From positions 1-62,976 of the forward strand of contig JADZEH010000015.1 of NCBI GenBank assembly GCA_020850635.1: DNA of 62,976 bases, in the 5' to 3' direction. Source of the stretch: Candidatus Doudnabacteria bacterium (lineage in GTDB: Bacteria > Patescibacteriota > Doudnabacteria > UBA920). A model generated the notes under the pieces. That model was not told the DNA's origin. It did no database searches and worked only from the letters and a program-made list of their open reading frames with translations. Both the position numbers and the translations under genes were made by a program. Positions 1-62,976 of this stretch are shown here, in pieces. Numbering within the stretch: the first letter of the stretch is position 1; each line of letters begins with the position of its first letter.

Positions 1-1
1 A

Positions 2-76
2 CATAATCCTAAAGGCGTGGTGATGCCAGGAACTTGCCCTGTACCAGGAGTTAATCCAGCCGCTGCCGTAAGATAA
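2..76 (+). CDS. 3' end of an upstream CDS truncated by the window edge (product unknown)
   Basis: Only frame open from the window edge. TAA at 74-76 is followed by a hairpin terminator at 88-118. Confidence 0.3.
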   Translation, partial: HNPKGVVMPGTCPVPGVNPAAAVR

Positions 77-87
77 TCAAAAAATCA

Positions 88-118
88 GCGACCATCCCTT
101 ATGGGGTGGTCGCTTTTG
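88..118. terminator. Bidirectional intrinsic terminator
   Basis: GCGACCA (88-94) / TGGTCGC (107-113) hairpin with an A-run before it and a T-run after it. Serves the convergent units on both strands. Confidence 0.6.
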
Positions 119-140
119 GTATCGGCGTGAACACCGAACC

Positions 141-575
141 TTACTCGAGTCGGAACATTGTGGTGTAGTGCTCGAGATTTACTGGATACATCGCCGTGAA
201 CCATTGGATTCGTTCGTACGGTACGTACTTAAACGCTAGTACGAAATTATCGAGTTGGTTCATTCGTGCCGGCGCCAGTTTCTTGTCGGGACGCCTGTCG
301 TAAAAAAGGATGAGAACCTCGGTCCCATCAGCAAACTTGGCACGAGTCATCTGGACACTCACTCTGACGGGCTGGCCATCATTCACGCTTGTGGCGTTGA
401 TAAAGACTTTGTTACCGTCTGCGGTGAGAGCGATTGTACACGTCTCGGTTTCCGACAACTTGACGAAGTACTGCACGATGTTGGTACGGTAGGTCGGGGT
501 TTGAGATTCCCAGACCGGCAAATCCACAATGAATTGTGGCGTGATCATGACGCAAAGAGTGAACTCTGTGAGCAT
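141..575 (-). CDS. Hypothetical protein, 144 aa (G+C-rich cassette A)
   Basis: Longest ORF of the island. AAGGAGGG lies 5 nt upstream of the ATG. Codons are G/C-ending. No family recognised. Confidence 0.6.
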   Translation of the reverse strand: MLTEFTLCVMITPQFIVDLPVWESQTPTYRTNIVQYFVKLSETETCTIALTADGNKVFINATSVNDGQPVRVSVQMTRAKFADGTEVLILFYDRRPDKKLAPARMNQLDNFVLAFKYVPYERIQWFTAMYPVNLEHYTTMFRLE

Positions 576-610
576 GGCTGCCCTCCTTCTGGGAAGTCTC
601 TAGTGGCTCT

Positions 611-639
611 ATCCTAACGCGCCTAGAAACTTTAGTCAA
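611..639 (-). promoter_or_regulatory. Putative sigma-70-type promoter of cassette A
   Basis: Minus strand reads TTGACT (639-634), 17 nt, TAGGAT (616-611), about 35 nt upstream of the ATG. Confidence 0.4.
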
Positions 640-682
640 AGTTTAGATTTTCTTGAACAGGGGTGTTGTACAGTTTTAGGAC

Positions 683-1882
683 ATGTCAGAAAACACTGAA
701 AATGTAATTAAGCTGGTTGATGACCTATTTCAAGAAGCTTTAGTTCAAAAGGCTAGTGATATTCATATCGAACCAATGCGACGCGAGTGTTTGGTCAGAT
801 TTCGAGTTGATGGTCTGCTGTTGTCTCAAGCTAATTTACCCCTGTCTTTGCATCAGGGGATTGTGGCTCGGATAAAGATTATGGCGAATGTGCGAACAGA
901 TGAGCAGCGTCGTCCTCAAGATGGTCGAATAGATTTGTCTATGAGTGGGGTTTCGTTACGTGTCTCAACAATGCCTACGCTGTATGGAGAAAAGCTCGCC
1001 TTGCGTGTTATCAATGAGAGCCAAGTTAACTTCTCGTTGAGTGAATTAGGGTTAAGCGTGACTCATCAAAACATTATCATGCGAAATTTAGAGAAGTCGT
1101 ATGGTCTTATCGCTGTGTGCGGGCCAACTGGAAGTGGGAAAACGACAACTTTGTATAGTTTGCTGTCGCATTACAGCGGAAAAAGTTTAAATGTCTCTAC
1201 GCTAGAAGATCCAATAGAGCGAGCAGTGCATGGAGTAAACCAAACTCAAATTAATCCTAATGCGGAGTTAGGTTTTGCTTCGGGATTGCGGGCCCTGCTT
1301 CGCCAAGATCCAGATGTTCTCATGGTTGGAGAAATCCGCGATTTAGAAACCATGCGCATGGCTACCAACGCTGCGTTAACTGGCCACGTTGTTTTAACTA
1401 CACTGCATACTAACGATGCCTCATCAGCATTCACTCGATTTATTGAGATGAAAGTTGAGGAGTTTGTCGTAAGCTCAGTAGTTAATTTAATAATTGCGCA
1501 GAGGTTAGTTAGACGAGTGTGTATGGCTTGTAAGGTTGAAGCTAAATTAGATGAATCCATGCTTGCAAAGGTGAGTGCGCGGGCAGATATTTTAAATGTT
1601 TTAGAGCAAGCAGGGGTTAAGGTAGAAGAATTAAAATATCGAACTTTTCTTAGAGGTCAGGGCTGTGGGGACTGCCGCATGACAGGTTATAGTGGGCGAG
1701 TCGGAGTTTATGAATTACTAGAAATGAACCAAGAGTTGCAAAGTCTTTTGTATAACCAACGTTCAGCGTCACTAAATCTTGGAAAAGTTGGCACCAATTC
1801 TTTAATCCACGATGCAGTTACAAAAGTTTTAGACGGTACAACAACATTCTCAGAAATCATGAGAGCAATAACTTACAAGTAA
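683..1882 (+). CDS. pilB: Type IV pilus / type II secretion assembly ATPase (GspE/PilB family, short form without N-terminal domain)
   Basis: Walker A GPTGSGKTT, Asp box/Walker B DPDVLMVGEIRD, His box GHVVLTTLHTND, and a C-terminal tetracysteine motif (CMAC...GCGDC). Confidence 0.92.
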   Translation: MSENTENVIKLVDDLFQEALVQKASDIHIEPMRRECLVRFRVDGLLLSQANLPLSLHQGIVARIKIMANVRTDEQRRPQDGRIDLSMSGVSLRVSTMPTLYGEKLALRVINESQVNFSLSELGLSVTHQNIIMRNLEKSYGLIAVCGPTGSGKTTTLYSLLSHYSGKSLNVSTLEDPIERAVHGVNQTQINPNAELGFASGLRALLRQDPDVLMVGEIRDLETMRMATNAALTGHVVLTTLHTNDASSAFTRFIEMKVEEFVVSSVVNLIIAQRLVRRVCMACKVEAKLDESMLAKVSARADILNVLEQAGVKVEELKYRTFLRGQGCGDCRMTGYSGRVGVYELLEMNQELQSLLYNQRSASLNLGKVGTNSLIHDAVTKVLDGTTTFSEIMRAITYK

Positions 1883-1892
1883 CTATTTTTAC

Positions 1893-2969
1893 ATGCGCAA
1901 AACTTTTGAGTTTAAATTTTTGTCTCGATTTCAAACGTTCCCGGTTCAGGAAAAAATCATCTTTTTTCGAAATCTGTCGGTGATGGTTCATGCGGGGGTC
2001 TCGGTGTTGTATGCGCTTGAATCTTTACAACAACAAGTCACTAAGTCAGCGGTGAGAGAGGCCCTTCAGCAAGTGTCGGAGGATATTAAAAATGGTCAAC
2101 GACTGTCTGTGGCCTTCTCTCGTCATTCGCGACTGTTTCCGTCTATAGTTTTTGAAACAATTGGAGTCGGGGAGTCGACTGGGGGACTGGGTCAGGCCTT
2201 GGAACGAATCGCTATTAATATAGAGTACAGTTACGAGCTCCGTCGGAAAGTCTGGGGCGCTTTAACTTATCCGTTTATAGTCCTAATAGTTTTGATAATA
2301 GTCGTTACGGGCTTAGTTTGGTTTGTTTTGCCTAAACTTTCTCAGTTGTATAGCGATTTAAATGCAACCTTACCTTTATTTACTCGAATTTTGTTGAATA
2401 GTGCTCAATTTTTACGAGAGTTTTGGTGGATTATTATAGTGGGAATGGGGTTGATGATGATTTTTGCTAAGCTTTGCTACAAAAATAAAGTTTTAAGGTA
2501 CAAGATGCATCAAGTTTTCTTGCGCGTACCTATTTTCGGTCAGCTCATTGCCGATATAACTGTTGCACAGTTTTTTCGCCATCTCGAAACACTGCTGGCA
2601 AGTGGTATACCTTTGGTTCATGGGATGCAAGTTGCTAACCGTACTACTAACCACTTGGTTTATAAAAATTCTTTAGATGAGGTTAGAGAAAGCTTGCTAA
2701 CTGGTCTGACTTTATCGCAAGCTTTGAAAAAACATCCCAAACTGTTTTCGTCACAATTAGTTTTGATAATCGAGGTGGGGGAGCGCTCAGGAAAACTAGC
2801 GACTAGTACTAAGCATATTATTCAATATTACGAACGGTCTATATCAAACAAGACTCAGATGCTGTCGTCGTTGCTCGAGCCAGTGCTAATGATAGTCATT
2901 GGGGTGGTAATAGGTGGTTTGGCCCTGGCCGTGCTCTTGCCGATTTACCAGATTTCAAGCCTAATATAG
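1893..2969 (+). CDS. pilC: Type IV pilus platform protein (GspF/PilC family)
   Basis: Two GspF-type repeats, three hydrophobic segments, and a position immediately downstream of the ATPase gene. Confidence 0.9.
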   Translation: MRKTFEFKFLSRFQTFPVQEKIIFFRNLSVMVHAGVSVLYALESLQQQVTKSAVREALQQVSEDIKNGQRLSVAFSRHSRLFPSIVFETIGVGESTGGLGQALERIAINIEYSYELRRKVWGALTYPFIVLIVLIIVVTGLVWFVLPKLSQLYSDLNATLPLFTRILLNSAQFLREFWWIIIVGMGLMMIFAKLCYKNKVLRYKMHQVFLRVPIFGQLIADITVAQFFRHLETLLASGIPLVHGMQVANRTTNHLVYKNSLDEVRESLLTGLTLSQALKKHPKLFSSQLVLIIEVGERSGKLATSTKHIIQYYERSISNKTQMLSSLLEPVLMIVIGVVIGGLALAVLLPIYQISSLI

Positions 2970-3068
2970 ACTTAAATTTCTTTAAAAATTCTTGAGCTTA
3001 GGCATTAGAGATATAAAATAGCTTATGTATAAGCCATTTTTTATAATGTAGCTAGGACAAGCCAAAAT

Positions 3069-3097
3069 TTGCATTTTTGGTAAGAAAGGCGTATAAT
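3069..3097 (+). promoter_or_regulatory. Putative promoter of the surface-protein/sortase-like operon
   Basis: TTGCAT (3069-3074), 17 nt, TATAAT (3092-3097). Confidence 0.5.
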
Positions 3098-3188
3098 CAT
3101 TTTACTAAAGCTTGTGCTGTTATGCCCAAGTTTTCTAGCGTTATTAATAATAAGAGTTAGATAAACTAAGAGGGAAAAAGGAAATCAT

Positions 3189-6100
3189 ATGAACACAGTT
3201 TCATCCATTTGGCGGAAGCGAGCTGCACAGCCAGTCCTTAGTGTGTTTTTTGGATTGGTGTTAGTTCTGCAAACTGCCGTACCTATCACTGCTCTTGCGC
3301 AAGACGCTCCAGAGACCGATAGTGCTCCACAAGAGCAGACTCAGGAAGAAAACAAAGATCAAGGTGAACAGCAGAGATCTATTTTTAATCCAAAGGTAAA
3401 GATTTGCCACAAAGAAGGTCCTAAAGATGGTTATGGTCCTTACCATGAAATAGAGATAAGTCCTGTAGCTGTACTTTTCCCCCATGTTCTATTGCATGGT
3501 GATATTTATCCTGTACCAGAAAACGGCTGTCCTGGTAAGCTCACTTTGATCAAAGAAGTTGTTGGTGGGCAAGGTCAGGGAAGCGCTGGTTTATGGACTT
3601 TGTATGCCGACGGTGAAGGTGATGACAACGACTTTTCTGGCACAACTCCAGTAAGTGGAACAGCTGAAGTCGGTGTCTATACTCTTAGCGAAAGCGGTCC
3701 GGAAGGTTACACAGCATCTGATTGGGTTTGTGTTATTGCCTCTGATGATGAGGAAGAAGACGAAGATGACGATAAGAAAGCCTCTGTTATTTCGGCTCCA
3801 ATGGACGGCAATACTGTTACTGTTGGTGAAGGTCAAGACATTACTTGTACTATCACAAACACATTCATTGAGGAAGTTCCTAACGATTTACTTCTTGAAT
3901 CTATTTGTTCTGATGATCCAGCAACGATCCGCGCTTGGACAGTTACAAATCCAACCGATTCCGATATTAACTTTGACTGGTCTTTGAACGACGATGACCA
4001 AACTGGTAGCGGTACTGCACCTGCTAACGGTTCCACCACTATTATTACCAACACTCAGGGCGGAAATACTTTAGAAATTACTTGGTATGAAGGTGATAGC
4101 CTTCAAGACGCAAGCCTTGAAAGTACAGGACTTCTTTGTCCAAAAGATAATCAGCCATGCGGCACTGAACTAATCGCCAATGGTGGTTTTGAAGTTCCAG
4201 CAATTAATCTTTCTTGGGATATTGTAGATAACAACACCCCTGGTTTGGGTTGGTTTGTTCAGTGGATGCCTAGTGTTCCTGTTGCAGCCCCAATTCCAGC
4301 TTCCGTTGAATTCCACCGTGGTGTTAACGGTTGGCAACCACAAGAAGGTTATCAGCATGCCGAACTAGACGGTGACTGGGGTGGTCCATCATCTGGTCAG
4401 TCTGGCGAAGATGGCTCTACCAAAATTTACCAGCACTTACCAACTGTAGCTGGCAATGACTATACTATTTCTTTCTGGACATCCCCACGTCCAGGTATCG
4501 CTGATAACAAAGTCCAGTTCTCATGGGACGGAGTAATCAAAGACACTATCGTTGAGAACGGTTCTGCGAATGGTCAGACCGTGTGGTCTCAGCACACTTA
4601 CACCTTTGAAGCTATGGATTCCATGACCACCATTGAATTCGCTGACCTTAGTGTCGGTGATTCCTTGGGAAGCTTCATTGATAACGTAAGCGTAAAAGAA
4701 GAATGTCCACCACCTTGCGAACCAGGTCCTTCATGGGCTACATCCGTAGTTGATTATGACCAAGGTCTTCGCAAAGATGGTTCTCCAATCACAAATCCTG
4801 ACCGTACCGATCCAGCCAAAGCTTTAAACGCAGCTGACTGGGTTCCTGGAACAGGCACTAACTTTTATGCTCTTGGATTCGGTGGAACAATTGAACTATC
4901 CTTTACTGGTTACGTAATCAATACGGACGGTGATGATTTGTCCATTCACGAAGCCACTAATGGTACTTACCCAAATGAAACTGTTAGCATTGAAGTGAGC
5001 CAAGATGGATCAAGCTGGTTCCCACTTTCCGAAGTCGGTACCAACACTTCCCCAGCTGGTGTAACTTACGTTGACTTTGATGAAACAGGGTTAGACTGGA
5101 TTAAGTATGTTCGCTTAACTGATACTTCTATAGCCTCAGCTTTCCCTAATGATGCCGATGGTTTTGACCTCGACGCTGTCGACGCAACTCTCGAAGCTTG
5201 TACTCCTCCTGTAGATCCTTGTAATTTGGAACAGGATGTTCCTTCAAAGGGCCTCTTGGCAACAGTTGTAGACTTTATTCAAGAAGTCACAATTCCACAG
5301 GACGATGACGAAGAATGTATTTCTACCATCTCTGGTATGAAATTTAACGACTTAAACGGTAATGGTCTTAAGGATGAAGGCGAAACCGGATTAGCAGGCT
5401 GGGACATCTATGCCTACAACGGTATTCCATCATCTAACATTACTGTTGATTCTTCCGACATAACCGGTTCTGATACAAACTGGGTTGCTCCTGGTGAGTA
5501 TGTTGTTATGGCACGCGGTACTTGGAATAACGGTGGTACTCAGTACTTTGATACCGAATTCCATACTGCAAATACATGGTCTACCCATGAAGATGGTGTT
5601 GTTCCATACGGTGAAGACATCGGTGACATTGTAATCAACGATACACAGTTCGTTGATTGGGGTGTTTACAATGATCAGAACGAAAATGGTTTTGAACACT
5701 ACTACTTCTACATCCTCAATCACCCTGGTGGTAACATCAACTACTCTGTATTTGATGGTGAATCCGGTGTAAAGAATGCTGGATGGTATGGTGATAACAC
5801 TGGTTCTATCAATGTACAGATGTACAAATTGCTTGATACTGCTGTGACTGATGCCAATGGTAACTACGAATTAGAATTTAATACAGACGAACCTGTAACC
5901 GCAGTTGTTCGTGAATTCCAGCAAAATGGCTGGGTCCAAACTTCTCCAAACGCTGATACTGGCGTTTACGCTTTGAACGGTTTGATCGAAGGTGTTAACT
6001 ATCCAATTACAGGTAACTGGAACTTAATCTTTGAAGCTGGTAGCCGTGATGTTACTGGTAAAGACTTCGGTAACCACTTTGTTGGACAAGAAGATGAAGA

Positions 6101-7355
6101 ATGTGAAGATATTCGTTACGAAACTCGAGTTGCTCTAACAGTAGTAGATGGTGACTACCCTAACGAATACCCAGATAAAGAATGTGCAATCTCTGGTTAC
6201 AAGTATTCAGATTTTAATGGTAACGGTGAAGTAGATGGAGATGACGACGGCCTTTCCGGTTGGAGAATCTACATCGACGAGAATGGTGATAATGAATACA
6301 CCGAAGGTGAACCATATGATTATACTGATTCTAATGGTTATTATTCTTTCTACAATCTAGCCGCTGGTTCTTACACAATCCGTGAAGAAAACCAGTCTGG
6401 TTGGAACAGTGTTTTCCCAACAAACGATGATGATACAAATGAATATGTAATCAACTTAGTACTCTCATCTTTTAATGGTACTGATTTCCACAACAGACCA
6501 GAAGATGAACCATGTGAAGAAGTTTCTGAAGAAGTTTCATTATTCAGCAGCTCAGACACTAACACAGCAGGTTATACAACTACAACTCTTGCAAACGACG
6601 GAGATGGCCTTAACGAATTAAACTACAGCGGTGGCGGATTGTTCACAAATGCGGTTGAACTTGTTCCTTCTCATCCAGCTTGGATTGATCCTACAACCAA
6701 TGGTTCTTTCTCAGGTTCAGGTGCAGTGTGGATCTCTACTGATACAGAACATCCAGGAGATGAGGGTGGTGAAGGCTCAGGTGATGATAACCAATGGCGT
6801 TTGTTCCAAACTGAGTTCAATGTTCCTGCAGGTGCAACTATAACCCCTGGAACTTTGTACTTCAGTGCTGACAACGCAGTCTCTGTCTACTTGAACGGTG
6901 CATTAATTGATGACACTTCTGAAGATTTGGTAACCTACGGTCCAAATGTAGCAATCCCAGAAGTCTTCAAGAAAGTGTATAGCGTTACTTTGACACCGAC
7001 TGTTGGCGATAATACATTATCATTTGTTGTACGTAACTCTAGCGTCCCTGGTATTGGTATTAATCCAACCGGTTTACTTTACAACGGTGACTTCTCATAC
7101 GTTGTAGATTGTGACAACGGTGGCGATGGTGGTAACAACGATGGCGGCGGTGATGATCGTAGCTCTGGAAGCTCTTCCAACCGTTCCGGTCGTGTCCTCG
7201 GCGATTCTACAGGTCTCCCATATGAAGCCCCAGGAAAAATCCTTGGTGCAACTACATTACCTCGAACAGGTAACTCAGTTGAACTCTACACCTTGCTCGC
7301 CTTTATGGCAGTCCTTATGGCAACCCCATTACTCAGCCGAAAAACAGCTAAGTAA
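3189..7355 (+). CDS. Giant secreted multidomain surface protein (1388 aa) with C-terminal LPXTG-type sorting signal
   Basis: N-terminal signal peptide. Two SdrD-B/Cna-B-like modules (ISGMKFNDLNGNGLKDEGETGLAGWDIY; ISGYKYSDFNGNGEVDGDDDGLSGWRIY). A DUF642/CBM-like segment and acidic linkers. The C-terminus is LPRTG, then a hydrophobic helix, then RKTAK. SD is GAGGGAAAAAGGA. Confidence 0.9.
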   Translation: MNTVSSIWRKRAAQPVLSVFFGLVLVLQTAVPITALAQDAPETDSAPQEQTQEENKDQGEQQRSIFNPKVKICHKEGPKDGYGPYHEIEISPVAVLFPHVLLHGDIYPVPENGCPGKLTLIKEVVGGQGQGSAGLWTLYADGEGDDNDFSGTTPVSGTAEVGVYTLSESGPEGYTASDWVCVIASDDEEEDEDDDKKASVISAPMDGNTVTVGEGQDITCTITNTFIEEVPNDLLLESICSDDPATIRAWTVTNPTDSDINFDWSLNDDDQTGSGTAPANGSTTIITNTQGGNTLEITWYEGDSLQDASLESTGLLCPKDNQPCGTELIANGGFEVPAINLSWDIVDNNTPGLGWFVQWMPSVPVAAPIPASVEFHRGVNGWQPQEGYQHAELDGDWGGPSSGQSGEDGSTKIYQHLPTVAGNDYTISFWTSPRPGIADNKVQFSWDGVIKDTIVENGSANGQTVWSQHTYTFEAMDSMTTIEFADLSVGDSLGSFIDNVSVKEECPPPCEPGPSWATSVVDYDQGLRKDGSPITNPDRTDPAKALNAADWVPGTGTNFYALGFGGTIELSFTGYVINTDGDDLSIHEATNGTYPNETVSIEVSQDGSSWFPLSEVGTNTSPAGVTYVDFDETGLDWIKYVRLTDTSIASAFPNDADGFDLDAVDATLEACTPPVDPCNLEQDVPSKGLLATVVDFIQEVTIPQDDDEECISTISGMKFNDLNGNGLKDEGETGLAGWDIYAYNGIPSSNITVDSSDITGSDTNWVAPGEYVVMARGTWNNGGTQYFDTEFHTANTWSTHEDGVVPYGEDIGDIVINDTQFVDWGVYNDQNENGFEHYYFYILNHPGGNINYSVFDGESGVKNAGWYGDNTGSINVQMYKLLDTAVTDANGNYELEFNTDEPVTAVVREFQQNGWVQTSPNADTGVYALNGLIEGVNYPITGNWNLIFEAGSRDVTGKDFGNHFVGQEDEECEDIRYETRVALTVVDGDYPNEYPDKECAISGYKYSDFNGNGEVDGDDDGLSGWRIYIDENGDNEYTEGEPYDYTDSNGYYSFYNLAAGSYTIREENQSGWNSVFPTNDDDTNEYVINLVLSSFNGTDFHNRPEDEPCEEVSEEVSLFSSSDTNTAGYTTTTLANDGDGLNELNYSGGGLFTNAVELVPSHPAWIDPTTNGSFSGSGAVWISTDTEHPGDEGGEGSGDDNQWRLFQTEFNVPAGATITPGTLYFSADNAVSVYLNGALIDDTSEDLVTYGPNVAIPEVFKKVYSVTLTPTVGDNTLSFVVRNSSVPGIGINPTGLLYNGDFSYVVDCDNGGDGGNNDGGGDDRSSGSSSNRSGRVLGDSTGLPYEAPGKILGATTLPRTGNSVELYTLLAFMAVLMATPLLSRKTAK

Positions 7356-7366
7356 AAAAACTTAAA

Positions 7367-7394
7367 ACCAGCCTCCTAGTGAGGCTGGTTTTTG
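7367..7394 (+). terminator. Intrinsic terminator/attenuator after the surface-protein gene
   Basis: ACCAGCCTC-ctagt-GAGGCTGGT hairpin followed by TTTTTG. Confidence 0.7.
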
Positions 7395-7418
7395 TTTAAA
7401 GTGATATAATATAAATCT

Positions 7419-7997
7419 ATGAAAAACTATATTATTCGGATATCAGTTATTATCGTGATCCTCCTTGGAACAGCTGTTGCCTTGAATTGGGATTATGTTG
7501 TATTGCGTGTCCAGTTTGCTTTTAACAAGGATGATGCCTCTTCGGAGAGTAGTCAGGAATTAACCGAACCTAATAAGTTGCGGATTCCAAGTTTAAACAT
7601 TGAAGCCCCAATACAATTTATCACCGAGACAAACGAAACAGAGTTTCAGAAAGCTTTAGCTCATGGTGTTGTCCATTATCCAAACACTGCTTTAGCAGGG
7701 CAACCTGGAAATATGTATGTTTTTGGTCATTCGTCCGATCTGCCGTGGAGTAAAGGTGAGTACAAAACTGTGTTTGCACTACTTCCTCAAATTAAATCTG
7801 ACGCAGAAATATTTGTTTCAGATGACAAGGGTAAAGAGTACAAGTACAAGGTCTTGTCGACTAAAGTAGTTGCCCCTACCGACTTGTCAGTACTTGATCA
7901 GCAAGAAAACAAACGTAAGCTTTTAAGTGTCCAAACTTCATATCCTGTTGGTACGGCATTAAAAAGATTTGTTGTTATCGCTGAGCTAGTTGAATAA
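7419..7997 (+). CDS. Sortase-fold protein lacking the catalytic cysteine (192 aa)
   Basis: N-terminal TM anchor. Aligns by eye with S. aureus SrtA: VFGHS matches the catalytic His and KRFVV matches the catalytic Arg, but TLITC is replaced by SVQTS. The protein contains no Cys. Confidence 0.75.
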   Translation: MKNYIIRISVIIVILLGTAVALNWDYVVLRVQFAFNKDDASSESSQELTEPNKLRIPSLNIEAPIQFITETNETEFQKALAHGVVHYPNTALAGQPGNMYVFGHSSDLPWSKGEYKTVFALLPQIKSDAEIFVSDDKGKEYKYKVLSTKVVAPTDLSVLDQQENKRKLLSVQTSYPVGTALKRFVVIAELVE

Positions 7998-8005
7998 ATA
8001 CTATA

Positions 8006-8033
8006 AAACCGCCTCCCCGAAGGGAGGCGGTTT
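8006..8033 (+). terminator. Intrinsic terminator
   Basis: AAACCGCCTCCC-cgaa-GGGAGGCGGTTT. Confidence 0.75.
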
Positions 8034-8040
8034 AGATCTT

Positions 8041-8197
8041 ACCCGGTGACAAACTTAGTAAGCCGCGCTTTGACTTTTCTATATTAAGATATAGAAAAGT
8101 CTCTGTCAAGCTGGTGCGTCCGGGTGGTGGACCCGAGGGGAGTCGAACCCCCAAGACCGCGATGTCAAAGCGCGGCTTGTCACCAGACCGGGCCCAC
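8041..8197. repeat. Nested inverted-repeat locus enclosing the tRNA-like element
   Basis: 8041-8074 is an inverted, indel-bearing copy of 8164-8192. A perfect 13-bp palindrome, GACTTTTCTATAT-TAAG-ATATAGAAAAGTC, lies at 8072-8101. Confidence 0.7.
8125..8195 (-). ncRNA. tRNA-like RNA (acceptor stem, T arm and CCA are canonical; D arm and anticodon arm are aberrant; no isotype assignable)
   Basis: Acceptor GGGCCCG/CGGGTCC, T arm GGGGG-TTCGACT-CCCCT, discriminator A, encoded CCA. Only 36 nt lie between the acceptor and the T arm. The best central helix closes a 9-nt loop. Confidence 0.5.
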
Positions 8198-8239
8198 TCA
8201 GATTAATGTACATGAAGTGTGTTCAAGAAATTCTAAAAT

Positions 8240-8266
8240 AAAACCGCCTCTGAGTTAGGCGGTTTT
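8240..8266 (-). terminator. Intrinsic terminator of the thiol-redox operon
   Basis: AAAACCGCCT-ctgagtt-AGGCGGTTTT. Confidence 0.7.
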
Positions 8267-8278
8267 ATGATATATAAC

Positions 8279-9307
8279 TTACCCAAACGTAAAGGTGAAA
8301 GCTTCCAGACCACTACCCGATATCTCTATAACAAGCTCGTGTTCAGTAACTGAATCTTCTTGAAATAGCGTATACAATTGGGAATCTTTCACCGTTACCG
8401 GAGTTTGTTCAATGTTGTTAATGAATATTTTTAGGGTTGAACCTTTAGTGCTACTGGCAACCATATGTACAGCACTCCCTTTGTACCGTAAACGTATTCG
8501 TCCTTTTTCAGACTGTAAAACAGCCTTTTCATTCTCAATGATCCACGTCCCTTCCAATTGATATTGATTCATCTCTTGACCATTGAGCAAGGTAAAGCGT
8601 TTGGCTACGCCAGGCGTGTAGGTCTGGGCCATATGTTCTTCGCGTGAGGAGCCGAAATACATTTCAGGGCTGCGTGGACCGCTCAAAGAAGGAAGCTCAA
8701 TTGCGTCTGCTCGTACATTAGGCGGATCAAGTTGTAATAGTTTCTGAATAGCTGCTTCAGTCTCTTCATAGTTACCTTCGCCAAAGTGAGTGTAAACAAT
8801 ATCACCATTTTGATTGATAAGGTATTTGGCTGGCCAGTAGCGGTTACTGTAAGCGTTCCAGGTCATGTAGTCGTTATCTTGTGCTACTGGATACTTGATG
8901 TTGTGACGCTTCAGTGCAGTCTCAACGTTCTTGGTCACAGCCTCAAAACCAAACTCAGGAGTGTGGATGCCGATAACAACCAAGCCATTGTCGCGATAGG
9001 TTTCATCCCAGTGAGTAATGTAGGGGAGAGTGCGGACACAGTTGATGCAGGAGTAGGTCCAGAAGTCGACTAGGACGACCTTACCACGCAACTCAGAGAG
9101 TTTTAAGGGTTCTGAGTTGAGCCATGTCCCAAGTCCGGTAAACTCAGGAGCTTTGCCGTAGTTTTTTAGCTCAACATCAATATCGCTATTGCTTGATTCG
9201 AGCATCTGGTTTGTAATTGCAGTGTGTGAATCTTTAGTCGCTTCAAGATAGATGCCAGCACCAATAATTAGCGCGACGACAATAAAAATGTATGGTAATG
9301 TTTTCAT
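8279..9307 (-). CDS. Membrane-anchored TlpA/redoxin-type thiol-disulfide oxidoreductase with C-terminal beta-rich domain (DipZ C-terminal-like)
   Basis: VVLVDFWTYSCINCVRTLPYI CxxC thioredoxin-fold motif. N-terminal TM helix. Sits downstream of ccdA. Confidence 0.8.
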   Translation of the reverse strand: MKTLPYIFIVVALIIGAGIYLEATKDSHTAITNQMLESSNSDIDVELKNYGKAPEFTGLGTWLNSEPLKLSELRGKVVLVDFWTYSCINCVRTLPYITHWDETYRDNGLVVIGIHTPEFGFEAVTKNVETALKRHNIKYPVAQDNDYMTWNAYSNRYWPAKYLINQNGDIVYTHFGEGNYEETEAAIQKLLQLDPPNVRADAIELPSLSGPRSPEMYFGSSREEHMAQTYTPGVAKRFTLLNGQEMNQYQLEGTWIIENEKAVLQSEKGRIRLRYKGSAVHMVASSTKGSTLKIFINNIEQTPVTVKDSQLYTLFQEDSVTEHELVIEISGSGLEAFTFTFG

Positions 9308-9309
9308 GA

Positions 9310-10023
9310 TTATTCTAGTACTCCTCGTTCAATGCTGGTGAAGTCGTAGAATTCAAGAATTTTGGCTTGGATTAAGACATCATACTGAAAGTACATCGCT
9401 ATCGCGGAAAGGATAATCAGAACTCCAAAAATTTGTTGGATGAGTGTAGTGTATTTGGCAATGGCGCGAATTCGTGTGGTGATAAATTGGCCACCGTAAG
9501 CAACGATGAGCATTGGGATACCAGCACCAACAGCGTAAGCAATGAGGAGAATTCCTGCACGAGCTAAATCACTTTGGCTAATAACTAAAGTGAGGATGGA
9601 GCCAAGGACTGGACCAGCGCAAGGGGTCCAAATAATCCCGAGCATCATGCCGAGAATAAACCCACCACCGTTGCCCTTACCGGCTGTTGTTCCAAGCACG
9701 CTAGCTTTGTTGATGTATTTACTCAGATGTACAGTAAGTTTTTGAAATGGTGCAGGCCAGACCATAAAGATACCGAATATACCTAAACCGTAAATAGCGA
9801 TGCGTCGTAAGGCATCCGGAGCAACGTGGAGCTGGGTTGTAAGGAACGACAAGAACATCGCCACCAATGCGAAGGTCAAGATGAACCCGAGGGTAATAAA
9901 TAAGGGTCTGGTGTGGCTTTTTCGGCCAACTGATGCTCCAAGTAAAATAGGGAGCAGGGGAAGGATGCACGGTGCTCCAATAGTTAGGATTCCGGCAATG
10001 ATTGCTAAGGCAATTTCAAGCAT
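9310..10023 (-). CDS. ccdA: Cytochrome c biogenesis/DsbD-family transmembrane electron transporter CcdA
   Basis: Six TM segments with the two conserved Cys motifs GAPCILPLLP and WTPCAGPVLG. Confidence 0.85.
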   Translation of the reverse strand: MLEIALAIIAGILTIGAPCILPLLPILLGASVGRKSHTRPLFITLGFILTFALVAMFLSFLTTQLHVAPDALRRIAIYGLGIFGIFMVWPAPFQKLTVHLSKYINKASVLGTTAGKGNGGGFILGMMLGIIWTPCAGPVLGSILTLVISQSDLARAGILLIAYAVGAGIPMLIVAYGGQFITTRIRAIAKYTTLIQQIFGVLIILSAIAMYFQYDVLIQAKILEFYDFTSIERGVLE

Positions 10024-10031
10024 AGTGTTTG

Positions 10032-10571
10032 TTATTTTAAGTTTTGTTTTAAGGCGTCGATGTCACCGCCACTCCATTTGGTTACGAAGTTTCGGTCAGC
10101 ATCAATTTGGACGAAAGTATGTTGATAGGTGATGCCGTAAGTTTTTTTAAGGTCATCACTTTTGTCGTAGTTAACTCTAAGCACAGAAACGCCCACAGGG
10201 ATTTCACTGAGTTTGTTACGAAAGGCTTGATCCGCTGCCTTACAGAACGGACACCATGAAGCAGTGAAGTAAAGCACAACTTTATTACCTTCTCGAAGCT
10301 CACGTTCGAGTATGTCAGGAGTATAGTCGATATACTTACCAGCTTGGCCGTTAGGGTTAGTATTTGGGCCGGTGTTGTTTGAGTTTGTGTTGTTTGAAGT
10401 TTGATTCGTGTTTGTTTTTGAGGCGCTTGGATCACCACTTTGTGTAGCGACAATAATGATTGCACCAATAACAATAACGCTCAAAACTCCGAAGATAATA
10501 ACGATTGGTTTCATAAAGTTTTTGTTACTTGTATGATACCTATTTTTCGCTGATATTACCAATTGACTCAT
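10032..10571 (-). CDS. Membrane-anchored thioredoxin-like protein
   Basis: TM helix, an N/T-rich linker, and a WCPFC active site. An alternative start at 10514 (MKPIVIIF) is possible. Confidence 0.8.
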   Translation of the reverse strand: MSQLVISAKNRYHTSNKNFMKPIVIIFGVLSVIVIGAIIIVATQSGDPSASKTNTNQTSNNTNSNNTGPNTNPNGQAGKYIDYTPDILERELREGNKVVLYFTASWCPFCKAADQAFRNKLSEIPVGVSVLRVNYDKSDDLKKTYGITYQHTFVQIDADRNFVTKWSGGDIDALKQNLK

Positions 10572-10646
10572 TTTTTAACGGTTTTTTACGCCTCACCTTA
10601 AATATGTTATATTTAAGGTGAAATAAACCTTTATAGATATAAACAT

Positions 10647-12131
10647 ATGGATAATGACATGAGCATAGGTGAGTTGTTTAAACAGGCCAGGAAACAGGAG
10701 ATCGCAGCTCGAGAAAAAGCTGCACATGATCAGCGAATGATTGATGATAAAAAGGTGGATGAAAGAGTGGGGGAGATATATTCAACAGCTCAAGAGCGAC
10801 AGGAGTTTTCGACTAAGTTACAAAAAGCTGATGAGGAGAATAACAGGCGTTTAGAAAAAGCAAAAATTTATGAAGATGAAATTTCTTCATTGGAAAAAAA
10901 TCGTGCAGAGGCTCAAGCAAAAATTGAAAGTGAAGAGGTGGATGATGCAGCCAAGGAAACGTATCGAAAAATACTTGAAATAGTAGATTTGAGATTAAGC
11001 GAGGCCGAAACCAAGAAAGCTGGTGTTCAGGAGGAGATAGGCAAGAGCCAGTCTGAAATGGATGCTAGCGCCGAGGATCTAAAAAAGAAAATTCAGAAAG
11101 ACAAAGAAACACTTGGATTTGATTCCGATGTTCATAATGTTTTATCTGAGATTGAAAACAGGCGTTATATTGAACAACATAAAACAGAGATTAGCTCTTT
11201 AACTGAAGAGCTGCTTAAAATTTATCAACTTTCGAATAATTCTGGGGAAACATTTATTCGACCACCGGTTGATATGATACGAAGACTCCAAGAACTAATG
11301 AGGTATCCATTGGCGTTCGAAGAGGTGTATAAAGCAGTTAGTAAAAACAAGCCCTCACTAGTGAGAGCTAAGTTTGATGTGGAAGGAAATCCTCCTAATT
11401 TACAGGGAATGCATGATAGTCTTGCCAGTGATCCATTATTTAAAGGGTTGTCTAAAGTTGATTCTAAAGTGAATGCAGTAATCAACAGAGCGATAGCAAA
11501 TCCTGATATGACCACTGAAGAAATTCTGGCTGAATTAGGAAGTAAGTATGAGCCTGAAGTATTGGCTACTGTGCAAGAAGATGCCAATAAGGAAAACGAC
11601 CAAAGAGAACGACAGAAGAAAATCGAAAAAGAGAAAGCTCTCATAAAGTATTTAGAGGAGATAGTTGAAGATTTAAGAACTAGACTCGTGAAATATGAAG
11701 TGGCCTCTCGTTTTAGGAGTTTGGAAAATAGGATTAAAGAATTATCAAGAGATATTAACCGTAAAAATGACGAAATAAGCAAGATAGAATATAGTAGAGG
11801 AAAATGGAAATCAGAGTTAGAGGCTGTAGAAAAAGATAAGACACTCTTTGGGAACATAAGGGACAAAAATAAGCAGCTCGAATTACAGCAAAAGATTAAA
11901 GAAGCTCCATTAGAGGCTCTTATCGCAGAACGTGATTCATTGCAAGTAAAAATTGATGGCCTGAGATTAGAGCAACAAAAGCTTGAAGGTGAGTTGCGAG
12001 AAAAAAAAGTGGATTCTGCTTATTTTCCGCCAGATATTAACCAAGCAGTACAAACCGTTCATGCCGATATAAGAGAAAAACAAAAGTGGCTTGAAGAATC
12101 TCAGAAAACAATTGATGAGTTGGAGCAATAA
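10647..12131 (+). CDS. K/E-rich coiled-coil protein, 494 aa (function unknown)
   Basis: Long uninterrupted ORF with host-like composition and heptad-like charged sequence. Confidence 0.7.
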   Translation: MDNDMSIGELFKQARKQEIAAREKAAHDQRMIDDKKVDERVGEIYSTAQERQEFSTKLQKADEENNRRLEKAKIYEDEISSLEKNRAEAQAKIESEEVDDAAKETYRKILEIVDLRLSEAETKKAGVQEEIGKSQSEMDASAEDLKKKIQKDKETLGFDSDVHNVLSEIENRRYIEQHKTEISSLTEELLKIYQLSNNSGETFIRPPVDMIRRLQELMRYPLAFEEVYKAVSKNKPSLVRAKFDVEGNPPNLQGMHDSLASDPLFKGLSKVDSKVNAVINRAIANPDMTTEEILAELGSKYEPEVLATVQEDANKENDQRERQKKIEKEKALIKYLEEIVEDLRTRLVKYEVASRFRSLENRIKELSRDINRKNDEISKIEYSRGKWKSELEAVEKDKTLFGNIRDKNKQLELQQKIKEAPLEALIAERDSLQVKIDGLRLEQQKLEGELREKKVDSAYFPPDINQAVQTVHADIREKQKWLEESQKTIDELEQ

Positions 12132-12147
12132 GTATAAACAGACTTAA

Positions 12148-12174
12148 TTAGCACTCTGCTTGACAGAGTGCTAA
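12148..12174 (+). promoter_or_regulatory. CIRCE operator (HrcA binding site) of the hrcA-grpE-dnaK operon
   Basis: TTAGCACTC-TGCTTGACA-GAGTGCTAA is a perfect match to the consensus TTAGCACTC-N9-GAGTGCTAA. Confidence 0.9.
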
Positions 12175-12218
12175 TTTTTGTTTACAATTTATTTATTACC
12201 AGTCAGGTACCAAAACCT

Positions 12219-12974
12219 ATGGAACATAAGCCAGAAATCACTTCTCGGCAAGCTAAAATACTAGCCGCAATTGTTAAGGAAAACTGTGAAAGCGGTGAGC
12301 CAGTAGCTAGTCGTGACCTCGTGGAGAAATACAGCTTTGAGCTCAGTCCAGCGACTATCCGCAATGAAATGGCAGCTCTAGAAGAGAATGGGTATATTAC
12401 TCAGCCTCATACTTCTGCTGGACGTGTTCCAACCGATATCGGTTTCCGTTATTTCCTCAACGAATTAATGGATCGAGTAAAGCTTTCTATCAAAGAGCAA
12501 GATCGGTTACGTCATGAGATTGTAAAGCTTCAAGCCGTGAACGCTGAAACTGGTAGACGATTGGCTAAGCTTCTTTCCGATAACAGTGAACAAGCCTCGT
12601 TTGCCTTGTTTCCGGAAGAGACTTCGACAGTTGGCTTGTCTAAAATTTTACAGAACCCCACACTGCCACCAGAAGATGCTCGTGAGATTGCTCGTTTCTT
12701 CGATGAAATTGATCAGTACTCCGAAGGCATGATTCATGAATATGGTGACAAGAAGCCAGAAGCATATGTTGGTAAGGAATTACACTTGTCAACCATGTCA
12801 GATTACTCAATGATCGTTTCTGGATTGACTTTACCATCAGGTAAAAAAGGTGTGGTTGGACTAATTGGTCCAAAAAACATGAAGTACGAAAAAAACCTGT
12901 CGCTCATGGAATATATTTCCAAATTATTAGGCGGAGGCGCAGGAGTTATCCTAATCTTTATCATCACAAGATAA
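12219..12974 (+). CDS. hrcA: Heat-inducible transcription repressor HrcA (short form)
   Basis: N-terminal winged-helix region (ATIRNEMAALEENGYITQPHTSAGRVPT). Start moved to the ATG at 12219 because the longer ORF would run across CIRCE. Confidence 0.85.
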   Translation: MEHKPEITSRQAKILAAIVKENCESGEPVASRDLVEKYSFELSPATIRNEMAALEENGYITQPHTSAGRVPTDIGFRYFLNELMDRVKLSIKEQDRLRHEIVKLQAVNAETGRRLAKLLSDNSEQASFALFPEETSTVGLSKILQNPTLPPEDAREIARFFDEIDQYSEGMIHEYGDKKPEAYVGKELHLSTMSDYSMIVSGLTLPSGKKGVVGLIGPKNMKYEKNLSLMEYISKLLGGGAGVILIFIITR

Positions 12975-12975
12975 T

Positions 12976-13503
12976 ATGTCAGACAAAACTATAGACGAAC
13001 AAGACGACTTACAAGAACAAGAGGTTGGTGGGGAAGATGTCCAGCAGCTCAAAGCTGATCTCGACACTGCTCAGTCCGAAGCCTTAAAAAATTTAGATGG
13101 GTGGCGTCGCACCCAAGCCGACTTTGAAAACTATCAGCGTCGCAAAGAAGGGGAGAACAAAGAATTGATTGAGTTTGCCCGCGAAGTCGCGGTAGCAAAA
13201 CTTCTTCCAACACTCGACACGCTTCAGCAAGGTCTGCTTCATGTCCCAGATGATCTATCTAAGATGGACGAATGGAAAAACGGCATGGCTGGCACACTCA
13301 AACAGCTCGATTCAGTACTAGCAGAGCTGGGTGTGAAAAAGATTGAAGCCGTTGGTAAAAAGTTTGATCCACATTTCCATGAAGCTGTCCGCGAAGTCCC
13401 TGGTGATGAAGACGGTGTAGTGGTCGAGGAGTATCAAACTGGCTATGAATTAAACGGTAAGGTTATAAGGCCAAGTCAGGTAGTAATTTCTAAGAAAAGC
13501 TAA
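12976..13503 (+). CDS. grpE: Nucleotide exchange factor GrpE
   Basis: GrpE coiled-coil plus beta domain (WRRTQADFENYQRR; GYELNGKVIRPSQV). Confidence 0.92.
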   Translation: MSDKTIDEQDDLQEQEVGGEDVQQLKADLDTAQSEALKNLDGWRRTQADFENYQRRKEGENKELIEFAREVAVAKLLPTLDTLQQGLLHVPDDLSKMDEWKNGMAGTLKQLDSVLAELGVKKIEAVGKKFDPHFHEAVREVPGDEDGVVVEEYQTGYELNGKVIRPSQVVISKKS

Positions 13504-13527
13504 TTTATAAATAAGGAGTTAACAACT

Positions 13528-15426
13528 ATGAGTAAAATTATTGGAATCGACCTCGGTACTTCAAACAGTGCCGCCAGTGTTATGGAAGGTGGAAAGCCGG
13601 TTATCATCCCGGCAGCTGAAGGCGCCTCTTTGGGTGGTAAAGCCTTTCCATCATATGTCGCGTTTACAAAAGAAGGTGAACTGTTAGTTGGTGAGCCAGC
13701 GCGTCGTCAGGCCGTCACTAATCCAGAAGGCACTATTTTTGAAGCCAAACGCAAAATGGGTACTAAGTTTAAGTACACCGTTAACGGTAAAGACTACGCC
13801 CCAGAGCAAATCAGTGCCTTTATTCTACAAAAGATTAAAAAGGATGCAGAAAGTTACTTAGGTGACAAAGTAGAAAAGGCAGTTATTACTGTCCCTGCAT
13901 ATTTTGATGATGCACAGCGCCAAGCCACAAAGCATGCTGGTGAAATCGCTGGCCTTGAAGTTGTCCGCGTTATCAACGAACCTACTGCCGCTGCGTTCGC
14001 TTACGGTTTAGACAAGTCTGGTGCCAAAGACCAAAAGATTTTAGTGTTTGACCTTGGTGGTGGTACCCTCGACGTTACCATCATGGACTTCGGTGAAGTC
14101 GATGGGCAAGCCACATTCGAAGTACTTGCTACTTCTGGTGATACTTCTCTTGGTGGTAAGGATATGGACCAAGCTTTGATTGATAACATCACCAAAACGT
14201 TTAAAGATGAAAGTGGGATTGATGTTACTGCTGACAAAATGGCTATGAACCGTGTTCGTGAAGCTGCTGAAAAAGCCAAGATTGAACTTTCAACTACGCT
14301 TGAAACTGAATTGAACTTACCGTTCATTACTGCTGATGCTTCTGGTCCAAAACATTTGCAAATGAAGATTACTCGAGCCAAGCTTGAAGATCTTGTTAAA
14401 CCAATTGTTGACCGTATGCGTAAGCCAGTTGAACAGGCGATTACAGACGCTAAACTCACTCCACAGCAAATCGAAAAGATTATTATGATCGGTGGTCCAA
14501 CTCGTATGCCCGTTGTCACCAAGTTCGTTGAAGACTACGTCGGTAAGCAAATTGAACGTGGTGTTGACCCGATGGAAGCTGTGGCTAAAGGTGCGGCTAT
14601 CCAAGCTGGAGTTATGTCTGGTGATGTTCAGGGTAAAGAAATCTTGCTTCTCGATGTTACACCACTTACCTTAGGTCTAGAAACCTTAGGTGGGGTTCGT
14701 ACACCAATTATTGATCGTAACACAACCGTTCCAACCTCAAAGAGTCAGGTCTTTTCTACCGCTGCTGATAATCAAACTTCTGTAGAAATTCATATCTTAC
14801 AGGGTGAACGTGAATTTGCTAGCGACAACAAAGATCTTGGCCGCTTTATTCTCGATGGTATTCCACCAGCACCACGAGGCGTTCCTCAAGTTGAAGTCAC
14901 TTTTGACATTGATGCTAACGGTATCTTAACTGTTAAAGCTAAAGACAAAGCTACGAACAAAGAACAGCACATTACGATTCAGGGTTCATCTTCTTTGTCT
15001 AAAGAAGAAGTTGAAACGATGAAAAAGCAAGCTGAAGAACATGCATCTGAAGATCGTAAGCGTCGCGAAACTGTTGATGTCCGTAATCAAGCCGACACCT
15101 TGTTAGCTGTCTCTGAAAAAACTTTGAAAGACGCTGGTGATAAAGCTAAGGCTGAAGACAAAGCTGAAGTGGAAGCCAAGATGCAGGCTTTGAAAGACAT
15201 CAAAGATAAAGATGATGTTGAGCCAATCAAAAAAGCGATTGATGAACTATCTGCAGCTATTCAAAAAGTTGGTGCGTCTATGTACGAAGGTCAGCAAGGC
15301 GCCGCACCAGCAGGGGATGCAGCTCAGGGTGCAGAAGCTACTTCTGGTGAAGAAAAACCAGTAGATGCTGAATATACTGAAGTTAAGGACGAAGGAGCAG
15401 AAGCTCCAAAAGAAGAAGGGAAATAA
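13528..15426 (+). CDS. dnaK: Molecular chaperone DnaK (Hsp70)
   Basis: [19 protein letters not shown] and the full Hsp70 architecture. SD is AAGGAG. Confidence 0.98.
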
Positions 15427-15470
15427 AAAAAGTAGAGCAGACGGCGCGCTTCTCAGCGGGCTATCTGCTC
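15424..15470 (-). terminator. Intrinsic terminator of cassette B (minus strand)
   Basis: GAGCAGA (15435-15441) / TCTGCTC (15464-15470) closes a G+C-rich hairpin, followed on the minus strand by a T-run (15424-15431). Confidence 0.5.
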
Positions 15471-15655
15471 GATTGGTAGCCTAGTCAGGGCTAATGTTTG
15501 TGTGTGGATGTCACACTGCGTAAGTGGGATCTACCCACCCCTCCTTTCCTCTAGTAGTGAGGGTAACACCCAGGCGTATCAGAGGGCGATTATATCTGCT
15601 GCCTGCGCCGACTGACACAACAAGCCCCACCTCCTTTCAGGCCTGACCGTAGCAG

Positions 15656-15874
15656 TCACTGACCGCAGGGATTGCGACGATCGCGATCCCCAGAGCGAGC
15701 TGCAGGATTCTCATCCTGCGTCGCAGTGCTTTCTTCAGTCGTGACATCTTCATGACCGTAGCCCTCCGTGGTGATGGGGAACACGAATGCTCCACTTTGA
15801 ATAACTTCCCGAATTGGCGTTCTCCGAGCGCGCATCGGGAGCGTGCTATCTGATTTCTGGTAATCTTTTGACAC
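15656..15874 (-). CDS. Hypothetical small protein, about 72 aa (G+C-rich cassette B)
   Basis: GTG start with AGGAGA 5 nt upstream. The ORF track's longer version starts in A+T-rich DNA without an SD. Confidence 0.4.
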   Translation of the reverse strand: MSKDYQKSDSTLPMRARRTPIREVIQSGAFVFPITTEGYGHEDVTTEESTATQDENPAARSGDRDRRNPCGQ

Positions 15875-15938
15875 GGCTCTCTCCTGTCGAGCAGAATCGA
15901 TCAAAATAACACCCTTAGTATAAATTAAATTGAACAAT

Positions 15939-16235
15939 ATGGAAAATACTCAACAACCCGGCAAGCAGCTCCAAGTTAAGGTCAATGATGACATTTTAAA
16001 AGGGGTTTATGCCAACATGCTCCAGATTGGTCACACTCAGGAAGAATTTGTGTTAGACTTTATGAACGTTTATCCACCAGCTGGTACACTTAACAGCCGT
16101 ATTATTGTAAGTCCAGCACACATGAAGCGCATTGTAGCCGCGCTTCAGGACAACTTGAAGAAATACGAAAAACAGTTTGGAACTGTTGAAAGCTCAGCTC
16201 AGCCAGAACAGCACATTGGTTTCAAGACCGAGTAA
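15939..16235 (+). CDS. DUF3467-family protein
   Basis: VYANMLQIGHTQEEFVLDF...SRIIVSPAHMKRIVAALQDNLKKYE pattern. Typical position next to dnaK/dnaJ. Confidence 0.75.
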   Translation: MENTQQPGKQLQVKVNDDILKGVYANMLQIGHTQEEFVLDFMNVYPPAGTLNSRIIVSPAHMKRIVAALQDNLKKYEKQFGTVESSAQPEQHIGFKTE

Positions 16236-16253
16236 CTACCACGCTCAATTTAA

Positions 16254-17411
16254 ATGGCCCAAAAAGATTTTTACGATATTCTAGGAGTGAGTAAGTCTGC
16301 AACCGCAGATGAGATTAAACGCGCCTATCGCAAGAAGGCTCATGAGTATCATCCTGATAAAGGCGCTGGCAACGAAGACAAGTTCAAAGAAGCCAGTGAA
16401 GCCTATCAAGTTCTTTCTAATGAAGAACAACGTAAGCAGTATGATCAGTATGGTCAAACTTTCGATCAAGCTCAGCGCAATGGCCAAGGGTTTGGTGGTG
16501 GCGCTGGTGGTTTTGGTGGTGGTGATCCGTTCGCGGGTTTCGGTTTTGGCGGAAACAACGGCGGAGTAGAATTCGACTTCGGTGATATCTTTGGCGACAT
16601 GTTTGGCGGTAGCCAGAGACAAGCCCGCCGTTCTCGTGGGGTTGATTTAGAAATGCCGATTAGTGTGACCTTTGAAGAGTCGATGTTTGGTGTGGAAAAA
16701 GAGATCACTCTTGAAAAGAAAGATACGTGTGCACGATGTAAAGGCAATGGAGCTGAGGAAGGCACCAAGATCGTAACGTGTACTAAGTGTCATGGTCAGG
16801 GTCAGATTAACACTCAACGCCGTACTATTTTTGGCAACATAAATTCAGCTGTCACTTGTGACTTATGTGACGGTGATGGCAAAATTCCTGAAACCCCATG
16901 TACGGAGTGTAAGGGTAGTGGTATCAAGCGTCAGCAAAAGACTTTGCAAGTTAAAATTCCCGCCGGGATTGATAATGGTCAGCGCATTCGCATTAATGGT
17001 GAAGGTGAGGTTGGTTACAAAGGCAGTAACCATGGTGACCTATATTTGCTGGTTCGAGTCACTCCATCCAAAGACTATATTCGTGATGGCCATAACTTGC
17101 TCAAAACCATTCCAATTAGTTTTTCGCAAGCCGCGCTCGGGACGAAAGTTATGGTTGAAACAATTGATGGTAAAATTGAACTCAAGATCCCCGCTGGTAC
17201 GCAGTCGGGGAAGATTTTCCGGGTTGGTGGTAAAGGGGTCCAATATGTTAACAGTGGTAAACGAGGTGACTTACTTGTCACAGTTCGCGTGGTTGTTCCA
17301 AGCAAGCTGACTAAGAAGGAATCAGAGCTTCTTAAGGATTTGTCGAAGCTAGCAGGGGAGACAACGGAAGTGAACAAAAGCTTCTGGGAACAAATCAAAG
17401 ACCAGTTTTAA
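16254..17411 (+). CDS. dnaJ: Co-chaperone DnaJ
   Basis: J domain with HPD, a G/F-rich linker, and four CxxCxGxG zinc motifs. Confidence 0.97.
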   Translation: MAQKDFYDILGVSKSATADEIKRAYRKKAHEYHPDKGAGNEDKFKEASEAYQVLSNEEQRKQYDQYGQTFDQAQRNGQGFGGGAGGFGGGDPFAGFGFGGNNGGVEFDFGDIFGDMFGGSQRQARRSRGVDLEMPISVTFEESMFGVEKEITLEKKDTCARCKGNGAEEGTKIVTCTKCHGQGQINTQRRTIFGNINSAVTCDLCDGDGKIPETPCTECKGSGIKRQQKTLQVKIPAGIDNGQRIRINGEGEVGYKGSNHGDLYLLVRVTPSKDYIRDGHNLLKTIPISFSQAALGTKVMVETIDGKIELKIPAGTQSGKIFRVGGKGVQYVNSGKRGDLLVTVRVVVPSKLTKKESELLKDLSKLAGETTEVNKSFWEQIKDQF

Positions 17412-17429
17412 AGATTTTAGTCTGAGTAG

Positions 17430-17500
17430 AGCCGGAGTAGTGTCGTTAAGAAAACCATCGGAGCAAAGCGACTGGTTTTAGTACAACACCACTCCGGCTT
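17430..17500 (+). repeat. Structured intergenic repeat, copy 1 (gene-3'-end hairpin element)
   Basis: Core GTTAAGAAAACCATCGGAGCAAAGCGACTGGTTTTAGTACAAC lies inside the outer stem GCCGGAGTAGTGT/ACACCACTCCGGC. Also found at 31000-31064 (-) and 60859-60926 (+). Confidence 0.8.
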
Positions 17501-17578
17501 TAATGTTTTTGTTGCTATGGCTTGTCATATGGTATAATACAGTTACTAAATTCACAGCGAAACAAAATCTAAAAACAA

Positions 17579-18127
17579 ATGGAGCAAGTACAATATATTC
17601 AAGACTTAGTTAAGGCTTTTAACTGGTATACCCCCAGCTGGGATCTATTTATTATCCTTGGTTGGCTGGTGGCCAGCGTGATGTATGCTTTTGCGGCTGG
17701 TAGGGGTCGTATTCTGACAGTACTTATTAGTATCTTTATGGCCAAGCTTTTAGTCATAGAAGCCCCGTTCTTAAGTACTGAAGTTGCTGGTCGTTTGAAC
17801 GTTGCGACATTATCTCTGCAACAACTAGCTACTTTCGGCATTTTGTTCGTAATTTTCTTTGTCTTTTTAGGCCGTTATATCTTTAAGACTTCTGCTGATA
17901 CTAAGCAAGTTCGCGGCCTTATCTTTAGTTTGGTCTTCGCGGTTCTACAAGTTGGTCTTTTAGTAAGCACTATACTCAACATGCTTCCTTTACACGTTAA
18001 AGACAGCTTCTCTGTGCTTATTAATACCATATTTATAAACGACACAGCGGCGTTTATCTGGCTTCTTCTCCCAGCAGCTTTCTTAGTTGTTTTGGGAAGA
18101 TTTGTATCTGACAACGTTGAGACTTAG
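17579..18127 (+). CDS. Integral membrane protein, 182 aa (4-5 TM helices; function unknown)
   Basis: Hydrophobic segments throughout. An extended -10 (TGGTATAAT) lies upstream. Confidence 0.7.
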   Translation: MEQVQYIQDLVKAFNWYTPSWDLFIILGWLVASVMYAFAAGRGRILTVLISIFMAKLLVIEAPFLSTEVAGRLNVATLSLQQLATFGILFVIFFVFLGRYIFKTSADTKQVRGLIFSLVFAVLQVGLLVSTILNMLPLHVKDSFSVLINTIFINDTAAFIWLLLPAAFLVVLGRFVSDNVET

Positions 18128-18128
18128 T

Positions 18129-18395
18129 ATGAACCAAACCTGTACTCATCTTGATCAGATAAAGGATAATGTTCAACCTTCAACAACGAAAGGGTGTGAA
18201 GACTGCTTGAAGATAGGGGATACTTGGGTTCACTTGCGCATGTGTTTAACTTGTGGTCACGTTGGTTGTTGTAACAGTTCCAAGAACAAACATGCTCAAG
18301 CTCATTTTGAGACAGTTCATCATCCGATTGTAAAATCTTTTCAGCCAAATGAAAATTGGCGGTGGTGTTACGTAGATAATCAATATATAGATTAA
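18129..18395 (+). CDS. UBP-type zinc-finger domain protein
   Basis: Cys/His pattern CEDC...HLRMCLTCGHVGCC...H..H.H, typical of zf-UBP. Start set to the ATG at 18129, directly after the upstream stop. Confidence 0.7.
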   Translation: MNQTCTHLDQIKDNVQPSTTKGCEDCLKIGDTWVHLRMCLTCGHVGCCNSSKNKHAQAHFETVHHPIVKSFQPNENWRWCYVDNQYID

Positions 18396-19117
18396 GCGCC
18401 TGAGAAGGCGTTTTTTAGTACTCGCACTCGTTCTAATGCAATTGCCGCGGCACTCTCAATTTTATAACCGCGTCCTGGCACTGTGTGAATAAGTTTACGG
18501 TGAGGAATAAAATCTACTTTACGTCGTAAGTTTAAAATATGAGTTTCGATAGTATTCGAAAAAATGTCAGCATGAATGTCCCAAACGTGTTCTAAAATTT
18601 GCCCTCGTGACAAAACTATTCCTTCATTTTTCAACAGATACTCAAGCAGTTCAAATTCTTTGCGAGTTAAGTAGATATCTTTTTTGCCCCGAAAGACTTT
18701 GTGCTTTATTGTATCTAGTTCTAAGTCATCAATTTTCAATGTGGGATGATTTAAGGATTTCGGACGGCGGAGTATTGCTCGGATGTGGGCCAAGAGTTCT
18801 TCAAAGTAAAATGGTTTGAGAATAAAATCATCAGCACCAGCATCTAAACATTTAATTCGAGTCATGAAGTCTGTAAGCTCGGACATAATAATTACTGGGG
18901 TGTGTTTTTGTTTTTGTCTCAAGTCTTCGCAGAGCATTGTGCCTAAACCGTCGGGAAGTTTAAACTCACAAATAATTAAATCAAAGTCTGTGGTTCGGGC
19001 TTGAAACGATGCATTCGTATAATTTGTACAAACATCGACACTGTAACATGCTGCTTTTAAATTTTGTTGGAGAAAAGTGGCGTTGTTAGTATCGGGTTCA
19101 ACAATGAGGATATGCAT
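18392..19117 (-). CDS. OmpR/PhoB-type response regulator with Glu at the phospho-acceptor position (orphan)
   Basis: REC domain (MHILIVEPD..., DLIICEFKLPDG, IIMSE, ILKPF) plus a winged-helix domain (YLTRKEFELLEYL...TVPGRGYK). Start set at M26. Confidence 0.85.
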   Translation of the reverse strand: MHILIVEPDTNNATFLQQNLKAACYSVDVCTNYTNASFQARTTDFDLIICEFKLPDGLGTMLCEDLRQKQKHTPVIIMSELTDFMTRIKCLDAGADDFILKPFYFEELLAHIRAILRRPKSLNHPTLKIDDLELDTIKHKVFRGKKDIYLTRKEFELLEYLLKNEGIVLSRGQILEHVWDIHADIFSNTIETHILNLRRKVDFIPHRKLIHTVPGRGYKIESAAAIALERVRVLKNAFSGA

Positions 19118-19348
19118 CGGCGTTGGTTTTAATTTCAGATAAGATTTGATCTTAACCATTCTCAGAAAATCGTGCAAGTCTTTTATCCACATTATTTAGA
19201 AATATTTTAATTTGAGAATCGTTTGGTTTGCCCAATGTCTAAAACTGCCTTGTTTAAGCCTAAAACAGCCATGTCATTTTAAGCTTCGACATTGACCAAC
19301 GGCCGTTTTTATGGTATGCTAATCTCTTATATATAATCATCTTTTCCA

Positions 19349-22300
19349 ATGGCTATGGATATTTCTAACCCCAAGCGAGACTTGAATTATCGGTTAGTCC
19401 GCTATTTTTTGAATCATACTCAGCTCTCTGTGTTGCTGTTTGTGCTTGTGGTACTTGGTGGTATTTTTGGTTTTTCTCGTTTACGTGTTGAGGGTTTCCC
19501 CGAAGTTCCAATTCCGATTGCAATTGTTAGTGTGGTGAGCCCTGGTGCTGGTCCTGATACAATTGCCGAAAGCGTAGTAGCGCCAATCGAAAGCGCGATC
19601 GAGGATGTTAAAGGCGTCAAAGAAGTTAGTTCAACATCCCAAAACAATATTGGAATCATTGTTGTCAGTTTTAATGAAGGGGTTGATGTAACTACTGCTG
19701 TTCAAGATGTTCGGACTAAAGCCTCAAACGTTAGTCTTCCAGAAGGAACCCAAACCCCAGAAATTAGCGTACCTGACTTTGCTGGACCGACATATATTGT
19801 TGCGGTTAGTGGCGGTGCTTCGCTCAATGACCTTGAGTCAAGTAGCGAGACTTTGAAAGACAAGTTGCTTGCCGTTGAAGATGTTAAAAGCGTTGAACTT
19901 CTTTCGGGGATCAAACAAAACATTTATATCGACATCGCTCCTCAGTATCAGTTACCAGATGTTATTTCCCAAATTACCAGTTCCGATGTTGAATTCCCAC
20001 TGGGCCAAGCGATTATCAATGGTCAGTTAACTACAATTACTGGTAAGCGCCAAGTTAAATCGATTGACGACTTACGCGCTTTACCAATTTCTTTAAACGG
20101 CCAAGTGTTCAAGCTTGCCGATATTGCTAGCGTGAATGCTGGCGTGGATTATGGTGGTCAAATTCACTGGATAGGGTATACCAAAGAAGATGGTGGAGAA
20201 TTTATTCGCCAGAAAGCTTTGCTCTATGATATTCGGTTGAAAGCTGACGCCGATATATTGAGCACTGACCCTAAAGTTTTAGAGGCTATTAAACTTGCTA
20301 ACGAAGAAGTCGACAGTGCTGAATTTGTGACTGTCTATAATATTGCCGAAGAATCTCGTCGCCAAGTTGATGAGATTGTTGAAGGTGCGGTTGGGGGCAA
20401 GTGGGACGAAGTTGATGGTCCTGCTGCTAATATTGGTTACGTTTTCGGTGGTATTTGGTTGTTAATGATTGCGATTTTGGCTTTTCTTGATTGGCGCAGT
20501 GCTTTGGTCTCTGCGGCCTCTATCCCTTTGTCTTTTCTAGCCACATTTATGTTTTTGGGCTTGTTTGATATTCAGTTAAACACAATTGTTTTGTTCTCTT
20601 TGGTCTTAGTCTTGGGTTTGATTGCCGACCCAGCGATTGTGATTATCGAATCAATTAAGCGCTATATTGAAATCGGTAAGAGAGGTAAAGATGCCGTATT
20701 TGGAGCGGTTGGTACCGTTGGTCAAGGTATCTTTATTGCGGTCTTAACTTCTTTGGTTGTGTTCGTTCCATTTGCAATTGTTTCTGGGACATTTGGTGCG
20801 ATTATCAAATACATTCCATTAACCGTTATTCCAGCTTTGGTCGCGTCTTACTTTGTGCCAATGTTGTTTTTAACTTGGATTAGTGCCAAGTTCTTAAAAG
20901 GTAAGCCAAACGTGACTTTGCATGATGAAGATGACCCAGCGACTTTATGGCCCATTGCTCGTTGGTTTATCAAAGCCAATCGATATATTTTAAGCCATGT
21001 GGCAATTCAAGTGACAGTTATTATTTTAGCGTTCGTCATTCCGGTTGGTATTGCCGGTTGGTTATTTAGCTCAGGTCAAATTCGCCAAGTTCAATTTGCG
21101 CAGCCAGCTGAAGCTGAATTCTTGATGATTGAAGTGCCGGTACAACCAACTACAACTGAGCCGTTATTGATTGCTCAGAGCGCGGTTCTTGATGAAATTT
21201 TGAAGAAGTTTACCAACTCCATTGATACTTATTTCTATCAGTATCAAGGCAAGAGTGGGGGCACAGCGCAGCCATTTACCGTGTTTGTGCATTTACTTCC
21301 ACCAAAGGATCGCATTCAAAAGAGTGATGACATTATTGCGTCATTGAATGCAGATTTAGAACAACAGTTTGGTGAAAAAGCCTTTGCTTACGATTTAGGT
21401 GCGGGGCCACCACAAGGAAACTATCCGGTTTCTGTGAAAATTTATGATCATGATCCTGCTAAGCTTTTAGCTGCCGCACAAAAAGTCGCTGATGAGCTTC
21501 GTAATTACGAAGAAGTCACAGCGGTTCGTTATGATGGTGATGAACCAAACACTGAACTTGCGGTTCAAATTCGCTCTGAAGCATTAGCTAGTCGTGGTTT
21601 AACTCCACCAGCGTTGTTTGGTCAGATTAATGGTGCTTTAGGCGAACGTTCCTTGTTTACTCTTGGTGAGTACAATGTTGTGCTTCGCACCCCTTCAGAA
21701 AAGGAACCAAATTCAGTTGAGGCTTTGGGTAATACCATAGTTTTTGGATCACAGGGTCCAGTGGCTCTGAAAGACGTGGCTGACATTGTCCCAACAGAAG
21801 TTCCTGGTGCTATTCAGCGCTTAAATGGTGACCGTTATATTACAGTCTCCGCTCGTGTTTCTGATAGTCGTGACGTTATTAACGTCCAGCGTGAAATCAA
21901 CGATTGGGTAAAAGCTAATACTGGAACGCTTGGTTTAGATGAAGCCTCGTTTGGTGATCGTGCCAGTACCGATGAATTCGAAAAGTCTTTCCAAGAATTA
22001 TTTGCTGCGATTGCCTTGTCTATTCTTGTCACTTACATTATTTTCGTATTGTTTTTCCGTTCCTTCGTTCAGCCATTGATTATCTTAGTTGCTGTACCAT
22101 TGTTATTCATTGGTGCTTTCCCCGCTTTGGTCTGGTTTGGTGATGGTCAGTTAGGTTTCCTTGAAACTCTTGGGGTGATTATGGTTATTGGTATTGTTGA
22201 AAACGTCGGTATCTTCTTGATCGATTACGCTAACCGTAAAGTTGCCGGTGGTATGGATCGTAAAGAGGCGATTGCTTTGTCTGCTGGTATTCGATTCCGC

Positions 22301-22582
22301 CCAGTTATCTTAACCAAGCTTACGGCGTTGGCTGGATTACTGCCTTTGGCAATCTTTGCGCCGTTCTGGCGTGGCCTTGCTGTAGTAGTTATCGGTGGTA
22401 TCTTAAGCTCTGGTATTCTATCCTTGTTTACTACTCCAGTGCTTTACACTTGGTTTACTCGAAACAAGAAAAAGCCTGAACTTGGGCAAGTCCACGAAGT
22501 AAGCGAACCCGCTAAATTTGAACAGCAAGAGTCACCCACTGAACCAATTGATGCTCAACCTCTTTCTGAGATTAGTGTCTAA
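19349..22582 (+). CDS. RND-superfamily (AcrB-like) transporter
   Basis: 1077 aa. Duplicated pattern of one TM helix, a large extracytoplasmic loop and a five-TM bundle. No adaptor or outer-membrane partner gene nearby. Confidence 0.85.
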   Translation: MAMDISNPKRDLNYRLVRYFLNHTQLSVLLFVLVVLGGIFGFSRLRVEGFPEVPIPIAIVSVVSPGAGPDTIAESVVAPIESAIEDVKGVKEVSSTSQNNIGIIVVSFNEGVDVTTAVQDVRTKASNVSLPEGTQTPEISVPDFAGPTYIVAVSGGASLNDLESSSETLKDKLLAVEDVKSVELLSGIKQNIYIDIAPQYQLPDVISQITSSDVEFPLGQAIINGQLTTITGKRQVKSIDDLRALPISLNGQVFKLADIASVNAGVDYGGQIHWIGYTKEDGGEFIRQKALLYDIRLKADADILSTDPKVLEAIKLANEEVDSAEFVTVYNIAEESRRQVDEIVEGAVGGKWDEVDGPAANIGYVFGGIWLLMIAILAFLDWRSALVSAASIPLSFLATFMFLGLFDIQLNTIVLFSLVLVLGLIADPAIVIIESIKRYIEIGKRGKDAVFGAVGTVGQGIFIAVLTSLVVFVPFAIVSGTFGAIIKYIPLTVIPALVASYFVPMLFLTWISAKFLKGKPNVTLHDEDDPATLWPIARWFIKANRYILSHVAIQVTVIILAFVIPVGIAGWLFSSGQIRQVQFAQPAEAEFLMIEVPVQPTTTEPLLIAQSAVLDEILKKFTNSIDTYFYQYQGKSGGTAQPFTVFVHLLPPKDRIQKSDDIIASLNADLEQQFGEKAFAYDLGAGPPQGNYPVSVKIYDHDPAKLLAAAQKVADELRNYEEVTAVRYDGDEPNTELAVQIRSEALASRGLTPPALFGQINGALGERSLFTLGEYNVVLRTPSEKEPNSVEALGNTIVFGSQGPVALKDVADIVPTEVPGAIQRLNGDRYITVSARVSDSRDVINVQREINDWVKANTGTLGLDEASFGDRASTDEFEKSFQELFAAIALSILVTYIIFVLFFRSFVQPLIILVAVPLLFIGAFPALVWFGDGQLGFLETLGVIMVIGIVENVGIFLIDYANRKVAGGMDRKEAIALSAGIRFRPVILTKLTALAGLLPLAIFAPFWRGLAVVVIGGILSSGILSLFTTPVLYTWFTRNKKKPELGQVHEVSEPAKFEQQESPTEPIDAQPLSEISV

Positions 22583-22591
22583 AGGGCAAAT

Positions 22592-22625
22592 AAAAAAACT
22601 GCGCTATATGTAGCGCAGTTTTTTA
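22592..22625. terminator. Bidirectional intrinsic terminator
   Basis: AAAAAAACTGCGCTA-tatg-TAGCGCAGTTTTTT between convergent genes. Confidence 0.8.
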
Positions 22626-23465
22626 TTTACTCCAGCGGGCAAAGATGCCAGTAGAGATTAGTCGTTTATCTTTTTGTTCCAGGCAAAGTTCACCGAATTC
22701 TATTTTGCCAGGTCTATCTTTAATAGCATCTTCAAGGATGTTGTTCAATGCAAGAGCAGAGGAATTTGTAGCGTAACCGTTAATCAGTAGGAATTTGGCT
22801 TTGGGTGAGAGGAGTTGAACAGCGTTGTTAAGTAGTTCGGGAAGATCTTCGTTAAATTTCCAAGTCTTGCCAGTAGGTGAGTGGCCGAACGCGGGCGGGT
22901 CCATAATGATTCCATCGTATTGCTGGCCACGTTTGAGTTCGCGAGCCACAAACTTGGCGGCGTCATCAAGTAACCAGCGCACAGAGTCTTGAGGAAGTTT
23001 GTTCGTGGTGTGATTTTCCTTGGCCCAGGTAATGCTTGGTTTACTGGCATCGACGTGAGTCACAAAATGCCCGGCCTTGGCTAAGGCAATTGTTGCGCCA
23101 CCAGTGTAAGCAAATAAATTTAAGATTTTTAGTTTAGTTTTACCAGCAGTAGTACGGGTCCATTCCCAGTTTGCCGCTTGTTCAGCAAAGATACCAGTGT
23201 GTTTAAAGGGGGAGAGTTGAGCACTGAGCTTAATATCATCCCAGGTTACTTGCCACTTTTTGGGAAAGTCTTTGCTTGCGTGCCAATCCCCATTAACAAA
23301 TTTAGCATCAGCTTTTTCCCACTCCTTGTCAGCTAGATGTCGTGGCCAAATAATTTGTGGATCAGGGCGTTGCAAAATATATTTACCCCAACGCTCTAAG
23401 CGAAAACCTTCACCTGTATCGAGAAGCTCATAGTCTTTAAATTGTTTGAAGTGGGTAAGGAGCAT
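22623..23465 (-). CDS. Class I SAM-dependent methyltransferase (RlmI/PF10672-like)
   Basis: LNLFAYTGGATIALAKAG (motif I) and IIMDPPAFG (motif IV). Confidence 0.75.
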   Translation of the reverse strand: MLLTHFKQFKDYELLDTGEGFRLERWGKYILQRPDPQIIWPRHLADKEWEKADAKFVNGDWHASKDFPKKWQVTWDDIKLSAQLSPFKHTGIFAEQAANWEWTRTTAGKTKLKILNLFAYTGGATIALAKAGHFVTHVDASKPSITWAKENHTTNKLPQDSVRWLLDDAAKFVARELKRGQQYDGIIMDPPAFGHSPTGKTWKFNEDLPELLNNAVQLLSPKAKFLLINGYATNSSALALNNILEDAIKDRPGKIEFGELCLEQKDKRLISTGIFARWSK

Positions 23466-23497
23466 ACAGGTATAGTATTTAAAAAAATTGAAGATGT

Positions 23498-24415
23498 CTA
23501 TGAAGCGGTAATTCTGGTTTTTTCTTTACAGTAAGTGGGGCACAAAAATTTTTGGCCAAGCGATTCTTCGCAGGCCTGGCAAGCTACAAGTTGGCGATGA
23601 CAGTCGCTGTTTTTACAGTTGGTTAGTCGCTCGCTGCTTTGATTACAAAGCACGCAACGAGCAATGCTCTGATGCTTGGGGTCATCGGTGAAGAATCCCA
23701 TTAAAATTCGGTTATCAAAAACGTATAGTTTACCAAGGAAATTTTCGTTGGGATACTTTTCCATATAACTGACAATCCCGCCATCTAACTGGTAAACATC
23801 TTTAAAGCCCTGTGAGATTAAATAACCTGAAGCTTTCTCGCACCGTACTCCACCAGTACACACCGTGACCACAGTTTTATTTTTAAGGTGCAATATAGAG
23901 TTAATAAATTTAGGTAAGTCGCGAAAATTATCCATAGGTGGCATAATCGAGTTGCGGAAATGACCGAAGGCGTGTTCGTAAGCATTCCGCATATCAACAA
24001 TGTAAAATTCTTTCTCACTAGAGAGCCAATGGTGCAAATCATCTGGAGAAAGTCGTTTACCAGTTTGTTTATTTGGATCAATATCGCAAGCGCCAAGACC
24101 TAAAGTCACAATCTCATCTCTTAACTTAATCATGGTTTTGAGGAATGCTTGACCCGTACCAGGACTTCGTTTTATATGTGTTGCTGTAAAACGAGAGTCA
24201 GACAGAAAAAAATTGAGATATTCTGAAATATTCTCTTTAGTCCCTTCTAGCGTGGCATTAATTCCCTCTGAAGCAATTAAGGTCCGTCCTTTAAGATTGA
24301 GTCTTGTTTGAAGCTCTTTTTGTTCTATAAGTAATTTTGTGGGGTCATCAATTTTGACGTATTTGTAAAATAAAATTATTTCGTATTCCGTCATGTATAT
24401 AAGTTTGCTATTCAT
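23498..24415 (-). CDS. trhO: Rhodanese-domain tRNA uridine(34) hydroxylase TrhO (YceA/UPF0176)
   Basis: ILFYKYVKIDDP N-terminus, rhodanese active-site loop CTGGVRCEKAS, and a Cys-rich tail. A start at M8 is also possible. Confidence 0.8.
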   Translation of the reverse strand: MNSKLIYMTEYEIILFYKYVKIDDPTKLLIEQKELQTRLNLKGRTLIASEGINATLEGTKENISEYLNFFLSDSRFTATHIKRSPGTGQAFLKTMIKLRDEIVTLGLGACDIDPNKQTGKRLSPDDLHHWLSSEKEFYIVDMRNAYEHAFGHFRNSIMPPMDNFRDLPKFINSILHLKNKTVVTVCTGGVRCEKASGYLISQGFKDVYQLDGGIVSYMEKYPNENFLGKLYVFDNRILMGFFTDDPKHQSIARCVLCNQSSERLTNCKNSDCHRQLVACQACEESLGQKFLCPTYCKEKTRITAS

Positions 24416-24449
24416 AAAAAATGTGGGAGCCGAGACGTTCCGGCTCCAC
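24416..24449 (-). terminator. Intrinsic terminator of cassette C
   Basis: Minus strand reads GTGGAGCCGG-aacgtct-CGGCTCCCAC then ATTTTTT. It abuts the trhO start codon. Confidence 0.7.
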
Positions 24450-24453
24450 TGTA

Positions 24454-24747
24454 CTACGCACCTGCGGCCATCGCTTTGGCAATGGGCTTTTCGATTCCTC
24501 CTTTGGGCAGGAAGACCGTGATCATACCGCTGTCCTCGTCGAATTCGACGGTGTAGCGATCATAATAGTGTTTTACAACGGCTTCCCGCACGCTCGGATA
24601 GCTGAGTGATACCAGAAGTGCGTAGGCGCCCACTTCCTCACCGTTATCGTCGAGCATAGCGTCGATCGATCTGATGCACCTTTGGATTTTGCTGTTCTCC
24701 AGCTCCGGGTCGAGTCTCGGAGCACCGTCATCGTGATTCGTGTTCAT
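24454..24747 (-). CDS. Hypothetical acidic protein, 97 aa (G+C-rich cassette C)
   Basis: GGAGGA lies 3 nt upstream of the ATG. Has its own promoter and terminator. No family recognised. Confidence 0.6.
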   Translation of the reverse strand: MNTNHDDGAPRLDPELENSKIQRCIRSIDAMLDDNGEEVGAYALLVSLSYPSVREAVVKHYYDRYTVEFDEDSGMITVFLPKGGIEKPIAKAMAAGA

Positions 24748-24782
24748 GAGTCCTCCAACGCCGTCTGGATTCTATCAGGGTA

Positions 24783-24810
24783 ATCATAGCAGGCAGTGAT
24801 TCGCTGTCAA
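24783..24810 (-). promoter_or_regulatory. Putative promoter of cassette C
   Basis: Minus strand reads TTGACA (24810-24805), 16 nt, TATGAT (24788-24783). Confidence 0.5.
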
Positions 24811-24857
24811 TCAATATAAACTACTATGATTTCTGGGAGTATCTCGATCAAATGACC

Positions 24858-24886
24858 TTGAAAAGTTTAATGAAAAGTGCTAGAAT
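24858..24886 (+). promoter_or_regulatory. Putative promoter of tRNA-Lys
   Basis: TTGAAA, 17 nt, TAGAAT. Confidence 0.5.
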
Positions 24887-24938
24887 AGCGAAGACCTCTC
24901 AAATTTATATGCGATGATGTCGGAGATAAGTACGACGT

Positions 24939-25014
24939 GGGTCGGTAGCTCAGTCGGTAGAGCAGTGGCCTTTTAAGCCATTTGTCGTGGGTTCGATCCC
25001 CACCCGACCCACCA
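24939..25014 (+). tRNA. tRNA-Lys (anticodon UUU)
   Basis: Full cloverleaf drawn by hand: acceptor GGGTCGG/CCGACCC, anticodon loop CTTTTAA, T loop TTCGATC, encoded CCA. 76 nt. Confidence 0.95.
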
Positions 25015-25166
25015 AAACAGTTTCCATCAATTCATTGGTGGAAACTGTTTTAATTAGACTATAATTCTTTACAACTTGCTTGCGTTAAATATATAATCTT
25101 ACTGAATTCGGGTTGCTTTAAATAGTTGGAGCGACCCCGATGGAATCTCGACAGGAGGATTTACGA

Positions 25167-25460
25167 ATGTCCAGTACATCCAATGTCTACGAATACTTTC
25201 AGGGGGAAGTTATCAGATACGATGCCATGTGCGGCAACGGATCAATTCAGCTGGATGACGGAGGCGGGGTGGTTTCGTTTCATCTTGGGTATTACAGCAG
25301 TGGTCGACCTTCTCGTCCTCCCACTGTTCGCGAACGAGTCAGCGTCAAATGTCGTCGCAGGTCTACCGGTGTTTTGGTTGCTGTCGATGTGACTCGGACA
25401 GGTGGCCCTCTCAAGCCAAAGCGACAACCTCGTCGCGCGATGAACAGTGTGTCGAAGTAG
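25167..25460 (+). CDS. Cold-shock-domain-like OB-fold protein with basic tail, 97 aa (G+C-rich cassette D)
   Basis: AGGAGGA lies 7 nt upstream of the ATG. GEVIRYDAMCGNGSIQLDDGGGVVSFHL...RVSVKC...GVLVAVDV follows CSD spacing but lacks the RNP1/RNP2 aromatics. Confidence 0.55.
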   Translation: MSSTSNVYEYFQGEVIRYDAMCGNGSIQLDDGGGVVSFHLGYYSSGRPSRPPTVRERVSVKCRRRSTGVLVAVDVTRTGGPLKPKRQPRRAMNSVSK

Positions 25461-25576
25461 TGTTATTCTCGTCGCCGTGTCTAGTAAAGGATTACTCACT
25501 ATGGGGGTGGTTAATCCTTTTTATTTTGTCCATTTATGGTATCATAACTAAAAGGACAGTAACTTTTGAAACAAAA

Positions 25577-26815
25577 ATGTCACATATGGTTATCCTCGGA
25601 GCTGGCTTTGGTGGTATTCACGCCGCACTTGATTTAGACAAGCAGTTTGCTGGAAACTCCGATATCAAAATTACCATCATCGATACTCACGACTACCAAC
25701 TTTTCCATGAACAGTTGTATGAAGTCGCGACTGCCGAAGAAGAATTAACTGAAACTAAAGTCTTAAAAAAGAGCATTACAGTGCCCCTTGTAGACATTTT
25801 TCGACATACTCGTGTTGATGTCTTAAAAGGTAAAGTTGTTGGGGTTGATTCGGCAAGCCAAAAAGTTTTGCTTGAAGGCGCAGAGCCAGTTTCATTTGAT
25901 TATCTGGTCCTCGCGATTGGTTCAACCACTGACTACTTTAATATCCCTGGAGCACAAGAGTATAGCTTTGCTTTAAAGAGTCTGAGAGACGCTCTTCGCA
26001 TTCGTAATGAAATATCTTTTACAATTGAACGGTATCGAATGGATGTGAACAAGAAAAATATTCGTATTATTGTTGCTGGTGGGGGATATACAGGCTGTGA
26101 GTTTGCTGCCGAGCTTGGAAATATGATTGAAATTTTAGCGATAAAAAATAATTATCCTCCTGAGAAAATTGAAATCGTGATCATGGAAGCCATGAGTGAG
26201 TTGATTCCTGGTCTCGATAGTCGCATGAGCGAAGATACTTACAATCGCTTGCGTAGTCTTGGAGTTCGAGTTCAGCTTTCGAGCATGATCATGAGTGTAG
26301 AAGATGGTTTTGTTGAGTTAGCGAGTGGTGAAAAAGAAGCTTTTGATATTTTAGTTTGGACAGCTGGGGTGAAAGCCAAGTCGTTACCATTTATTGGTTC
26401 AGTTGAGCCAGTGGATAGGAAAGAACGTTTTAATACCAAGACTTGTTTGCAATTATTGAATCATCAAAACATTTTTTCGTTAGGAGATTGTGCTTGTATC
26501 TTTGATGAAAAGGGTCGTCCTGTTGCTCCAACTGCTCAAAACGCGATTCATCAAGCCCACCACATTGCGTACTCTATTAAAGAGACTATTGCTGGTCGCG
26601 TTCCGAAAGATTATGTGCCAATAGAACATGGTTTGATTGTTACGCTTGGTGGGAAGTGGTCGATTTTTAGGTATAACGGGTGGTATATAAAGGGGCGAGT
26701 TGGTTGGTGGTTGCGCGTAGTCTCAAACTTGCGCTATTTTGCTCATGTTGTTGGTTGGTCAAAAGCGTTGCGTATCGTTTTACTTCAAACGGAACTTTAT
26801 AGCCGAAATGATTAA
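25577..26815 (+). CDS. ndh: Type II NADH dehydrogenase-like FAD-dependent pyridine nucleotide-disulfide oxidoreductase
   Basis: Two Rossmann motifs, ILGAGFGGI and VAGGGYTGCEFAAEL. Start set at MSHMVILGAG; the longer ORF is read-through of cassette D. Confidence 0.85.
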   Translation: MSHMVILGAGFGGIHAALDLDKQFAGNSDIKITIIDTHDYQLFHEQLYEVATAEEELTETKVLKKSITVPLVDIFRHTRVDVLKGKVVGVDSASQKVLLEGAEPVSFDYLVLAIGSTTDYFNIPGAQEYSFALKSLRDALRIRNEISFTIERYRMDVNKKNIRIIVAGGGYTGCEFAAELGNMIEILAIKNNYPPEKIEIVIMEAMSELIPGLDSRMSEDTYNRLRSLGVRVQLSSMIMSVEDGFVELASGEKEAFDILVWTAGVKAKSLPFIGSVEPVDRKERFNTKTCLQLLNHQNIFSLGDCACIFDEKGRPVAPTAQNAIHQAHHIAYSIKETIAGRVPKDYVPIEHGLIVTLGGKWSIFRYNGWYIKGRVGWWLRVVSNLRYFAHVVGWSKALRIVLLQTELYSRND

Positions 26816-26874
26816 AGTGGATAAGTTTTCTCATTGATGATGTATAATTTAATTAAGATTAATAAAAGAAAATA

Positions 26875-27177
26875 ATGACACATAAAGATTTATTATTGTG
26901 GGTGGTAGCTGGAATAGCTTTGATTTTGTCGGTTATTGCTATAGTCGCACCTAAAGGTCAGGAGTCTGATGCTGCAATGCGTACTCGCATCCAAGTAGTT
27001 GAGGATGTAAGTAATACCTCTAATGGTAGTGGAGCGGGAAGTCCTGGTGGTTTATGTACATCAAATAACGGTTACAATGGCACAATTACTGATATGCCTA
27101 CTGCGCCGGGTAACTATTATTGTAAAACCCCGATGGGTGATTATTTTGAATATCATATTAGAATCACTCCATTTTAA
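26875..27177 (+). CDS. Small membrane-anchored protein, 100 aa, paralogue of 32766-33074
   Basis: Shared N-terminus LLWV.A.IAL.LS.IAIVAP.GQ.SDAA. Variable ectodomain with two Cys. Confidence 0.65.
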   Translation: MTHKDLLLWVVAGIALILSVIAIVAPKGQESDAAMRTRIQVVEDVSNTSNGSGAGSPGGLCTSNNGYNGTITDMPTAPGNYYCKTPMGDYFEYHIRITPF

Positions 27178-27193
27178 TAAACTAACAAAGACT

Positions 27194-27227
27194 AAAAAAC
27201 CGCCCTACTCGGTAGTGGCGGTTTTTT
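27194..27227. terminator. Bidirectional intrinsic terminator
   Basis: AAAAAACCGCCCTACTCGGTAGTGGCGGTTTTTT. Confidence 0.75.
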
Positions 27228-27230
27228 AAT

Positions 27231-29513
27231 TTAAGCTTCTTTCTTTTTGTAAACCTTTTTTGGCTTTGGAGGATTATCTTTCCAGTTTTGGAACAGTTCC
27301 ATAAGCTCTTCCTGGCTTTCGGGTTTCTTGTTCATCACAAGCGTACAGTCAGGGAAGCGGGTACAAGCGAAGAATGGTTTACCACGTCCACGTGATTTCT
27401 TTTCAACCACATCACCAGGGTTGTCTTTGCGATCAGCGCTTTCTAAACAGCTTGGACATTTGTAACCAAGCTTGTTCCAAATCTTGGAAATACCCTTACA
27501 CTTTGGGTAATCAGGACAGCCGAGGAAGAAGCCAAAACGACCGCGCTTCACTTCCATTTGCTTGCCGCAAATGGGACACATCTCACCTCGAGTCTTTTCT
27601 TCCAGTTCTTTAATCTTCGCGGCCTCTTCAGGCATTGGCAGAGTAACTTTGCTACCTTCTTCAGGACAAGCGAGGAACTTACCCATACGTCCAAATTTAA
27701 TGAGCATGGGTTTGCTGCAGTGTGGGCAAGGAGTGTCAGAAATTTCAACTTGTTTTTCTACAGATGCTTCCTTTTCAATCAAATGTTTTTTAAATGGGCC
27801 GTAGAACTCTTCCATGACGGTAACCCACTTTAGTTTGCCTTCAGCAATTTCATCAAACTCTTCTTCAATGTGTGAAGTAAAGTTAATGTCGACAATTTCT
27901 GGGAAGTTTTCAACAAGTAAGTCGGTAACCGTAACCCCAATTTCGGTGGGATGATATTTTTTATCAACCTTTTCTGTGTAGTCTCGTTCTTGAATTGTGG
28001 TTAGGGTTGGGGCGTATGTCGAAGGACGTCCAACGCCAGCAGTTTCCAACGCTTTAATTAGGGTTGCGTCAGAATAACGTGCTGGTGGTTCAGTAAAATG
28101 TTGTAATGGTAACAGCTCTTTGAAATCTAACGTTTCGCCAACAACAAGCTCTGGCAAAACACCTTCGATTTCGTCTTCTGGTTTTTCATCTTGGCCTTCC
28201 GTGTAAGCCCGAATGAACCCTTCAAACTTAACGACTTGGCCGTTAGCTTTAAAGTTGTATTTTGAGCCAGCACTAATATCAACCGCGGTTTGGTCAAAGA
28301 TAGCGTGGGCCATTTGAGAGGCTAGAGTGCGTTTCCAAATAATCCCGTAAATTTTTTGCTGACCTTTATCTAAATACTGTGCGATAGCGTCTGGTGTTCG
28401 AAATAAATCGGTTGGGCGGATAGCTTCGTGAGCTTCTTGCGCGCCTTTAGACTTGTTAGAAAATTGTCGTGGTTCGCTAATTCCAAACTCTTTACCAAAA
28501 TGCTGGTTGATAACTTCTTGGGCCTGGGCCAAAGCACTTGCAGCTAGGTTTAAGCTGTCAGTACGCATATAAGTGATTAAACCAACATGACCTTCATCAC
28601 CAACTTTAACACCTTCATAGAGTTGCTGAGCAATAACCATCGTTTGCTTAGCTGACATACCGAATTTACGCGCGGCTTCTTGTTGTAGTGTTGACGTAGT
28701 AAACGGCGCCGACGGATTGCGCTTTACTTCTTTCTTGGTGATGTCTGTGACTTTGTAAGTAGTGCCGTTTAAGTCAGCAGCAATTTCTTTGGCTTGAGCT
28801 TCGGAAGTAATATCCATTTTTCCTACAGCTTTATCAGAAATTTTACTAAGCTTGGCACGGAAAACTTGAGCGTCTTTTTCTTTCTTGTTTAGATCAGCTT
28901 CAATGCTCCAGTATTCTTCTTGCTTAAACTTTTCAATTTCACGTTCGCGTTCGACGATTAAACGTACTGCCACACTCTGCACGCGTCCAGCGGACAAGCC
29001 GTAACGGATTTTGTGCCACAAGAACGGGGAGAGTTCGTAGCCGACAAGGCGGTCTAGCACGCGTCGAGCTTGTTGAGCATCAACTAAATTCAGATCGATA
29101 TCACGTGGGTTTTCTAAAGCATGGTCGATTGCCGTTTTAGTAATTTCGTGGAAAACAATACGTTTGATGCGTTTGTCGCCCTTACCTTCGGCAATTTCGG
29201 TTTCATCACCCAAATCTAAAGCTTGGACCAAATGCCAAGCAATGGCCTCACCTTCGCGGTCTTCATCAGTCGCTAATATAATAGAGGAAGCGTTCTTGCT
29301 TAACTCGCGAAGTTTCTTGATGACTTCTTTAGCTTTAAGGGGAATAGTATATTTTGGTTCAAAGCCGTGTTCTACATCTATAGAGAGTCGTGATTTTGGT
29401 AGATCGCGGACATGACCAAACGAAGCTTCGACCGCGTAATCCTTACCTAAAAAGCGCGAAATGGTTTTCGCTTTGGTTGGGGACTCCACTATAATTAAGG
29501 TTTTTTTGGCCAC
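27231..29513 (-). CDS. topA: DNA topoisomerase I
   Basis: TOPRIM N-terminus (LIIVESPTKAKTI), type IA core, and four C-terminal CxxC zinc ribbons. Confidence 0.97.
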   Translation of the reverse strand: MAKKTLIIVESPTKAKTISRFLGKDYAVEASFGHVRDLPKSRLSIDVEHGFEPKYTIPLKAKEVIKKLRELSKNASSIILATDEDREGEAIAWHLVQALDLGDETEIAEGKGDKRIKRIVFHEITKTAIDHALENPRDIDLNLVDAQQARRVLDRLVGYELSPFLWHKIRYGLSAGRVQSVAVRLIVEREREIEKFKQEEYWSIEADLNKKEKDAQVFRAKLSKISDKAVGKMDITSEAQAKEIAADLNGTTYKVTDITKKEVKRNPSAPFTTSTLQQEAARKFGMSAKQTMVIAQQLYEGVKVGDEGHVGLITYMRTDSLNLAASALAQAQEVINQHFGKEFGISEPRQFSNKSKGAQEAHEAIRPTDLFRTPDAIAQYLDKGQQKIYGIIWKRTLASQMAHAIFDQTAVDISAGSKYNFKANGQVVKFEGFIRAYTEGQDEKPEDEIEGVLPELVVGETLDFKELLPLQHFTEPPARYSDATLIKALETAGVGRPSTYAPTLTTIQERDYTEKVDKKYHPTEIGVTVTDLLVENFPEIVDINFTSHIEEEFDEIAEGKLKWVTVMEEFYGPFKKHLIEKEASVEKQVEISDTPCPHCSKPMLIKFGRMGKFLACPEEGSKVTLPMPEEAAKIKELEEKTRGEMCPICGKQMEVKRGRFGFFLGCPDYPKCKGISKIWNKLGYKCPSCLESADRKDNPGDVVEKKSRGRGKPFFACTRFPDCTLVMNKKPESQEELMELFQNWKDNPPKPKKVYKKKEA

Positions 29514-29620
29514 GAAGATTTGTGCGTTAAAAGTTACAAGGGTGATTCTAGCTCACTAACTAAATTGTTGTCAAATGAAAGTTTTGTTTGCAACACATGG
29601 GTTGATTATAACACAGCCCA

Positions 29621-30724
29621 TTAAACAATTGTTTTTAAAAGCATATATTGTTGTGCTCCGAGGTTTTTGACGATACCTTTCATCTCCAAAAAAGTTAAGG
29701 TAGCAACGAGTTCTGCTGTGGTTAGATTTGTGTCTTTAATGAGTTCTGATGTGGTTCTTGGTTCCGCGCTTAGGCACTGCACAACCAATCTTTCTTTTGG
29801 GGTGTAAAGCGCTGGCTCGGGGATGATCGCAGAGTAGGCGACGTTTAAGTCTTCGAGAATGTCGAGGCCTGAGGTAACGGCTTTCGCGCCTAGCTTAAGG
29901 AGGTTATTTGGTCCTGCAGATTCTGGGTTGAAGATAGATCCTGGTACGGCATAAACGCCGCGATTTTGTTCGAGGGCATAGCGGGCAGTAATGAGCGCTC
30001 CGCTTTTTAAAGAGCTTTCCACTACAACTGTGCCCATACTTAGGCCTGCGATAAGGCGGTTTCTAGCGACAAAGTATTGTTTTAGTGCTGGTGTATCGAT
30101 AGGATATTCGGAAACTAGTGCTCCACCTGTGTCGATGATACTTCGCGCCAGTTGTAAGTGAGCTTGAGGATAGAGATCTTCGTCACGCAGTCCAGATGCG
30201 ACCACAGCAATCGTCGGTTTCTTGTGATGCACCGCGACTTTGTGCGCGGTGGAATCAATTCCATAGGCAAGTCCGGAAACAATTGTAACATTATTAGCCA
30301 CAAGATCGTCACAGATAGTGTGAGTAGCCGAGCGTCCGTATGAACTCATCTTTCGTGTACCGACGACAGACACGCAGAGCTGATCCTTGGTCGACAACAC
30401 TCCTCTATAATAAAGCAGGGGAGGACGACTTGAAATTTCACGAAGTAACTCAGGATAGTCATCATCGAGGTATGATATAATTCCAATGTTGTGTTGTGCA
30501 AGTTGAGCTTTTTCAAACTTTAAATTGATTGCATCGCGGTTCTTTAAAAATTTTGTGATCGTCTCGGTTTTTATCTCACATTTTTCTAGATCTCTGCGTT
30601 TGGCCAAAAAAGCTTTTTCAAGATCATTATCAAAATAGTCACATAAAGCTTTAATTTGACTGATGGAAAAACAGTCGGTAATCTTCAAGCCATGGAGGTA
30701 AAGGTTGGGGAATAGGTTGGTCAT
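29621..30724 (-). CDS. dprA: DNA processing protein DprA
   Basis: Rossmann-like DprA core (VSGLAYGIDSTAHK) and a C-terminal winged helix. Start set at M18 so the divergent promoter at 30760 stays intergenic. Confidence 0.88.
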   Translation of the reverse strand: MTNLFPNLYLHGLKITDCFSISQIKALCDYFDNDLEKAFLAKRRDLEKCEIKTETITKFLKNRDAINLKFEKAQLAQHNIGIISYLDDDYPELLREISSRPPLLYYRGVLSTKDQLCVSVVGTRKMSSYGRSATHTICDDLVANNVTIVSGLAYGIDSTAHKVAVHHKKPTIAVVASGLRDEDLYPQAHLQLARSIIDTGGALVSEYPIDTPALKQYFVARNRLIAGLSMGTVVVESSLKSGALITARYALEQNRGVYAVPGSIFNPESAGPNNLLKLGAKAVTSGLDILEDLNVAYSAIIPEPALYTPKERLVVQCLSAEPRTTSELIKDTNLTTAELVATLTFLEMKGIVKNLGAQQYMLLKTIV

Positions 30725-30759
30725 AATTTTCTTCGTAAATAAGGGTTTTTTGGCCACTA

Positions 30760-30788
30760 TTGACAAAAGAGCCAAAATAGTGTATACT
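30760..30788 (+). promoter_or_regulatory. Near-consensus promoter of ncRNA candidate 1
   Basis: TTGACA (30760-30765), 17 nt, TATACT (30783-30788) with a TG extension. Confidence 0.6.
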
Positions 30789-30794
30789 GTTATA

Positions 30795-30980
30795 TCAATT
30801 AAATATTGCTTGTGTCTGTGGGTAGAACCCTACTTACAAGTTGCGAAAGCAAGTATCATCCCTCCTACTACTTGCTAGTAGCTCCAAGCAAAGGCACGGA
30901 GTTTTTACTCTTAGCCTTTCACTTGTAGGTGGGGTCCTGAACACAGATCTAAGAAGTCCGGCTTATGTCGGGCTTTTTTG
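30795..30980 (+). ncRNA. Unassigned structured small RNA candidate 1 (about 185 nt)
   Basis: No ORF. A closing helix of about 27 bp (30813-30840 with 30922-30948) encloses three hairpins, including TTGC-GAAA-GCAA. Ends in the terminator AGTCCGGC-ttatgt-CGGGCTTTTTT. Confidence 0.5.
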
Positions 30981-30999
30981 TTTACTTTCATATAGCGTC

Positions 31000-31064
31000 C
31001 AGTTTAGTGTTGTACTAAAACCAGTCGCTCCGCTCCGATGGTTTTCTTAACAACACATAAACTG
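31000..31064 (-). repeat. Structured intergenic repeat, copy 2
   Basis: Reverse complement matches the copy-3 core with one substitution. Lies 3' of the minus-strand pth-NUDIX unit. Confidence 0.8.
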
Positions 31065-31143
31065 TCCGCTCTCTGAAATAATGCTATATGGCTATTGATG
31101 AAGGAAAAATAAAATCCCGCTCATATTGAGCGGGATTTTAGAT

Positions 31144-31602
31144 TTATTTTACTTCGTTAAACTTTTGAGTAAGAATTGTGTTCATGTCTTTGAAATGGAC
31201 GTTACCTGCGAACTGTTTTTTCTCGATTACGTATGGCAGCCAGTAACGATCTGCTGGCCACATGTCTTCGTAGGGTATATCGGTAAAATTAAACCATTGC
31301 GGTTTCATCTCGTCGGTTTCCTTGGGCTCTCCAGAATATCGTTCTGTGGTAAAGATGTGAACAACAAGAACATCAGGGTCATTTTCAAAAGTAAACCGGA
31401 TGAGACCAATTTTTCGCAGACTCCTTACTGTGATATCAGCTTCTTCTTTGGCTTCGCGCTCCGCAGCCTCTTCAACCGTCTCGTCATCTGTGACTTTACC
31501 GCCAAAGCCATTCCATCTGCCCTGACCGAATCCTCGTTTTTTCATTCCAAGTAGGATTCGCGAGGAGTCGGTGACTATGCAGAGTGTAAGAATTTTTTCC
31601 AT
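31144..31602 (-). CDS. NUDIX hydrolase (MutT-like)
   Basis: Nudix box GGKVTDDETVEEAAEREAKEEADI. Confidence 0.85.
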   Translation of the reverse strand: MEKILTLCIVTDSSRILLGMKKRGFGQGRWNGFGGKVTDDETVEEAAEREAKEEADITVRSLRKIGLIRFTFENDPDVLVVHIFTTERYSGEPKETDEMKPQWFNFTDIPYEDMWPADRYWLPYVIEKKQFAGNVHFKDMNTILTQKFNEVK

Positions 31603-31605
31603 GGG

Positions 31606-32145
31606 CTACTTATTGAGAAATTTTGAAATTTGTTCGTTGACTTTAGGAAGAACATCTTTTTGGAGTGTCTCAAGTTCTGAGTCGGTGAAGTTTTGTAGGA
31701 CAAACACCTCGGTTGGAATAGGGGAACCTGGTTCTCTAGTTTCAACTCCAATACGAATCCGTTGAAAGTCTTGGCTACCGAGTTCATCTATAATATCTTG
31801 TACACCGTTGTGGCCAGCGCCTTGTGAGCTCTCGGTTGCTTTTAAGCTGCCAAGTGGTAAATCTTTTTCATCATGAACAACGAGAATATCTTTAGTCGGA
31901 TCGAGTTTATAGAACTGAACAAGCTCGCGGACAACACTCCCAGACTTATTCATAAAGGTCTGTGGTTTAACAAAAAAGACTTTATTGCCATCAGTTTGAA
32001 GTTCACAGATTTGGGCATCAAATTTACTAGCGCAGTTGATGACTTGCAAATCTTTCATGTAAAAGTCTAAAGCCAAAAAGCCCGCATTGTGGCGGGTCTG
32101 AGTATATTTTTCTCCAGGATTTCCAAGACCGATGATTATTTTCAT
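31606..32145 (-). CDS. pth: Peptidyl-tRNA hydrolase
   Basis: IIGLGNPGEKYTQTRHNAGF signature. Confidence 0.95.
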   Translation of the reverse strand: MKIIIGLGNPGEKYTQTRHNAGFLALDFYMKDLQVINCASKFDAQICELQTDGNKVFFVKPQTFMNKSGSVVRELVQFYKLDPTKDILVVHDEKDLPLGSLKATESSQGAGHNGVQDIIDELGSQDFQRIRIGVETREPGSPIPTEVFVLQNFTDSELETLQKDVLPKVNEQISKFLNK

Positions 32146-32172
32146 AGAGTTAGTATAGCGAAGTTAGGGTAT

Positions 32173-32215
32173 AAAAAAAAGTTCCCGGAGCCGCGCTGTT
32201 TTGCGCGGCTCCGGG
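32173..32215 (-). terminator. Intrinsic terminator of cassette E
   Basis: Minus strand reads CCCGGAGCCGCGC-aaaaca-GCGCGGCTCCGGG followed by AACTTTTTTTT. Confidence 0.8.
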
Positions 32216-32222
32216 GGTTGGA

Positions 32223-32585
32223 TCAGGTGGAAGCGGTTGTCGCCTCTGAGTTGAGAAGGATGATGTCCTCGCTCATCGCATATCTCTCAATCACGACCTG
32301 GCATGAGACTTTGAACTCCCGGCACGTTTCTTCGATGATCGTCCCGATCCTCTCCGCCGCAGTTCCTAACGGGGTTGTCTTCCCAACCACGACTTCGAAC
32401 AGAATGTCGACATCATATGGACCCATGCTTGCTCTGCTGTCGACGGAGATCGTGTTCGTGAAAGGCTTTTCACCTAGGCCTTCGAAAATTCTGCCCGCCT
32501 CAATGGCGTCGCAGACTTGCTTGAGGACCGTGGTGGCAGTCAAGCTGTACTTGACGCCCCGCTGTGTCAGCAGGATCTTGATCAT
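32223..32585 (-). CDS. Hypothetical protein, 120 aa (G+C-rich cassette E; distant Asp23/Gls24-like pattern)
   Basis: AGGAGAA lies 4 nt upstream of the ATG at 32585. The track's longer form starts at the TTG of the -35 box. The segment DVDILFEVVVGKTTPLGTAAERIGTIIEETCREFKVSCQVVIE resembles the Asp23 core. Confidence 0.55.
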   Translation of the reverse strand: MIKILLTQRGVKYSLTATTVLKQVCDAIEAGRIFEGLGEKPFTNTISVDSRASMGPYDVDILFEVVVGKTTPLGTAAERIGTIIEETCREFKVSCQVVIERYAMSEDIILLNSEATTAST

Positions 32586-32634
32586 TGTCTTCTCCTGTCC
32601 GTCTAAGATGTTGTCCCACAAGTGGGAACTCACT

Positions 32635-32663
32635 ATAATACTTCTTTTTGACTCCTCGGTCAA
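32635..32663 (-). promoter_or_regulatory. Putative promoter of cassette E
   Basis: Minus strand reads TTGACC, 17 nt, TATTAT. Confidence 0.5.
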
Positions 32664-32765
32664 TAGTTGAAGTGTGGTTGATTTAAAAATCCTGATTGGG
32701 GATATCTTTGTTTGCTTTTTTTATGTGAGACTAGTATGCTTACAATAGATTCTTAAATAAAAACA

Positions 32766-33074
32766 ATGGGAAACAAAAATATATTATTGTGGGTTATAGC
32801 GGTAATAGCTCTGGTATTGTCTACTATTGCGATAGTCGCTCCCAGGGGTCAACAGTCAGATGCTGCTTATAGCAATTTAACTGCAACGCAATCAGAAACT
32901 TTGTATCAGGGTGGGGGCGGAGAGGTGAGGCCGGCACCTCAGAAGTGTACTTATATAGGCTCTGATGGAATGGCTCATATTGGGATAGTAGAACGTGATA
33001 ATTTTTCCGGAAAAGATTTGTGTGTAGATGGAGATGGAAGAACTCATGTGATAAGAGATTATGTTCGGCTTTAG
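32766..33074 (+). CDS. Small membrane-anchored protein, 102 aa, paralogue of 26875-27177
   Basis: Same conserved N-terminal anchor. Variable ectodomain with two Cys. Confidence 0.65.
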   Translation: MGNKNILLWVIAVIALVLSTIAIVAPRGQQSDAAYSNLTATQSETLYQGGGGEVRPAPQKCTYIGSDGMAHIGIVERDNFSGKDLCVDGDGRTHVIRDYVRL

Positions 33075-33081
33075 CTCTAAC

Positions 33082-33115
33082 AAAAAGCCTTACTCCAATG
33101 AGTAAGGCTTTTTGT
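33082..33115. terminator. Bidirectional intrinsic terminator
   Basis: AAAAGCCTTACT-ccaatg-AGTAAGGCTTTT. Confidence 0.75.
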
Positions 33116-33123
33116 TTCTATGA

Positions 33124-34443
33124 CTAACTCTTATCTTTACCGCGGATTTTGAGGCTGATTGGCGTGCCCCAGAGTTCCATGTCGCGAACAATGCGATTCT
33201 TCACAGCATTGCGGAATTGCATCGAGATCGCAGCGGGGTAGTTTACCAACAGTTCAAACATTGGCGGGTTAGTTGCTAACTGCTTAAGACCAAAGACTTT
33301 TGGTTTTTTTTGATCTCGCAAAAGTTTTGGTGGGTTTTGCTTTAAGACTTTGGTCAGTAAGTGTTCCAAGTCTTCGCGAACCACTTCTTTGTGACGGTTG
33401 ATATAAATTGGTTTGATTGATTCAAGTAAGTCATCTATGCCAGTGTTGTCTTTGGCGGAAATAAAGAACATTGGAGACATCCACAAGAAGGGGAGATGGA
33501 AACTGATGTAGTCACGAAGCTTTTGCTCGTCACCATCGTACAAATCCATTTTGTTGGCAGCAATAATTAAGCCTTTGCCCATGTCTAAAACCTCTTGGGC
33601 TAAGTGCTGGTCCTGTTTGGTAATATCTTCGTTGGCTTCAATCACTAAAATCGCAATATCACTACGACGCAAAGCCTTAAAGGTTTGGAACCCACTATAT
33701 ATATCGGGTAGGGTTTGACGATATGACTTGCGTTTGAGTCCAGCCGTATCGATAAAAGTGTAAGGTTCACCTTTAATTTTGATATGAGTATCAATGGCAG
33801 TGCGAGTTGTTCCTGGAATGGTTGAAACAATCACACGTTCTTCGTTTAAAATGCGATTGAGCAAACTAGACTTCCCAACGTTTGGTTTACCAACAATACT
33901 TACAGCAATGCCTTCTGGTTTTGGTTCGGTTTCTCGAGGATTTTTCTTGAGGACATCAACGACAGCGTCTAGCAGGTCACCAATCCCGCGTCCGTTGATA
34001 CTAGAAACGCCATAAATATTTTTGATACCCAGCGCATGAAAGCCCTCAACCTTTTCTAAAAGTTGTTTTGGGGAATCGAGTTTGTTAACCGCGAGAATTA
34101 CAGGTTTTTTAGTTTTGCGAAATTTCAACAGAGCTTTGCGATCGAGGGTTTCAATTTCACGACGGCCATCAACCACAAACAGTAACACGTCGGCTTCTTG
34201 AACAGCGATATCAATTTGATGAGTGATAGCGCTTTCAAGCTCTTGCATATTACCAAAAGTAATTCCAGCAGTATCGACTAAAGTGAAGTCAACGCCATTC
34301 CAGGAAGTGTCCATGTATTGGCGATCGCGAGTGGTACCTTCGACTTTTGAGGTGACAGCCAAAGGCTTCCCTGCAATTTTATTGAGCAGGGTAGATTTGC
34401 CGGCATTCGGCTCACCAACAATAGCGACAATTGGTAATGACAT
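33124..34443 (-). CDS. der: Ribosome-associated GTPase Der (EngA)
   Basis: Two tandem G domains (GEPNAGKST, GKPNVGKSS) plus a KH-like C-terminus. Confidence 0.95.
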   Translation of the reverse strand: MSLPIVAIVGEPNAGKSTLLNKIAGKPLAVTSKVEGTTRDRQYMDTSWNGVDFTLVDTAGITFGNMQELESAITHQIDIAVQEADVLLFVVDGRREIETLDRKALLKFRKTKKPVILAVNKLDSPKQLLEKVEGFHALGIKNIYGVSSINGRGIGDLLDAVVDVLKKNPRETEPKPEGIAVSIVGKPNVGKSSLLNRILNEERVIVSTIPGTTRTAIDTHIKIKGEPYTFIDTAGLKRKSYRQTLPDIYSGFQTFKALRRSDIAILVIEANEDITKQDQHLAQEVLDMGKGLIIAANKMDLYDGDEQKLRDYISFHLPFLWMSPMFFISAKDNTGIDDLLESIKPIYINRHKEVVREDLEHLLTKVLKQNPPKLLRDQKKPKVFGLKQLATNPPMFELLVNYPAAISMQFRNAVKNRIVRDMELWGTPISLKIRGKDKS

Positions 34444-34484
34444 AATTGTTTATGATAGCACTATTCTCGGTAAAACTCAACCGC

Positions 34485-36053
34485 CTACTGAGTAGTTTTT
34501 GGGGTTGTAGTTGTGGGAGTTTTTGTTGTGGGAGTGGTTGGAGTTGTGGTTGTAGGAGCTTTGGTTGTGGCTGATTGAACTGTGCCTTGAGGGGCAACAT
34601 AATCGGTGCCGACGATGACCAATATATCAACTTTTGATTTGTCGATTTTGATGCCTGAAGGGGGGAGAGTGACTTCGCTGGCGCCAAACTTGGTTTTAAT
34701 TAGTTCAGCTGGCCCAGGTTTGCTGTTCGCTTGATAGTAAACTGTTTTCGAAATTGGATTACCGCCGTAACTAACTTTGTAAACCGTGAGACCCAAGGCT
34801 TTAAGTTCTTTTTCTGCGGGAGCATAATTTTTTTCGCCTGTAGTACTATCGGCTAACCAAATTGTGGCTTGTTGAGCTTGGGCTTGGGCTGAATCAAAAC
34901 TATTTTTGAAGAAGTTTTGGATGTCTGAAGCTTTCTTGCCCGGACATGGTGAGAGGACATAAGCGCCGTTGCTTTGCAAAATTTCTGGACAAATTAAGTT
35001 TGTGGATGGGTCGAGATTTAGTGAGACTATACTGTCTTGACCAAACTCTTTACTTAGACCATATAGCTTTAGCATTTCATCAAGTTGGATGTTGGTGTGA
35101 AAATGATTGCCAAGTACTGTGACAAGTTCGTTGAGCTTGCCGCTGTCTGTAATTAAGTTGAGGCTGGTGGCCTTATCTTTTACTGCCTGCATAACTTTTT
35201 GTTGACGTGCACTTCGGGCAAAATCGCTACCTTCAGGGCCAGCGGCGTGTCGAGAGCGAGCAAAAATTAAGGCTCGTCGACCATCCATGTGTTCAGTGCC
35301 GGCCTTAAAAGTTACTGGGGCGATATATCCTTCGTTATTATCAGGGTAGCTAGAGTCAGTAAATGTGCGTTCAATTTGAATATCAACACCGCCGATAACA
35401 TCAACCCCTTCTTGAAAGCCAGCAAAATCAACCACAGCGAAGTAAGGAATTTTTAACCCTGAAATTTTTTCTACTGCAGCAATGGCAGCTTTACCCCCAT
35501 CGTTATAACTTTTGTTTTTGTTATAACCCTCGGCGAAAGCTGCGTTGATTTTGCGTTGACCTAGAGTTGGACCAAGATCGGCAAGGTAGTCGCGGGGGAT
35601 GGAGATTAAACTAACTTTTTTATCATCAGGTCTGATTTGAGCAAGGATCATAGTGTCAGATAAATAACCACCATCATGACCAGCTCCACCAATTCCTAAA
35701 AGTAAGATATTGATTTGACCATCTCCTTCGCCAATGAGTTGCACGTCTCGGCCAGTAGCGCTTCGTACCAGTTGATTAAGTTTGTTGAAGAAGGTCGATT
35801 TTTCACCAACAAAAATTTTATTGGTGATGTCGGTGGCGCGAACAACAGCAAACCCACCAACCCCAAGGATGGCTAGGGCCATCAAAATTAAAAACCCTTT
35901 CATGAACCGTTTGCCAGTAGAAGGCTTGGGAGGAAGGATGGTTTTGCCTTGTTGTGGAGGATTGATTACAGTCACACGTGGACCTGTTTTTTTAAGAAGT
36001 TCTTGTTCTTGAGAATCAAAGAAATCATTCTTCATGGATTTTCGTGGAGGCAT
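34485..36053 (-). CDS. LytR-CpsA-Psr (LCP) family cell-envelope phosphotransferase with LytR_C domain and T/P-rich tail
   Basis: TM anchor, LCP core (ILLLGIGG...SIPRD), and a C-terminal PTTTTPTTPTTKTPTTTTPK tail. Confidence 0.85.
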   Translation of the reverse strand: MPPRKSMKNDFFDSQEQELLKKTGPRVTVINPPQQGKTILPPKPSTGKRFMKGFLILMALAILGVGGFAVVRATDITNKIFVGEKSTFFNKLNQLVRSATGRDVQLIGEGDGQINILLLGIGGAGHDGGYLSDTMILAQIRPDDKKVSLISIPRDYLADLGPTLGQRKINAAFAEGYNKNKSYNDGGKAAIAAVEKISGLKIPYFAVVDFAGFQEGVDVIGGVDIQIERTFTDSSYPDNNEGYIAPVTFKAGTEHMDGRRALIFARSRHAAGPEGSDFARSARQQKVMQAVKDKATSLNLITDSGKLNELVTVLGNHFHTNIQLDEMLKLYGLSKEFGQDSIVSLNLDPSTNLICPEILQSNGAYVLSPCPGKKASDIQNFFKNSFDSAQAQAQQATIWLADSTTGEKNYAPAEKELKALGLTVYKVSYGGNPISKTVYYQANSKPGPAELIKTKFGASEVTLPPSGIKIDKSKVDILVIVGTDYVAPQGTVQSATTKAPTTTTPTTPTTKTPTTTTPKTTQ

Positions 36054-36195
36054 CGAGATTTTTGCGAATTATCGTTCTTATAGTATACCTAAATTTTACT
36101 TTTTTATCTATACATTCGCGTGATACTTTAGTGCTTGCATTCGACTAAAAAACAGTGATAAACTGTAACAAGTTTTGAGGTTAAGTGAGATTGAT

Positions 36196-36272
36196 GGATT
36201 CATAGCTCAGCTGGTTAGAGCGTTCGATTCACATTCGAAAGGTCAGAGGTTCGAATCCTCTTGGATCCACCA
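36196..36272 (+). tRNA. tRNA-Val (anticodon CAC)
   Basis: Cloverleaf drawn by hand: anticodon arm TTCGA-TTCACAT-TCGAA, T loop TTCGAAT, encoded CCA. 77 nt. Confidence 0.93.
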
Positions 36273-36403
36273 AAAATAGGTGATTGAAGGTTGAAGAACT
36301 ATCAAACATAAGCGATTTTTGACCAGAGCTTTACAAACCTGTCAGAGTCTTTACAATACAAGCACAACGTAAAATTTTTATTTACTTTCATCGAGGAGAT
36401 TTC

Positions 36404-37012
36404 GTGGACGAAAACAAAGAAACAAACTGGGGAGAAGAGGGTGAGCAAACCGCTCAGACAGTCGGTTCATTTATTTGGGAATTAGTACGAGTTTTTATCA
36501 TCGCCTTGGCGATAATCGTACCGCTTCGCATTTTTGTGGCCGAGCCATTTATCGTTTCTGGGTCATCAATGGTCCCAAATTATCACAATCGTGAGTATTT
36601 GATTATTGATAAGGTGTCGTATCGTTCACATGAGCCACAGCGTGGTGAAGTTATTGTGCTTCGTTACCCTAAAGACCCCTCACAATATTTCATAAAGCGT
36701 ATTATTGCATTGCCAGGGGAGACCGTTAAAGTTGATCAGGGCTCTGTCTATATTTACAATGAGACTAACCCCGCAGGTTTCAAGCTAGAAGAATCATATT
36801 TACCTAACGAAGGAATTACTTTTGGGTCAAACGAACCAGTAACACTTGCAGCTGATCAGTACTATGTCTTGGGTGATAATCGTTTAGCTAGTTCCGATTC
36901 CCGCGTCTGGGGAATTTTACCCGAAGAGGACATTATTGGAAAAGTTTGGGTTCGCGTATTTCCAATTACCAGTTTTGGTTTTTCAGAAAAGGCATCGTAT
37001 CCACAATCGTAG
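36404..37012 (+). CDS. lepB: Signal peptidase I
   Basis: SGSSMVPN (catalytic Ser) and GDNRLASSDSR boxes. GTG start with a GGAGA SD. Confidence 0.9.
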   Translation: MDENKETNWGEEGEQTAQTVGSFIWELVRVFIIALAIIVPLRIFVAEPFIVSGSSMVPNYHNREYLIIDKVSYRSHEPQRGEVIVLRYPKDPSQYFIKRIIALPGETVKVDQGSVYIYNETNPAGFKLEESYLPNEGITFGSNEPVTLAADQYYVLGDNRLASSDSRVWGILPEEDIIGKVWVRVFPITSFGFSEKASYPQS

Positions 37013-37042
37013 TTCTGTAATCGTTAGTAATTTCGCAAACCA

Positions 37043-38329
37043 ATGGGAAGACCAAAAAAGAATCCAGCACTTGCTGCCTCGAAGAATCATCCGATTATAG
37101 GTAACAAGTATATTTTGCCAGACACAAATCCGTTGTGGGCAACCATTTTAAAGCGCATTCAGAAAACTGCTCGCGTTTATGGTTTTAGCCGTGTTGAACT
37201 GCCGATTGTTGAAGACCCAAAGGTTTACGAACGTTTTGGTTCTGTAATCCCAGCCGTTTCAAATGCCGCAGTAACACTTAGTTTGGCTGAGGACACCACT
37301 GTGCAGTTGCGTTCATCGTTATTACCATCGGTGCTTCACGCTTATGCCTCGAGTAAGTTATATGATGAACCCCGTGTTTACAAATGGCTTTACATGGGCA
37401 ATGTGATGCAGGCTATTCCTGGTGGAGTTGAATCTCGATTCCAGTTTGGCTTTGAAGTTTTTGGGACATTTAGCCATTTGGCTGAAGCCCAAGTAATGGG
37501 CGCAGTGTGGCATTTGCTTAACAGTCTTGGTCTGGAAGAGGTCTCTCTTGAAATCAATATGATCGGTGAGGAAGATTGTCAGAAAACTTACCAAGGCATT
37601 TTGGCCGACTATTTAAAAACCAAGAAATTTTCTTTGTGCGATAACTGTAATGAAGAAATAGGGACTCGTCCGTTTAATGTATTACGTTGTACAAATGAAG
37701 ATTGTATAGAAGTGGTCGCCGAGGCCTCAACAATTTTAGATTACCTAGATCAAAACACTCACAAACATTTTACCAATGTCTTAGAAGCTCTCGATGAGTT
37801 GCAAGTTCCATATCAGCTTAACCCTTATTATGTTGGAAGTGAAGGTGCGAGCAAAACAAACTTCGTTGTGAAGTATAAAAAAGGGGAGACGATGGTTGTT
37901 GTTGGAGAAGGCGCTTATCATGATGCTGTTTTGGCTCAGTTTGCCAATAAGTCTGCCTCGAGCTTTGGGTTCTGTGCGAATCTAGAGACTTTATACGAAG
38001 CCATGGAAGCTTCCAACATTGAAATTATTCAAGAATACAGCACTGAAGTTTTCCTTGTGCCGTTAGGGGAGTTGGCAGCGAAAAAAAGTTTACGTTTGTT
38101 CCAAGATTTACTCACGGCTCACGTTTCAGTTTATGATCACTTTGGCGATGCCGGAGTAAAGAATCAACTTAAACAAGCTGAGAGTTATAAAGCCCCAATT
38201 GCTTTAATTATGGGTCAAAAAGAAGCTATGGACGAGATGGTTATCCTCCGTGATGTGAAATCTGGCATGCAAGAAGTCTTTTCCTATGATAAGATAGTTA
38301 TAGAAGTAAAAAAACGACTAGGTAAATAA
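37043..38329 (+). CDS. Histidyl-tRNA synthetase-like paralogue with degenerate catalytic motifs
   Basis: Class IIa core plus an anticodon-binding domain. Motif 2 is SRFQFGFEVFG (no RxxxFxQ) and motif 3 is GEGAYHD instead of GGGRYD. Has a Cys4 insert, CDNC...CTNEDC. Confidence 0.7.
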   Translation: MGRPKKNPALAASKNHPIIGNKYILPDTNPLWATILKRIQKTARVYGFSRVELPIVEDPKVYERFGSVIPAVSNAAVTLSLAEDTTVQLRSSLLPSVLHAYASSKLYDEPRVYKWLYMGNVMQAIPGGVESRFQFGFEVFGTFSHLAEAQVMGAVWHLLNSLGLEEVSLEINMIGEEDCQKTYQGILADYLKTKKFSLCDNCNEEIGTRPFNVLRCTNEDCIEVVAEASTILDYLDQNTHKHFTNVLEALDELQVPYQLNPYYVGSEGASKTNFVVKYKKGETMVVVGEGAYHDAVLAQFANKSASSFGFCANLETLYEAMEASNIEIIQEYSTEVFLVPLGELAAKKSLRLFQDLLTAHVSVYDHFGDAGVKNQLKQAESYKAPIALIMGQKEAMDEMVILRDVKSGMQEVFSYDKIVIEVKKRLGK

Positions 38330-38342
38330 TTTAGCCAAAACT

Positions 38343-38684
38343 ATGAACGTTGATGATTGTGTGTTTTGTAATATTGCTAACCACTCAATAAGTGGTGATA
38401 TTGTCACTGAGAATGACGAGCTTATTGTTCTTAAGGATATCTTACCCAAGGCTCCTGTTCATTTGCTGGTGTTACCAAAAGATCATATTCCTTCGGTGAA
38501 CGATATAAAGCCGGGACACGAGGCTTTGATGGGGCGCATGATTTTACTTGCTCAACAGATGGCTAAGCAACACGGGGTTGCCGATAGTGGGTATAAGTTG
38601 ATATTCAATGTTGGTAAAGAAGGTGGTCAGATGGTTAAGCACATGCATCTTCATTTACTTGGTGGTAAACAGTTGGCAGAATAG
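38343..38684 (+). CDS. HIT-family (histidine triad) nucleotide hydrolase
   Basis: HMHLHLLGG triad. Confidence 0.9.
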   Translation: MNVDDCVFCNIANHSISGDIVTENDELIVLKDILPKAPVHLLVLPKDHIPSVNDIKPGHEALMGRMILLAQQMAKQHGVADSGYKLIFNVGKEGGQMVKHMHLHLLGGKQLAE

Positions 38685-38857
38685 TTTAAAAATATTTCAA
38701 ACAGCGCTTTTCTTATGAAAAGCGCTGTTTTGTTAAGTTTGACCCAAAGGCCTAAATATAGTATAGTTATTACGAATTCTGAGAGTCTTGCACACACCCT
38801 TTATTCTAATTGTGTAAGTCATTGACCAGAGTATCTACAGAGAAAGAGGTGATAGTA

Positions 38858-39097
38858 ATGGTTGAAGTCAAACGAAAAGATAATGAATCATTTGAAAACC
38901 TACTCCGTCGTTTTAACCGCAAAGTTCAACAAAGCGGTGTTTTGATTCGTGCTCGTAAAACCCGATTCTTCGAACCCGGTAAAAGTCGTAATCTTCTCCG
39001 TAGTGCTGCTCAGCGTCGTTCTGAAATGAAAGAAGTTCGTGATGAACTTAAAAAGCTTGGTAAACCGGTAAAGAAAACAACTAAATTTAAGCGCTAA
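38858..39097 (+). CDS. rpsU: 30S ribosomal protein S21
   Basis: MVEVKRKDNESFENLLRRFNRKVQQSG. SD is GAGGTGA. Start moved to the ATG at 38858. Confidence 0.9.
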   Translation: MVEVKRKDNESFENLLRRFNRKVQQSGVLIRARKTRFFEPGKSRNLLRSAAQRRSEMKEVRDELKKLGKPVKKTTKFKR

Positions 39098-39534
39098 TGG
39101 TAACTTTAGAATCAATTGAGCAGGACTTAACTGCCAGTTTAAAAGCTCGAGATGCTGTTCGAACTGGTGTCCTCCGTGCACTAAAAACTCGTTTGCAAAA
39201 CGAACATATCGCACAGATGAAAGATCTGACTGAAGATCAGGTCACTGCTTTAATTCGCTCTGAAGTGAAGCGTCGCAAAGAAGCGGCCGAAGCGTTTAAG
39301 ACTGGTGGTCGTACTGAACTCGCAGACAAGGAAGAACAAGAAAGCGCGATTCTCGCAGAGTACTTACCAGCAGGTCCATCGGAACAAGATATACTAACTG
39401 AAGTTGAGAAAGTCATTGCAGACAACGGATTTACTTCCAAAGATTTTGGTCAGGCAATGGGAAAGCTCAAAGCCTCTCTGCCTAACGCAGATGGTGCCGA
39501 GCTTGCTCGCATATTAAAAGAAAAACTTACTTAA
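39097..39534 (+). CDS. GatB/YqeY-domain protein
   Basis: YqeY pattern (LKARD...LR...K......L...E...V...E.K.R.E). Classic rpsU neighbour. Confidence 0.85.
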   Translation: MVTLESIEQDLTASLKARDAVRTGVLRALKTRLQNEHIAQMKDLTEDQVTALIRSEVKRRKEAAEAFKTGGRTELADKEEQESAILAEYLPAGPSEQDILTEVEKVIADNGFTSKDFGQAMGKLKASLPNADGAELARILKEKLT

Positions 39535-39598
39535 GGAGTAAGGGGATTAGGGTGAAAATTTTTCACCCTTTACCTTTTAGCCCTTCGCAAAATACAAA

Positions 39599-40846
39599 AT
39601 GGCAAAAGAACAATACATAGTTGGATTAGATATAGGAACTCAAAATGTGCGCGCAATTCAAGCCAAGATCGACGAGACTGGCGAACTACGCGTGGTTGGT
39701 TCAAGTAGTGTCGCTGCGGGCGGAATGCGCAAAGGCGTCATTGTTGATATTGAAGAAGCTGTCTCGAGTATCTCTCATGCTTTGGAAAAAGTCGAGCGCA
39801 TGACCGGTGTACCAGTTAATCGTGCCAACATTTCGGTTGGTGGCAATCATATTACGGCGATTGAATCCAAAGGGGTGATTGCGGTGTCTAAAGCTGATGG
39901 TGAAATTACTGAGAACGATATCGTCCGTGTGGTTGATGCTTCACAAGCTATTTCGATGCCACCAAACCGTGAAGTCATTCACGTTATTCCTAAAAACTTT
40001 ACACTAGACGGCCAAGCGGGGATTAAAGATCCACTTGGTATGACCGGAATTCGTCTTGAAGTTGAAACTCTCATAATTCATGGCGGTCTTCCTTACTTAA
40101 AGAACTTAACTAAAGCTATCGCTCAAGCCGGGGTGGAGATTGATGAGTTAGTTTTGGCTCCCTTAGCTTGTGCTCAAGCTGTTTTAAACAAACGTCAAAA
40201 AGAGTTAGGTGTGGTTGTGGTAGATTTAGGTGCTGGAACAACAAGTCTTGCTGTTTACGAAGAAAATAATTTACTTCATGCCGCGATTATCCCAGTTGGT
40301 GGGATGCATGTCACTAACGATATTGCGATTGGTCTTCGCTGTACTGTCGACACCGCTGAAAAAGTAAAACTAATGTATGGCCATGCTTTGGCCAATCAAG
40401 TTGATCGTCATGCCGAAATTAATTTAGCTGAATTAGATCCAGATGAACAAGAGCGCATTCCCCAACATCAAGTGGTTGAGATTATGGAAGCGCGTCTGGA
40501 AGAGATTTTTGATTACGTTCATAGTGAGTTAAAGAAAATTAATCGCGACGGTAAGTTACCAGCTGGAGTTGTGTTAACGGGTGGAGGTAGTCACATGCCG
40601 GGGATTGTAGAATTTGCAAAAAAACAGTTGCGTTTACCGGTGCAGTTAGGAAGCGTCCAAAATCTTAACAGTATTATTGATGACGCGACCGATCCGAGTT
40701 TCGCTACAGTCTCTGGTTTGGTTTTGTGGGGAAGTAAGTACTCAACGCCAATGCCAGGTGGAGCACTGCTCAATAATGTTTCGAACTTGTTTGATCATCA
40801 AAGTGTGAATAAGCTCAAAAAGATTTTTAAGTCATTTTTACCCTAA
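39599..40846 (+). CDS. ftsA: Cell division protein FtsA
   Basis: Actin-like fold (VGLDIGT..., VVDLGAGTT). Sits upstream of ftsZ. Confidence 0.95.
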   Translation: MAKEQYIVGLDIGTQNVRAIQAKIDETGELRVVGSSSVAAGGMRKGVIVDIEEAVSSISHALEKVERMTGVPVNRANISVGGNHITAIESKGVIAVSKADGEITENDIVRVVDASQAISMPPNREVIHVIPKNFTLDGQAGIKDPLGMTGIRLEVETLIIHGGLPYLKNLTKAIAQAGVEIDELVLAPLACAQAVLNKRQKELGVVVVDLGAGTTSLAVYEENNLLHAAIIPVGGMHVTNDIAIGLRCTVDTAEKVKLMYGHALANQVDRHAEINLAELDPDEQERIPQHQVVEIMEARLEEIFDYVHSELKKINRDGKLPAGVVLTGGGSHMPGIVEFAKKQLRLPVQLGSVQNLNSIIDDATDPSFATVSGLVLWGSKYSTPMPGGALLNNVSNLFDHQSVNKLKKIFKSFLP

Positions 40847-41030
40847 ATAAGGGATAAACTTGACGGTCAGTCAGAGGTGCGGTAAGCTAAAAAACTGCAA
40901 TGTTATTCAGCTTTTCGGTACTGTTGCCGTGATGAGGTAAACCATGGTAGTATCAAAAAAGACCTGTCAAAACATCTATACTTTTGACAGAAAGTGAGTA
41001 AACCGAAACCGTTAACGTATAGTATTTTCG

Positions 41031-42206
41031 ATGAAAAAGAATCCTATGGAAGTTAAGCCAAAAATTGAAACCTTTGCTCGAATCAAAGTTTTGGGAATTG
41101 GTGGGTCTGGAACCAACGCCGTTAATCGCATGAGCGAGTTGGGTATTCGTGGTGTTGAGTTTATTGCCGTCAATACAGACGCTCAAGCTTTGCATAATAA
41201 TAGTGCTGACAAGAAAGTTCACATTGGTAAAGGAATTACCAAAGGTCTTGGTAGTGGAATGGATCCTGAACTAGGCCGCCAAGCTGCTGAAGAAAGCCAA
41301 GAAGAAATTGAAGAAGTTCTGTCCAACGCCGACATGGTGTTCATTACTTGTGGTCTTGGTGGTGGAACAGGAACTGGCGCTGCGCCAATCGTCGCTGAGC
41401 TTGCGAAGAACCGTGGCATTCTAACTATTGCTGTTGTAACTAAACCTTTCACTTTTGAAGGAAGCAAACGTAAAGAAACAGCGGAAGTTGGTTATGATAA
41501 TTTAAAAGATAAAGTTGACGCGATCATATCCATTCACAACGATCGCATTTTACAAATCATCGACAAGAAAACTTCTTTAGTCGATGCGTTTAAAACAGTT
41601 GATGAAGTCTTGCGCCAAGGTATCTCTGGTATTTCTGATTTAATTACGACTCACGGTATTGTTAACGCTGACTTCGCTGACGTTCGCACGATTATGCAAG
41701 ACGCTGGTACCGCTCTTATGGGTATTGGCCACGCCAGCGGTGAAAACCGTGCGGAAGAAGCTGCTAAGGCTGCTATCAATTCTCCTTTGCTAGAAATGAA
41801 TATTGATGGTGCTAAAGGTGTGTTGTTTAACATCACTGGTGGTTCTGAACTTGGTATGTTTGAAATCGACGCTGCCGCTAGAGTTATTACAAAATCTATC
41901 GATCCTGAAGCTAAAGTTAAATTCGGTGCGGTTATTGATGAAGAGATGGGCGAGGAAGTTCGCATTACAGTTATCGCTACAGGTTTTGATGAATCCAATC
42001 GTCGGATTAGTTCTCCGGTAATGACCTTGCCAGCAGAGGAGCCTCGTAAGCCAATGCCAGTCACTCCAGTTGAGCCTCCTGTGGTTGAAGTCCGCAAGCC
42101 GCTCTTTAGCCCTAAGCCGGTTGATCCTGTTCCTCAGCAAGCTGACGATATGAACAGCGACGATGAGCTGGATATTCCTGCTTTCATTCGAAAGAAGATA
42201 AAATAG
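41031..42206 (+). CDS. ftsZ: Cell division protein FtsZ
   Basis: GGGTGTGAAP tubulin signature and the C-terminal DIPAFIRKK peptide. Confidence 0.98.
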   Translation: MKKNPMEVKPKIETFARIKVLGIGGSGTNAVNRMSELGIRGVEFIAVNTDAQALHNNSADKKVHIGKGITKGLGSGMDPELGRQAAEESQEEIEEVLSNADMVFITCGLGGGTGTGAAPIVAELAKNRGILTIAVVTKPFTFEGSKRKETAEVGYDNLKDKVDAIISIHNDRILQIIDKKTSLVDAFKTVDEVLRQGISGISDLITTHGIVNADFADVRTIMQDAGTALMGIGHASGENRAEEAAKAAINSPLLEMNIDGAKGVLFNITGGSELGMFEIDAAARVITKSIDPEAKVKFGAVIDEEMGEEVRITVIATGFDESNRRISSPVMTLPAEEPRKPMPVTPVEPPVVEVRKPLFSPKPVDPVPQQADDMNSDDELDIPAFIRKKIK

Positions 42207-42213
42207 AATTTCC

Positions 42214-42238
42214 AAAGCGCCAGAAATGGCGCTTTTTT
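42214..42238 (+). terminator. Intrinsic terminator
   Basis: AAAGCGCC-agaaa-TGGCGCTTTTTT. Confidence 0.8.
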
Positions 42239-42336
42239 GATATCCAAACTGCCTACTCCTTGAGCTAAGACTTGTTACTGTGGATAAGCTTTGGGATAAT
42301 CATTGAATCTTAAGGTTTTCGTGATTTTTCCTTGGT

Positions 42337-42384
42337 TCACTAGATGTGGTATGCTGATTAGGCGTAAGATACTAGATATAGTAT
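42337..42384 (+). promoter_or_regulatory. Tandem NrdR boxes upstream of nrdR-nrdJ
   Basis: tcaCTAgATgTgGtat (42337-42352) and ataCTAgATATAGtat (42369-42384) match 11/16 and 13/16 of the consensus acaCwAtATaTwGtgt. They are 32 bp apart, start to start. Confidence 0.65.
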
Positions 42385-42418
42385 CGAGCAGATCAGAAAT
42401 AAAAACCACTTAAATAAG

Positions 42419-42865
42419 ATGAATTGCCCTAATTGTAGTACCAGCGATACTAAGGTTTTAGATTCGAGACCTACAGAAGAGGGAAACGCGATACGCCGCA
42501 GACGCGAGTGCGATAAATGCGGTTTTCGTTTCTCTACTTACGAGGAAATTGAAATTCTTGGTTTGAGCGTTATAAAGCGTGATGGCACAAAGCAGGCCTA
42601 CATTCGTGACAAGCTCGAGGCAGGCATCAGAAAGCCATTTGAGAAGCTAGAATACGACTCAGCAGCGATTAGAAAGATAGTCTCGAGTGTGGAGCAGGAG
42701 ATTCAGAAGAAAGCCCGTGACAACTGCATTACTAGTCGGGAGATTGGGGACATTGTCATGAAGCAGATTAAGAAGACTGACAAAGTCGCATATATCCGTT
42801 TCGCTTGTGTCTACCGCGCATTCGAAGACGTCGAGGAATTCAAGCTCGAACTTCAGAAATTATAA
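42419..42865 (+). CDS. nrdR: Transcriptional repressor NrdR
   Basis: N-terminal Zn ribbon CPNC...CDKC plus an ATP-cone. Confidence 0.95.
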   Translation: MNCPNCSTSDTKVLDSRPTEEGNAIRRRRECDKCGFRFSTYEEIEILGLSVIKRDGTKQAYIRDKLEAGIRKPFEKLEYDSAAIRKIVSSVEQEIQKKARDNCITSREIGDIVMKQIKKTDKVAYIRFACVYRAFEDVEEFKLELQKL

Positions 42866-42885
42866 AGTAACAAACAAAAAACGAT

Positions 42886-45537
42886 ATGAATAATGAGAAC
42901 TTACAAACCAGAACCACCAACGCTTTATCGGAATTAGGTGAAAAAATCTTTTTAGACCGCTATGCCATTAAGGATGCCAAGAAAGAGACCCTAGCTATCG
43001 GGGATAAGGTTGTGGTTTGTGTGAATTTAAAAACTGGCCAACGTGAAATTGGTAGCTTAACAGAAATTGATGAAGCCGAGAAAAAAGTTACAGTTCAGCT
43101 TCGCGATGGTACTTCAGAGGTTCATGCCATCGAACATGTCGACAAGCCTTTAGAGACTGTGCCTGAACAAATGTTTGAACGTATCGCTCGTCATATCGCG
43201 AGCGTGGAAAAAACTTCTGAGCTCCAGCAGGAATGGGAAGGGAAGTTTCGTCGGTTAATGGACGATTGGCAGTACGTTCCCGCTGGTCGTATCTTTACTG
43301 GTGCTGGAACCGGACAGAATCTAACTTTTTATAATTGTTACGTTATTCCAAATCCAAAAGATAGCCGTGGTGGTATTTTTGAAACTCTAAGCCAGATGGC
43401 CGAGATTATGTCTCGTGGTGGTGGTGTTGGTATTAATGTCTCGACGCTTCGTCCACGCTACGCTTACGTTAAAGGTGTGAATGGTCGCAGCTCTGGTGCG
43501 GTGTCTTGGGCATCTTTGTACAGTTTCGTTACTGGTTTAATCGAGCAAGGTGGTAGCCGCCGTGGTGCTTTGATGCTGATTTTAAATGCCTGGCACCCTG
43601 ATGTTTTAGATTTTATTAATTCCAAGCGTGAAGCCGGTCGGATTACTAACGCTAATATTTCCGTTGGTATTACCGATGATTTTATGGCGGCAGTTAAAGC
43701 CGATGCCGATTGGGATTTAATCTTCCCTGATCCAGCTGATCCGATGTATTCCGAAAAGTGGGATGGTAACATGACGACTTGGAAAAAACTCGGTGGTAAA
43801 GTTATCAAGCACAAAACCGTTAAAGCCAAAGAGATTTGGAACAGCATTATTGAATCAGCCTGGACTTCCGCTGAACCAGGAATGTATTTTATCGATCGCG
43901 CGAATCATTATTCTAATTCTTGGTATTACGCCGATTTACCATGTACCAATCCTTGCGGTGAACAGCCACTTCCAGCCTGGGGAGTGTGTAACCTTGGTCA
44001 CGTTAACTTAGCCAAGCACTTAATTGCGGATCAAAAAGAAGTTGACTGGAACAAACTTAAAACTACAGTGCAGTACGCCGTTCGTTTTCAGGATAACGTT
44101 ATAGACGCAACCCCATACTTCTTTGATGAGAACTATAAACAGCAAATGTCTGAACGCCGTGTTGGTATGGGAACCATTGGACTTGCGGAAATGCTTATTC
44201 GTTTAGGTTTGCGTTACGGTAGCCCTGAAGCTGTGTCATTTATCGACAAACTCTATCAGTTCATCGCGGTGACATCTTACGAAACAAGTATTGAGTTAGC
44301 TCGCGAAAAAGGTGCGTTCGCTCAATTCGATGCCGAAAAGTTTTTACAAAGCGGTTACATGAAGAACATGCCGAACTATATTCGCGATTTAGTCGCAAAG
44401 TATGGGATTCGCAATGTCACGATTATGACTCAAGCGCCAACTGGAACGATTGGCACCATGGTTGGAACCTCAACCGGTATTGAACCGTTCTTCTCGTGGA
44501 CATACTTTAGAAAATCTCGTTTAGGCGTCCATGAAGAGAAAATAAAGATTGCTCAAGAATGGCTTGATGCAAATCCTGGTCAAGAACTTCCAGAATACTT
44601 TGTGACAGCCATGTCACTTACTCCGGAAGAGCATGTTCGCGTGCAAGCTGCAGTTCAACGCTGGACTGATTCGGCAATTTCCAAAACGGTTAACGCTCCA
44701 GAAAATTACACGATTGAACAAACTGCCAAACTCTATGAGATGATGTACGAACTTGGTTGTAAGGGCGGGACGATTTATCGTGATGGTAGTCGTGATGAAC
44801 AGATTCTTGCTACCGACAGTAAGAAGCTTGGAAAAGATGTTCAAGAACAAATGACCGCGATGGCCGAAGCTAAGCAAGTTCAGGTTAGTGAACAAGCTCC
44901 AGAGGTTATGTCTGTTAGTGGTGGCAATATTCAATTCAAAATTATTGCCCGTGAACGTCCACAAGTCATGCATGGCTCCACTTACAAATTGAACACCGCT
45001 TACGGTCATTTGTATGTCACGATCAATGAAGATGAGCATGGTCCATTTGAAGTCTTTGCTTCCTTGGGTAAAGCTGGTGGATTCTTCTCAGCCCAAACAG
45101 AAGCGATTACACGTATGATTAGCTTGGCTCTTCGTTCGAACATTGCGATTGAAGAAGTTTTAAGCCAACTCAAAGGAATTCGTGGTCCAGATGTCTCGTT
45201 TGCTGATGGAGAAGTTATTCATTCCTTACCAGACGCCATCGGAAAAGTTTTAGAAAAGCATTTAAAGCGTGGTGAACAGCAATTACAACTCCCACGAACC
45301 AAACAAGAAGAAAAAGCAGCTGCTGCAGCGATGGATTACGAAGGTGAAGGTGTGGCTGAAAAAGTTATAGTTGCCACTGTTGCTGAAACTTCTGATGGAA
45401 TGTTTCAAAAGAAAGCTTCAAAGTTATCCATTGCCAATTTAGGAAGTGCTCCAGTGTGCCCTTCCTGTTCCAACATGTTGATCATGGCTGAAGGCTGTAT
45501 GAACTGTCCCGCTTGTGGTTACTCGAAATGTGGCTAA
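42886..45537 (+). CDS. nrdJ: Adenosylcobalamin-dependent (class II) ribonucleotide reductase
   Basis: Single long chain with the TNPCGEQ active-site loop and a C-terminal Cys-rich tail (CPSC...CMNCPACGYSKCG). Confidence 0.9.
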   Translation: MNNENLQTRTTNALSELGEKIFLDRYAIKDAKKETLAIGDKVVVCVNLKTGQREIGSLTEIDEAEKKVTVQLRDGTSEVHAIEHVDKPLETVPEQMFERIARHIASVEKTSELQQEWEGKFRRLMDDWQYVPAGRIFTGAGTGQNLTFYNCYVIPNPKDSRGGIFETLSQMAEIMSRGGGVGINVSTLRPRYAYVKGVNGRSSGAVSWASLYSFVTGLIEQGGSRRGALMLILNAWHPDVLDFINSKREAGRITNANISVGITDDFMAAVKADADWDLIFPDPADPMYSEKWDGNMTTWKKLGGKVIKHKTVKAKEIWNSIIESAWTSAEPGMYFIDRANHYSNSWYYADLPCTNPCGEQPLPAWGVCNLGHVNLAKHLIADQKEVDWNKLKTTVQYAVRFQDNVIDATPYFFDENYKQQMSERRVGMGTIGLAEMLIRLGLRYGSPEAVSFIDKLYQFIAVTSYETSIELAREKGAFAQFDAEKFLQSGYMKNMPNYIRDLVAKYGIRNVTIMTQAPTGTIGTMVGTSTGIEPFFSWTYFRKSRLGVHEEKIKIAQEWLDANPGQELPEYFVTAMSLTPEEHVRVQAAVQRWTDSAISKTVNAPENYTIEQTAKLYEMMYELGCKGGTIYRDGSRDEQILATDSKKLGKDVQEQMTAMAEAKQVQVSEQAPEVMSVSGGNIQFKIIARERPQVMHGSTYKLNTAYGHLYVTINEDEHGPFEVFASLGKAGGFFSAQTEAITRMISLALRSNIAIEEVLSQLKGIRGPDVSFADGEVIHSLPDAIGKVLEKHLKRGEQQLQLPRTKQEEKAAAAAMDYEGEGVAEKVIVATVAETSDGMFQKKASKLSIANLGSAPVCPSCSNMLIMAEGCMNCPACGYSKCG

Positions 45538-45570
45538 ATAATTGTTGAAACAATACTTTACTTGAATATT

Positions 45571-45597
45571 AAAGGCCTCCTATCTCGGAGGCTTTTA
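45571..45597 (+). terminator. Intrinsic terminator of nrdJ
   Basis: GCCTCC-tatctc-GGAGGC followed by TTTT. Confidence 0.7.
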
Positions 45598-45603
45598 TGG
45601 CAT

Positions 45604-45643
45604 AAAAAAATCCGCGAGGAGAGCTGGGTTGCTCTCCGCGCGG
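45604..45643 (-). terminator. Intrinsic terminator of cassette F
   Basis: Minus strand reads CCGCGCGGAGAGC-aaccca-GCTCTCCTCGCGG followed by ATTTTTTT. Confidence 0.8.
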
Positions 45644-45667
45644 GGGTGCGTCGCTTGGCCCTTGGAG

Positions 45668-45943
45668 TTAGGCCTTTTCTTTGACTACACGCTTGGTGGT
45701 GATTCCGAAGCGCTTGTCGCCGCATCGGATCATGACGGGAACGACTTCGTTGTTGATTTTAACTCGTTTTGTGAATGACGTGTCTTTGTTGATCCCTGAG
45801 TTGGGAACGAAGAAGACCAGAAAAGCTTCTCCAGAGGGCTTGCTGACCTCAAGGCTAGACGGGCCCTTGTAACCGTTCCTGATCCTTGTTTCGAGTTCTC
45901 CTCGACGTCTTCGAAGCATTTCTGCGAGTTCTTCACTTTTCAT
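45668..45943 (-). CDS. Hypothetical basic protein, 91 aa (cassette F, distal gene)
   Basis: ATG preceded by GGAGGTGA. Overlaps the upstream ORF by 11 nt. G/C-ending codons. Confidence 0.6.
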   Translation of the reverse strand: MKSEELAEMLRRRRGELETRIRNGYKGPSSLEVSKPSGEAFLVFFVPNSGINKDTSFTKRVKINNEVVPVMIRCGDKRFGITTKRVVKEKA

Positions 45944-46277
45944 GAGTCATCACCTCCGCTGGTCCAGTGAAAACCTCGGCCAATTCCTTGCTCTGGGTCT
46001 CGTAGAACGTGACCAGAGCCCGATTGATCTCGGTCAAGCTGGGTACGAGATCATCTCCTGGCATCGAAAGCCAGCACTTTTCAATCTGCCGGTTGATGAT
46101 CTTGATGAGGTCGTTGTCCGCTCCGAGGTCGATGAGGTCGTAGATCATCTCGTGAACTTTCTTGACCTGTTCCTTGATTGTTTCAGTGCTCGGTACACCG
46201 CGCGCAAGAATATGCGCGGTTTGTCGTGTGAACTCATTGAGCTTGCCGAGCATCTCAATCTTTTCTCTGTCGTCCAT
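45933..46277 (-). CDS. Hypothetical helical acidic protein, 114 aa (cassette F, proximal gene)
   Basis: AAGGAGG lies 7 nt upstream of the ATG. G/C-ending codons. No family recognised. Confidence 0.6.
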   Translation of the reverse strand: MDDREKIEMLGKLNEFTRQTAHILARGVPSTETIKEQVKKVHEMIYDLIDLGADNDLIKIINRQIEKCWLSMPGDDLVPSLTEINRALVTFYETQSKELAEVFTGPAEVMTHEK

Positions 46278-46360
46278 GTTCTGGCCTCCTTGTGGCTCCC
46301 GCGAGCTGTGATTTTATCCCTAAGGATAGTATACTATAATTGAAATTTTAAGATTTGTCC

Positions 46361-46972
46361 ATGCCTTACAAGAAGAAAACAACAGATGCGGTCATTCCCA
46401 AAAAAGGATTAGTCATTTGTCACATTGGTGATGGCAAAGGCAAAACAACCGCGGCCATGGGTCTAGCCGCCCGTGCCAGTGGTGCTGGTTTAAACGTTTA
46501 CATTTTACAGTTTGTTAAAGCCAAGAAAAAAGAGACAAGGGAGCCTGGCGAATGGCCACTTTCAAACGAGATAGAGTTTTTCAATGATGTAAAAATTCCT
46601 AAAGGCATGGGTCAAATTGTAACAGAACAAGTAGGCCAAGGTTTTGTGGGTATTTTAGGTGATCGTAAACAGCGTGACGCACATCAACGTGAAGCTTTGA
46701 ATGGTTTAGAGATGGCGCGAAATATTTTACTTAAAAACGAATACCAAGTTGTCATTTTAGACGAGATCCTTTCAGCGGTTGAATTAAATTTGCTTAATGA
46801 GCAAGACATCCTCGACCTCATTGCGATCAAACCCGAGATGATCCACTTAGTTATCACTGGTCATGAAAAGCGCAAAGCTATTGTGAAAGCGTGCGACTTA
46901 GTTACTGAGATGAAGTTAGTGAAGCACCCTTACTACGATGGCGTTCTTGCACAGAGGGGGATTGATTTTTAA
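46361..46972 (+). CDS. cobO: ATP:cob(I)alamin adenosyltransferase (CobA/CobO/BtuR family)
   Basis: P-loop GDGKGKTTAAMG and VILDEI. ATG at 46361; a TTG at 46355 is an alternative start. Confidence 0.85.
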   Translation: MPYKKKTTDAVIPKKGLVICHIGDGKGKTTAAMGLAARASGAGLNVYILQFVKAKKKETREPGEWPLSNEIEFFNDVKIPKGMGQIVTEQVGQGFVGILGDRKQRDAHQREALNGLEMARNILLKNEYQVVILDEILSAVELNLLNEQDILDLIAIKPEMIHLVITGHEKRKAIVKACDLVTEMKLVKHPYYDGVLAQRGIDF

Positions 46973-47009
46973 ATTTAGAGTCATATACTAAGAGTAGAAA
47001 TATACACCT

Positions 47010-47132
47010 ATGAAATACACACTCGTTTTATCACTACTTGGTTTGTCACTTCTTGCCGCAGGGTGCGTGAAGCAGGGTTCACCGCTTGCTGAAGAAGCGC
47101 CTCTAGAAGTTCAACAGCCAGTTACAAAGTAA
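47010..47132 (+). CDS. Small putative lipoprotein, 40 aa
   Basis: MKYTLVLSLLGLSLLAAGC has a lipobox-like motif. Below the ORF-track length cutoff. Weak SD. Confidence 0.4.
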   Translation: MKYTLVLSLLGLSLLAAGCVKQGSPLAEEAPLEVQQPVTK

Positions 47133-47137
47133 TCAGG

Positions 47138-47362
47138 ATGATAGTTAAAGTCGTGGTCCATCCGAAATCGAAGCAACCCCGCATTCTGGAAGACGATGCG
47201 GGTGTTTTGCATGTCTATGTAAGTGAGATACCGGTTGGTGGTAAGGCTAATGATGCTGTACGAAAAGCCTTGATAAAACATTTTGATACGGAACGATGGC
47301 GAGTGACTTTATTGAAAGGCCATTTAAGTAAGCACAAGCAGTACGAGATAGTCCTTGATTAG
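47138..47362 (+). CDS. DUF167 (YggU) family protein
   Basis: VHPKSK...GGKANDAVRKALIKHF...V.LLKGH.SK.K pattern. Confidence 0.7.
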   Translation: MIVKVVVHPKSKQPRILEDDAGVLHVYVSEIPVGGKANDAVRKALIKHFDTERWRVTLLKGHLSKHKQYEIVLD

Positions 47363-47419
47363 TTGGCAGTGATGTGATAGAGTGTGATGTCGAAGAACAA
47401 CCGTGGGGAGGATAGCAAG

Positions 47420-47551
47420 ATGGAAGAGCGGTATCGAAGGGTAGTTCAGGGGGTACGCCGAGTTACGACGGTAGAAGTCATCAAAATCGTGGTGTACGTG
47501 GCTTTGATAGGCACCCTACTGCTGTGGATCTGCCTGCCGGAGCACTGGTAG
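47420..47551 (+). CDS. Tiny membrane peptide, 43 aa (cassette G, first ORF)
   Basis: GGGGAGGA lies 7 nt upstream of the ATG. Arg-rich N-terminus followed by one TM helix. Below the ORF-track cutoff. Confidence 0.45.
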   Translation: MEERYRRVVQGVRRVTTVEVIKIVVYVALIGTLLLWICLPEHW

Positions 47552-47576
47552 GCATCTGCTGGCAAGGGAGGATTAC

Positions 47577-47789
47577 GTGAAGAAGAATGAGGAAGTGTTG
47601 ACTTTGGGACTCAGAGTCCTTTTGGCGTTCATCGTCGTGATGTGGGTCCTGCTCATGTTCAAGAGCTGTTCTCACCCAAGTGGGCGGATGCCCAGCACGT
47701 TTCTGGTCGTTTCTGCGATCAACAGCCGGCCAGTGGTTACTCAACCACTGGCCGTATTTATTTGCGTAAACCATCGAAATATGATATAA
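47577..47789 (+). CDS. Small membrane protein, 70 aa (cassette G, second ORF)
   Basis: GTG start with AAGGGAGGA upstream. One TM helix (LRVLLAFIVVMWVLLMF). Confidence 0.45.
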   Translation: MKKNEEVLTLGLRVLLAFIVVMWVLLMFKSCSHPSGRMPSTFLVVSAINSRPVVTQPLAVFICVNHRNMI

Positions 47790-47877
47790 TACCTGTATGA
47801 AAAATCTGTTGTCACAAATTTTCGTCCATACCCAGCCTCTCGTGTAGAGGTTCTTTGAGTTGTTACAGAAACACCCA

Positions 47878-47901
47878 AAGCCTCTACAGAGAGGTTTTTT
47901 T
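47878..47901 (+). terminator. Intrinsic terminator between cassette G and hisS (possible hisS leader attenuator)
   Basis: CCTCT-acag-AGAGG followed by TTTTTTT. Confidence 0.6.
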
Positions 47902-47957
47902 GTTTGCCTAGTTCCAGAGAGTAACTATTAAATGGTATGATATACGAAAGGAAATCT

Positions 47958-49184
47958 ATGACTAAAATTGAACCACGAACTTTAAAAGGCTTTCGCGACT
48001 TTGGACCAGAAAAACAAATGGCGCGCCAAGCTTGGTTTGGAAAAATCCAAAACGTTTTTGAAAGCTTTGGGTTTTTACCTATGGCCACACCCGTGCTCGA
48101 GTACAAAGAGATCTTGATGGGGAAGTATGGTGAAGATGAAAAGTTAGTTTACAGTTTCAAAGATAATGGTGATCGTGATGTAGCGATGCGTTACGATTTA
48201 ACTGTGCCACTTGCTCGATACATTGCGGAGAATCAAGGACGTTTAGTCTATCCATTCAAGCGTTATCAGATTGCGCCAGTGTGGCGGGCTGATAATCCTC
48301 AGAAAGGACGCTTCCGTGAATTCTATCAGTGTGATATTGATGTGGTTGGAAGTACCGCTGCTTTGTCTGACGCCGAAGTGATTGCATGTTCGGCTAAAGC
48401 TTTGGAAGCTGTGGGTTTGTCTGATTACAAAATTCGTTTGAACGACCGTCGTAACTTTGAAGTCTTTGGTGAAAGTGCATCCGATATTATTCGCTCTATC
48501 GATAAGTTCGACAAGATTGGTCTTGATGGAGTTGTATCTGAACTTGAAAGCAAGGGTGTTAGTGCTGACAAAATTGCGACCGCAAAACAGATTATGGAAG
48601 GTAGTGCGAGCTTGCAGTACGCTGAACAGCTAGAGAAGTTACGTGCCGATATAATCAAGCTGGGAATTAGTGAAGTCAATATCGTAATAGATCCATCAAT
48701 TGCTCGTGGCTTAGATTATTACACGAGCACAGTGTTTGAAATTGTTATCCCAAGCATGCCAGAGTTCGGTAGTGTCTGTAGTGGGGGACGATATGATAGC
48801 TTGGTAGACCAATACTCTGAACAATCTGTACCAGCAGTTGGTGGTAGCATAGGTGTTGATCGTTTGTTTGATGCCCTAGCGGAAAAAGGTGAAGCTAATA
48901 CAGAGTCGGTTGTAAAAGCCTTGATCATCAACTTTGATGAAGCGCTTCAAGATGAGTACACCGCTCTTGCGACCAAACTTCGTGCCCAAGGAATTGCGGT
49001 TGAGCTCTATTACGAGCCAGTAAAACTCGACAAACAGTTTAAGTATGCCGAGAGCAAGCAGATTCCTTACGCCATTGTCATGGGCACTGATGAGCAAGCT
49101 AAGGGCGTGGTCAAGCTCAAAAACATGCAAACTCGTGAGCAAGTGGAATGTTCTGAAGAAGAATTGATAAAAACTTTAAGTTAA
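47958..49184 (+). CDS. hisS: Histidine--tRNA ligase
   Basis: Motif 2 RFREFYQCDID, motif 3 GGRYD, and an anticodon-binding domain. Start set at MTKIEPRTLKGFRDF. Confidence 0.93.
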   Translation: MTKIEPRTLKGFRDFGPEKQMARQAWFGKIQNVFESFGFLPMATPVLEYKEILMGKYGEDEKLVYSFKDNGDRDVAMRYDLTVPLARYIAENQGRLVYPFKRYQIAPVWRADNPQKGRFREFYQCDIDVVGSTAALSDAEVIACSAKALEAVGLSDYKIRLNDRRNFEVFGESASDIIRSIDKFDKIGLDGVVSELESKGVSADKIATAKQIMEGSASLQYAEQLEKLRADIIKLGISEVNIVIDPSIARGLDYYTSTVFEIVIPSMPEFGSVCSGGRYDSLVDQYSEQSVPAVGGSIGVDRLFDALAEKGEANTESVVKALIINFDEALQDEYTALATKLRAQGIAVELYYEPVKLDKQFKYAESKQIPYAIVMGTDEQAKGVVKLKNMQTREQVECSEEELIKTLS

Positions 49185-49202
49185 CTTGATCTTTAGTTCT
49201 GT

Positions 49203-49235
49203 AAAATAACCTCGCTATTAAAGCGAGGTTATTTT
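49203..49235 (+). terminator. Intrinsic terminator abutting the comEC start
   Basis: AATAACCTCGCT-attaa-AGCGAGGTTATTTT. Confidence 0.7.
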
Positions 49236-49236
49236 A

Positions 49237-50703
49237 ATGCGACTCACCAAAAGCCGGGTTTTTGTAATTGGTTGCTTAGGATTTAGCGGAGGAGTGTTCG
49301 CTGGATCTTATACCTACATACATAACTTTTGGGCGTACTGTGTCATTGCTGTTTCGCTGTTTTTGTTGTTGCTATGTTTTCGCACGGTGTTTGTTTTGCT
49401 TCCAATTATTTTGCTTTGCGCATCATTGGGCACCATGCGAATTAATAGTAGTTACGAGAATAATGAGTTTGCGAGTTTACTTTTGGAAAAACAAAAGTTT
49501 GAAGGAGTAATAGTTTCTGATGTCGACAAGCGACTTGATAAACAGTTGCTTACAGTGAGGCCAGACGGTGCTAAGCAAAACGTTCTCATTACCACTACAC
49601 CTTACACCGAATATTTTTATGGTGATCGTTTACTAGTCACAGGAAAAATTACAGAAGCTAAATCATCGGAAGATTTTGATTACAGGAAATACTTAGAGCG
49701 GTACAATACGTATGGTCTCATGTACCGCCCAAAAATTATCGTGTTGAAAAACCATGAAGCCAGCGTGGCGCAGGAAATGTTGTTTCGATTCAAGTATTAT
49801 TTCGCCGAACGTCTAGCTCAGTTCGTTCCCGAGCCCAAGCAAAGTTTGCTACTCGGTATTTTGATCGGCGCGCGTAAGACTTTACCCGCAGATGTCCTCG
49901 AAACGTTTCGTGTTACTGGTATTAGCCATATCATCGCGGTCTCAGGTTACAACATCAGTATTATAGTAGTGGCTTTGGAGAAGTTGTCGCGCTTCGTTGG
50001 TAGGAAAGCGAGCTTAATCATTTCTGTTTTGATAATCATCGGGTTTGTTATTCTGTCTGGCGCCTCGAGTTCTGTGGTTCGGGCCGGAGTTATGGGTTGT
50101 CTATTATTGGGATCATATAGCGCTGGCAGGCTTTACTCCATAACTCCGGCCCTCCTTGGCGCCGGCTCATTAATGATCATGGTCAATCCAAGAATTTTGT
50201 ATTGGGACGCCGGCTTCCAATTATCATTCTTGGCAACAATAGGCATTGTTTACGTTTTACCACTCTTCGAATTATTTACTGAGAAGATTCCCGATATAGT
50301 TAGCATCAAATCGTATGTGATATCAACCTTAGCTGCGACAGTTGCCACATTGCCTTTGTTGTTACTTCAATTCGGTACTTTAAGCATCGTGGCGCCGCTT
50401 GCAAACGTGGCAGTGCTCCCCGTAATTCCGTTAACCATGCTTTTTGGTTTCCTCACGAGCTTGCCGATTGTCGGTGGGGGTTTTGGCATGCTGGTTAGTT
50501 GGCTTTTGGGATATATTTTAACTGCCAGTTCCAAGTTGTCACAACTGCCTCACGCTAGTATGCAAGTGGCTATCTCAACACCAGTCTTTGTGGTCTCATC
50601 GACGGCGATAATTATCGTCATCGCACTGCTAAGATATCGCTTTAGGGCGCGCTTGAACGATCAGCTTCCGCATGATACACTACCTGCACACATTAACACC
50701 TAA
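49237..50703 (+). CDS. comEC: DNA internalisation channel ComEC/Rec2 (no metallo-beta-lactamase domain)
   Basis: DUF4131-like N-terminus plus the polytopic competence domain (ISHIIAVSGYNISI). Confidence 0.85.
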   Translation: MRLTKSRVFVIGCLGFSGGVFAGSYTYIHNFWAYCVIAVSLFLLLLCFRTVFVLLPIILLCASLGTMRINSSYENNEFASLLLEKQKFEGVIVSDVDKRLDKQLLTVRPDGAKQNVLITTTPYTEYFYGDRLLVTGKITEAKSSEDFDYRKYLERYNTYGLMYRPKIIVLKNHEASVAQEMLFRFKYYFAERLAQFVPEPKQSLLLGILIGARKTLPADVLETFRVTGISHIIAVSGYNISIIVVALEKLSRFVGRKASLIISVLIIIGFVILSGASSSVVRAGVMGCLLLGSYSAGRLYSITPALLGAGSLMIMVNPRILYWDAGFQLSFLATIGIVYVLPLFELFTEKIPDIVSIKSYVISTLAATVATLPLLLLQFGTLSIVAPLANVAVLPVIPLTMLFGFLTSLPIVGGGFGMLVSWLLGYILTASSKLSQLPHASMQVAISTPVFVVSSTAIIIVIALLRYRFRARLNDQLPHDTLPAHINT

Positions 50704-50706
50704 CAC

Positions 50707-51420
50707 ATGCCAAACAAAAACATCGTTGTCAGTTTAATTATTATTCTAGTGATTGTTGGAGCTTGGGGTCTATACAAGATAAACACTAAGTCAGAAGAGC
50801 CCACTCAAGTTGCAGACAACACTAACACGGAGAAAACTGTGCCTGAAGAACAAAACAAGTTAGGCTGTACTCGTACCTTTGATCAGAGCATTTTAGATAC
50901 AGCTAAAGTTGATATCAAAAACAAGTTTGTGACGATGAACGTTAAAGGTTTTGGTGAGATTAAAGTTCAGCTTTATGATCAAGACGCACCGAAGACCGTT
51001 GAAAACTTTTTGCGACTTACCAACGCTAAATTTTATGATTGTATGACATTCCACCGTGTGGCCAAGAACTTTGTGATTCAGGGTGGTGATCCAACTGGAA
51101 CGGGTAGTGGGGGACTCAGCGCTTTTGGTGGAGAGTTTGCTGATGAACTTAACGCTTCCACAGCTAGTTACAAAGCAGGTTATGCCAAAGGTGTTCTCGC
51201 CATGGCCAACCGTGGACCAAACACTAATACTAGTCAGTTCTTCATCATGTTAGATGATGTTGAGCTTCCTAAGAACTACACAATTTTTGGTAAGGTTGTG
51301 GCTGGGCTAGACGTGGTTGATAAAATTGGGGCTGTTCAGATTGTCCCTCAGCTTGGTGCTACTGATGGTAGCCCAGTAGAACCAATCGTCATTGAGTCAG
51401 CGGTCATTTCAGACAAATAA
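50707..51420 (+). CDS. Membrane-anchored cyclophilin-type peptidyl-prolyl isomerase
   Basis: FHRVAKNFVIQGGDPTGTGSGG and SQFFI motifs. N-terminal TM helix. Confidence 0.92.
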   Translation: MPNKNIVVSLIIILVIVGAWGLYKINTKSEEPTQVADNTNTEKTVPEEQNKLGCTRTFDQSILDTAKVDIKNKFVTMNVKGFGEIKVQLYDQDAPKTVENFLRLTNAKFYDCMTFHRVAKNFVIQGGDPTGTGSGGLSAFGGEFADELNASTASYKAGYAKGVLAMANRGPNTNTSQFFIMLDDVELPKNYTIFGKVVAGLDVVDKIGAVQIVPQLGATDGSPVEPIVIESAVISDK

Positions 51421-51438
51421 TTTAGATAGGATTAATTT

Positions 51439-52029
51439 ATGCAAAAGATTAAAGAAGAACGAACCTTAGTATTGATCAAACCGGATGGTGTTAAGCGTGG
51501 TTTAACTGGTGAAGTCTTACAGCGCATTGAGCGCCGTGGGTTGAAAGTTGTTGCAATCAAGATGGTGGAAGTTGGTCGTCCTCATTTGGAAGATCATTTT
51601 CCAAAAACTGATGAATGGGTTGGACGCTTGGGTGATAAAGGTTTAAAGACTTTTAATGACTATCAACTTGATCCTAAAGATGTAATGGGCACTGACGACC
51701 GTATGGAAATCGGTAAGAAAGTCAAAGAAAGCTTGTTTGCTTACATGACTAGCGGTCCAATTATCGCTTTAGTCGTCGAAGGTATTCACGCCATTGATAT
51801 GGTACGCAAAGTTGCTGGACACACTTTACCAGTATTCGCTGATATGGGTACAATCCGTGGTGACTATAGTGTTGATAGCCCAGCTGTGGCTAACGTTGAA
51901 GGTCGTGCAATCTACAATATTATGCACGCTTCCGAAACTCCAGAAGAAGCTCAGAACGAAATTAACTTGTGGTTCAAGCCAGAAGAGATTCATATCTACA
52001 AGCGTGCTGACGCTGACGTCATGTTCTAA
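51439..52029 (+). CDS. ndk: Nucleoside-diphosphate kinase (long form with internal insertion)
   Basis: LIKPDGV, the active-site His in NIMHASE, and an insert of about 45 aa after the first third. Confidence 0.88.
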   Translation: MQKIKEERTLVLIKPDGVKRGLTGEVLQRIERRGLKVVAIKMVEVGRPHLEDHFPKTDEWVGRLGDKGLKTFNDYQLDPKDVMGTDDRMEIGKKVKESLFAYMTSGPIIALVVEGIHAIDMVRKVAGHTLPVFADMGTIRGDYSVDSPAVANVEGRAIYNIMHASETPEEAQNEINLWFKPEEIHIYKRADADVMF

Positions 52030-52060
52030 AAAAAACCGCCGTTGAGGCGGTTTTATTTTT
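52030..52060. terminator. Bidirectional intrinsic terminator
   Basis: AAAACCGCC-gttga-GGCGGTTTT, overlapping the stop codon of the minus-strand gene. Confidence 0.75.
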
Positions 52061-53555
52061 TTCTAAAAAATCTGGGAAGCTTGAAGTCTTGGAGTTTGAG
52101 TTCGCGCACGCGTTGGATAATACCTTTGTCGTGTTCGGTTAAGTAGGCGCGGATTTTGTTACGAGCATTACTTGTTTTCGCCGCCTCTAACCATTTACGA
52201 GAAATTGTCGCCGGTTTTTTGCTTTTGAGAATCTCGACAACGTGTCCTTGGTGTAACTCATCATAAATACTGCCAATCTTACCGTTGATTTTAGCGCCCA
52301 TCATGTAATAGCCAAGGTCGGAGTGAACCGAGAAAGCGAAATCAATCACACTAGCGCCTTTTGGTAAATCTTTCACGTCACCCTTAGGAGTTAAAACGAA
52401 AATGCGATCTTGGAAAAAGTCGATTTTCAAACTTTCCAAGAATTCATCTGGATTGTTAGTTTCTTCTTGCCAGGCGTGGAGTTCTTTGAAGAACGAGGTT
52501 TGTCGTTCGAGTGTATCGCGTTTACCTTGTTCGGTATAAAACCAGTGGGCGGCAATACCACGTTCAGCTTCTTCGTCCATCAAGTCGGTGCGAAGTTGGA
52601 TTTCAAAGACTTTACCAGACTTGTCGAACAGGGAAGTGTGAATGCTTTGGTAACCGTTTGGTTTGGGGGTGGCGATAAAGTCTTTAACGCGTCCTGGAAC
52701 GGGTTGAAAATGTTCATGGACAATGCCCAGAGCGGCGTAACAGTCTGGAGTCGACTTGGTTATGACGCGGAGCGCGACAATATCATAAACTTTACTAATG
52801 TCACCTTCATATTTCTGTAATTTTTTGTACAAAGAATAGATGCGTTTCACTCGTCCAGAAATATCTAAGAATTTTACGCCTTCTAAGTGTAAAATCGATG
52901 ATAATTCTTTTTGTGTTTCCTTTACGCTTTTTTCTCGAACACTAACTTCTTTATCAAGCAAGGTTTTGGTTTCTTCGTATTCTTTGGGCTGAACAATTTT
53001 GAAACATAAGTCTTCAAGTTCATCTTTCCATTTTCCGATACCGAGACGGCCAGCGATAGGGGCGTACATCTCTAAAGTTTCACTAGCAATTTTTATTTGT
53101 TTCTCCTTTGGTAAAAATTCAATCGTGCGCATGTTGTGCAAACGATCAGCAAGCTTGATTAGAATGACGCGCGTGTCTTGACTGGTTGCGATGAACATCT
53201 TACGTAAGTTTTCAACGTAGTATTCATCTTTGCTGTTCAATAAGCGGACTTTGCCCAGTTTGGTTACACCATCAACAAGGGTGGCGATTTCTTCACCGAA
53301 CTCGGTGACTAATTCTTCTTGGGTGACTTGAGTGTCTTCAGTGATATCGTGGAGCAAAGTAGCTACAATCGTTTCGGTATCGGGGAAAATCTGACCTAAA
53401 ATAACCGCAGCCGCAATGGGGTGCGTAATGTATGGTTCACCACTCTTGCGTTTCTGGCCTTCATGAGCTTTTGTGGCAAATTTAAGCGTTTTTTTTATTA
53501 AGCGCTCGTCTTCTTGCGAGAAATTGTGGGGAATCGATTTCAGAAAGTCTTCCAT
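52053..53555 (-). CDS. rel: RelA/SpoT-family (p)ppGpp synthetase/hydrolase (HD + synthetase + TGS; no ACT domain)
   Basis: HD motif HDITEDT, synthetase core (YQSIHTS) and a TGS domain. Confidence 0.9.
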   Translation of the reverse strand: MEDFLKSIPHNFSQEDERLIKKTLKFATKAHEGQKRKSGEPYITHPIAAAVILGQIFPDTETIVATLLHDITEDTQVTQEELVTEFGEEIATLVDGVTKLGKVRLLNSKDEYYVENLRKMFIATSQDTRVILIKLADRLHNMRTIEFLPKEKQIKIASETLEMYAPIAGRLGIGKWKDELEDLCFKIVQPKEYEETKTLLDKEVSVREKSVKETQKELSSILHLEGVKFLDISGRVKRIYSLYKKLQKYEGDISKVYDIVALRVITKSTPDCYAALGIVHEHFQPVPGRVKDFIATPKPNGYQSIHTSLFDKSGKVFEIQLRTDLMDEEAERGIAAHWFYTEQGKRDTLERQTSFFKELHAWQEETNNPDEFLESLKIDFFQDRIFVLTPKGDVKDLPKGASVIDFAFSVHSDLGYYMMGAKINGKIGSIYDELHQGHVVEILKSKKPATISRKWLEAAKTSNARNKIRAYLTEHDKGIIQRVRELKLQDFKLPRFFRKK

Positions 53556-53591
53556 AGATTTAGTATACCGTATTCGATATACTAGTCATAT

Positions 53592-54518
53592 ATGCCTGAG
53601 CTACCAGAGGTACAAACTGTGGTTTCCGAGCTTAATCGGAAATTAAAAAACAAGAAGATTAAATCGGTGCAAGTTTTAACACCGAAGATTATTAGTATTG
53701 GTCCTAACACTGTTTCAAATGTAAGAAGTGTCTCGCCAAAACAGGTTCAGCAGTTTAAGAAGATGCTGATTGGCGACACTATATTGTCTGTGAGACGTCG
53801 CGCGAAGATGTTGATCTTTGATTTTAAAGGTCCTTTGTCGATGCTGGTGCATTTGAAAATGACGGGTCAGTTTATTTACGAAGACGCAAAGCTTCGAAAA
53901 AAGAGTGGAGGCAAGTATCGAATTTTGAATAAGCCAACAGCACCGTTTGTAAAGTTTCCAACCAAACACACTCACGTTATTTTTACGTTCACTGATAATT
54001 CAACTTTGTACTTTAGTGATGTTCGCAAGTTTGGTTATCTCAAAGTTTTAAAAGATACCGAAGTTGATCAAGTCAAAGAACTACAAACGTTTGGGCCAGA
54101 ACCTTTATCTAAAGAGTTTACGTTTCAAGGTTTCAAAGACAAAATTGGCAATCGAAAATCAGTCAGCATCAAACTATTTTTGATGGATCCGAAAGTTGTT
54201 ACTGGTATCGGTAATATTTACAGTGATGAAATTTTATTTCATGCCAAAGTTCGTCCTGATCGCAAAGTCTCGAAGTTAACCAATGCTGAATTAAAAGAAA
54301 TCTTTAAATACATTCCGATAGTCTTGAAGCAAGCGATTAAGTACAAAGGTTCAAGTGTTGGCGACTTTGTTCGTACTGATGGTCAGTGGGGAAGCATGGG
54401 CAAACATCACTGGGTTTATGGACGATACAAGGAGACCTGCAAGAGTTGCGGTACCGACCTCAAACGCGTTACACTGGGAGGGAGAACGGGTACTTACTGC
54501 CCGAATTGCCAAGAGTAA
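53592..54518 (+). CDS. mutM: Formamidopyrimidine-DNA glycosylase
   Basis: MPELPEV N-terminus, H2TH, and C-terminal zinc finger CKSC...CPNC. Confidence 0.93.
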   Translation: MPELPEVQTVVSELNRKLKNKKIKSVQVLTPKIISIGPNTVSNVRSVSPKQVQQFKKMLIGDTILSVRRRAKMLIFDFKGPLSMLVHLKMTGQFIYEDAKLRKKSGGKYRILNKPTAPFVKFPTKHTHVIFTFTDNSTLYFSDVRKFGYLKVLKDTEVDQVKELQTFGPEPLSKEFTFQGFKDKIGNRKSVSIKLFLMDPKVVTGIGNIYSDEILFHAKVRPDRKVSKLTNAELKEIFKYIPIVLKQAIKYKGSSVGDFVRTDGQWGSMGKHHWVYGRYKETCKSCGTDLKRVTLGGRTGTYCPNCQE

Positions 54519-54537
54519 TCATTAGTTAATTTGAACA

Positions 54538-54780
54538 ATGATGGAAGGTGATTTACATAGTGAAAATCAGGGTGAAAATTTAGAAATACGCAATGCAGAA
54601 ATTGATTCTCAGATTGAGCGTTTGAAAGTTGAGCAAAAATCGCTTAACGAACAAATAGCTGTATTAAAAAAGCGGCTCCTAAACAACAGTGTTAAAGGTG
54701 AGCTCGAGTTCCTCCACGAAAGACGTAGAAAAGTTGAAGATAGTATATCTGAACTCTTAGCTGAAAAAGAAAGGTTTTAA
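54538..54780 (+). CDS. Hypothetical coiled-coil protein, 80 aa
   Basis: ORF with host-like composition. Confidence 0.5.
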   Translation: MMEGDLHSENQGENLEIRNAEIDSQIERLKVEQKSLNEQIAVLKKRLLNNSVKGELEFLHERRRKVEDSISELLAEKERF

Positions 54781-54802
54781 AAAAGTAAGTGACCAAGAAT
54801 AT

Positions 54803-55030
54803 ATGGAACAAATGCAAAACCAAACACCATCAGAAAATCCAAGTCAGACTCAGGAGCAAATGCTCCAAGAGATTTTAGAGAGTACGAGGAAGACTAAAAA
54901 TTACATGAAGTGGCAGTTGATTATTACTGTGGCTTTAGTGGTCTTACCACTCCTAGCGACCGTGGCCATCATTCCTTTTGTCTTAAGCGCGGTCAATGGC
55001 ATTTACGATACCTCTGGTTTACTGCAGTAA
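54803..55030 (+). CDS. Hypothetical small membrane protein, 75 aa
   Basis: One C-terminal TM helix. Confidence 0.5.
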   Translation: MEQMQNQTPSENPSQTQEQMLQEILESTRKTKNYMKWQLIITVALVVLPLLATVAIIPFVLSAVNGIYDTSGLLQ

Positions 55031-55040
55031 CCAAAAATAT

Positions 55041-55370
55041 ATGAACGACGAAAAGTGGGAACAACTAATTGAGTCAATTCGAGACAAGTTTGAGGTTACC
55101 GACCTTCGTACGGAAGATATTGATGTTCATGGTCACACCGAAACTCATGAGACTTTGGAATTCAATAGTCCCATGGGCAGTTTGCGCATTGTGCGCGAAA
55201 CCAAACCACTCGTTTTAGACAAAAAAGAGTTCTATTCTCATCGAGCAGGGGACACCGCTCGTACCGAGTATGTAGTTTCGGACACCGAAGTCTCTCACAA
55301 ACTTCGTGTCTACAAAGAAAATGATTATGGGGAGTACACAGAGATTGACGCAAGCTCAGTAGGCTTTTAA
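55041..55370 (+). CDS. Hypothetical protein, 109 aa
   Basis: Start set at MNDEKWEQL to avoid overlap with the upstream ORF. Confidence 0.5.
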   Translation: MNDEKWEQLIESIRDKFEVTDLRTEDIDVHGHTETHETLEFNSPMGSLRIVRETKPLVLDKKEFYSHRAGDTARTEYVVSDTEVSHKLRVYKENDYGEYTEIDASSVGF

Positions 55371-55379
55371 ATATACATT

Positions 55380-56297
55380 ATGATTCAGGAACGCATTGTT
55401 TCAACAATCCGATTTTTTGACTTACAAGGATTGCCTTTGACAATGCTTGAGGTTTATAAGTATTTAGTTGTTCAGCCTCAGTTACTTAAAGAAAAATTAG
55501 ATGATTCCTACGAATTAATTTCGGAAAATCAGCCAGGGCATGTAGTTAGTTTCGACACGACTTTAGTGGCTTTAAATGATTTGGTAACAAGTGGTAGGTT
55601 GGAGCAGTCTCATGGTCATTTTTTCTTACCGGGTAAAAAGTTTCTTGTTGTTGAACGTTTGCGCAATCATGTTTACGGGATAGCCAGAGAACGTCGGATA
55701 AAAAAATGGGGTCGATATTTAAAATATATTCCATTTGTGCGTGGGGTGGGCCTGGTGGGTTCACAGGCTTTAGGGCAAGAGCGAAGTGGGAGCGATATTG
55801 ATCTATTTTTGTTTACAGACTCTAAATTTTTATGGACTGCGCGCACTTTGGTCACGGGATATTTCCAGATGCTGGGGGTACGAAGGCATGGTAAAAAAAT
55901 TACAAATCGTTTTTGCTTAAATCATTACGTCGCTGGAGCAAAAAAAATTGAACACGGTAAAAATTTATACACAGCTTTAGAGTACGTTAAACTCAGATCG
56001 CTAACTTCAAGTTCATTAGTTAGTGAATTCAAAAATCAAAACTTATGGATTTACACGTTCTTTCCTAACGCTTTTCGGATCAATTCGTTTGCGGTGTTGG
56101 GTTCTGAAAGGTCAAATTTTCAAAAATTTTCTGAATACCTCTTTACTAATTCTTTGGGTGAATGGTTTGAACGGATTCTCTCGCAAGTGCAAATGAAACG
56201 AATTAGGCAAGAAAAATATATAGTAGTTGAGCCAGACGAACTTTCCTTCCACCCTCAAAGTAAGGAAGCTGAATTACTTCAAGCATACTTTAAATAA
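55380..56297 (+). CDS. Pol-beta-superfamily nucleotidyltransferase-domain protein
   Basis: GSQALGQERSGSDIDLFLF matches the GS...DxD motif. Confidence 0.6.
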   Translation: MIQERIVSTIRFFDLQGLPLTMLEVYKYLVVQPQLLKEKLDDSYELISENQPGHVVSFDTTLVALNDLVTSGRLEQSHGHFFLPGKKFLVVERLRNHVYGIARERRIKKWGRYLKYIPFVRGVGLVGSQALGQERSGSDIDLFLFTDSKFLWTARTLVTGYFQMLGVRRHGKKITNRFCLNHYVAGAKKIEHGKNLYTALEYVKLRSLTSSSLVSEFKNQNLWIYTFFPNAFRINSFAVLGSERSNFQKFSEYLFTNSLGEWFERILSQVQMKRIRQEKYIVVEPDELSFHPQSKEAELLQAYFK

Positions 56298-56305
56298 ACC
56301 GCCAG

Positions 56306-57043
56306 TTAGGCGGTTTTTTTGAACTCTAGTAAGAGGAGTAGAGGGTAGCGGTAAAGTTGGTACTGGAGATTAAACTTAGGGCTATCTGTGTCAGATCGAA
56401 TTTCCACAAAGTTAGTTAGAGCAAAGTTGTTTTTTGTGACTGAGTTAATGTGATCTTCAAGGCTGTAATAGCGCGAAGTCGGAGTACTGGCATTCCAACT
56501 TGGCAACAGCTCTTGTGAGTTATATGGGAGCGGTCGTAAAAATAGTTGAGGTTTACGAAATAGTAATCTATCTATTAGAGAGCGTTTCCAAATCCCAAAC
56601 GGGTACGTGTTCATCGGATTAGGAATTGTTACAAGTAGTTGCCCGTTTGGCTTTAGAACCGTTTCGAGATTTTTGTAAGCTTCTTCTAGTTTAGATAAAT
56701 CGGTAGCAGCCATATTGAGAATTATCGTGTTGAAAGATTCGGGAGTGTATGGTAGCGGACTTTGAAGGTTTGCAACCGAAAATTTTACATTTGGATATTG
56801 TACTTTAGCGTGTTCTATAAGAGTTACTGCGCTGTCGCACCCTTCAATGAACGGATATTTTTCACTGAGTTTTTTGGTTAACCAGCCTGAACCACAAGCC
56901 GCGTCTAAAATTTTCAGGTCATTGTTCTTTTCTAATTTTTGTTCTAGAGCTTTAGACAAAACATCTTGTTGAATTTGGCCATTTTCAGAGTTCAGGAAAT
57001 GTAAGTATTCGGCTGTGGTTTGCTTGTCGTTGTAAGGATTCAT
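56306..57043 (-). CDS. Class I SAM-dependent methyltransferase
   Basis: Motif I ILDAACGSGWLT. Confidence 0.8.
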   Translation of the reverse strand: MNPYNDKQTTAEYLHFLNSENGQIQQDVLSKALEQKLEKNNDLKILDAACGSGWLTKKLSEKYPFIEGCDSAVTLIEHAKVQYPNVKFSVANLQSPLPYTPESFNTIILNMAATDLSKLEEAYKNLETVLKPNGQLLVTIPNPMNTYPFGIWKRSLIDRLLFRKPQLFLRPLPYNSQELLPSWNASTPTSRYYSLEDHINSVTKNNFALTNFVEIRSDTDSPKFNLQYQLYRYPLLLLLEFKKTA

Positions 57044-57083
57044 AGCTGGATTATACCAGATTCGCCAATCTTTAAATATGCGC

Positions 57084-57112
57084 TTGCATCTTGTAATTTT
57101 CAGGCGTACGAT
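57084..57112 (+). promoter_or_regulatory. Putative promoter of cassette H
   Basis: TTGCAT, 17 nt, TACGAT. Confidence 0.4.
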
Positions 57113-57154
57113 TTAGTTAAGTTCGGTGTCCCAATCTCGCGGAGGAGGTGAGTC

Positions 57155-57676
57155 ATGACAGGTCTTAAACTTTGGATGCTCTTGCTATTCCTCCATGGCA
57201 CAAATGGAGTTGAATACTACGTCAAGAATGATGGGGAACAGGAAGTCAAGATTTTCTTCAAAGACTTTTCTCTGTTGCCCGAAGGAATTATGCATGAAGG
57301 TATCTCGTTCTCCGATATCATCAGAGCAAATCGGTTTGGCCCTAAGTGGCTTGATCAGACAGAGCATAGTGAGCTGTTTGTCGAAATTTGTAGAGAACTT
57401 GAGGGCGAGAGCATTACCAGCCTACGTCTCGATCATTGCGCTACCAATTCGGTAACTCTCCGGGTTATTCCTTCTTTCGACGGAGAAGAAGACAGTCCGC
57501 AAATGGAGCGGTATCTCAATGACCTCTCGCTAAGAGTTATTCGAGTGGTCGAGACGCATTTTAAGATAAAGTGTAGTCCCACGACAGAAGAGGACGAAAA
57601 GTGGTTTAGTGATGAACTTCTGCCCCCTGCGCCTGTGCTGCCTCCCGAGGGATGGCAGCCTTTTTTATTGTCTTGA
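57155..57676 (+). CDS. Hypothetical protein, 173 aa (G+C-rich cassette H)
   Basis: GGAGGAGGTGA lies 4 nt upstream of the ATG. Possible signal-like N-terminus MTGLKLWMLLLFLHGTNG. No family recognised. Confidence 0.6.
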   Translation: MTGLKLWMLLLFLHGTNGVEYYVKNDGEQEVKIFFKDFSLLPEGIMHEGISFSDIIRANRFGPKWLDQTEHSELFVEICRELEGESITSLRLDHCATNSVTLRVIPSFDGEEDSPQMERYLNDLSLRVIRVVETHFKIKCSPTTEEDEKWFSDELLPPAPVLPPEGWQPFLLS

Positions 57677-57701
57677 CATCGCCCGCCATCTTCCATAAAA
57701 T
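57673..57701 (+). promoter_or_regulatory. groESL promoter
   Basis: TTGACA (57673-57678), 17 nt, TAAAAT (57696-57701). The TGA stop of cassette H (57674-57676) lies inside the -35 hexamer. Confidence 0.65.
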
Positions 57702-57705
57702 AGTG

Positions 57706-57732
57706 TTAGCAGTCACTCGGTGAGAGTGCTAA
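57706..57732 (+). promoter_or_regulatory. CIRCE operator of groESL
   Basis: TTAGCAGTC-ACTCGGTGA-GAGTGCTAA, one mismatch to the consensus, placed just after the -10. Confidence 0.88.
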
Positions 57733-57770
57733 AACATTCAAAAAGTACTAGAAATTAAAGAAAGGATATT

Positions 57771-58073
57771 ATGAACGTACGACCTTTAGGCAATCGAATT
57801 TTAGTGAAACAGTTATCTGCTGAAGAAGTTACCAAAAGCGGAATTATCTTAGCTCAAACTTCGGACAAACAAGAGAAGAGTCAGTATGAAATAGTTCAGC
57901 TCGGTAACGGTTCGGCGGTGGGTGAGTTAAATTTAAAAGTTGGCGATAAAGTTATCGCTGGTAAGTATAGTGGTGATGACGTTGATGTAGATGACGACAC
58001 AGACGCAAAGTATAAAATTTTGTATGTTGGTAAAGAAAAAGATGAATCAGATGTTTTAGCAGTAATAGAGTAA
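57771..58073 (+). CDS. groES: Co-chaperonin GroES
   Basis: RPLGNRILVK... with a mobile loop. Upstream of groEL. Confidence 0.95.
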   Translation: MNVRPLGNRILVKQLSAEEVTKSGIILAQTSDKQEKSQYEIVQLGNGSAVGELNLKVGDKVIAGKYSGDDVDVDDDTDAKYKILYVGKEKDESDVLAVIE

Positions 58074-58091
58074 CGAAAGGATTAAAATATT

Positions 58092-59753
58092 ATGAGCAAA
58101 ATTATAAAAAAAGGATTTGAAGCCAAGAAAGCCATTAAAGCGGGAGTTGATATTGCCGCCGATGTGGTAAAAGTGACCCTTGGTCCTACAGGCAAAGCCG
58201 TTATTTTAGACAAAGGTTATGGTAGTCCGATCGTTTCAGACGATGGTGTAACCGTGGCCAAAGAAATTGAACTTGAAGACAAGTTTGAAAACGTCGGCGC
58301 ATCTTTAATTCAAGAAGTCGCCAACAAGACGAATGACGAAGCAGGGGACGGTACAACAACCGCCACTGTTTTAGCGCAGAAAATGATCGAAAAAGGTTTG
58401 GAAGCGGTGAGTATTAATTCTGCTCGTGCTACCGATATCAAAAAGGGTATGGACAAGGCTGCGGCTTTCGTGGTTGAAGAGCTTGGTAAAGTAAAGAAAG
58501 AAGTTACTGGCAAAGCCGAAATAGAACAAGTCGCAACCATTGCTTCTCTCGATGCTGAAGTTGGTAAACTCATTGCTGAAGCTATGGAAGAAGTCGGTAA
58601 CGACGGTGTCATTACCGTGGAAGAAGGTCAGACCATTGGTATCGAAAAAGAAGTCGTCAAAGGGATGCGCTTTGATAAGGGATTTGTCTCGGCATACATG
58701 GTGACTAACGCTGATCGCATGGAAGCGGTCTGGGAAGACCCATATATTTTAATCACCGACAAAAAAGTTTCGGTGGTGCAAGAAGTGTTACCAATTCTAG
58801 AGAAGATTGCCCAGAGTGGTAAAAAAGAATTGGTGATTATTGCCGATGATGTCGACGGTGAAGCTTTAACCACTTTTGTTTTAAACAAGCTTCGTGGGAC
58901 GTTTAGCGTTTTGGCTGTAAAAGCTCCGGGGTTTGGCGATCGTCGAAAAGAGATGCTCGGTGATATCGCCGTGTTAACTGGTGGCCAAGTTATTACCGAA
59001 GACTTGGGTTTGAAACTCGATAAGACTGAATTAGACCAGTTGGGACGTGCTCGTAAAGTTATTGCTACTAAAGAACACACTACTATTGTAGATGGCCAGG
59101 GCGACAAGGGTGCTATTGATGCACGAGTGGCTCAGCTTCGTAGTGAACAACATGAATCTAACTCAGATTTTGACAAAGAGAAGTTGCAAGAGCGTATTGC
59201 TCGTTTGGCTGGTGGTGTTGGTGTCATCAAAGTTGGGGCGTTTACCGAAACTGAGATGAAAGCTAAGAAGTTTAAGATTGAAGATGCTTTAAACGCAACT
59301 CGTGCCGCCACCCAAGAGGGTATTGTTGCTGGTGGTGGTGCGGCGCTAGCTCGCATTGCTCCCAAGCTCGACAGCTTTGGGGCAGACTTCAATGATGCCG
59401 AGCGTTTAGGCGTGAAAGCCGTTCGTGATTCGTTAGAAGCTCCGCTACGTCAGATTGCGTTGAACAGTGGCGTTGAAGTAACTGGAATTTTGCACGCGAT
59501 TCAAACTCACGAAAATTCTAATTGGGGTTTTGACTTCGGCAAGTTCACCGAAAAGAATTGGGAAGATGGTATGGTTGATATGATTGCCGTGGGAATTGTT
59601 GACCCGGTCAAAGTTACTCGATTAGCTTTAGAGAATGCGGTGTCGATTGCTTCAACTCTCATTACCACAGAAGCCATAATTGTCGACAAGCCAGAGCCAA
59701 AGACTCCAGCTCCAAGCATGCCTGATATGGGCATGGGCGGCATGGGCTTCTAA
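58092..59753 (+). CDS. groEL: Chaperonin GroEL
   Basis: [11 protein letters not shown] and a C-terminal GMGGMGF tail. Confidence 0.98.
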
Positions 59754-59894
59754 TAAATTTAAATATTTGGCCAATTTCGTTGTCAGAAATCTCCGCCGGA
59801 TTTCGTCGTAGTTTAACTACGCCTTCAATCCTTGCTCGCTTTCTTCCTAGAAATCGTCTCAAATCTTTAAATTTATTTGTGTGATTATCTAAAA

Positions 59895-59916
59895 ATGCCT
59901 CAAAAGGGGCATTTTT
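59895..59916 (+). terminator. Intrinsic terminator after groEL
   Basis: ATGCCTC-aaaa-GGGGCAT followed by TTTTT. Confidence 0.65.
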
Positions 59917-59934
59917 GGTATCTGCTCTAGGGGC

Positions 59935-59963
59935 TTGACAGATTGGCCATAATAGTGTATACT
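59935..59963 (+). promoter_or_regulatory. Near-consensus promoter of ncRNA candidate 2
   Basis: TTGACA, 17 nt, TATACT. Shares the 14-mer AATAGTGTATACTG with the promoter at 30760. Confidence 0.55.
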
Positions 59964-59969
59964 GCCAAA

Positions 59970-60131
59970 TCGTCTTAAAACGATATTTTATTTCTCGGTA
60001 TTAACGAGAGATTTCGGGCTCCTGATTTCGGTTACTCGGATTGGGGGCACCAACAAGGTCGCGGCCTGACAAGAGCAATATATATTTGGCTCTCTGTATC
60101 AGATCACCGTGGCTTTTTTGGTGCCATTTTT
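59970..60131 (+). ncRNA. Unassigned structured small RNA candidate 2 (about 160 nt)
   Basis: No ORF. Two short 5' hairpins, then an irregular hairpin of about 80 nt (GGCACCAA...TTGGTGCC, 60047-60125) followed by ATTTTT. rpmF has its own promoter downstream (TTGACT, 17 nt, TATACT at 60148-60176). Confidence 0.4.
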
Positions 60132-60210
60132 CTAAATACTGGTCATGATTGACTAAGTAGGTCAAATTATGTATACTTATAGCACTTTATATTAACTTTA
60201 AGATAAATTC

Positions 60211-60381
60211 ATGGGTGTTCCAAAGAAGCATAAAACCCGTTCTGGTCGCGATCAGCGCCGAAGTCACCACGCTTTAAAAGGTGTGTCACTTGCAACTTGC
60301 AGTAATTGTGGATCTGCTACCATGCCCCACATGCCATGTAAAAATTGCGGCTACTACAAAGGTAAAAAAGTCACTAAGTAA
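60211..60381 (+). CDS. rpmF: 50S ribosomal protein L32
   Basis: MGVPKKHKTRSGRDQRRSHHAL...CSNCG...CKNCGYYKGK. 56 aa, below the ORF-track cutoff. Confidence 0.9.
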   Translation: MGVPKKHKTRSGRDQRRSHHALKGVSLATCSNCGSATMPHMPCKNCGYYKGKKVTK

Positions 60382-60422
60382 TTTTAGTGTCTTTTTATTT
60401 TAGTTACTATTTTTGATAAACA

Positions 60423-60854
60423 ATGGCAAACCGACATCTTGCTAGAACAATTGCAATGCAGTCCTTATTCGAATGGGACTTTAACAACCAGGGTACCGAA
60501 CTTGCTTCGATACTCGATCATAACGTTGAGCAATTTGGTCCTGGTTTAGATGATACCGAATTTGCTAAGAGCTTAACTCTGGGTGTGGCAGAACACATGG
60601 ATGAAATAAACAAAATAATTGTAGATACTGCTCCGGAATGGCCACTTGATCAGATTACTGTGGTTGATCGCAACGTCCTCCGACTTGGTATATACGAACT
60701 CATGTTTTTGAAAGATGTTCCACCAAAAGTCGCTATCAATGAAGCGGTGGAGATAGGGAAGGCTTTTGGGGGAGAGAACTCTGGTAAATTTATCAACGGC
60801 GTCCTCGGTACTTTATACAAAAAATTAGAACCTAATTTGGATAACGAAACCTAA
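60423..60854 (+). CDS. nusB: Transcription antitermination factor NusB
   Basis: [17 protein letters not shown]... and [26 protein letters not shown]. Confidence 0.92.
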
Positions 60855-60858
60855 GTCT

Positions 60859-60926
60859 AGGCGGTTTGTGTTGTTAAGAAAACCATCGGAGCGAAGCGAC
60901 TGGTTTTAGTACAACACAAACCGCCT
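60859..60926 (+). repeat. Structured intergenic repeat, copy 3
   Basis: Outer stem AGGCGGTTTGTGTTG/CAACACAAACCGCCT encloses the conserved core. Lies directly 3' of nusB. Confidence 0.8.
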
Positions 60927-61009
60927 GTTTATTATTGGCAACTTAGTTTTTTTAAAAAGTATGCTATACTGTGTACTAGCACTAAGATAATTCATACTAT
61001 ATATAGCAT

Positions 61010-61312
61010 ATGAACAAATCTGAACTAACCGAACATCTTGCTGCTCGACTTTCTATCACTCACAGTGAGGCCGAGCGCATGCTCAATACATTGATAAATT
61101 TAGTCTACGAAACCCTTCGTAACGGCGATAAAGTAAATATCTCTGGGTTTGGTCAGTTTAGTGTGTCACATCGACATGCTCGCATTGGTGTTAATCCTCG
61201 AAATCCTTCTCAGAAAATTGAAATTCCTGAACTTAATACACCAAAGTTCAAAGCTGGTGAAGCCTTTAAGGATGCGATTAAGTTACGAAAAGAAAGTCCA
61301 CCTCAAGCATAA
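61010..61312 (+). CDS. hup: Nucleoid-associated DNA-binding protein HU
   Basis: MNKSELTEHLA...GFGQFSV...R.GVNPRNP...P.FKAG. Confidence 0.93.
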   Translation: MNKSELTEHLAARLSITHSEAERMLNTLINLVYETLRNGDKVNISGFGQFSVSHRHARIGVNPRNPSQKIEIPELNTPKFKAGEAFKDAIKLRKESPPQA

Positions 61313-61324
61313 TCGTATAAATTT

Positions 61325-61352
61325 AAAACCCGCCAACTGGCGGGTTTTCTTT
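61325..61352. terminator. Intrinsic terminator between hup and tRNA-Pro
   Basis: AACCCGCC-aact-GGCGGGTT followed by TTCTTTT. Confidence 0.75.
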
Positions 61353-61426
61353 TGGTCGGGGTGCAGGGAATTGAACCCTGTCTACCTGGTCCCAAACCAG
61401 GCGTACTACCGGTATACGACACCCCG
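61353..61426 (-). tRNA. tRNA-Pro (anticodon UGG)
   Basis: Hand-drawn cloverleaf: acceptor CGGGGTG/CACCCCG, anticodon arm CCTGG-TTTGGGA-CCAGG, T arm CAGGG-TTCAATT-CCCTG, encoded CCA. Confidence 0.93.
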
Positions 61427-61535
61427 AGATAAAATATACTTAGATAACTCAAATAGTATACGATAATTTCTGTAATCTTTCAACCCTAGCCAAAAGCCAT
61501 GATAATTGGTAAACTGAGGTCTGAATTAACTATAT

Positions 61536-61609
61536 GCGGCTATCGTATAGTGGTAATACTCCTGCCTTCCAAGCAGGCGAGAGGGGTTCGATTCCCCTTA
61601 GCCGCTCCA
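61536..61609 (+). tRNA. tRNA-Gly (anticodon UCC)
   Basis: Hand-drawn cloverleaf: acceptor GCGGCTA/TAGCCGC, anticodon arm CCTGC-CTTCCAA-GCAGG, T arm AGGGG-TTCGATT-CCCCT, encoded CCA. Confidence 0.93.
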
Positions 61610-61747
61610 GAGAAATGATCTCATCGATAGATGAGGTTATTTCTCTGGAATAGACAATAGAGAATCGAACCTTCTTTGTATTCGATTCCGACCTTCAATA
61701 ATATGAATTGTACAGCAATTCATAGAGGAAGTGCCGACGTAAGTCGG

Positions 61748-61800
61748 CCCCTTAGCCGCTCCAAAGAAAAGACCTCATATAGATGAGGTCTTTTCTTTGG
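61748..61800 (+). repeat. Direct repeat of the tRNA-Gly 3' end plus its terminator hairpin
   Basis: CCCCTTAGCCGCTCCA at 61748-61763 is identical to 61594-61609. The hairpin that follows is similar to 61610-61648. Confidence 0.8.
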
Positions 61801-61854
61801 AATATGTGGTATAATAAATACAGATAAATAGTTGGTCAAGAAATAAAAACAATT

Positions 61855-62727
61855 ATGAGAATAAATTTGTTATCGGTAAAAAATAGGTACAGGGTTTCTT
61901 CCGTAGTTGCAGTTTCTTTGTCATTAATGTTAGTAACTGGCTCTGGAGCTTACGCTGCTTTAACTTTTACTAACGATGACATCACGAGCGACGAGGATAT
62001 TGCTATTACTGGTGTAGCTAATACTGCTGATTCCGTGTATATCCATGCGAATGGGGGAACAAGCGAAACTATTCGGGTGCACGCGGATCAGGGGACTGGG
62101 GTTGCCTCAATCAATCTTTTGTCGGATGTTGGTGGTTTAAACTTGCAATCTGGGCTGGCTTCCGCAGATGCAATCAATATTAACGCCTCCAATGCTTCTG
62201 GCGGGATTGATATTGATGCAGGCGATAGCGGTATAACCATGAACGCTGTAGGTGGTAATATCTCAATTGGCGACGTAAATACTAACGGTGATATAAATAT
62301 TGGCGCAATATCTGGGTCTCGATCGATAAATCTGGGTGGTTCTGGTACAACTGAAATTTTATTAACATCTGCAGATAGTGCATATATTCGTATGCAAACA
62401 CCATTGTTGGTGTTCCATGGTAATACTCCAACAGCGTCTCAGAGCGCTGGCACGCCTACAATTGACGCCAATTCAAGTAATGTAGTAGGTAGAGTTGTCA
62501 CTGATACCACTGCTCACACATCAGTAACTATTACTTTTACTCGTCCGCTTGAGGACCCTATATGCGTGTTTTCTCCAGGAGACGCTGAGGCAGCTGCGAT
62601 TATGGGCTCTCCTACAAGTGCCTATGCCACGTTTTCTCTAACTGATTTCACTATTAATCACGCCTCTGATAATACTTCTGCAACTTGGTTATACCATTGC
62701 TTCGGTCGCTACACACCATTAGAGTAA
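61855..62727 (+). CDS. Secreted repetitive (beta-helix-like) protein, 290 aa
   Basis: Signal peptide ending AYA. G/N/I/D/S-rich short repeats (INASNASGGIDIDAGDSGITMNAVGGNISIGDVNTNGDINIG). Confidence 0.7.
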   Translation: MRINLLSVKNRYRVSSVVAVSLSLMLVTGSGAYAALTFTNDDITSDEDIAITGVANTADSVYIHANGGTSETIRVHADQGTGVASINLLSDVGGLNLQSGLASADAININASNASGGIDIDAGDSGITMNAVGGNISIGDVNTNGDINIGAISGSRSINLGGSGTTEILLTSADSAYIRMQTPLLVFHGNTPTASQSAGTPTIDANSSNVVGRVVTDTTAHTSVTITFTRPLEDPICVFSPGDAEAAAIMGSPTSAYATFSLTDFTINHASDNTSATWLYHCFGRYTPLE

Positions 62728-62884
62728 TTTATTTTTGGTAGGAGTGCAGTGAATTGAACTTTATAAGTTGTTGGATTACGAACCTTAATAAAATAGGTTT
62801 ATCCACTAGCCTGGACATAAACTTTTGTGGTATACTTATTTTACGTTTCGAACAAATTGATACAAAATTATTAAAAAGTTTTAT

Positions 62885-62976
62885 ATGATGAAGAGATTAA
62901 AGATTATATCTGCGGCAATCATGATAGCAGGACTTGGTTTCCCATATTCTGCCCAAGCCGCATATAATGATGTCAC
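62885..62976 (+). CDS. 5' end of a secreted protein gene (truncated by the window edge)
   Basis: MMKRLKIISAAIMIAGLGFPYSAQA signal peptide. The ORF is open to the window end. Confidence 0.45.
   Translation, partial: MMKRLKIISAAIMIAGLGFPYSAQAAYNDV

Follow-up and report, generated by a model that had tools for sequence, protein, structure and literature searches.

Eight intergenic islands and their reading frames

The window analysed here, 62,976 nt long, is the entire contig of a Doudnabacteria-like Patescibacteria MAG (candidate phyla radiation) with a G+C content of 42.5%. Between its housekeeping genes lie eight islands, lettered A to H, which a sequence-only reading had singled out as abruptly G+C-rich and foreign in their codons. 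Their features are as follows.

141-575, minus strand: cassette A, a 144-aa orphan ORF; SD aaggaggg 6 nt upstream; terminator hairpin at 88-113, then a T-run
15427-15929, minus strand: cassette B, a 503-nt G+C-rich spacer in the dnaK / DUF3467-dnaJ slot
15637-15753, minus strand: B38, an ORF with SD for a 38-aa basic and hydrophobic peptide
15435-15470: hairpin of B with a minus-strand T-run, about 200 nt downstream of B38
24426-24810, minus strand: cassette C, in the trhO / tRNA-Lys slot
24454-24747, minus strand: C ORF, a 97-aa acidic orphan
24783-24810: promoter-like site of C, TTGACA-16-TATGAT
24426-24447: terminator of C
25025-25536, plus strand: cassette D, directly 3′ of tRNA-Lys
25068-25097: promoter-like site of D
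25167-25460, plus strand: D ORF, 97 aa, basic, AGGAGG SD
25486-25520: terminator of D
32184-32663, minus strand: cassette E, a 120-aa orphan at 32223-32585
32635-32663: promoter-like site of E
32184-32215: terminator of E, 13-bp G+C
45612-46361, minus strand: cassette F, bicistronic, in the nrdJ / cobO slot
45933-46277, minus strand: F2, 114 aa, acidic (net charge -7), predicted helical
45668-45943, minus strand: F1, 91 aa, basic (net charge +9)
46333-46361 and 45612-45641: the single promoter-like site and single terminator of F
47420-47789, plus strand: cassette G, two small membrane peptides, in the DUF167 / hisS slot
47420-47551, plus strand: G1, 43 aa
47577-47789, plus strand: G2, 70 aa, GTG start
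57155-57676, plus strand: cassette H, a 173-aa acidic orphan with a hydrophobic N-terminus

Island A is flanked by pilB and, past the contig edge, by a LOG-family gene; H lies between a methyltransferase gene and the CIRCE operator (57706-57732) of groES-groEL. There are about 10 cassettes in 63 kb, and an eleventh sits directly beyond the contig edge. Several gene models proposed earlier had to be adjusted: the start of D is likely 25167, E is annotated from 32585 (120 aa), the best reading of G1 is a 43-aa ORF that starts at 47420, and B holds only the 38-aa ORF in about 500 nt of G+C-rich sequence.

A GGAGG-type SD, claimed for every cassette ORF, indeed lies 5-9 nt upstream of all ten starts, and the G+C-rich hairpins with T-runs described for B, C, E and F were found again (in F downstream of F1), together with hairpins after A and D. 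Promoters had been proposed at A, C, E and H; those of C and E were recovered, but we place promoter-like sites, with scores of 10-11 out of 12, ahead of C, D, E and F2, and site counts do not exceed those of shuffles. The F2 stop and the F1 start overlap by 11 nt. The cassettes are small independent expression units built from an SD, one or two short ORFs and a hairpin terminator.

As in the first reading, none of the products could be placed in a known family. Pfam, PHROG and PADLOC gave no match above noise for any of the ten ORFs, an NCBIfam search with seven of them (A, C, D, E, F1, F2 and H) found nothing, no window protein matched toxin, antitoxin or defence profiles, PDB profile searches for F returned nothing meaningful, and the predicted structure of F1 (pLDDT 81) had no fold match. 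The sole match of E among 5.8 billion word-indexed proteins was itself, as it was among 1.84 billion representative proteins searched with full HMMER. Nothing was found in viral contigs for A, C, E and H, in phages for A, F1 and H, or in plasmids for A, C and F2, so that neither these searches nor, for E, the protein searches produced a donor sequence or mobile carrier; cassette homologues were found in genus-level relatives only. The absence of mobility features also stood: there are no integrases or transposases among Pfam-annotated neighbours in relatives, no flanking direct repeats at the cassettes and no attC-like sites. The description of the islands as small self-sufficient coding units, whose codon usage is foreign to the core and which carry no mobility genes, was borne out, while the suggestion that they serve one dispersed accessory function was not, as the cassettes bear no similarity to each other and have no repeats in common (only chance 10-20-mers).

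Coding status and codon dialect

Islands of this sort might be suspected of being artefacts: products of chimeric metagenome assembly, G+C-rich non-coding DNA in which ORFs arise by chance, or structured RNAs that lack annotation. Long chance ORFs do occur on both strands (e.g., a 161-aa antisense call across C and tRNA-Lys in the sister genome L214, and a 97-aa antisense ORF in G), D is without clear codon periodicity, B is mostly non-coding, and the D and E junctions come from one assembly only. However, the junctions of A, F and G are reproduced in independent samples, assemblies and assemblers (for A at 100% identity across them in the independent Logan contig L228), which for these three speaks against the chimeric junctions that the sequence-only reading had named as a possible refutation; the exact C protein is present on two contigs, and at least five other genomes have diverged cassette copies. 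NCBI nr has annotated entries for A, C, D, E, F1, F2 and H, and G1 and G2 are without annotation in the public record. In comparison with the relative L205, whose core proteins are mostly 87-99% identical to those of the window with core dS mostly 0.45-0.95, dN/dS is 0.22 for F1, 0.37 for F2 and 0.47 for G2, with ORF lengths kept, and H has a dN/dS of 0.31 between L205 and L209. Given also an SD at every start and an Rfam search without a match for the cassettes even at E ≤ 1, the artefact reading is largely excluded and we give it very little credence. The cassettes are protein-coding and under purifying selection, and their proteins evolve 10-20 times faster than the core.

When each island was compared with all same-length windows outside the islands, the sharp G+C contrast held for A to G (A 49.6%, B 54.5% over 15427-15905, C 53.4%, D 50.4%, E 51.5%, F 51.7%, G 50.9%), which lie at or beyond the background extreme with z of 2.9-4.5, such G+C being reached by at most 0.13% of background windows. 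The exception is H, which at 46.2% is marginal (z 1.6, with 4.7% of background windows as high). Another G+C-rich spacer, at 7998-8278, was considered as a cassette and rejected; it is a probable tmRNA 3′ domain.

The preference for G/C-ending codons is likewise real in the aggregate. In the 54 core ORFs of the window used as reference, GC3 is 0.377 ± 0.052 with a maximum of 0.51, whereas the cassettes reach.63 (A),.65 (C), about.69 (E),.55 (F1),.67 (F2),.71 (G1) and.62 (G2); D (.49) and H (.48), still under the core maximum, are only weakly deviant. Pooled GC1/GC2/GC3 is.533/.372/.373 in the core and.547/.390/.603 in the cassettes, so the first two positions are native-like and the shift, 23 points, is confined to the third. 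Cassette ORFs show the periodicity GC1 > GC2 < GC3, weakly in D. Relative to the core, Arg is up against Lys, and the CGC codon falls from.27 to.12 despite its G/C ending. The cassette RSCU correlates at r = -0.22 with the window's own core, at 0.27 with a 52% G+C Doudnabacteria locus and at 0.5-0.63 with arbitrary 58-70% G+C bacteria. The G+C of ordinary intergenic DNA is about 0.38 as a whole and.30-.40 in most spacers remote from cassettes, so the bias is not mutational. Nor does RNA structure set the cassettes far apart: z is -0.9 to -3.3 against -0.8 ± 1.2 in controls, and the excess is about what the terminator hairpins alone contribute.

The dialect is not peculiar to the window. Slot genes of L205, L209, L211 and L212 have GC3 mostly of.50-.72 regardless of genome G+C (38-48%), the L211 gene Fa (.46) being an exception. 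Compared with about 30 loci that are more distant, the window and its near relatives have about ten times as many GC3-rich ORFs of the slot type per kb.

Orthologues and turnover at the slots

From the sequence alone, the islands had been taken for repeated recent acquisitions from a higher-G+C donor such as a host bacterium or its phages, that is, eight independent insertions of tiny genes not yet ameliorated. The codon dialect, unlike that of the core and closer to that of G+C-rich bacteria, speaks for this, as do the raised Arg, the singleton status of E and the absence of D and E from L214, the one sister genome compared for them. In L214 the D segment is missing, and so is a segment of roughly 965 nt (32160-33124) that holds E together with g32766-33074, a native-composition paralogue of g26875-27177. 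Yet sister genomes, defined by 95-98% core protein identity, carry diverged orthologues of C, F, G and H in the same slots at 40-74% protein identity, and for this reason eight recent acquisitions cannot be the general account.

The comparison across several genomes drew on B, C, F, G and H. The orthologue of C in L214 (97 aa, about 74% identity, GC3 0.61) shows nucleotide divergence at background level, and an ORF adjoining tRNA-Lys in L215 (98 aa, GC3 0.65) is likely a distant relative, judged by eye with no similarity score. C looks vertically inherited with GC3 kept at 0.61-0.65, of which a pure import model falls short. In sister L001 the B slot is occupied by sequence of the same size and G+C, in which the SD, ATG and first residues are kept (MKMSRLKK / MRLKK) and the interior is not alignable. 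G1 and G2 are found in L205, L209, L211 and L222 at 38-66% identity, the L211 match of G2 being a 21-residue fragment only; the G2 C-terminus RPVVTQPLAVFIC(A/V)NH is conserved, and the L209 copy of G2 carries an in-frame stop. Orthologues of H in L205 and L209 are 52-53% identical to the window H and 44% to each other, with saturated pS of 0.69-0.79, and the genes flanking H are likewise unusually diverged. For F1 (52%), F2 (40%, dS saturated as for F1) and H (53%), the pS between the window and L205 is 0.65-0.79, and GC3 is still high in both lineages, so the signal is not young and decaying. Weaker cassette homologues extend to genomes of only 74-85% core identity. A 55% G+C donor would moreover be expected to raise GC1 and GC2, which are native-like, and the donor itself was not found. 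We therefore hold recent import to be quite improbable, and as a general account it is refuted. Conservation and synteny, which according to the sequence-only reading would make the cassettes old core genes, do obtain at genus level, but the cassettes are not core genes, because relatives at greater distance lack them or have something else in their place.

The islands belong to a variable part of the genome, since the same flanking core-gene pairs hold differing content across relatives: an orthologue, an unrelated cassette or none. The ftsZ / nrdR slot, empty in the window, is filled in L205, L209 and L211 by GC3-rich cassettes that are unrelated to one another; the right junctions of the three lie within 2 nt of each other at TGTGGATAAGC. 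The nrdJ / cobO slot contains one, two, three or four genes depending on the genome, and at der / pth and tRNA-Lys / ndh the window and L214 differ; tRNA-Lys is inverted in L214 and L215, and hence the site has been rearranged. The same-species contig L220 carries F at 100% identity, and in L222 the cassette is a mosaic with a HicB-family RHH gene (Pfam HicB, 27.7 bits, cutoff 21) inserted between F1 and F2; Fa of L211 matches Pfam HicB weakly. The F1 and F2 trees disagree with each other and with the core: F1 is 79% identical between L222 and L205 and 52% between the window and L222, though HisS of the latter pair is 98% identical. Two nrdJ xenologues have a discordant distribution, the nrdJ tree disagreeing with the core; trhO beside C is 95-97% identical to that of L214 against a background of 80-88%; and dS is raised in genes flanking F and H (cobO 1.19, the methyltransferase 1.35, g55380 2.25), although such flank divergence could alternatively come from long-lived balanced polymorphism. 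No recombination event with a mapped breakpoint inside a flank was caught. Across sister genomes the slots present saturated orthologues, allelic mosaics, unrelated replacements and presence/absence.

Much of this could also be expected of native, vertically inherited, fast-evolving genes of the lineage, whose G/C-ending codons are kept up with no outside source, through selection acting on mRNA or on translation or through G+C-biased gene conversion at recombination hot spots. GC1 and GC2 equal those of the core and GC3 alone is shifted, in orthologues it is stationary-high past synonymous saturation, C sits at background divergence with GC3 of.61-.65 in three genomes, signs point to frequent recombination around the slots, and the low G+C of intergenic DNA sets mutational bias aside. 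Against this stand unrelated cassettes in one slot in different genomes, variable presence and discordant gene trees. The 23-point GC3 shift is far above reported bacterial gBGC effects, the dialect also lowers CGC, and the extra RNA structure is about that of the terminator hairpins. On balance, we regard purely native descent as unlikely.

Resemblance to known systems and an interpretation

In hotspots of horizontal transfer, also described as genomic islets or replacement flexible islands, the accessory genes found in one and the same core-gene interval vary between strains, and mobility genes are frequently lacking (e.g., Oliveira, Touchon and Rocha 2017). The slots resemble these in their fixed core flanks, varying content, lack of integrase and apparent signs of recombination in and around the flanks, and different accessory content between the same flanks was found at ftsZ / nrdR, nrdJ / cobO, der / pth and tRNA-Lys / ndh. 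They differ in scale, each unit being one gene of 0.4-0.7 kb instead of an island of many, in their very dense spacing, and in a G+C content above that of the host genome, where transferred genes tend to be richer in A+T.

Like bacterial ORFans, the cassette genes are short, homologue-poor and fast-evolving, with fewer host-preferred codons and weak purifying selection, and their homologues stay within a narrow lineage. Across thousands of gut species, however, the G+C and GC3s of orphans follow those of the genome almost one for one, and G+C is lower in orphans that match viral sequences (PMC11293555); here GC3 lies well above the core, an excess common to the orphans of the whole genus.

Integron cassettes are likewise single small ORFs of unknown function, foreign in composition and rapidly turned over; those of the window are dispersed over 57 kb among housekeeping genes instead of arrayed, carry individual promoter-like sites in the cases of C, D, E and F, and show no attC-like repeats between them and no IntI among Pfam-annotated neighbours in relatives. 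A tRNA-targeted integrative island at C and D is not indicated either, as neither an integrase nor a repeat of the tRNA 3′ end (within 24850-25650) was present. Targets of a diversity-generating retroelement were considered and rejected, because there are no repeats within or between cassettes and F1, F2, G1 and G2 are identical in L220.

Cassette F shares with type II toxin-antitoxin loci (HicAB-like, with RHH antitoxins) a compact, tightly coupled operon of two small genes with stop/start overlap and acidic and basic partners, a patchy, mosaic distribution, and in relatives a HicB-family RHH gene within the operon. It differs in that F in the window lacks the RHH gene, F1 and F2 match no DNA-binding or toxin profile, and the F1 model has no known toxin fold. 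Type I toxins are hydrophobic peptides under about 60 aa with one transmembrane helix; B38 and G1 are shorter than 45 aa, G2 with its 70 aa exceeds the usual size, and each of the three has one hydrophobic helix (maximum 19-residue hydropathy 1.98, 2.48 and 2.61, respectively). Antisense RNA was not evident at the cassettes. It is a weak guess, from the charges of F1 and F2 and the HicB-type RHH gene inserted in relatives, that F is toxin-antitoxin-like, and as weak a guess that the small membrane peptides of B and G resemble type I toxins; H may be exported.

The explanation we favour, and consider reasonably probable, is that the islands belong to a genus-restricted pool of small accessory genes that turn over quickly in fixed intergenic "hot slots" between housekeeping operons. 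On this reading most cassettes are old, fast-evolving residents of recombination-prone slots common to sister species. Their turnover would follow DNA uptake, with homologous recombination taking place in the conserved genes on either side, and this would account for the lack of an integrase, attachment site or target duplication; ComEC, DprA and the PilB ATPase are encoded in the window. The G/C-ending dialect would then be a property of the circulating pool, which may itself stem from a richer-G+C source, rather than the fading mark of recent entry, and its members might, as a weak guess, be conflict- or addiction-type and envelope modules.

Composition and coding content of the islands

The eight G+C-rich islands, with their small orphan ORFs, occupy the following slots, a slot being an intergenic interval between conserved housekeeping genes, of which 54 core ORFs served for comparison.

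141..575 (-): cassette A, beside pilB
15427..15929 (-): cassette B, between dnaK and DUF3467-dnaJ
24426..24810 (-): cassette C, between trhO and tRNA-Lys
25025..25536 (+): cassette D, 3' of tRNA-Lys
32184..32663 (-): cassette E, between der and pth
45612..46361 (-): cassette F, genes F2 and F1, between nrdJ and cobO
47420..47789 (+): cassette G, genes G1 and G2, between DUF167 and hisS
57155..57676 (+): cassette H, between a methyltransferase gene and groES

The window takes up the whole of a public contig (62,976 bp). Its overall G+C content is 42.5 %, and seven of the eight islands stand at 50-55 %, each at or past the upper limit for windows of equal length elsewhere in the stretch (z 2.9-4.5), with H only weakly deviant (46 %, z 1.6). 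At third codon positions (GC3) the core ORFs average 0.377 +/- 0.052 with a maximum of 0.51, as against 0.55-0.71 for A, C, E, F1, F2, G1 and G2 and about 0.49 for D and H. The shift is almost purely synonymous, pooled GC1/GC2/GC3 being.547/.390/.603 in the cassettes (977 codons) and.533/.372/.373 in the core. It is not a uniform G+C shift; rather, the cassettes speak a different codon dialect, in which CTC and CTG take a.60 share of leucine codons (.20 in the core), TTA.02 (.30) and AGR and CGR.76 of arginine codons (.36), and in which CGC, although G/C-ending, is rarer than in the core. A G+C-ward mutation bias can be ruled out as the cause of this dialect, because the window's intergenic DNA as a whole has only 38 % G+C, with 30-40 % in most of the spacers that do not adjoin cassettes, so that the mutational drift of the genome is not towards G+C. 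The difference from background proposed by the sequence-only reading is thus borne out for the islands and the pooled ORFs, although only weakly for H and, at third codon positions, for D.

Most of the cassettes are real genes. A GGAGG-type Shine-Dalgarno sequence (SD) precedes every cassette ORF, near-consensus promoter-like sites lie upstream of C, D, E and F2, and strong hairpin terminators lie downstream of A, B, C, D, E and F1. This is the anatomy that had been described from the sequence, with distinct codons, SDs and terminators, except that the starts of D, E and G1 needed small corrections and that B holds only a 38-aa ORF (B38). Codon periodicity (GC1 > GC2 < GC3) is evident in the cassette ORFs, weakly so in D; the orthologues of F1, F2, G2 and H keep reading frame and length, and dN/dS against L205, a related locus, is 0.22 for F1, 0.37 for F2 and 0.47 for G2, and for H, compared between L205 and L209, it is 0.31. 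The public record already has annotated proteins for A, C, D, E, F1, F2 and H. Nor are the cassettes assembly chimeras, given that L220, a contig of a different run (97.8 % identical), has F and G coding for the very same proteins and that another contig, L228, is identical across A; D and E were seen in one assembly only.

DNA and six-frame comparison of the cassettes revealed no sequence common to them, which excludes paralogy or a shared element at either level, and no direct repeats bracket them; in related loci 26 GC3-rich small ORFs were flagged, 23 of them singletons. Structured RNAs were rejected in turn, since Rfam returned nothing in the cassettes even at E <= 1 (at the gathering threshold it found only four tRNAs in the window) and fold z-scores are no lower than the terminator hairpins explain. 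Searches of Pfam, PHROGs, PADLOC and NCBIfam gave nothing above noise for the window proteins, and a search of 1.84 billion representative proteins returned no homologue of E. A by-eye reading of D as a degenerate cold-shock domain was discarded, as BLASTP could not align it to E. coli CspA and neither PDB nor Pfam yielded a match; the profile matches of F2, to designed helical or TIM proteins, reflect composition. Single-sequence modelling gave a decent structure for F1 (pLDDT 81, one helix and five strands) with no PDB match (best E 0.67) and a poor one for H (pLDDT 59) with no fold match.

F is a coupled acidic/basic gene pair, with a HicB-type ribbon-helix-helix gene between the two in relatives, and in appearance resembles a type II toxin-antitoxin pair or a comparable addiction module. 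Single-helix membrane peptides are predicted for B38, G1 and G2, H has a hydrophobic N-terminus, and a cassette found in L205 between ftsZ and nrdR has an apparent signal peptide. We hold, weakly, that the cassettes may be conflict, addiction or envelope modules.

A separate G+C-rich patch, the 281-nt spacer at 7998-8278, holds a tRNA-like 3' end (...GGTTCGACTCCCC...CCACCA), especially at 8105-8195 on the minus strand. Its Rfam tmRNA match is sub-threshold (28.5 bits, E 1.2e-7) and ARAGORN called no tmRNA in it; it is probably an ssrA 3' domain and for that reason not a protein cassette.

The same slots in related genomes

Neighbourhoods were compared from genomes at graded distance to the window. 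By DnaK, HisS and TopA the window falls among Patescibacteria MAGs that bear the name Candidatus Doudnabacteria or, used loosely, 'Saccharibacteria'.

Related loci and their identity to the window
L220: same species as the window
L222: HisS 98 %
L205/L214 (one 415-kb contig): HisS 96 %, TopA 97 %
L209/L001/L125: 95 %
L211/L216: 84-87 %
L215: TopA 85 %
L212: HisS 74 %
L045/L128: HisS 60 %

The B, C, F, G and H slots are occupied in sister genomes, while D and E are absent from L214. In L001 the B slot has equal length and G+C, and the minus-strand peptide keeps its SD, ATG and first residues with an unalignable interior. C has a 97-aa orthologue in L214 (74 % identity, GC3 0.61) at ordinary nucleotide divergence, and L215 has a 98-aa gene (GC3 0.65) whose distant likeness to C was judged by eye; the C-type genes of all three adjoin tRNA-Lys. 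Both F genes occur in L205, at 52 % and 40 % identity. In L222 the F slot holds an F2-like gene, a HicB-family ribbon-helix-helix gene and an F1-like gene, in L209 a single unrelated 100-aa gene and in L211 four genes; L212 lacks the slot, yet has an F1 relative nearby. G1 and G2 are found in all near relatives (38-66 % identity), and H in L205 and L209 at about 52 %. C, D, F, G and H are all absent from the relative at 60 %. The G2 orthologue of L209 (about 9626-9832) has an in-frame stop and is possibly a pseudogene, which would fit ongoing decay and turnover of cassettes.

L214 has no counterpart of window 25025-25536 (D), and in L214 and L215, unlike L216, the tRNA-Lys gene (window 24939-25014) lies the other way round with respect to its neighbours, which points to a small local inversion or re-insertion at the C/D slot. 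Window 32160-33124, comprising E and a duplicated native small gene, is likewise missing from L214, where pth and der abut. The duplicate (32766-33074) and its paralogue at 26875-27177 are each of about 100 aa and native composition, with a similar N-terminal transmembrane segment.

The ftsZ|nrdR slot, empty in the window, holds a GC3-rich cassette in each of L205, L209 and L211; the three are unrelated to one another, each has SD, ORF and terminator, and all end within 2 nt of one common point, at TGTGGATAAGC. Scanning genomes and metagenomes by pilB for the A slot gave distant relatives only, and the identical Logan contig L228 is the only recovered match. About 1.2 kb past the window's left edge, L228 has an 80-aa orphan (1955-2197, GC3 0.60) after the LOG-family gene adjoining A, so the series of G+C-rich mini-genes continues outside the window.

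Tempo, recombination and the source of the codon bias

In the comparison of the window with L205, dS is 0.45-0.95 and dN 0.01-0.05 for the majority of core genes; for F1, F2 and H, whose synonymous sites are saturated or nearly so (pS 0.65-0.79), dN is 0.41-0.56. Genes that adjoin cassettes are unusually diverged (dS 1.19 for cobO, 1.35 for the methyltransferase gene and 2.25 for g55380), and GroES, beside H, is only 75 % identical. By contrast with a background of 80-88 % on both sides, trhO (23498-24415), which abuts C, has 95-97 % nucleotide identity to L214 and looks like a recent inter-species recombination tract. Gene trees appear to conflict with the core around the slots (F1, F2 and nrdJ). 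L222 is the closest relative of the window by HisS and CobO; its F1 is 79 % identical to that of L205 and 52 % to that of the window, and its F2 is nearer the window's. The class II ribonucleotide reductase gene nrdJ (42886-45537) exists as two xenologues about 50 % identical, one in the window, L209 and L222 (98-99 %) and the other in L205 and L211 (91 %), a distribution that conflicts with the core phylogeny and indicates that an essential gene was swapped between lineages beside cassette F. Within the species cassettes are stable, and since the L220 copies are identical there is no ongoing hypermutation. Allelic replacement by recombination between diverged lineages would fit these patterns better than in-place divergence alone.

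Accessory genes of native composition are mobile too. A 152-aa gene between pth and dprA (31144-31602), absent there in L214, matches a segment of L216 including its annotated NUDIX gene; L205 carries a NUDIX gene (14087-14602) between ndk and relA, where L220 has an extra M23 peptidase gene (6604-7299). A repeat of about 60 nt, GTTAAGAAAACCATCGGAGCrrAGCGACTGGTTTTAGTACAACAC, with a hairpin AAAACCA/TGGTTTT, recurs in intergenic spacers (window 17440-17499 (+) and 30999-31066 (-), and three places in L214); conservation in the sister genome extends to 100 % identity over one stretch of 52 nt. Two CIRCE (HrcA operator) inverted repeats precede the g12168-12974/dnaK cluster (12148-12174) and groES-groEL (57706-57732), the latter just downstream of H.

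The sequence-only reading took the islands for repeated recent acquisition from a higher-G+C donor. A foreign-looking, variable, integrase-free accessory layer is what was found; its timing and independence were misjudged, most cassettes being shared, syntenic and old at genus level. The GC3 excess outlasts synonymous saturation among orthologues and, for C, is seen in three genomes, so that the bias cannot be the un-ameliorated trace of recent entry. Slot genes are mostly G/C3-rich in every near relative regardless of genome G+C (38-48 %), and in a uniform screen GC3-rich small ORFs were about ten times commoner per kb in the window and near relatives than in some 30 Doudnabacteria-like loci at greater distance. 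The orphans of prokaryotes usually have the G+C of their genome, and phage-like orphans a lower one (PMC11293555), which makes the G+C-richer direction atypical. Either alleles are drawn repeatedly from a G+C-richer circulating pool, as is suggested by a dialect that correlates with generic bacteria of 58-70 % G+C (r up to 0.63, vs 0.27 with a Doudnabacteria locus of 52 % G+C), or the bias is upheld where the cassettes sit, with which their native-like GC1 and GC2 are consistent. The choice between an import pool and a maintained bias is directly testable with existing metagenomes.

A mini-gene layer in a small genome

The closest known category is that of HGT hot spots or genomic islets populated by ORFans, from the usual forms of which the cassettes differ in being single-gene in grain, dense and persistently G+C-rich at synonymous sites. 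A more far-reaching reading, which we regard as improbable, is that this CPR genus maintains many single-gene cassettes, placed in defined intergenic landing sites and exchanged without a recognisable recombinase, their G/C-ending codons being actively maintained by biased conversion or selection and not donor-inherited. If true, this would be a recombinase-free functional analogue of the integron, coupled to a local compositional regime, and such upkeep of cassettes would be so far undescribed. Extrapolated from about 10 per 63 kb, the cassettes could make up around a tenth of the genus's genes.

Genomes of CPR/Patescibacteria are small and usually described as streamlined and static, and few of their lineage-specific small proteins have been characterised. 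The cassettes form a sizeable and compositionally distinct class of mini-genes that turns over fast in fixed positions between essential operons. As a rule, orphan genes and transferred genes are A+T-rich or genome-matching; the bias seen here goes against that rule, being G+C-richer than the genome and outlasting synonymous saturation while amino-acid composition stays native-like. GC3 excess together with slot position offers a concrete and recognisable handle on the accessory layer that evolves fast and through which these epibionts probably engage in conflict or interact with a host.

Follow-up and report, generated by a model that had tools for sequence, protein, structure and literature searches.

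Between the genes nrdJ and cobA of a Doudnabacteria genome we have found a small operon of two overlapping genes. Its sequence and that of its relatives show that it is accessory cargo: it is restricted to one lineage, it is horizontally exchangeable and it is placed in a conserved slot which extends from a promoter and Shine-Dalgarno site to a terminator. The operon is found on the minus strand in positions 45604–46361 of the window, by which we mean the whole stretch of 62,976 nt analysed here (contig JADZEH010000015.1 of assembly GCA_020850635.1). We are highly confident that it is a real, coupled accessory operon in a variable slot. As such, it is a new orphan member of a familiar class, the small accessory operons found in variable regions. 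What is less usual is that the expression slot is conserved while its cargo can be exchanged.

The first gene, ORF1 (45933–46277, minus), codes for a protein of 114 aa with pI 4.9, predicted to form a four-helix bundle; it is the more variable partner. The second one, ORF2 (45668–45943, minus), codes for 91 aa with pI 10.2, with an Arg-rich N-terminal helix and five strands in the predicted structure. ORF1 has a Shine-Dalgarno site AAGGAGG (46291–46285, minus) 7 nt 5' of its ATG. Both genes overlap by 11 nt: the ATG of ORF2 falls inside the last codons of ORF1 and its Shine-Dalgarno site, GGAGGTGA (45950–45957, minus), is located within the 3' end of ORF1, an arrangement for translational coupling. 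The operon ends with an intrinsic terminator (45604–45643, minus), formed by a GC-rich hairpin (45611–45643) followed by U7 (45604–45610). Its stem has 12 pairs with single-base bulges, and the 65-nt stretch which contains it folds with -27.6 kcal/mol (z = -3.7 versus shuffles). On the left-hand side, outside the cassette, nrdJ has its own terminator on the plus strand (about 45570–45600): an 11-bp stem followed by UUUUAU, with -16.6 kcal/mol and z = -3.9. All these elements of the cassette had been described in a first-pass annotation of this DNA: we have found the two minus-strand ORFs, their Shine-Dalgarno sites, the 11-nt overlap and the terminator where it had placed them, and the calculated pI values agree with its description of an acidic first product and a basic second one.

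The same annotation considered the pair as a translationally coupled bicistronic unit with its own promoter and terminator, which is also what we find. A sigma-70-like promoter site is present at 46333–46361 (minus): TGGACA, a 17-nt spacer and TATAGT, with 10 of the 12 consensus positions. It is similar to a promoter repeat of the host, TTGACA-N17-TATACT (family D2). Neither the promoter motif nor the terminator hairpin of the cassette has a second copy within the window. The -35 box (46361–46356, minus) overlaps the ATG of cobA, while the -10 box (46338–46333, minus) overlaps the -10 box of cobA, TATAAT (46335–46340, plus). The 5' UTR of the cassette (46278–46326, minus) has about 49 nt, which include the AAGGAGG; it probably carries the cobA promoter as well, on the opposite strand. 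Folding of this leader as RNA gives no significant structure (z = -0.8). A palindrome at the -10 position, ATAGTATACTAT, was considered as an operator specific for the cargo and was rejected: it corresponds to the overlapping divergent -10 boxes of the cassette and cobA, and it is imperfect in the related contigs L088 and L091. The two -10 boxes are back to back and the -35 box lies over the start of cobA; as a side observation, the two promoters may be mutually exclusive, and transcription of the cargo could affect the expression of cobA in this region of overlap (46333–46363).

The composition of the cassette is foreign. Its G+C content is 52%, versus 42–44% in the surroundings, and GC3 reaches 67% in ORF1 and 55% in ORF2, versus a median of 38% in the window. 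At position 45960 the window has a T, whereas every other contig and run has a C; this change is synonymous in ORF1 and private to this assembly.

Both ORFs are real genes, as shown by their diverged homologues. An exhaustive phmmer search with ORF2 among 1.84 billion representative proteins found three true relatives, with 59%, 52% and 40% identity, and relatives of ORF1 are encoded at the same loci. Homologues of the pair with 38–59% identity keep both frames, with pN well below pS. In codon-level comparisons dN/dS is 0.19–0.27 for ORF2 and 0.32–0.54 for ORF1, versus 0.016–0.03 for the flanking cobA. When the window is compared with L088, the two proteins of the pair have 41% and 50% identity, while the values are 94% for cobA, 96% for hisS and 99% for nrdR; synonymous sites of cobA are saturated in this comparison. 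Thus both ORFs are under purifying selection, yet their non-synonymous sites change over ten times faster than those of the genes beside them. The coupling signals are also kept: the same overlap and internal Shine-Dalgarno site are present in two of the three homologous pairs. In L087 we find the same internal Shine-Dalgarno site with an 11-nt overlap, in L088 the same Shine-Dalgarno site with a 3-nt gap instead. Conservation of the frames with pN below pS, together with that of the coupling signals, indicates that this anatomy is more than chance.

GC-rich DNA does give long ORFs on both strands, such as an antisense ORF of 133 aa (45942–46343) in this very spacer, and metatranscriptome contigs from one sample which holds the organism do not cover the locus. 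It could then be thought that ORF1 and ORF2 are spurious frames in a GC-rich spacer. We consider this extremely unlikely: the frames kept with pN well below pS at 38–59% identity count as its refutation, the promoter, Shine-Dalgarno sites and terminator are conserved, and the single-sequence AF2 models of both proteins are confident.

The pair is found in three of the four allele groups which we have detected: the window with L001–L006, L088–L090, and L087. In this way the co-occurrence of homologues as a pair, a check suggested in the first-pass annotation, has given a positive answer. An identical ORF1 is present in the same context in six contigs. In the fourth group (L091 and L094, identical in two samples) both genes are damaged: ORF1 is reduced to a mini-ORF of 21 aa, while ORF2 has a GTG start and a 17-nt deletion which truncates its C-terminus, so that the last strand is gone. 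L087 is a contig of 1.1 kb with three genes and the same terminator as the window. Its genes are a homologue of ORF1 (C-terminus only), a homologue of ORF2 and a second paralogue of ORF1 with 26% identity. The neighbour of these genes is not nrdJ, which indicates that another context is possible for the module together with its terminator.

Exchange between strains is apparent when closely related contigs are compared. In strain L004 the cobA gene differs from the window in 47 of 618 nt (44 of them in third positions), versus a single difference in the 528 nt of ORF1 and ORF2; the break point is in the leader. L001 and L002 have an identical tract in positions 45538–47936, while their hisS differs by 5%. 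Such tracts are mosaic recombination tracts of a population which recombines, and they show a recent exchange of the cassette between strains. A selective sweep specific for the cassette was discarded, since in different strains the identical tracts also span either the 3' end of nrdJ or cobA and yggU: they reach beyond the cassette, as expected for ordinary mosaic recombination. In a soil metagenome (run X19) there are short contigs with a depth of 2–3x in which the cassette is about 100% identical. They turn to unlike sequence at window positions 45881 and 46294, GC-rich in the latter case. Either these contigs are chimeras of the assembly, or they hint at a donor or at a further genomic context.

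The position of the cassette is a region of great variability. A search with CobA finds its relatives in uncultured Patescibacteria, in metagenome-assembled genomes labelled either Candidatus Doudnabacteria or 'Saccharibacteria'; the DNA of the window is found in wastewater, activated-sludge, bioreactor and aquatic metagenomes. The order nrdR-nrdJ-cobA is kept in about 40 related loci, while the spacer between nrdJ and cobA ranges from 6 to 3152 nt in this clade. It may contain GIY-YIG nucleases, SAM methyltransferases, a DHFR-like gene, NUDIX/HD proteins, small membrane proteins, a small 'YHVLxGGG' family, or nothing. Since nrdJ and cobA are only 6–106 nt apart in some related genomes, the cassette does split one gene from the other, as had been proposed at first. 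The pair is thus an insertion into an ancestrally tight junction, which behaves as a plasticity hotspot.

The window was aligned with L088, L091 and L007. The last one is the closest species, with 98% identity in nrdJ and 95% in CobA at the protein level. Promoter, leader, AAGGAGG and terminator hairpin are conserved in this alignment, whereas the coding content differs. The promoter is kept in L088 and L091, and in part also in L007; the 5' UTR is about 90% conserved between the window and L088, which is due, at least in part, to the cobA promoter on the plus strand. The terminator is kept with differing cargo in L007, L088, L091 and L087. In L007 its hairpin is 94% identical, versus 83–85% for the flanking genes. 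This species shares with the window only 45601–45651 and the sequence from 46352 onward: its cargo is an unrelated acidic ORF of 100 aa with GC3 64%. Neither this ORF nor the other ORFs of the spacer have any homology with ORF1 or ORF2. Metagenome contigs from X15 leave the window sequence exactly at 45646 and 46303, and contain a further cargo which again starts right after an AAGGAGG. The exchangeable cargo segment is therefore placed at 45647–46302 (minus): outside these limits the sequence is common to other strains and species, and within them it is not.

The location between nrdJ and cobA, together with the overlap of the cassette promoter with the cobA promoter and start codon, by which transcription could interfere, might suggest a joint function of the pair and its neighbours: it could, for instance, regulate the B12-dependent ribonucleotide reductase NrdJ or the corrinoid adenosyltransferase, or help in their assembly. 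Comparative data largely refute such a role, which appears very unlikely. The pair is on the opposite strand and has its own terminator; about 40 relatives keep nrdR-nrdJ-cobA with an unrelated cargo or none; the closest species has an unrelated gene in the slot; the same cassette is found with both deep alleles of nrdJ; and in L087 the neighbour is different.

The nrdJ gene itself (42886–45537) shows two deep alleles in this species cluster, with a breakpoint near 44896. In L001, L003 and L088 its protein has about 50–57% identity upstream of this position and is nearly identical downstream, while the adjacent nrdR is 99–100% identical in the same contigs. These alleles suggest that the catalytic part of this essential gene has recombined or been replaced. 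Six related genomes (L009, L010, L016, L018, L023 and L046) have GIY-YIG nuclease genes, with the motif YIGVTNxLxKRVWQHK, in the nrdJ-cobA spacer. It might be speculated that free-standing nucleases of the homing type drive the variability of the junction and the mosaicism of nrdJ. A different small family is found in the same spacer on the plus strand of L022 (5597–5950), L023 (5793–5972) and L027 (5670–5963), with the motif Y(R/I/K)xxH(V/I)xxGG ... FDFP.

Other features of the window may be mentioned here. Three small orphan ORFs on the minus strand (141–575, 24454–24747 and 32223–32663) have GC3 63–69%, versus the median of 38%. Each one is followed by a strong GC-rich hairpin with a T-run; they have no Pfam match and no sequence relation to ORF1 or ORF2, and probably correspond to other cassettes of the first-pass annotation. 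A repeat of 50–54 nt with 94–96% identity is present at 17440–17489 (plus), 31004–31057 (inverted) and 60867–60920 (plus). Its ends are self-complementary, GTGTTGTTAAGAAAACCATCGGAGCGAAGCGACTGGTTTTAGTACAACAC; a REP- or MITE-like element is one possible interpretation, a small structured RNA is another. The spacer between yggU and hisS (47363–47936) is GC-rich (about 51%) and contains two small membrane-like ORFs on the plus strand (47384–47551 and 47577–47789); gene callers place there a minus-strand ORF of 97 aa instead.

Several of these data could indicate that the cassette is cargo derived from a phage or mobile element of Patescibacteria: a moron-like pair (for example for superinfection exclusion or anti-defence), captured at a recombination hotspot and then spread among strains through homologous recombination in its conserved flanks. 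All alleles have a high GC3 despite saturated divergence, and so has the unrelated cargo of L007; the three orphan cassettes just described share a high GC3 and strong terminators; strains with diverged flanks have nearly the same cassette; in L087 the module and its terminator are found beside a different neighbour; and in relatives the same spacer contains GIY-YIG nuclease genes. On the other hand, no relative was found in viral contigs (IMG/VR) or JGI metagenomes, where a scan for the terminator pattern was included, nor by tblastn in INPHARED phages and PLSDB plasmids. No integrase, transposase, target-site duplication or terminal inverted or direct repeats accompany the cassette. Furthermore, when the window is compared with L088, synonymous sites of the pair have diverged to the same order as those of cobA, which is compatible with a long vertical residence. 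Overall we find an origin of this kind rather unlikely.

Neither protein family has been described, and both are tiny. Four allele groups are all that we find in about 15 billion proteins, with searches of 1.84 billion representatives and 5.8 billion clusters, and all four belong to one Doudnabacteria-like lineage of Patescibacteria from wastewater or aquatic samples. A word-indexed search of the 5.8 billion clusters returned only the queries themselves, and a profile search with ORF1 found only members already known. Two candidates were rejected. Giant repeat proteins in the phmmer list of ORF2 are due to a spurious local match of 34 aa to Cna_B repeats, which is summed over many copies and falls in an insertion specific to the ORF2 of the window. 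A protein of 189 aa (P0003) looked like a Rosetta-stone fusion of both partners; in the DNA a TAG stop separates the two parts, and translation of the locus does not yield P0003, which presumably results from a gene caller reading through the stop.

Searches for known domains gave no result either. With both proteins and all their homologues, Pfam, NCBIfam, PADLOC and PHROGs gave only noise below threshold; the component models of PADLOC-DB v2, for described or candidate systems, matched neither protein nor any homologue, and sequence searches of the PDB found no true match. Profile matches of ORF1 to de novo designed helical repeats in the PDB are compositional and were dismissed. AF2 models were built for each protein from its single sequence. 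ORF1 is modelled as a four-helix bundle with pLDDT 82, in which no RHH, HTH or AbrB-type DNA-binding domain is recognised. ORF2 has one N-terminal helix and five strands, with pLDDT 78. Foldseek had been recommended for both products: in the PDB the ORF1 model finds only generic or designed four-helix bundles (best E = 0.1), while all matches of the single-sequence ORF2 model in the PDB and in the viral library BFVD have TM <0.4. The initial impression, namely the absence of any known toxin or antitoxin fold, is thus maintained in both the PDB sequence and the Foldseek searches.

The two families differ in the nature of their invariant positions. ORF2 has 21, many of them polar, including R22, Y25, N48, C74, G75, D76 and R78; they form the motifs IRNGYxG and VMI(K/R)CGDxRF. 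ORF1 has only four, L81, L88, F91 and Y92, all hydrophobic or aromatic. This asymmetry fits an active ORF2 with ORF1 as its binding partner.

The explanation which we prefer, though only tentatively, is an accessory operon in which ORF2 is an effector and ORF1 its neutraliser. The two products would be made in coupled amounts and would associate as a stoichiometric acid-base heterocomplex; that they form a complex is the part of the proposal which we regard as rather probable. ORF2, basic and better conserved, would be the active component, probably a nucleic-acid-directed binder or enzyme, given its invariant R22, Y25, N48, C74, D76 and R78 and its Arg-rich N-terminal helix. ORF1, acidic, fast-evolving and with almost no invariant polar residues, would bind and neutralise it. 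The result would be an effector-inhibitor system with a toxin-antitoxin-like logic, built from families outside the known toxin, antitoxin and defence families.

A toxin-antitoxin, addiction or defence function with ORF2 as the effector is plausible, without being likely. The first-pass annotation had proposed a candidate pair of this kind on the basis of its layout. The layout and the charge complementarity stand; PADLOC, Pfam, NCBIfam, PHROGs, PDB and Foldseek are all empty. Such a logic is favoured by the layout and the coupling, by the complementary charges, by an upstream partner which evolves faster and by the location in a hotspot, as well as by the extra ORF1 paralogue in L087 and by the fact that the only allele without ORF1 has a truncated ORF2. 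It is disfavoured by the lack of a toxin fold, of an antitoxin DNA-binding domain in ORF1 and of any match to defence models, and also by an extremely narrow, non-mobile distribution, in one lineage and in no phage or plasmid. The persistence of most of ORF2 without ORF1 in L091 is awkward for a toxin, unless the truncation inactivates it.

The same evidence of coupling and charge would also be found in a non-toxic accessory heterodimer, in which ORF2, small and basic, would bind nucleic acids or have a regulatory role and ORF1 would be its acidic chaperone, adaptor or anti-factor: a dispensable cargo, specific to a niche, with no role in addiction or defence. We consider it possible rather than probable. 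The spacer of relatives contains mundane genes (methyltransferases, DHFR-like, NUDIX, small membrane proteins), signatures of toxins are absent in the library and fold searches, L091 and L094 retain most of ORF2 in the absence of ORF1, and the distribution is narrow. However, very fast non-synonymous evolution and an extra ORF1 paralogue in L087 are more typical of genes involved in conflicts, and no DNA- or RNA-binding domain was found either.

If the effector-neutraliser reading which we prefer is right, the pair would be a new toxin-antitoxin or defence family from the Patescibacteria, which are poorly studied, ultra-small and episymbiotic, and its basic component would have a predicted fold which matches nothing solved. 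A bolder version, which appears quite improbable to us, is a toxin-antitoxin or abortive-infection family private to Patescibacteria, whose small basic effector would have a fold not seen before and whose neutraliser would be a four-helix bundle, both carried in a plug-and-play chromosomal slot. Its cargo would be swapped by natural transformation and recombination without any integrase, and the conserved promoter with its Shine-Dalgarno site and the terminator would act as homology arms for the exchange of unrelated cargo. Whatever its function, the locus is a clean natural case of an intergenic hotspot in which coding cargo is exchanged between conserved expression signals. It may be useful to understand how accessory genes are still sampled by streamlined genomes of about 1 Mb. 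For the moment it counts as one among many orphan accessory cassettes of such genomes, and this window contains at least three more.

We will finally compare the cassette with known systems. It is similar to type II toxin-antitoxin pairs, with the layout of relBE or parDE, by its two small co-directional genes, acidic then basic, with overlapping stop and start; by its own promoter and terminator; by its accessory character, foreign composition and variable region; and by an upstream partner which evolves faster. Direct comparison supports this likeness: the adjacent small genes are coupled, coupling is kept in L087 and the Shine-Dalgarno context in L088, and the partners co-occur in three of the four allele groups, L091/L094 being the exception. 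The differences concern the proteins. No RelE/ParE, MazF/CcdB, PIN, HicA, Doc/Fic, GNAT, Zeta or similar fold is apparent in the single-sequence AF2 models, and the four-helix bundle of ORF1 is devoid of RHH, HTH, AbrB and Phd/YefM domains. Typical toxin-antitoxin families are promiscuous in their distribution, with a patchy spread over unrelated genomes, plasmids and phages, whereas this one is found in one lineage only; one allele group keeps most of ORF2 without ORF1. The pair is toxin-antitoxin-like in layout only, and is no member of a known toxin-antitoxin or defence family.

Pairs of a nuclease and its inhibitor, such as colicin DNase-Im and barnase-barstar, are an analogy in which a small protein, acidic and helical, is likewise paired with a small basic one of alpha+beta type, and one partner diverges fast. 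Here there is no catalytic motif or fold match, the gene order differs from that of colicins, and the cassette has no secretion or delivery domain nor a signal peptide. The pair differs from HEPN-MNT systems by the absence of the Rx4-6H motif: R18 and H22 of ORF1 have the spacing Rx3H and are not conserved (H22 is E in L088, and both residues are W in the L087 paralogue), while ORF2 has no NTase match. It also differs from integron cassettes: its hairpin is found once in the window and is a canonical U7 terminator, there are no flanking direct or inverted repeats and no cassette array, and the neighbours are housekeeping genes.

Free-standing GIY-YIG homing endonucleases near nrd genes are known from T-even phages. 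The locus resembles such insertions by the GIY-YIG genes in the spacer of relatives and by the nrdJ breakpoint with its two deep alleles; it is different by the lack of a nuclease domain in the cassette of the window. There is also a resemblance in organization with plasticity hotspots or variable islets between core genes: a fixed position, unrelated accessory genes and an exchange which apparently takes place through conserved flanks. The slot differs from them in that it has no integrase, attC-like repeats or transposase, and the flanks which are kept in the close species cluster are functional expression signals, so that different coding cargo comes under the control of one and the same slot.
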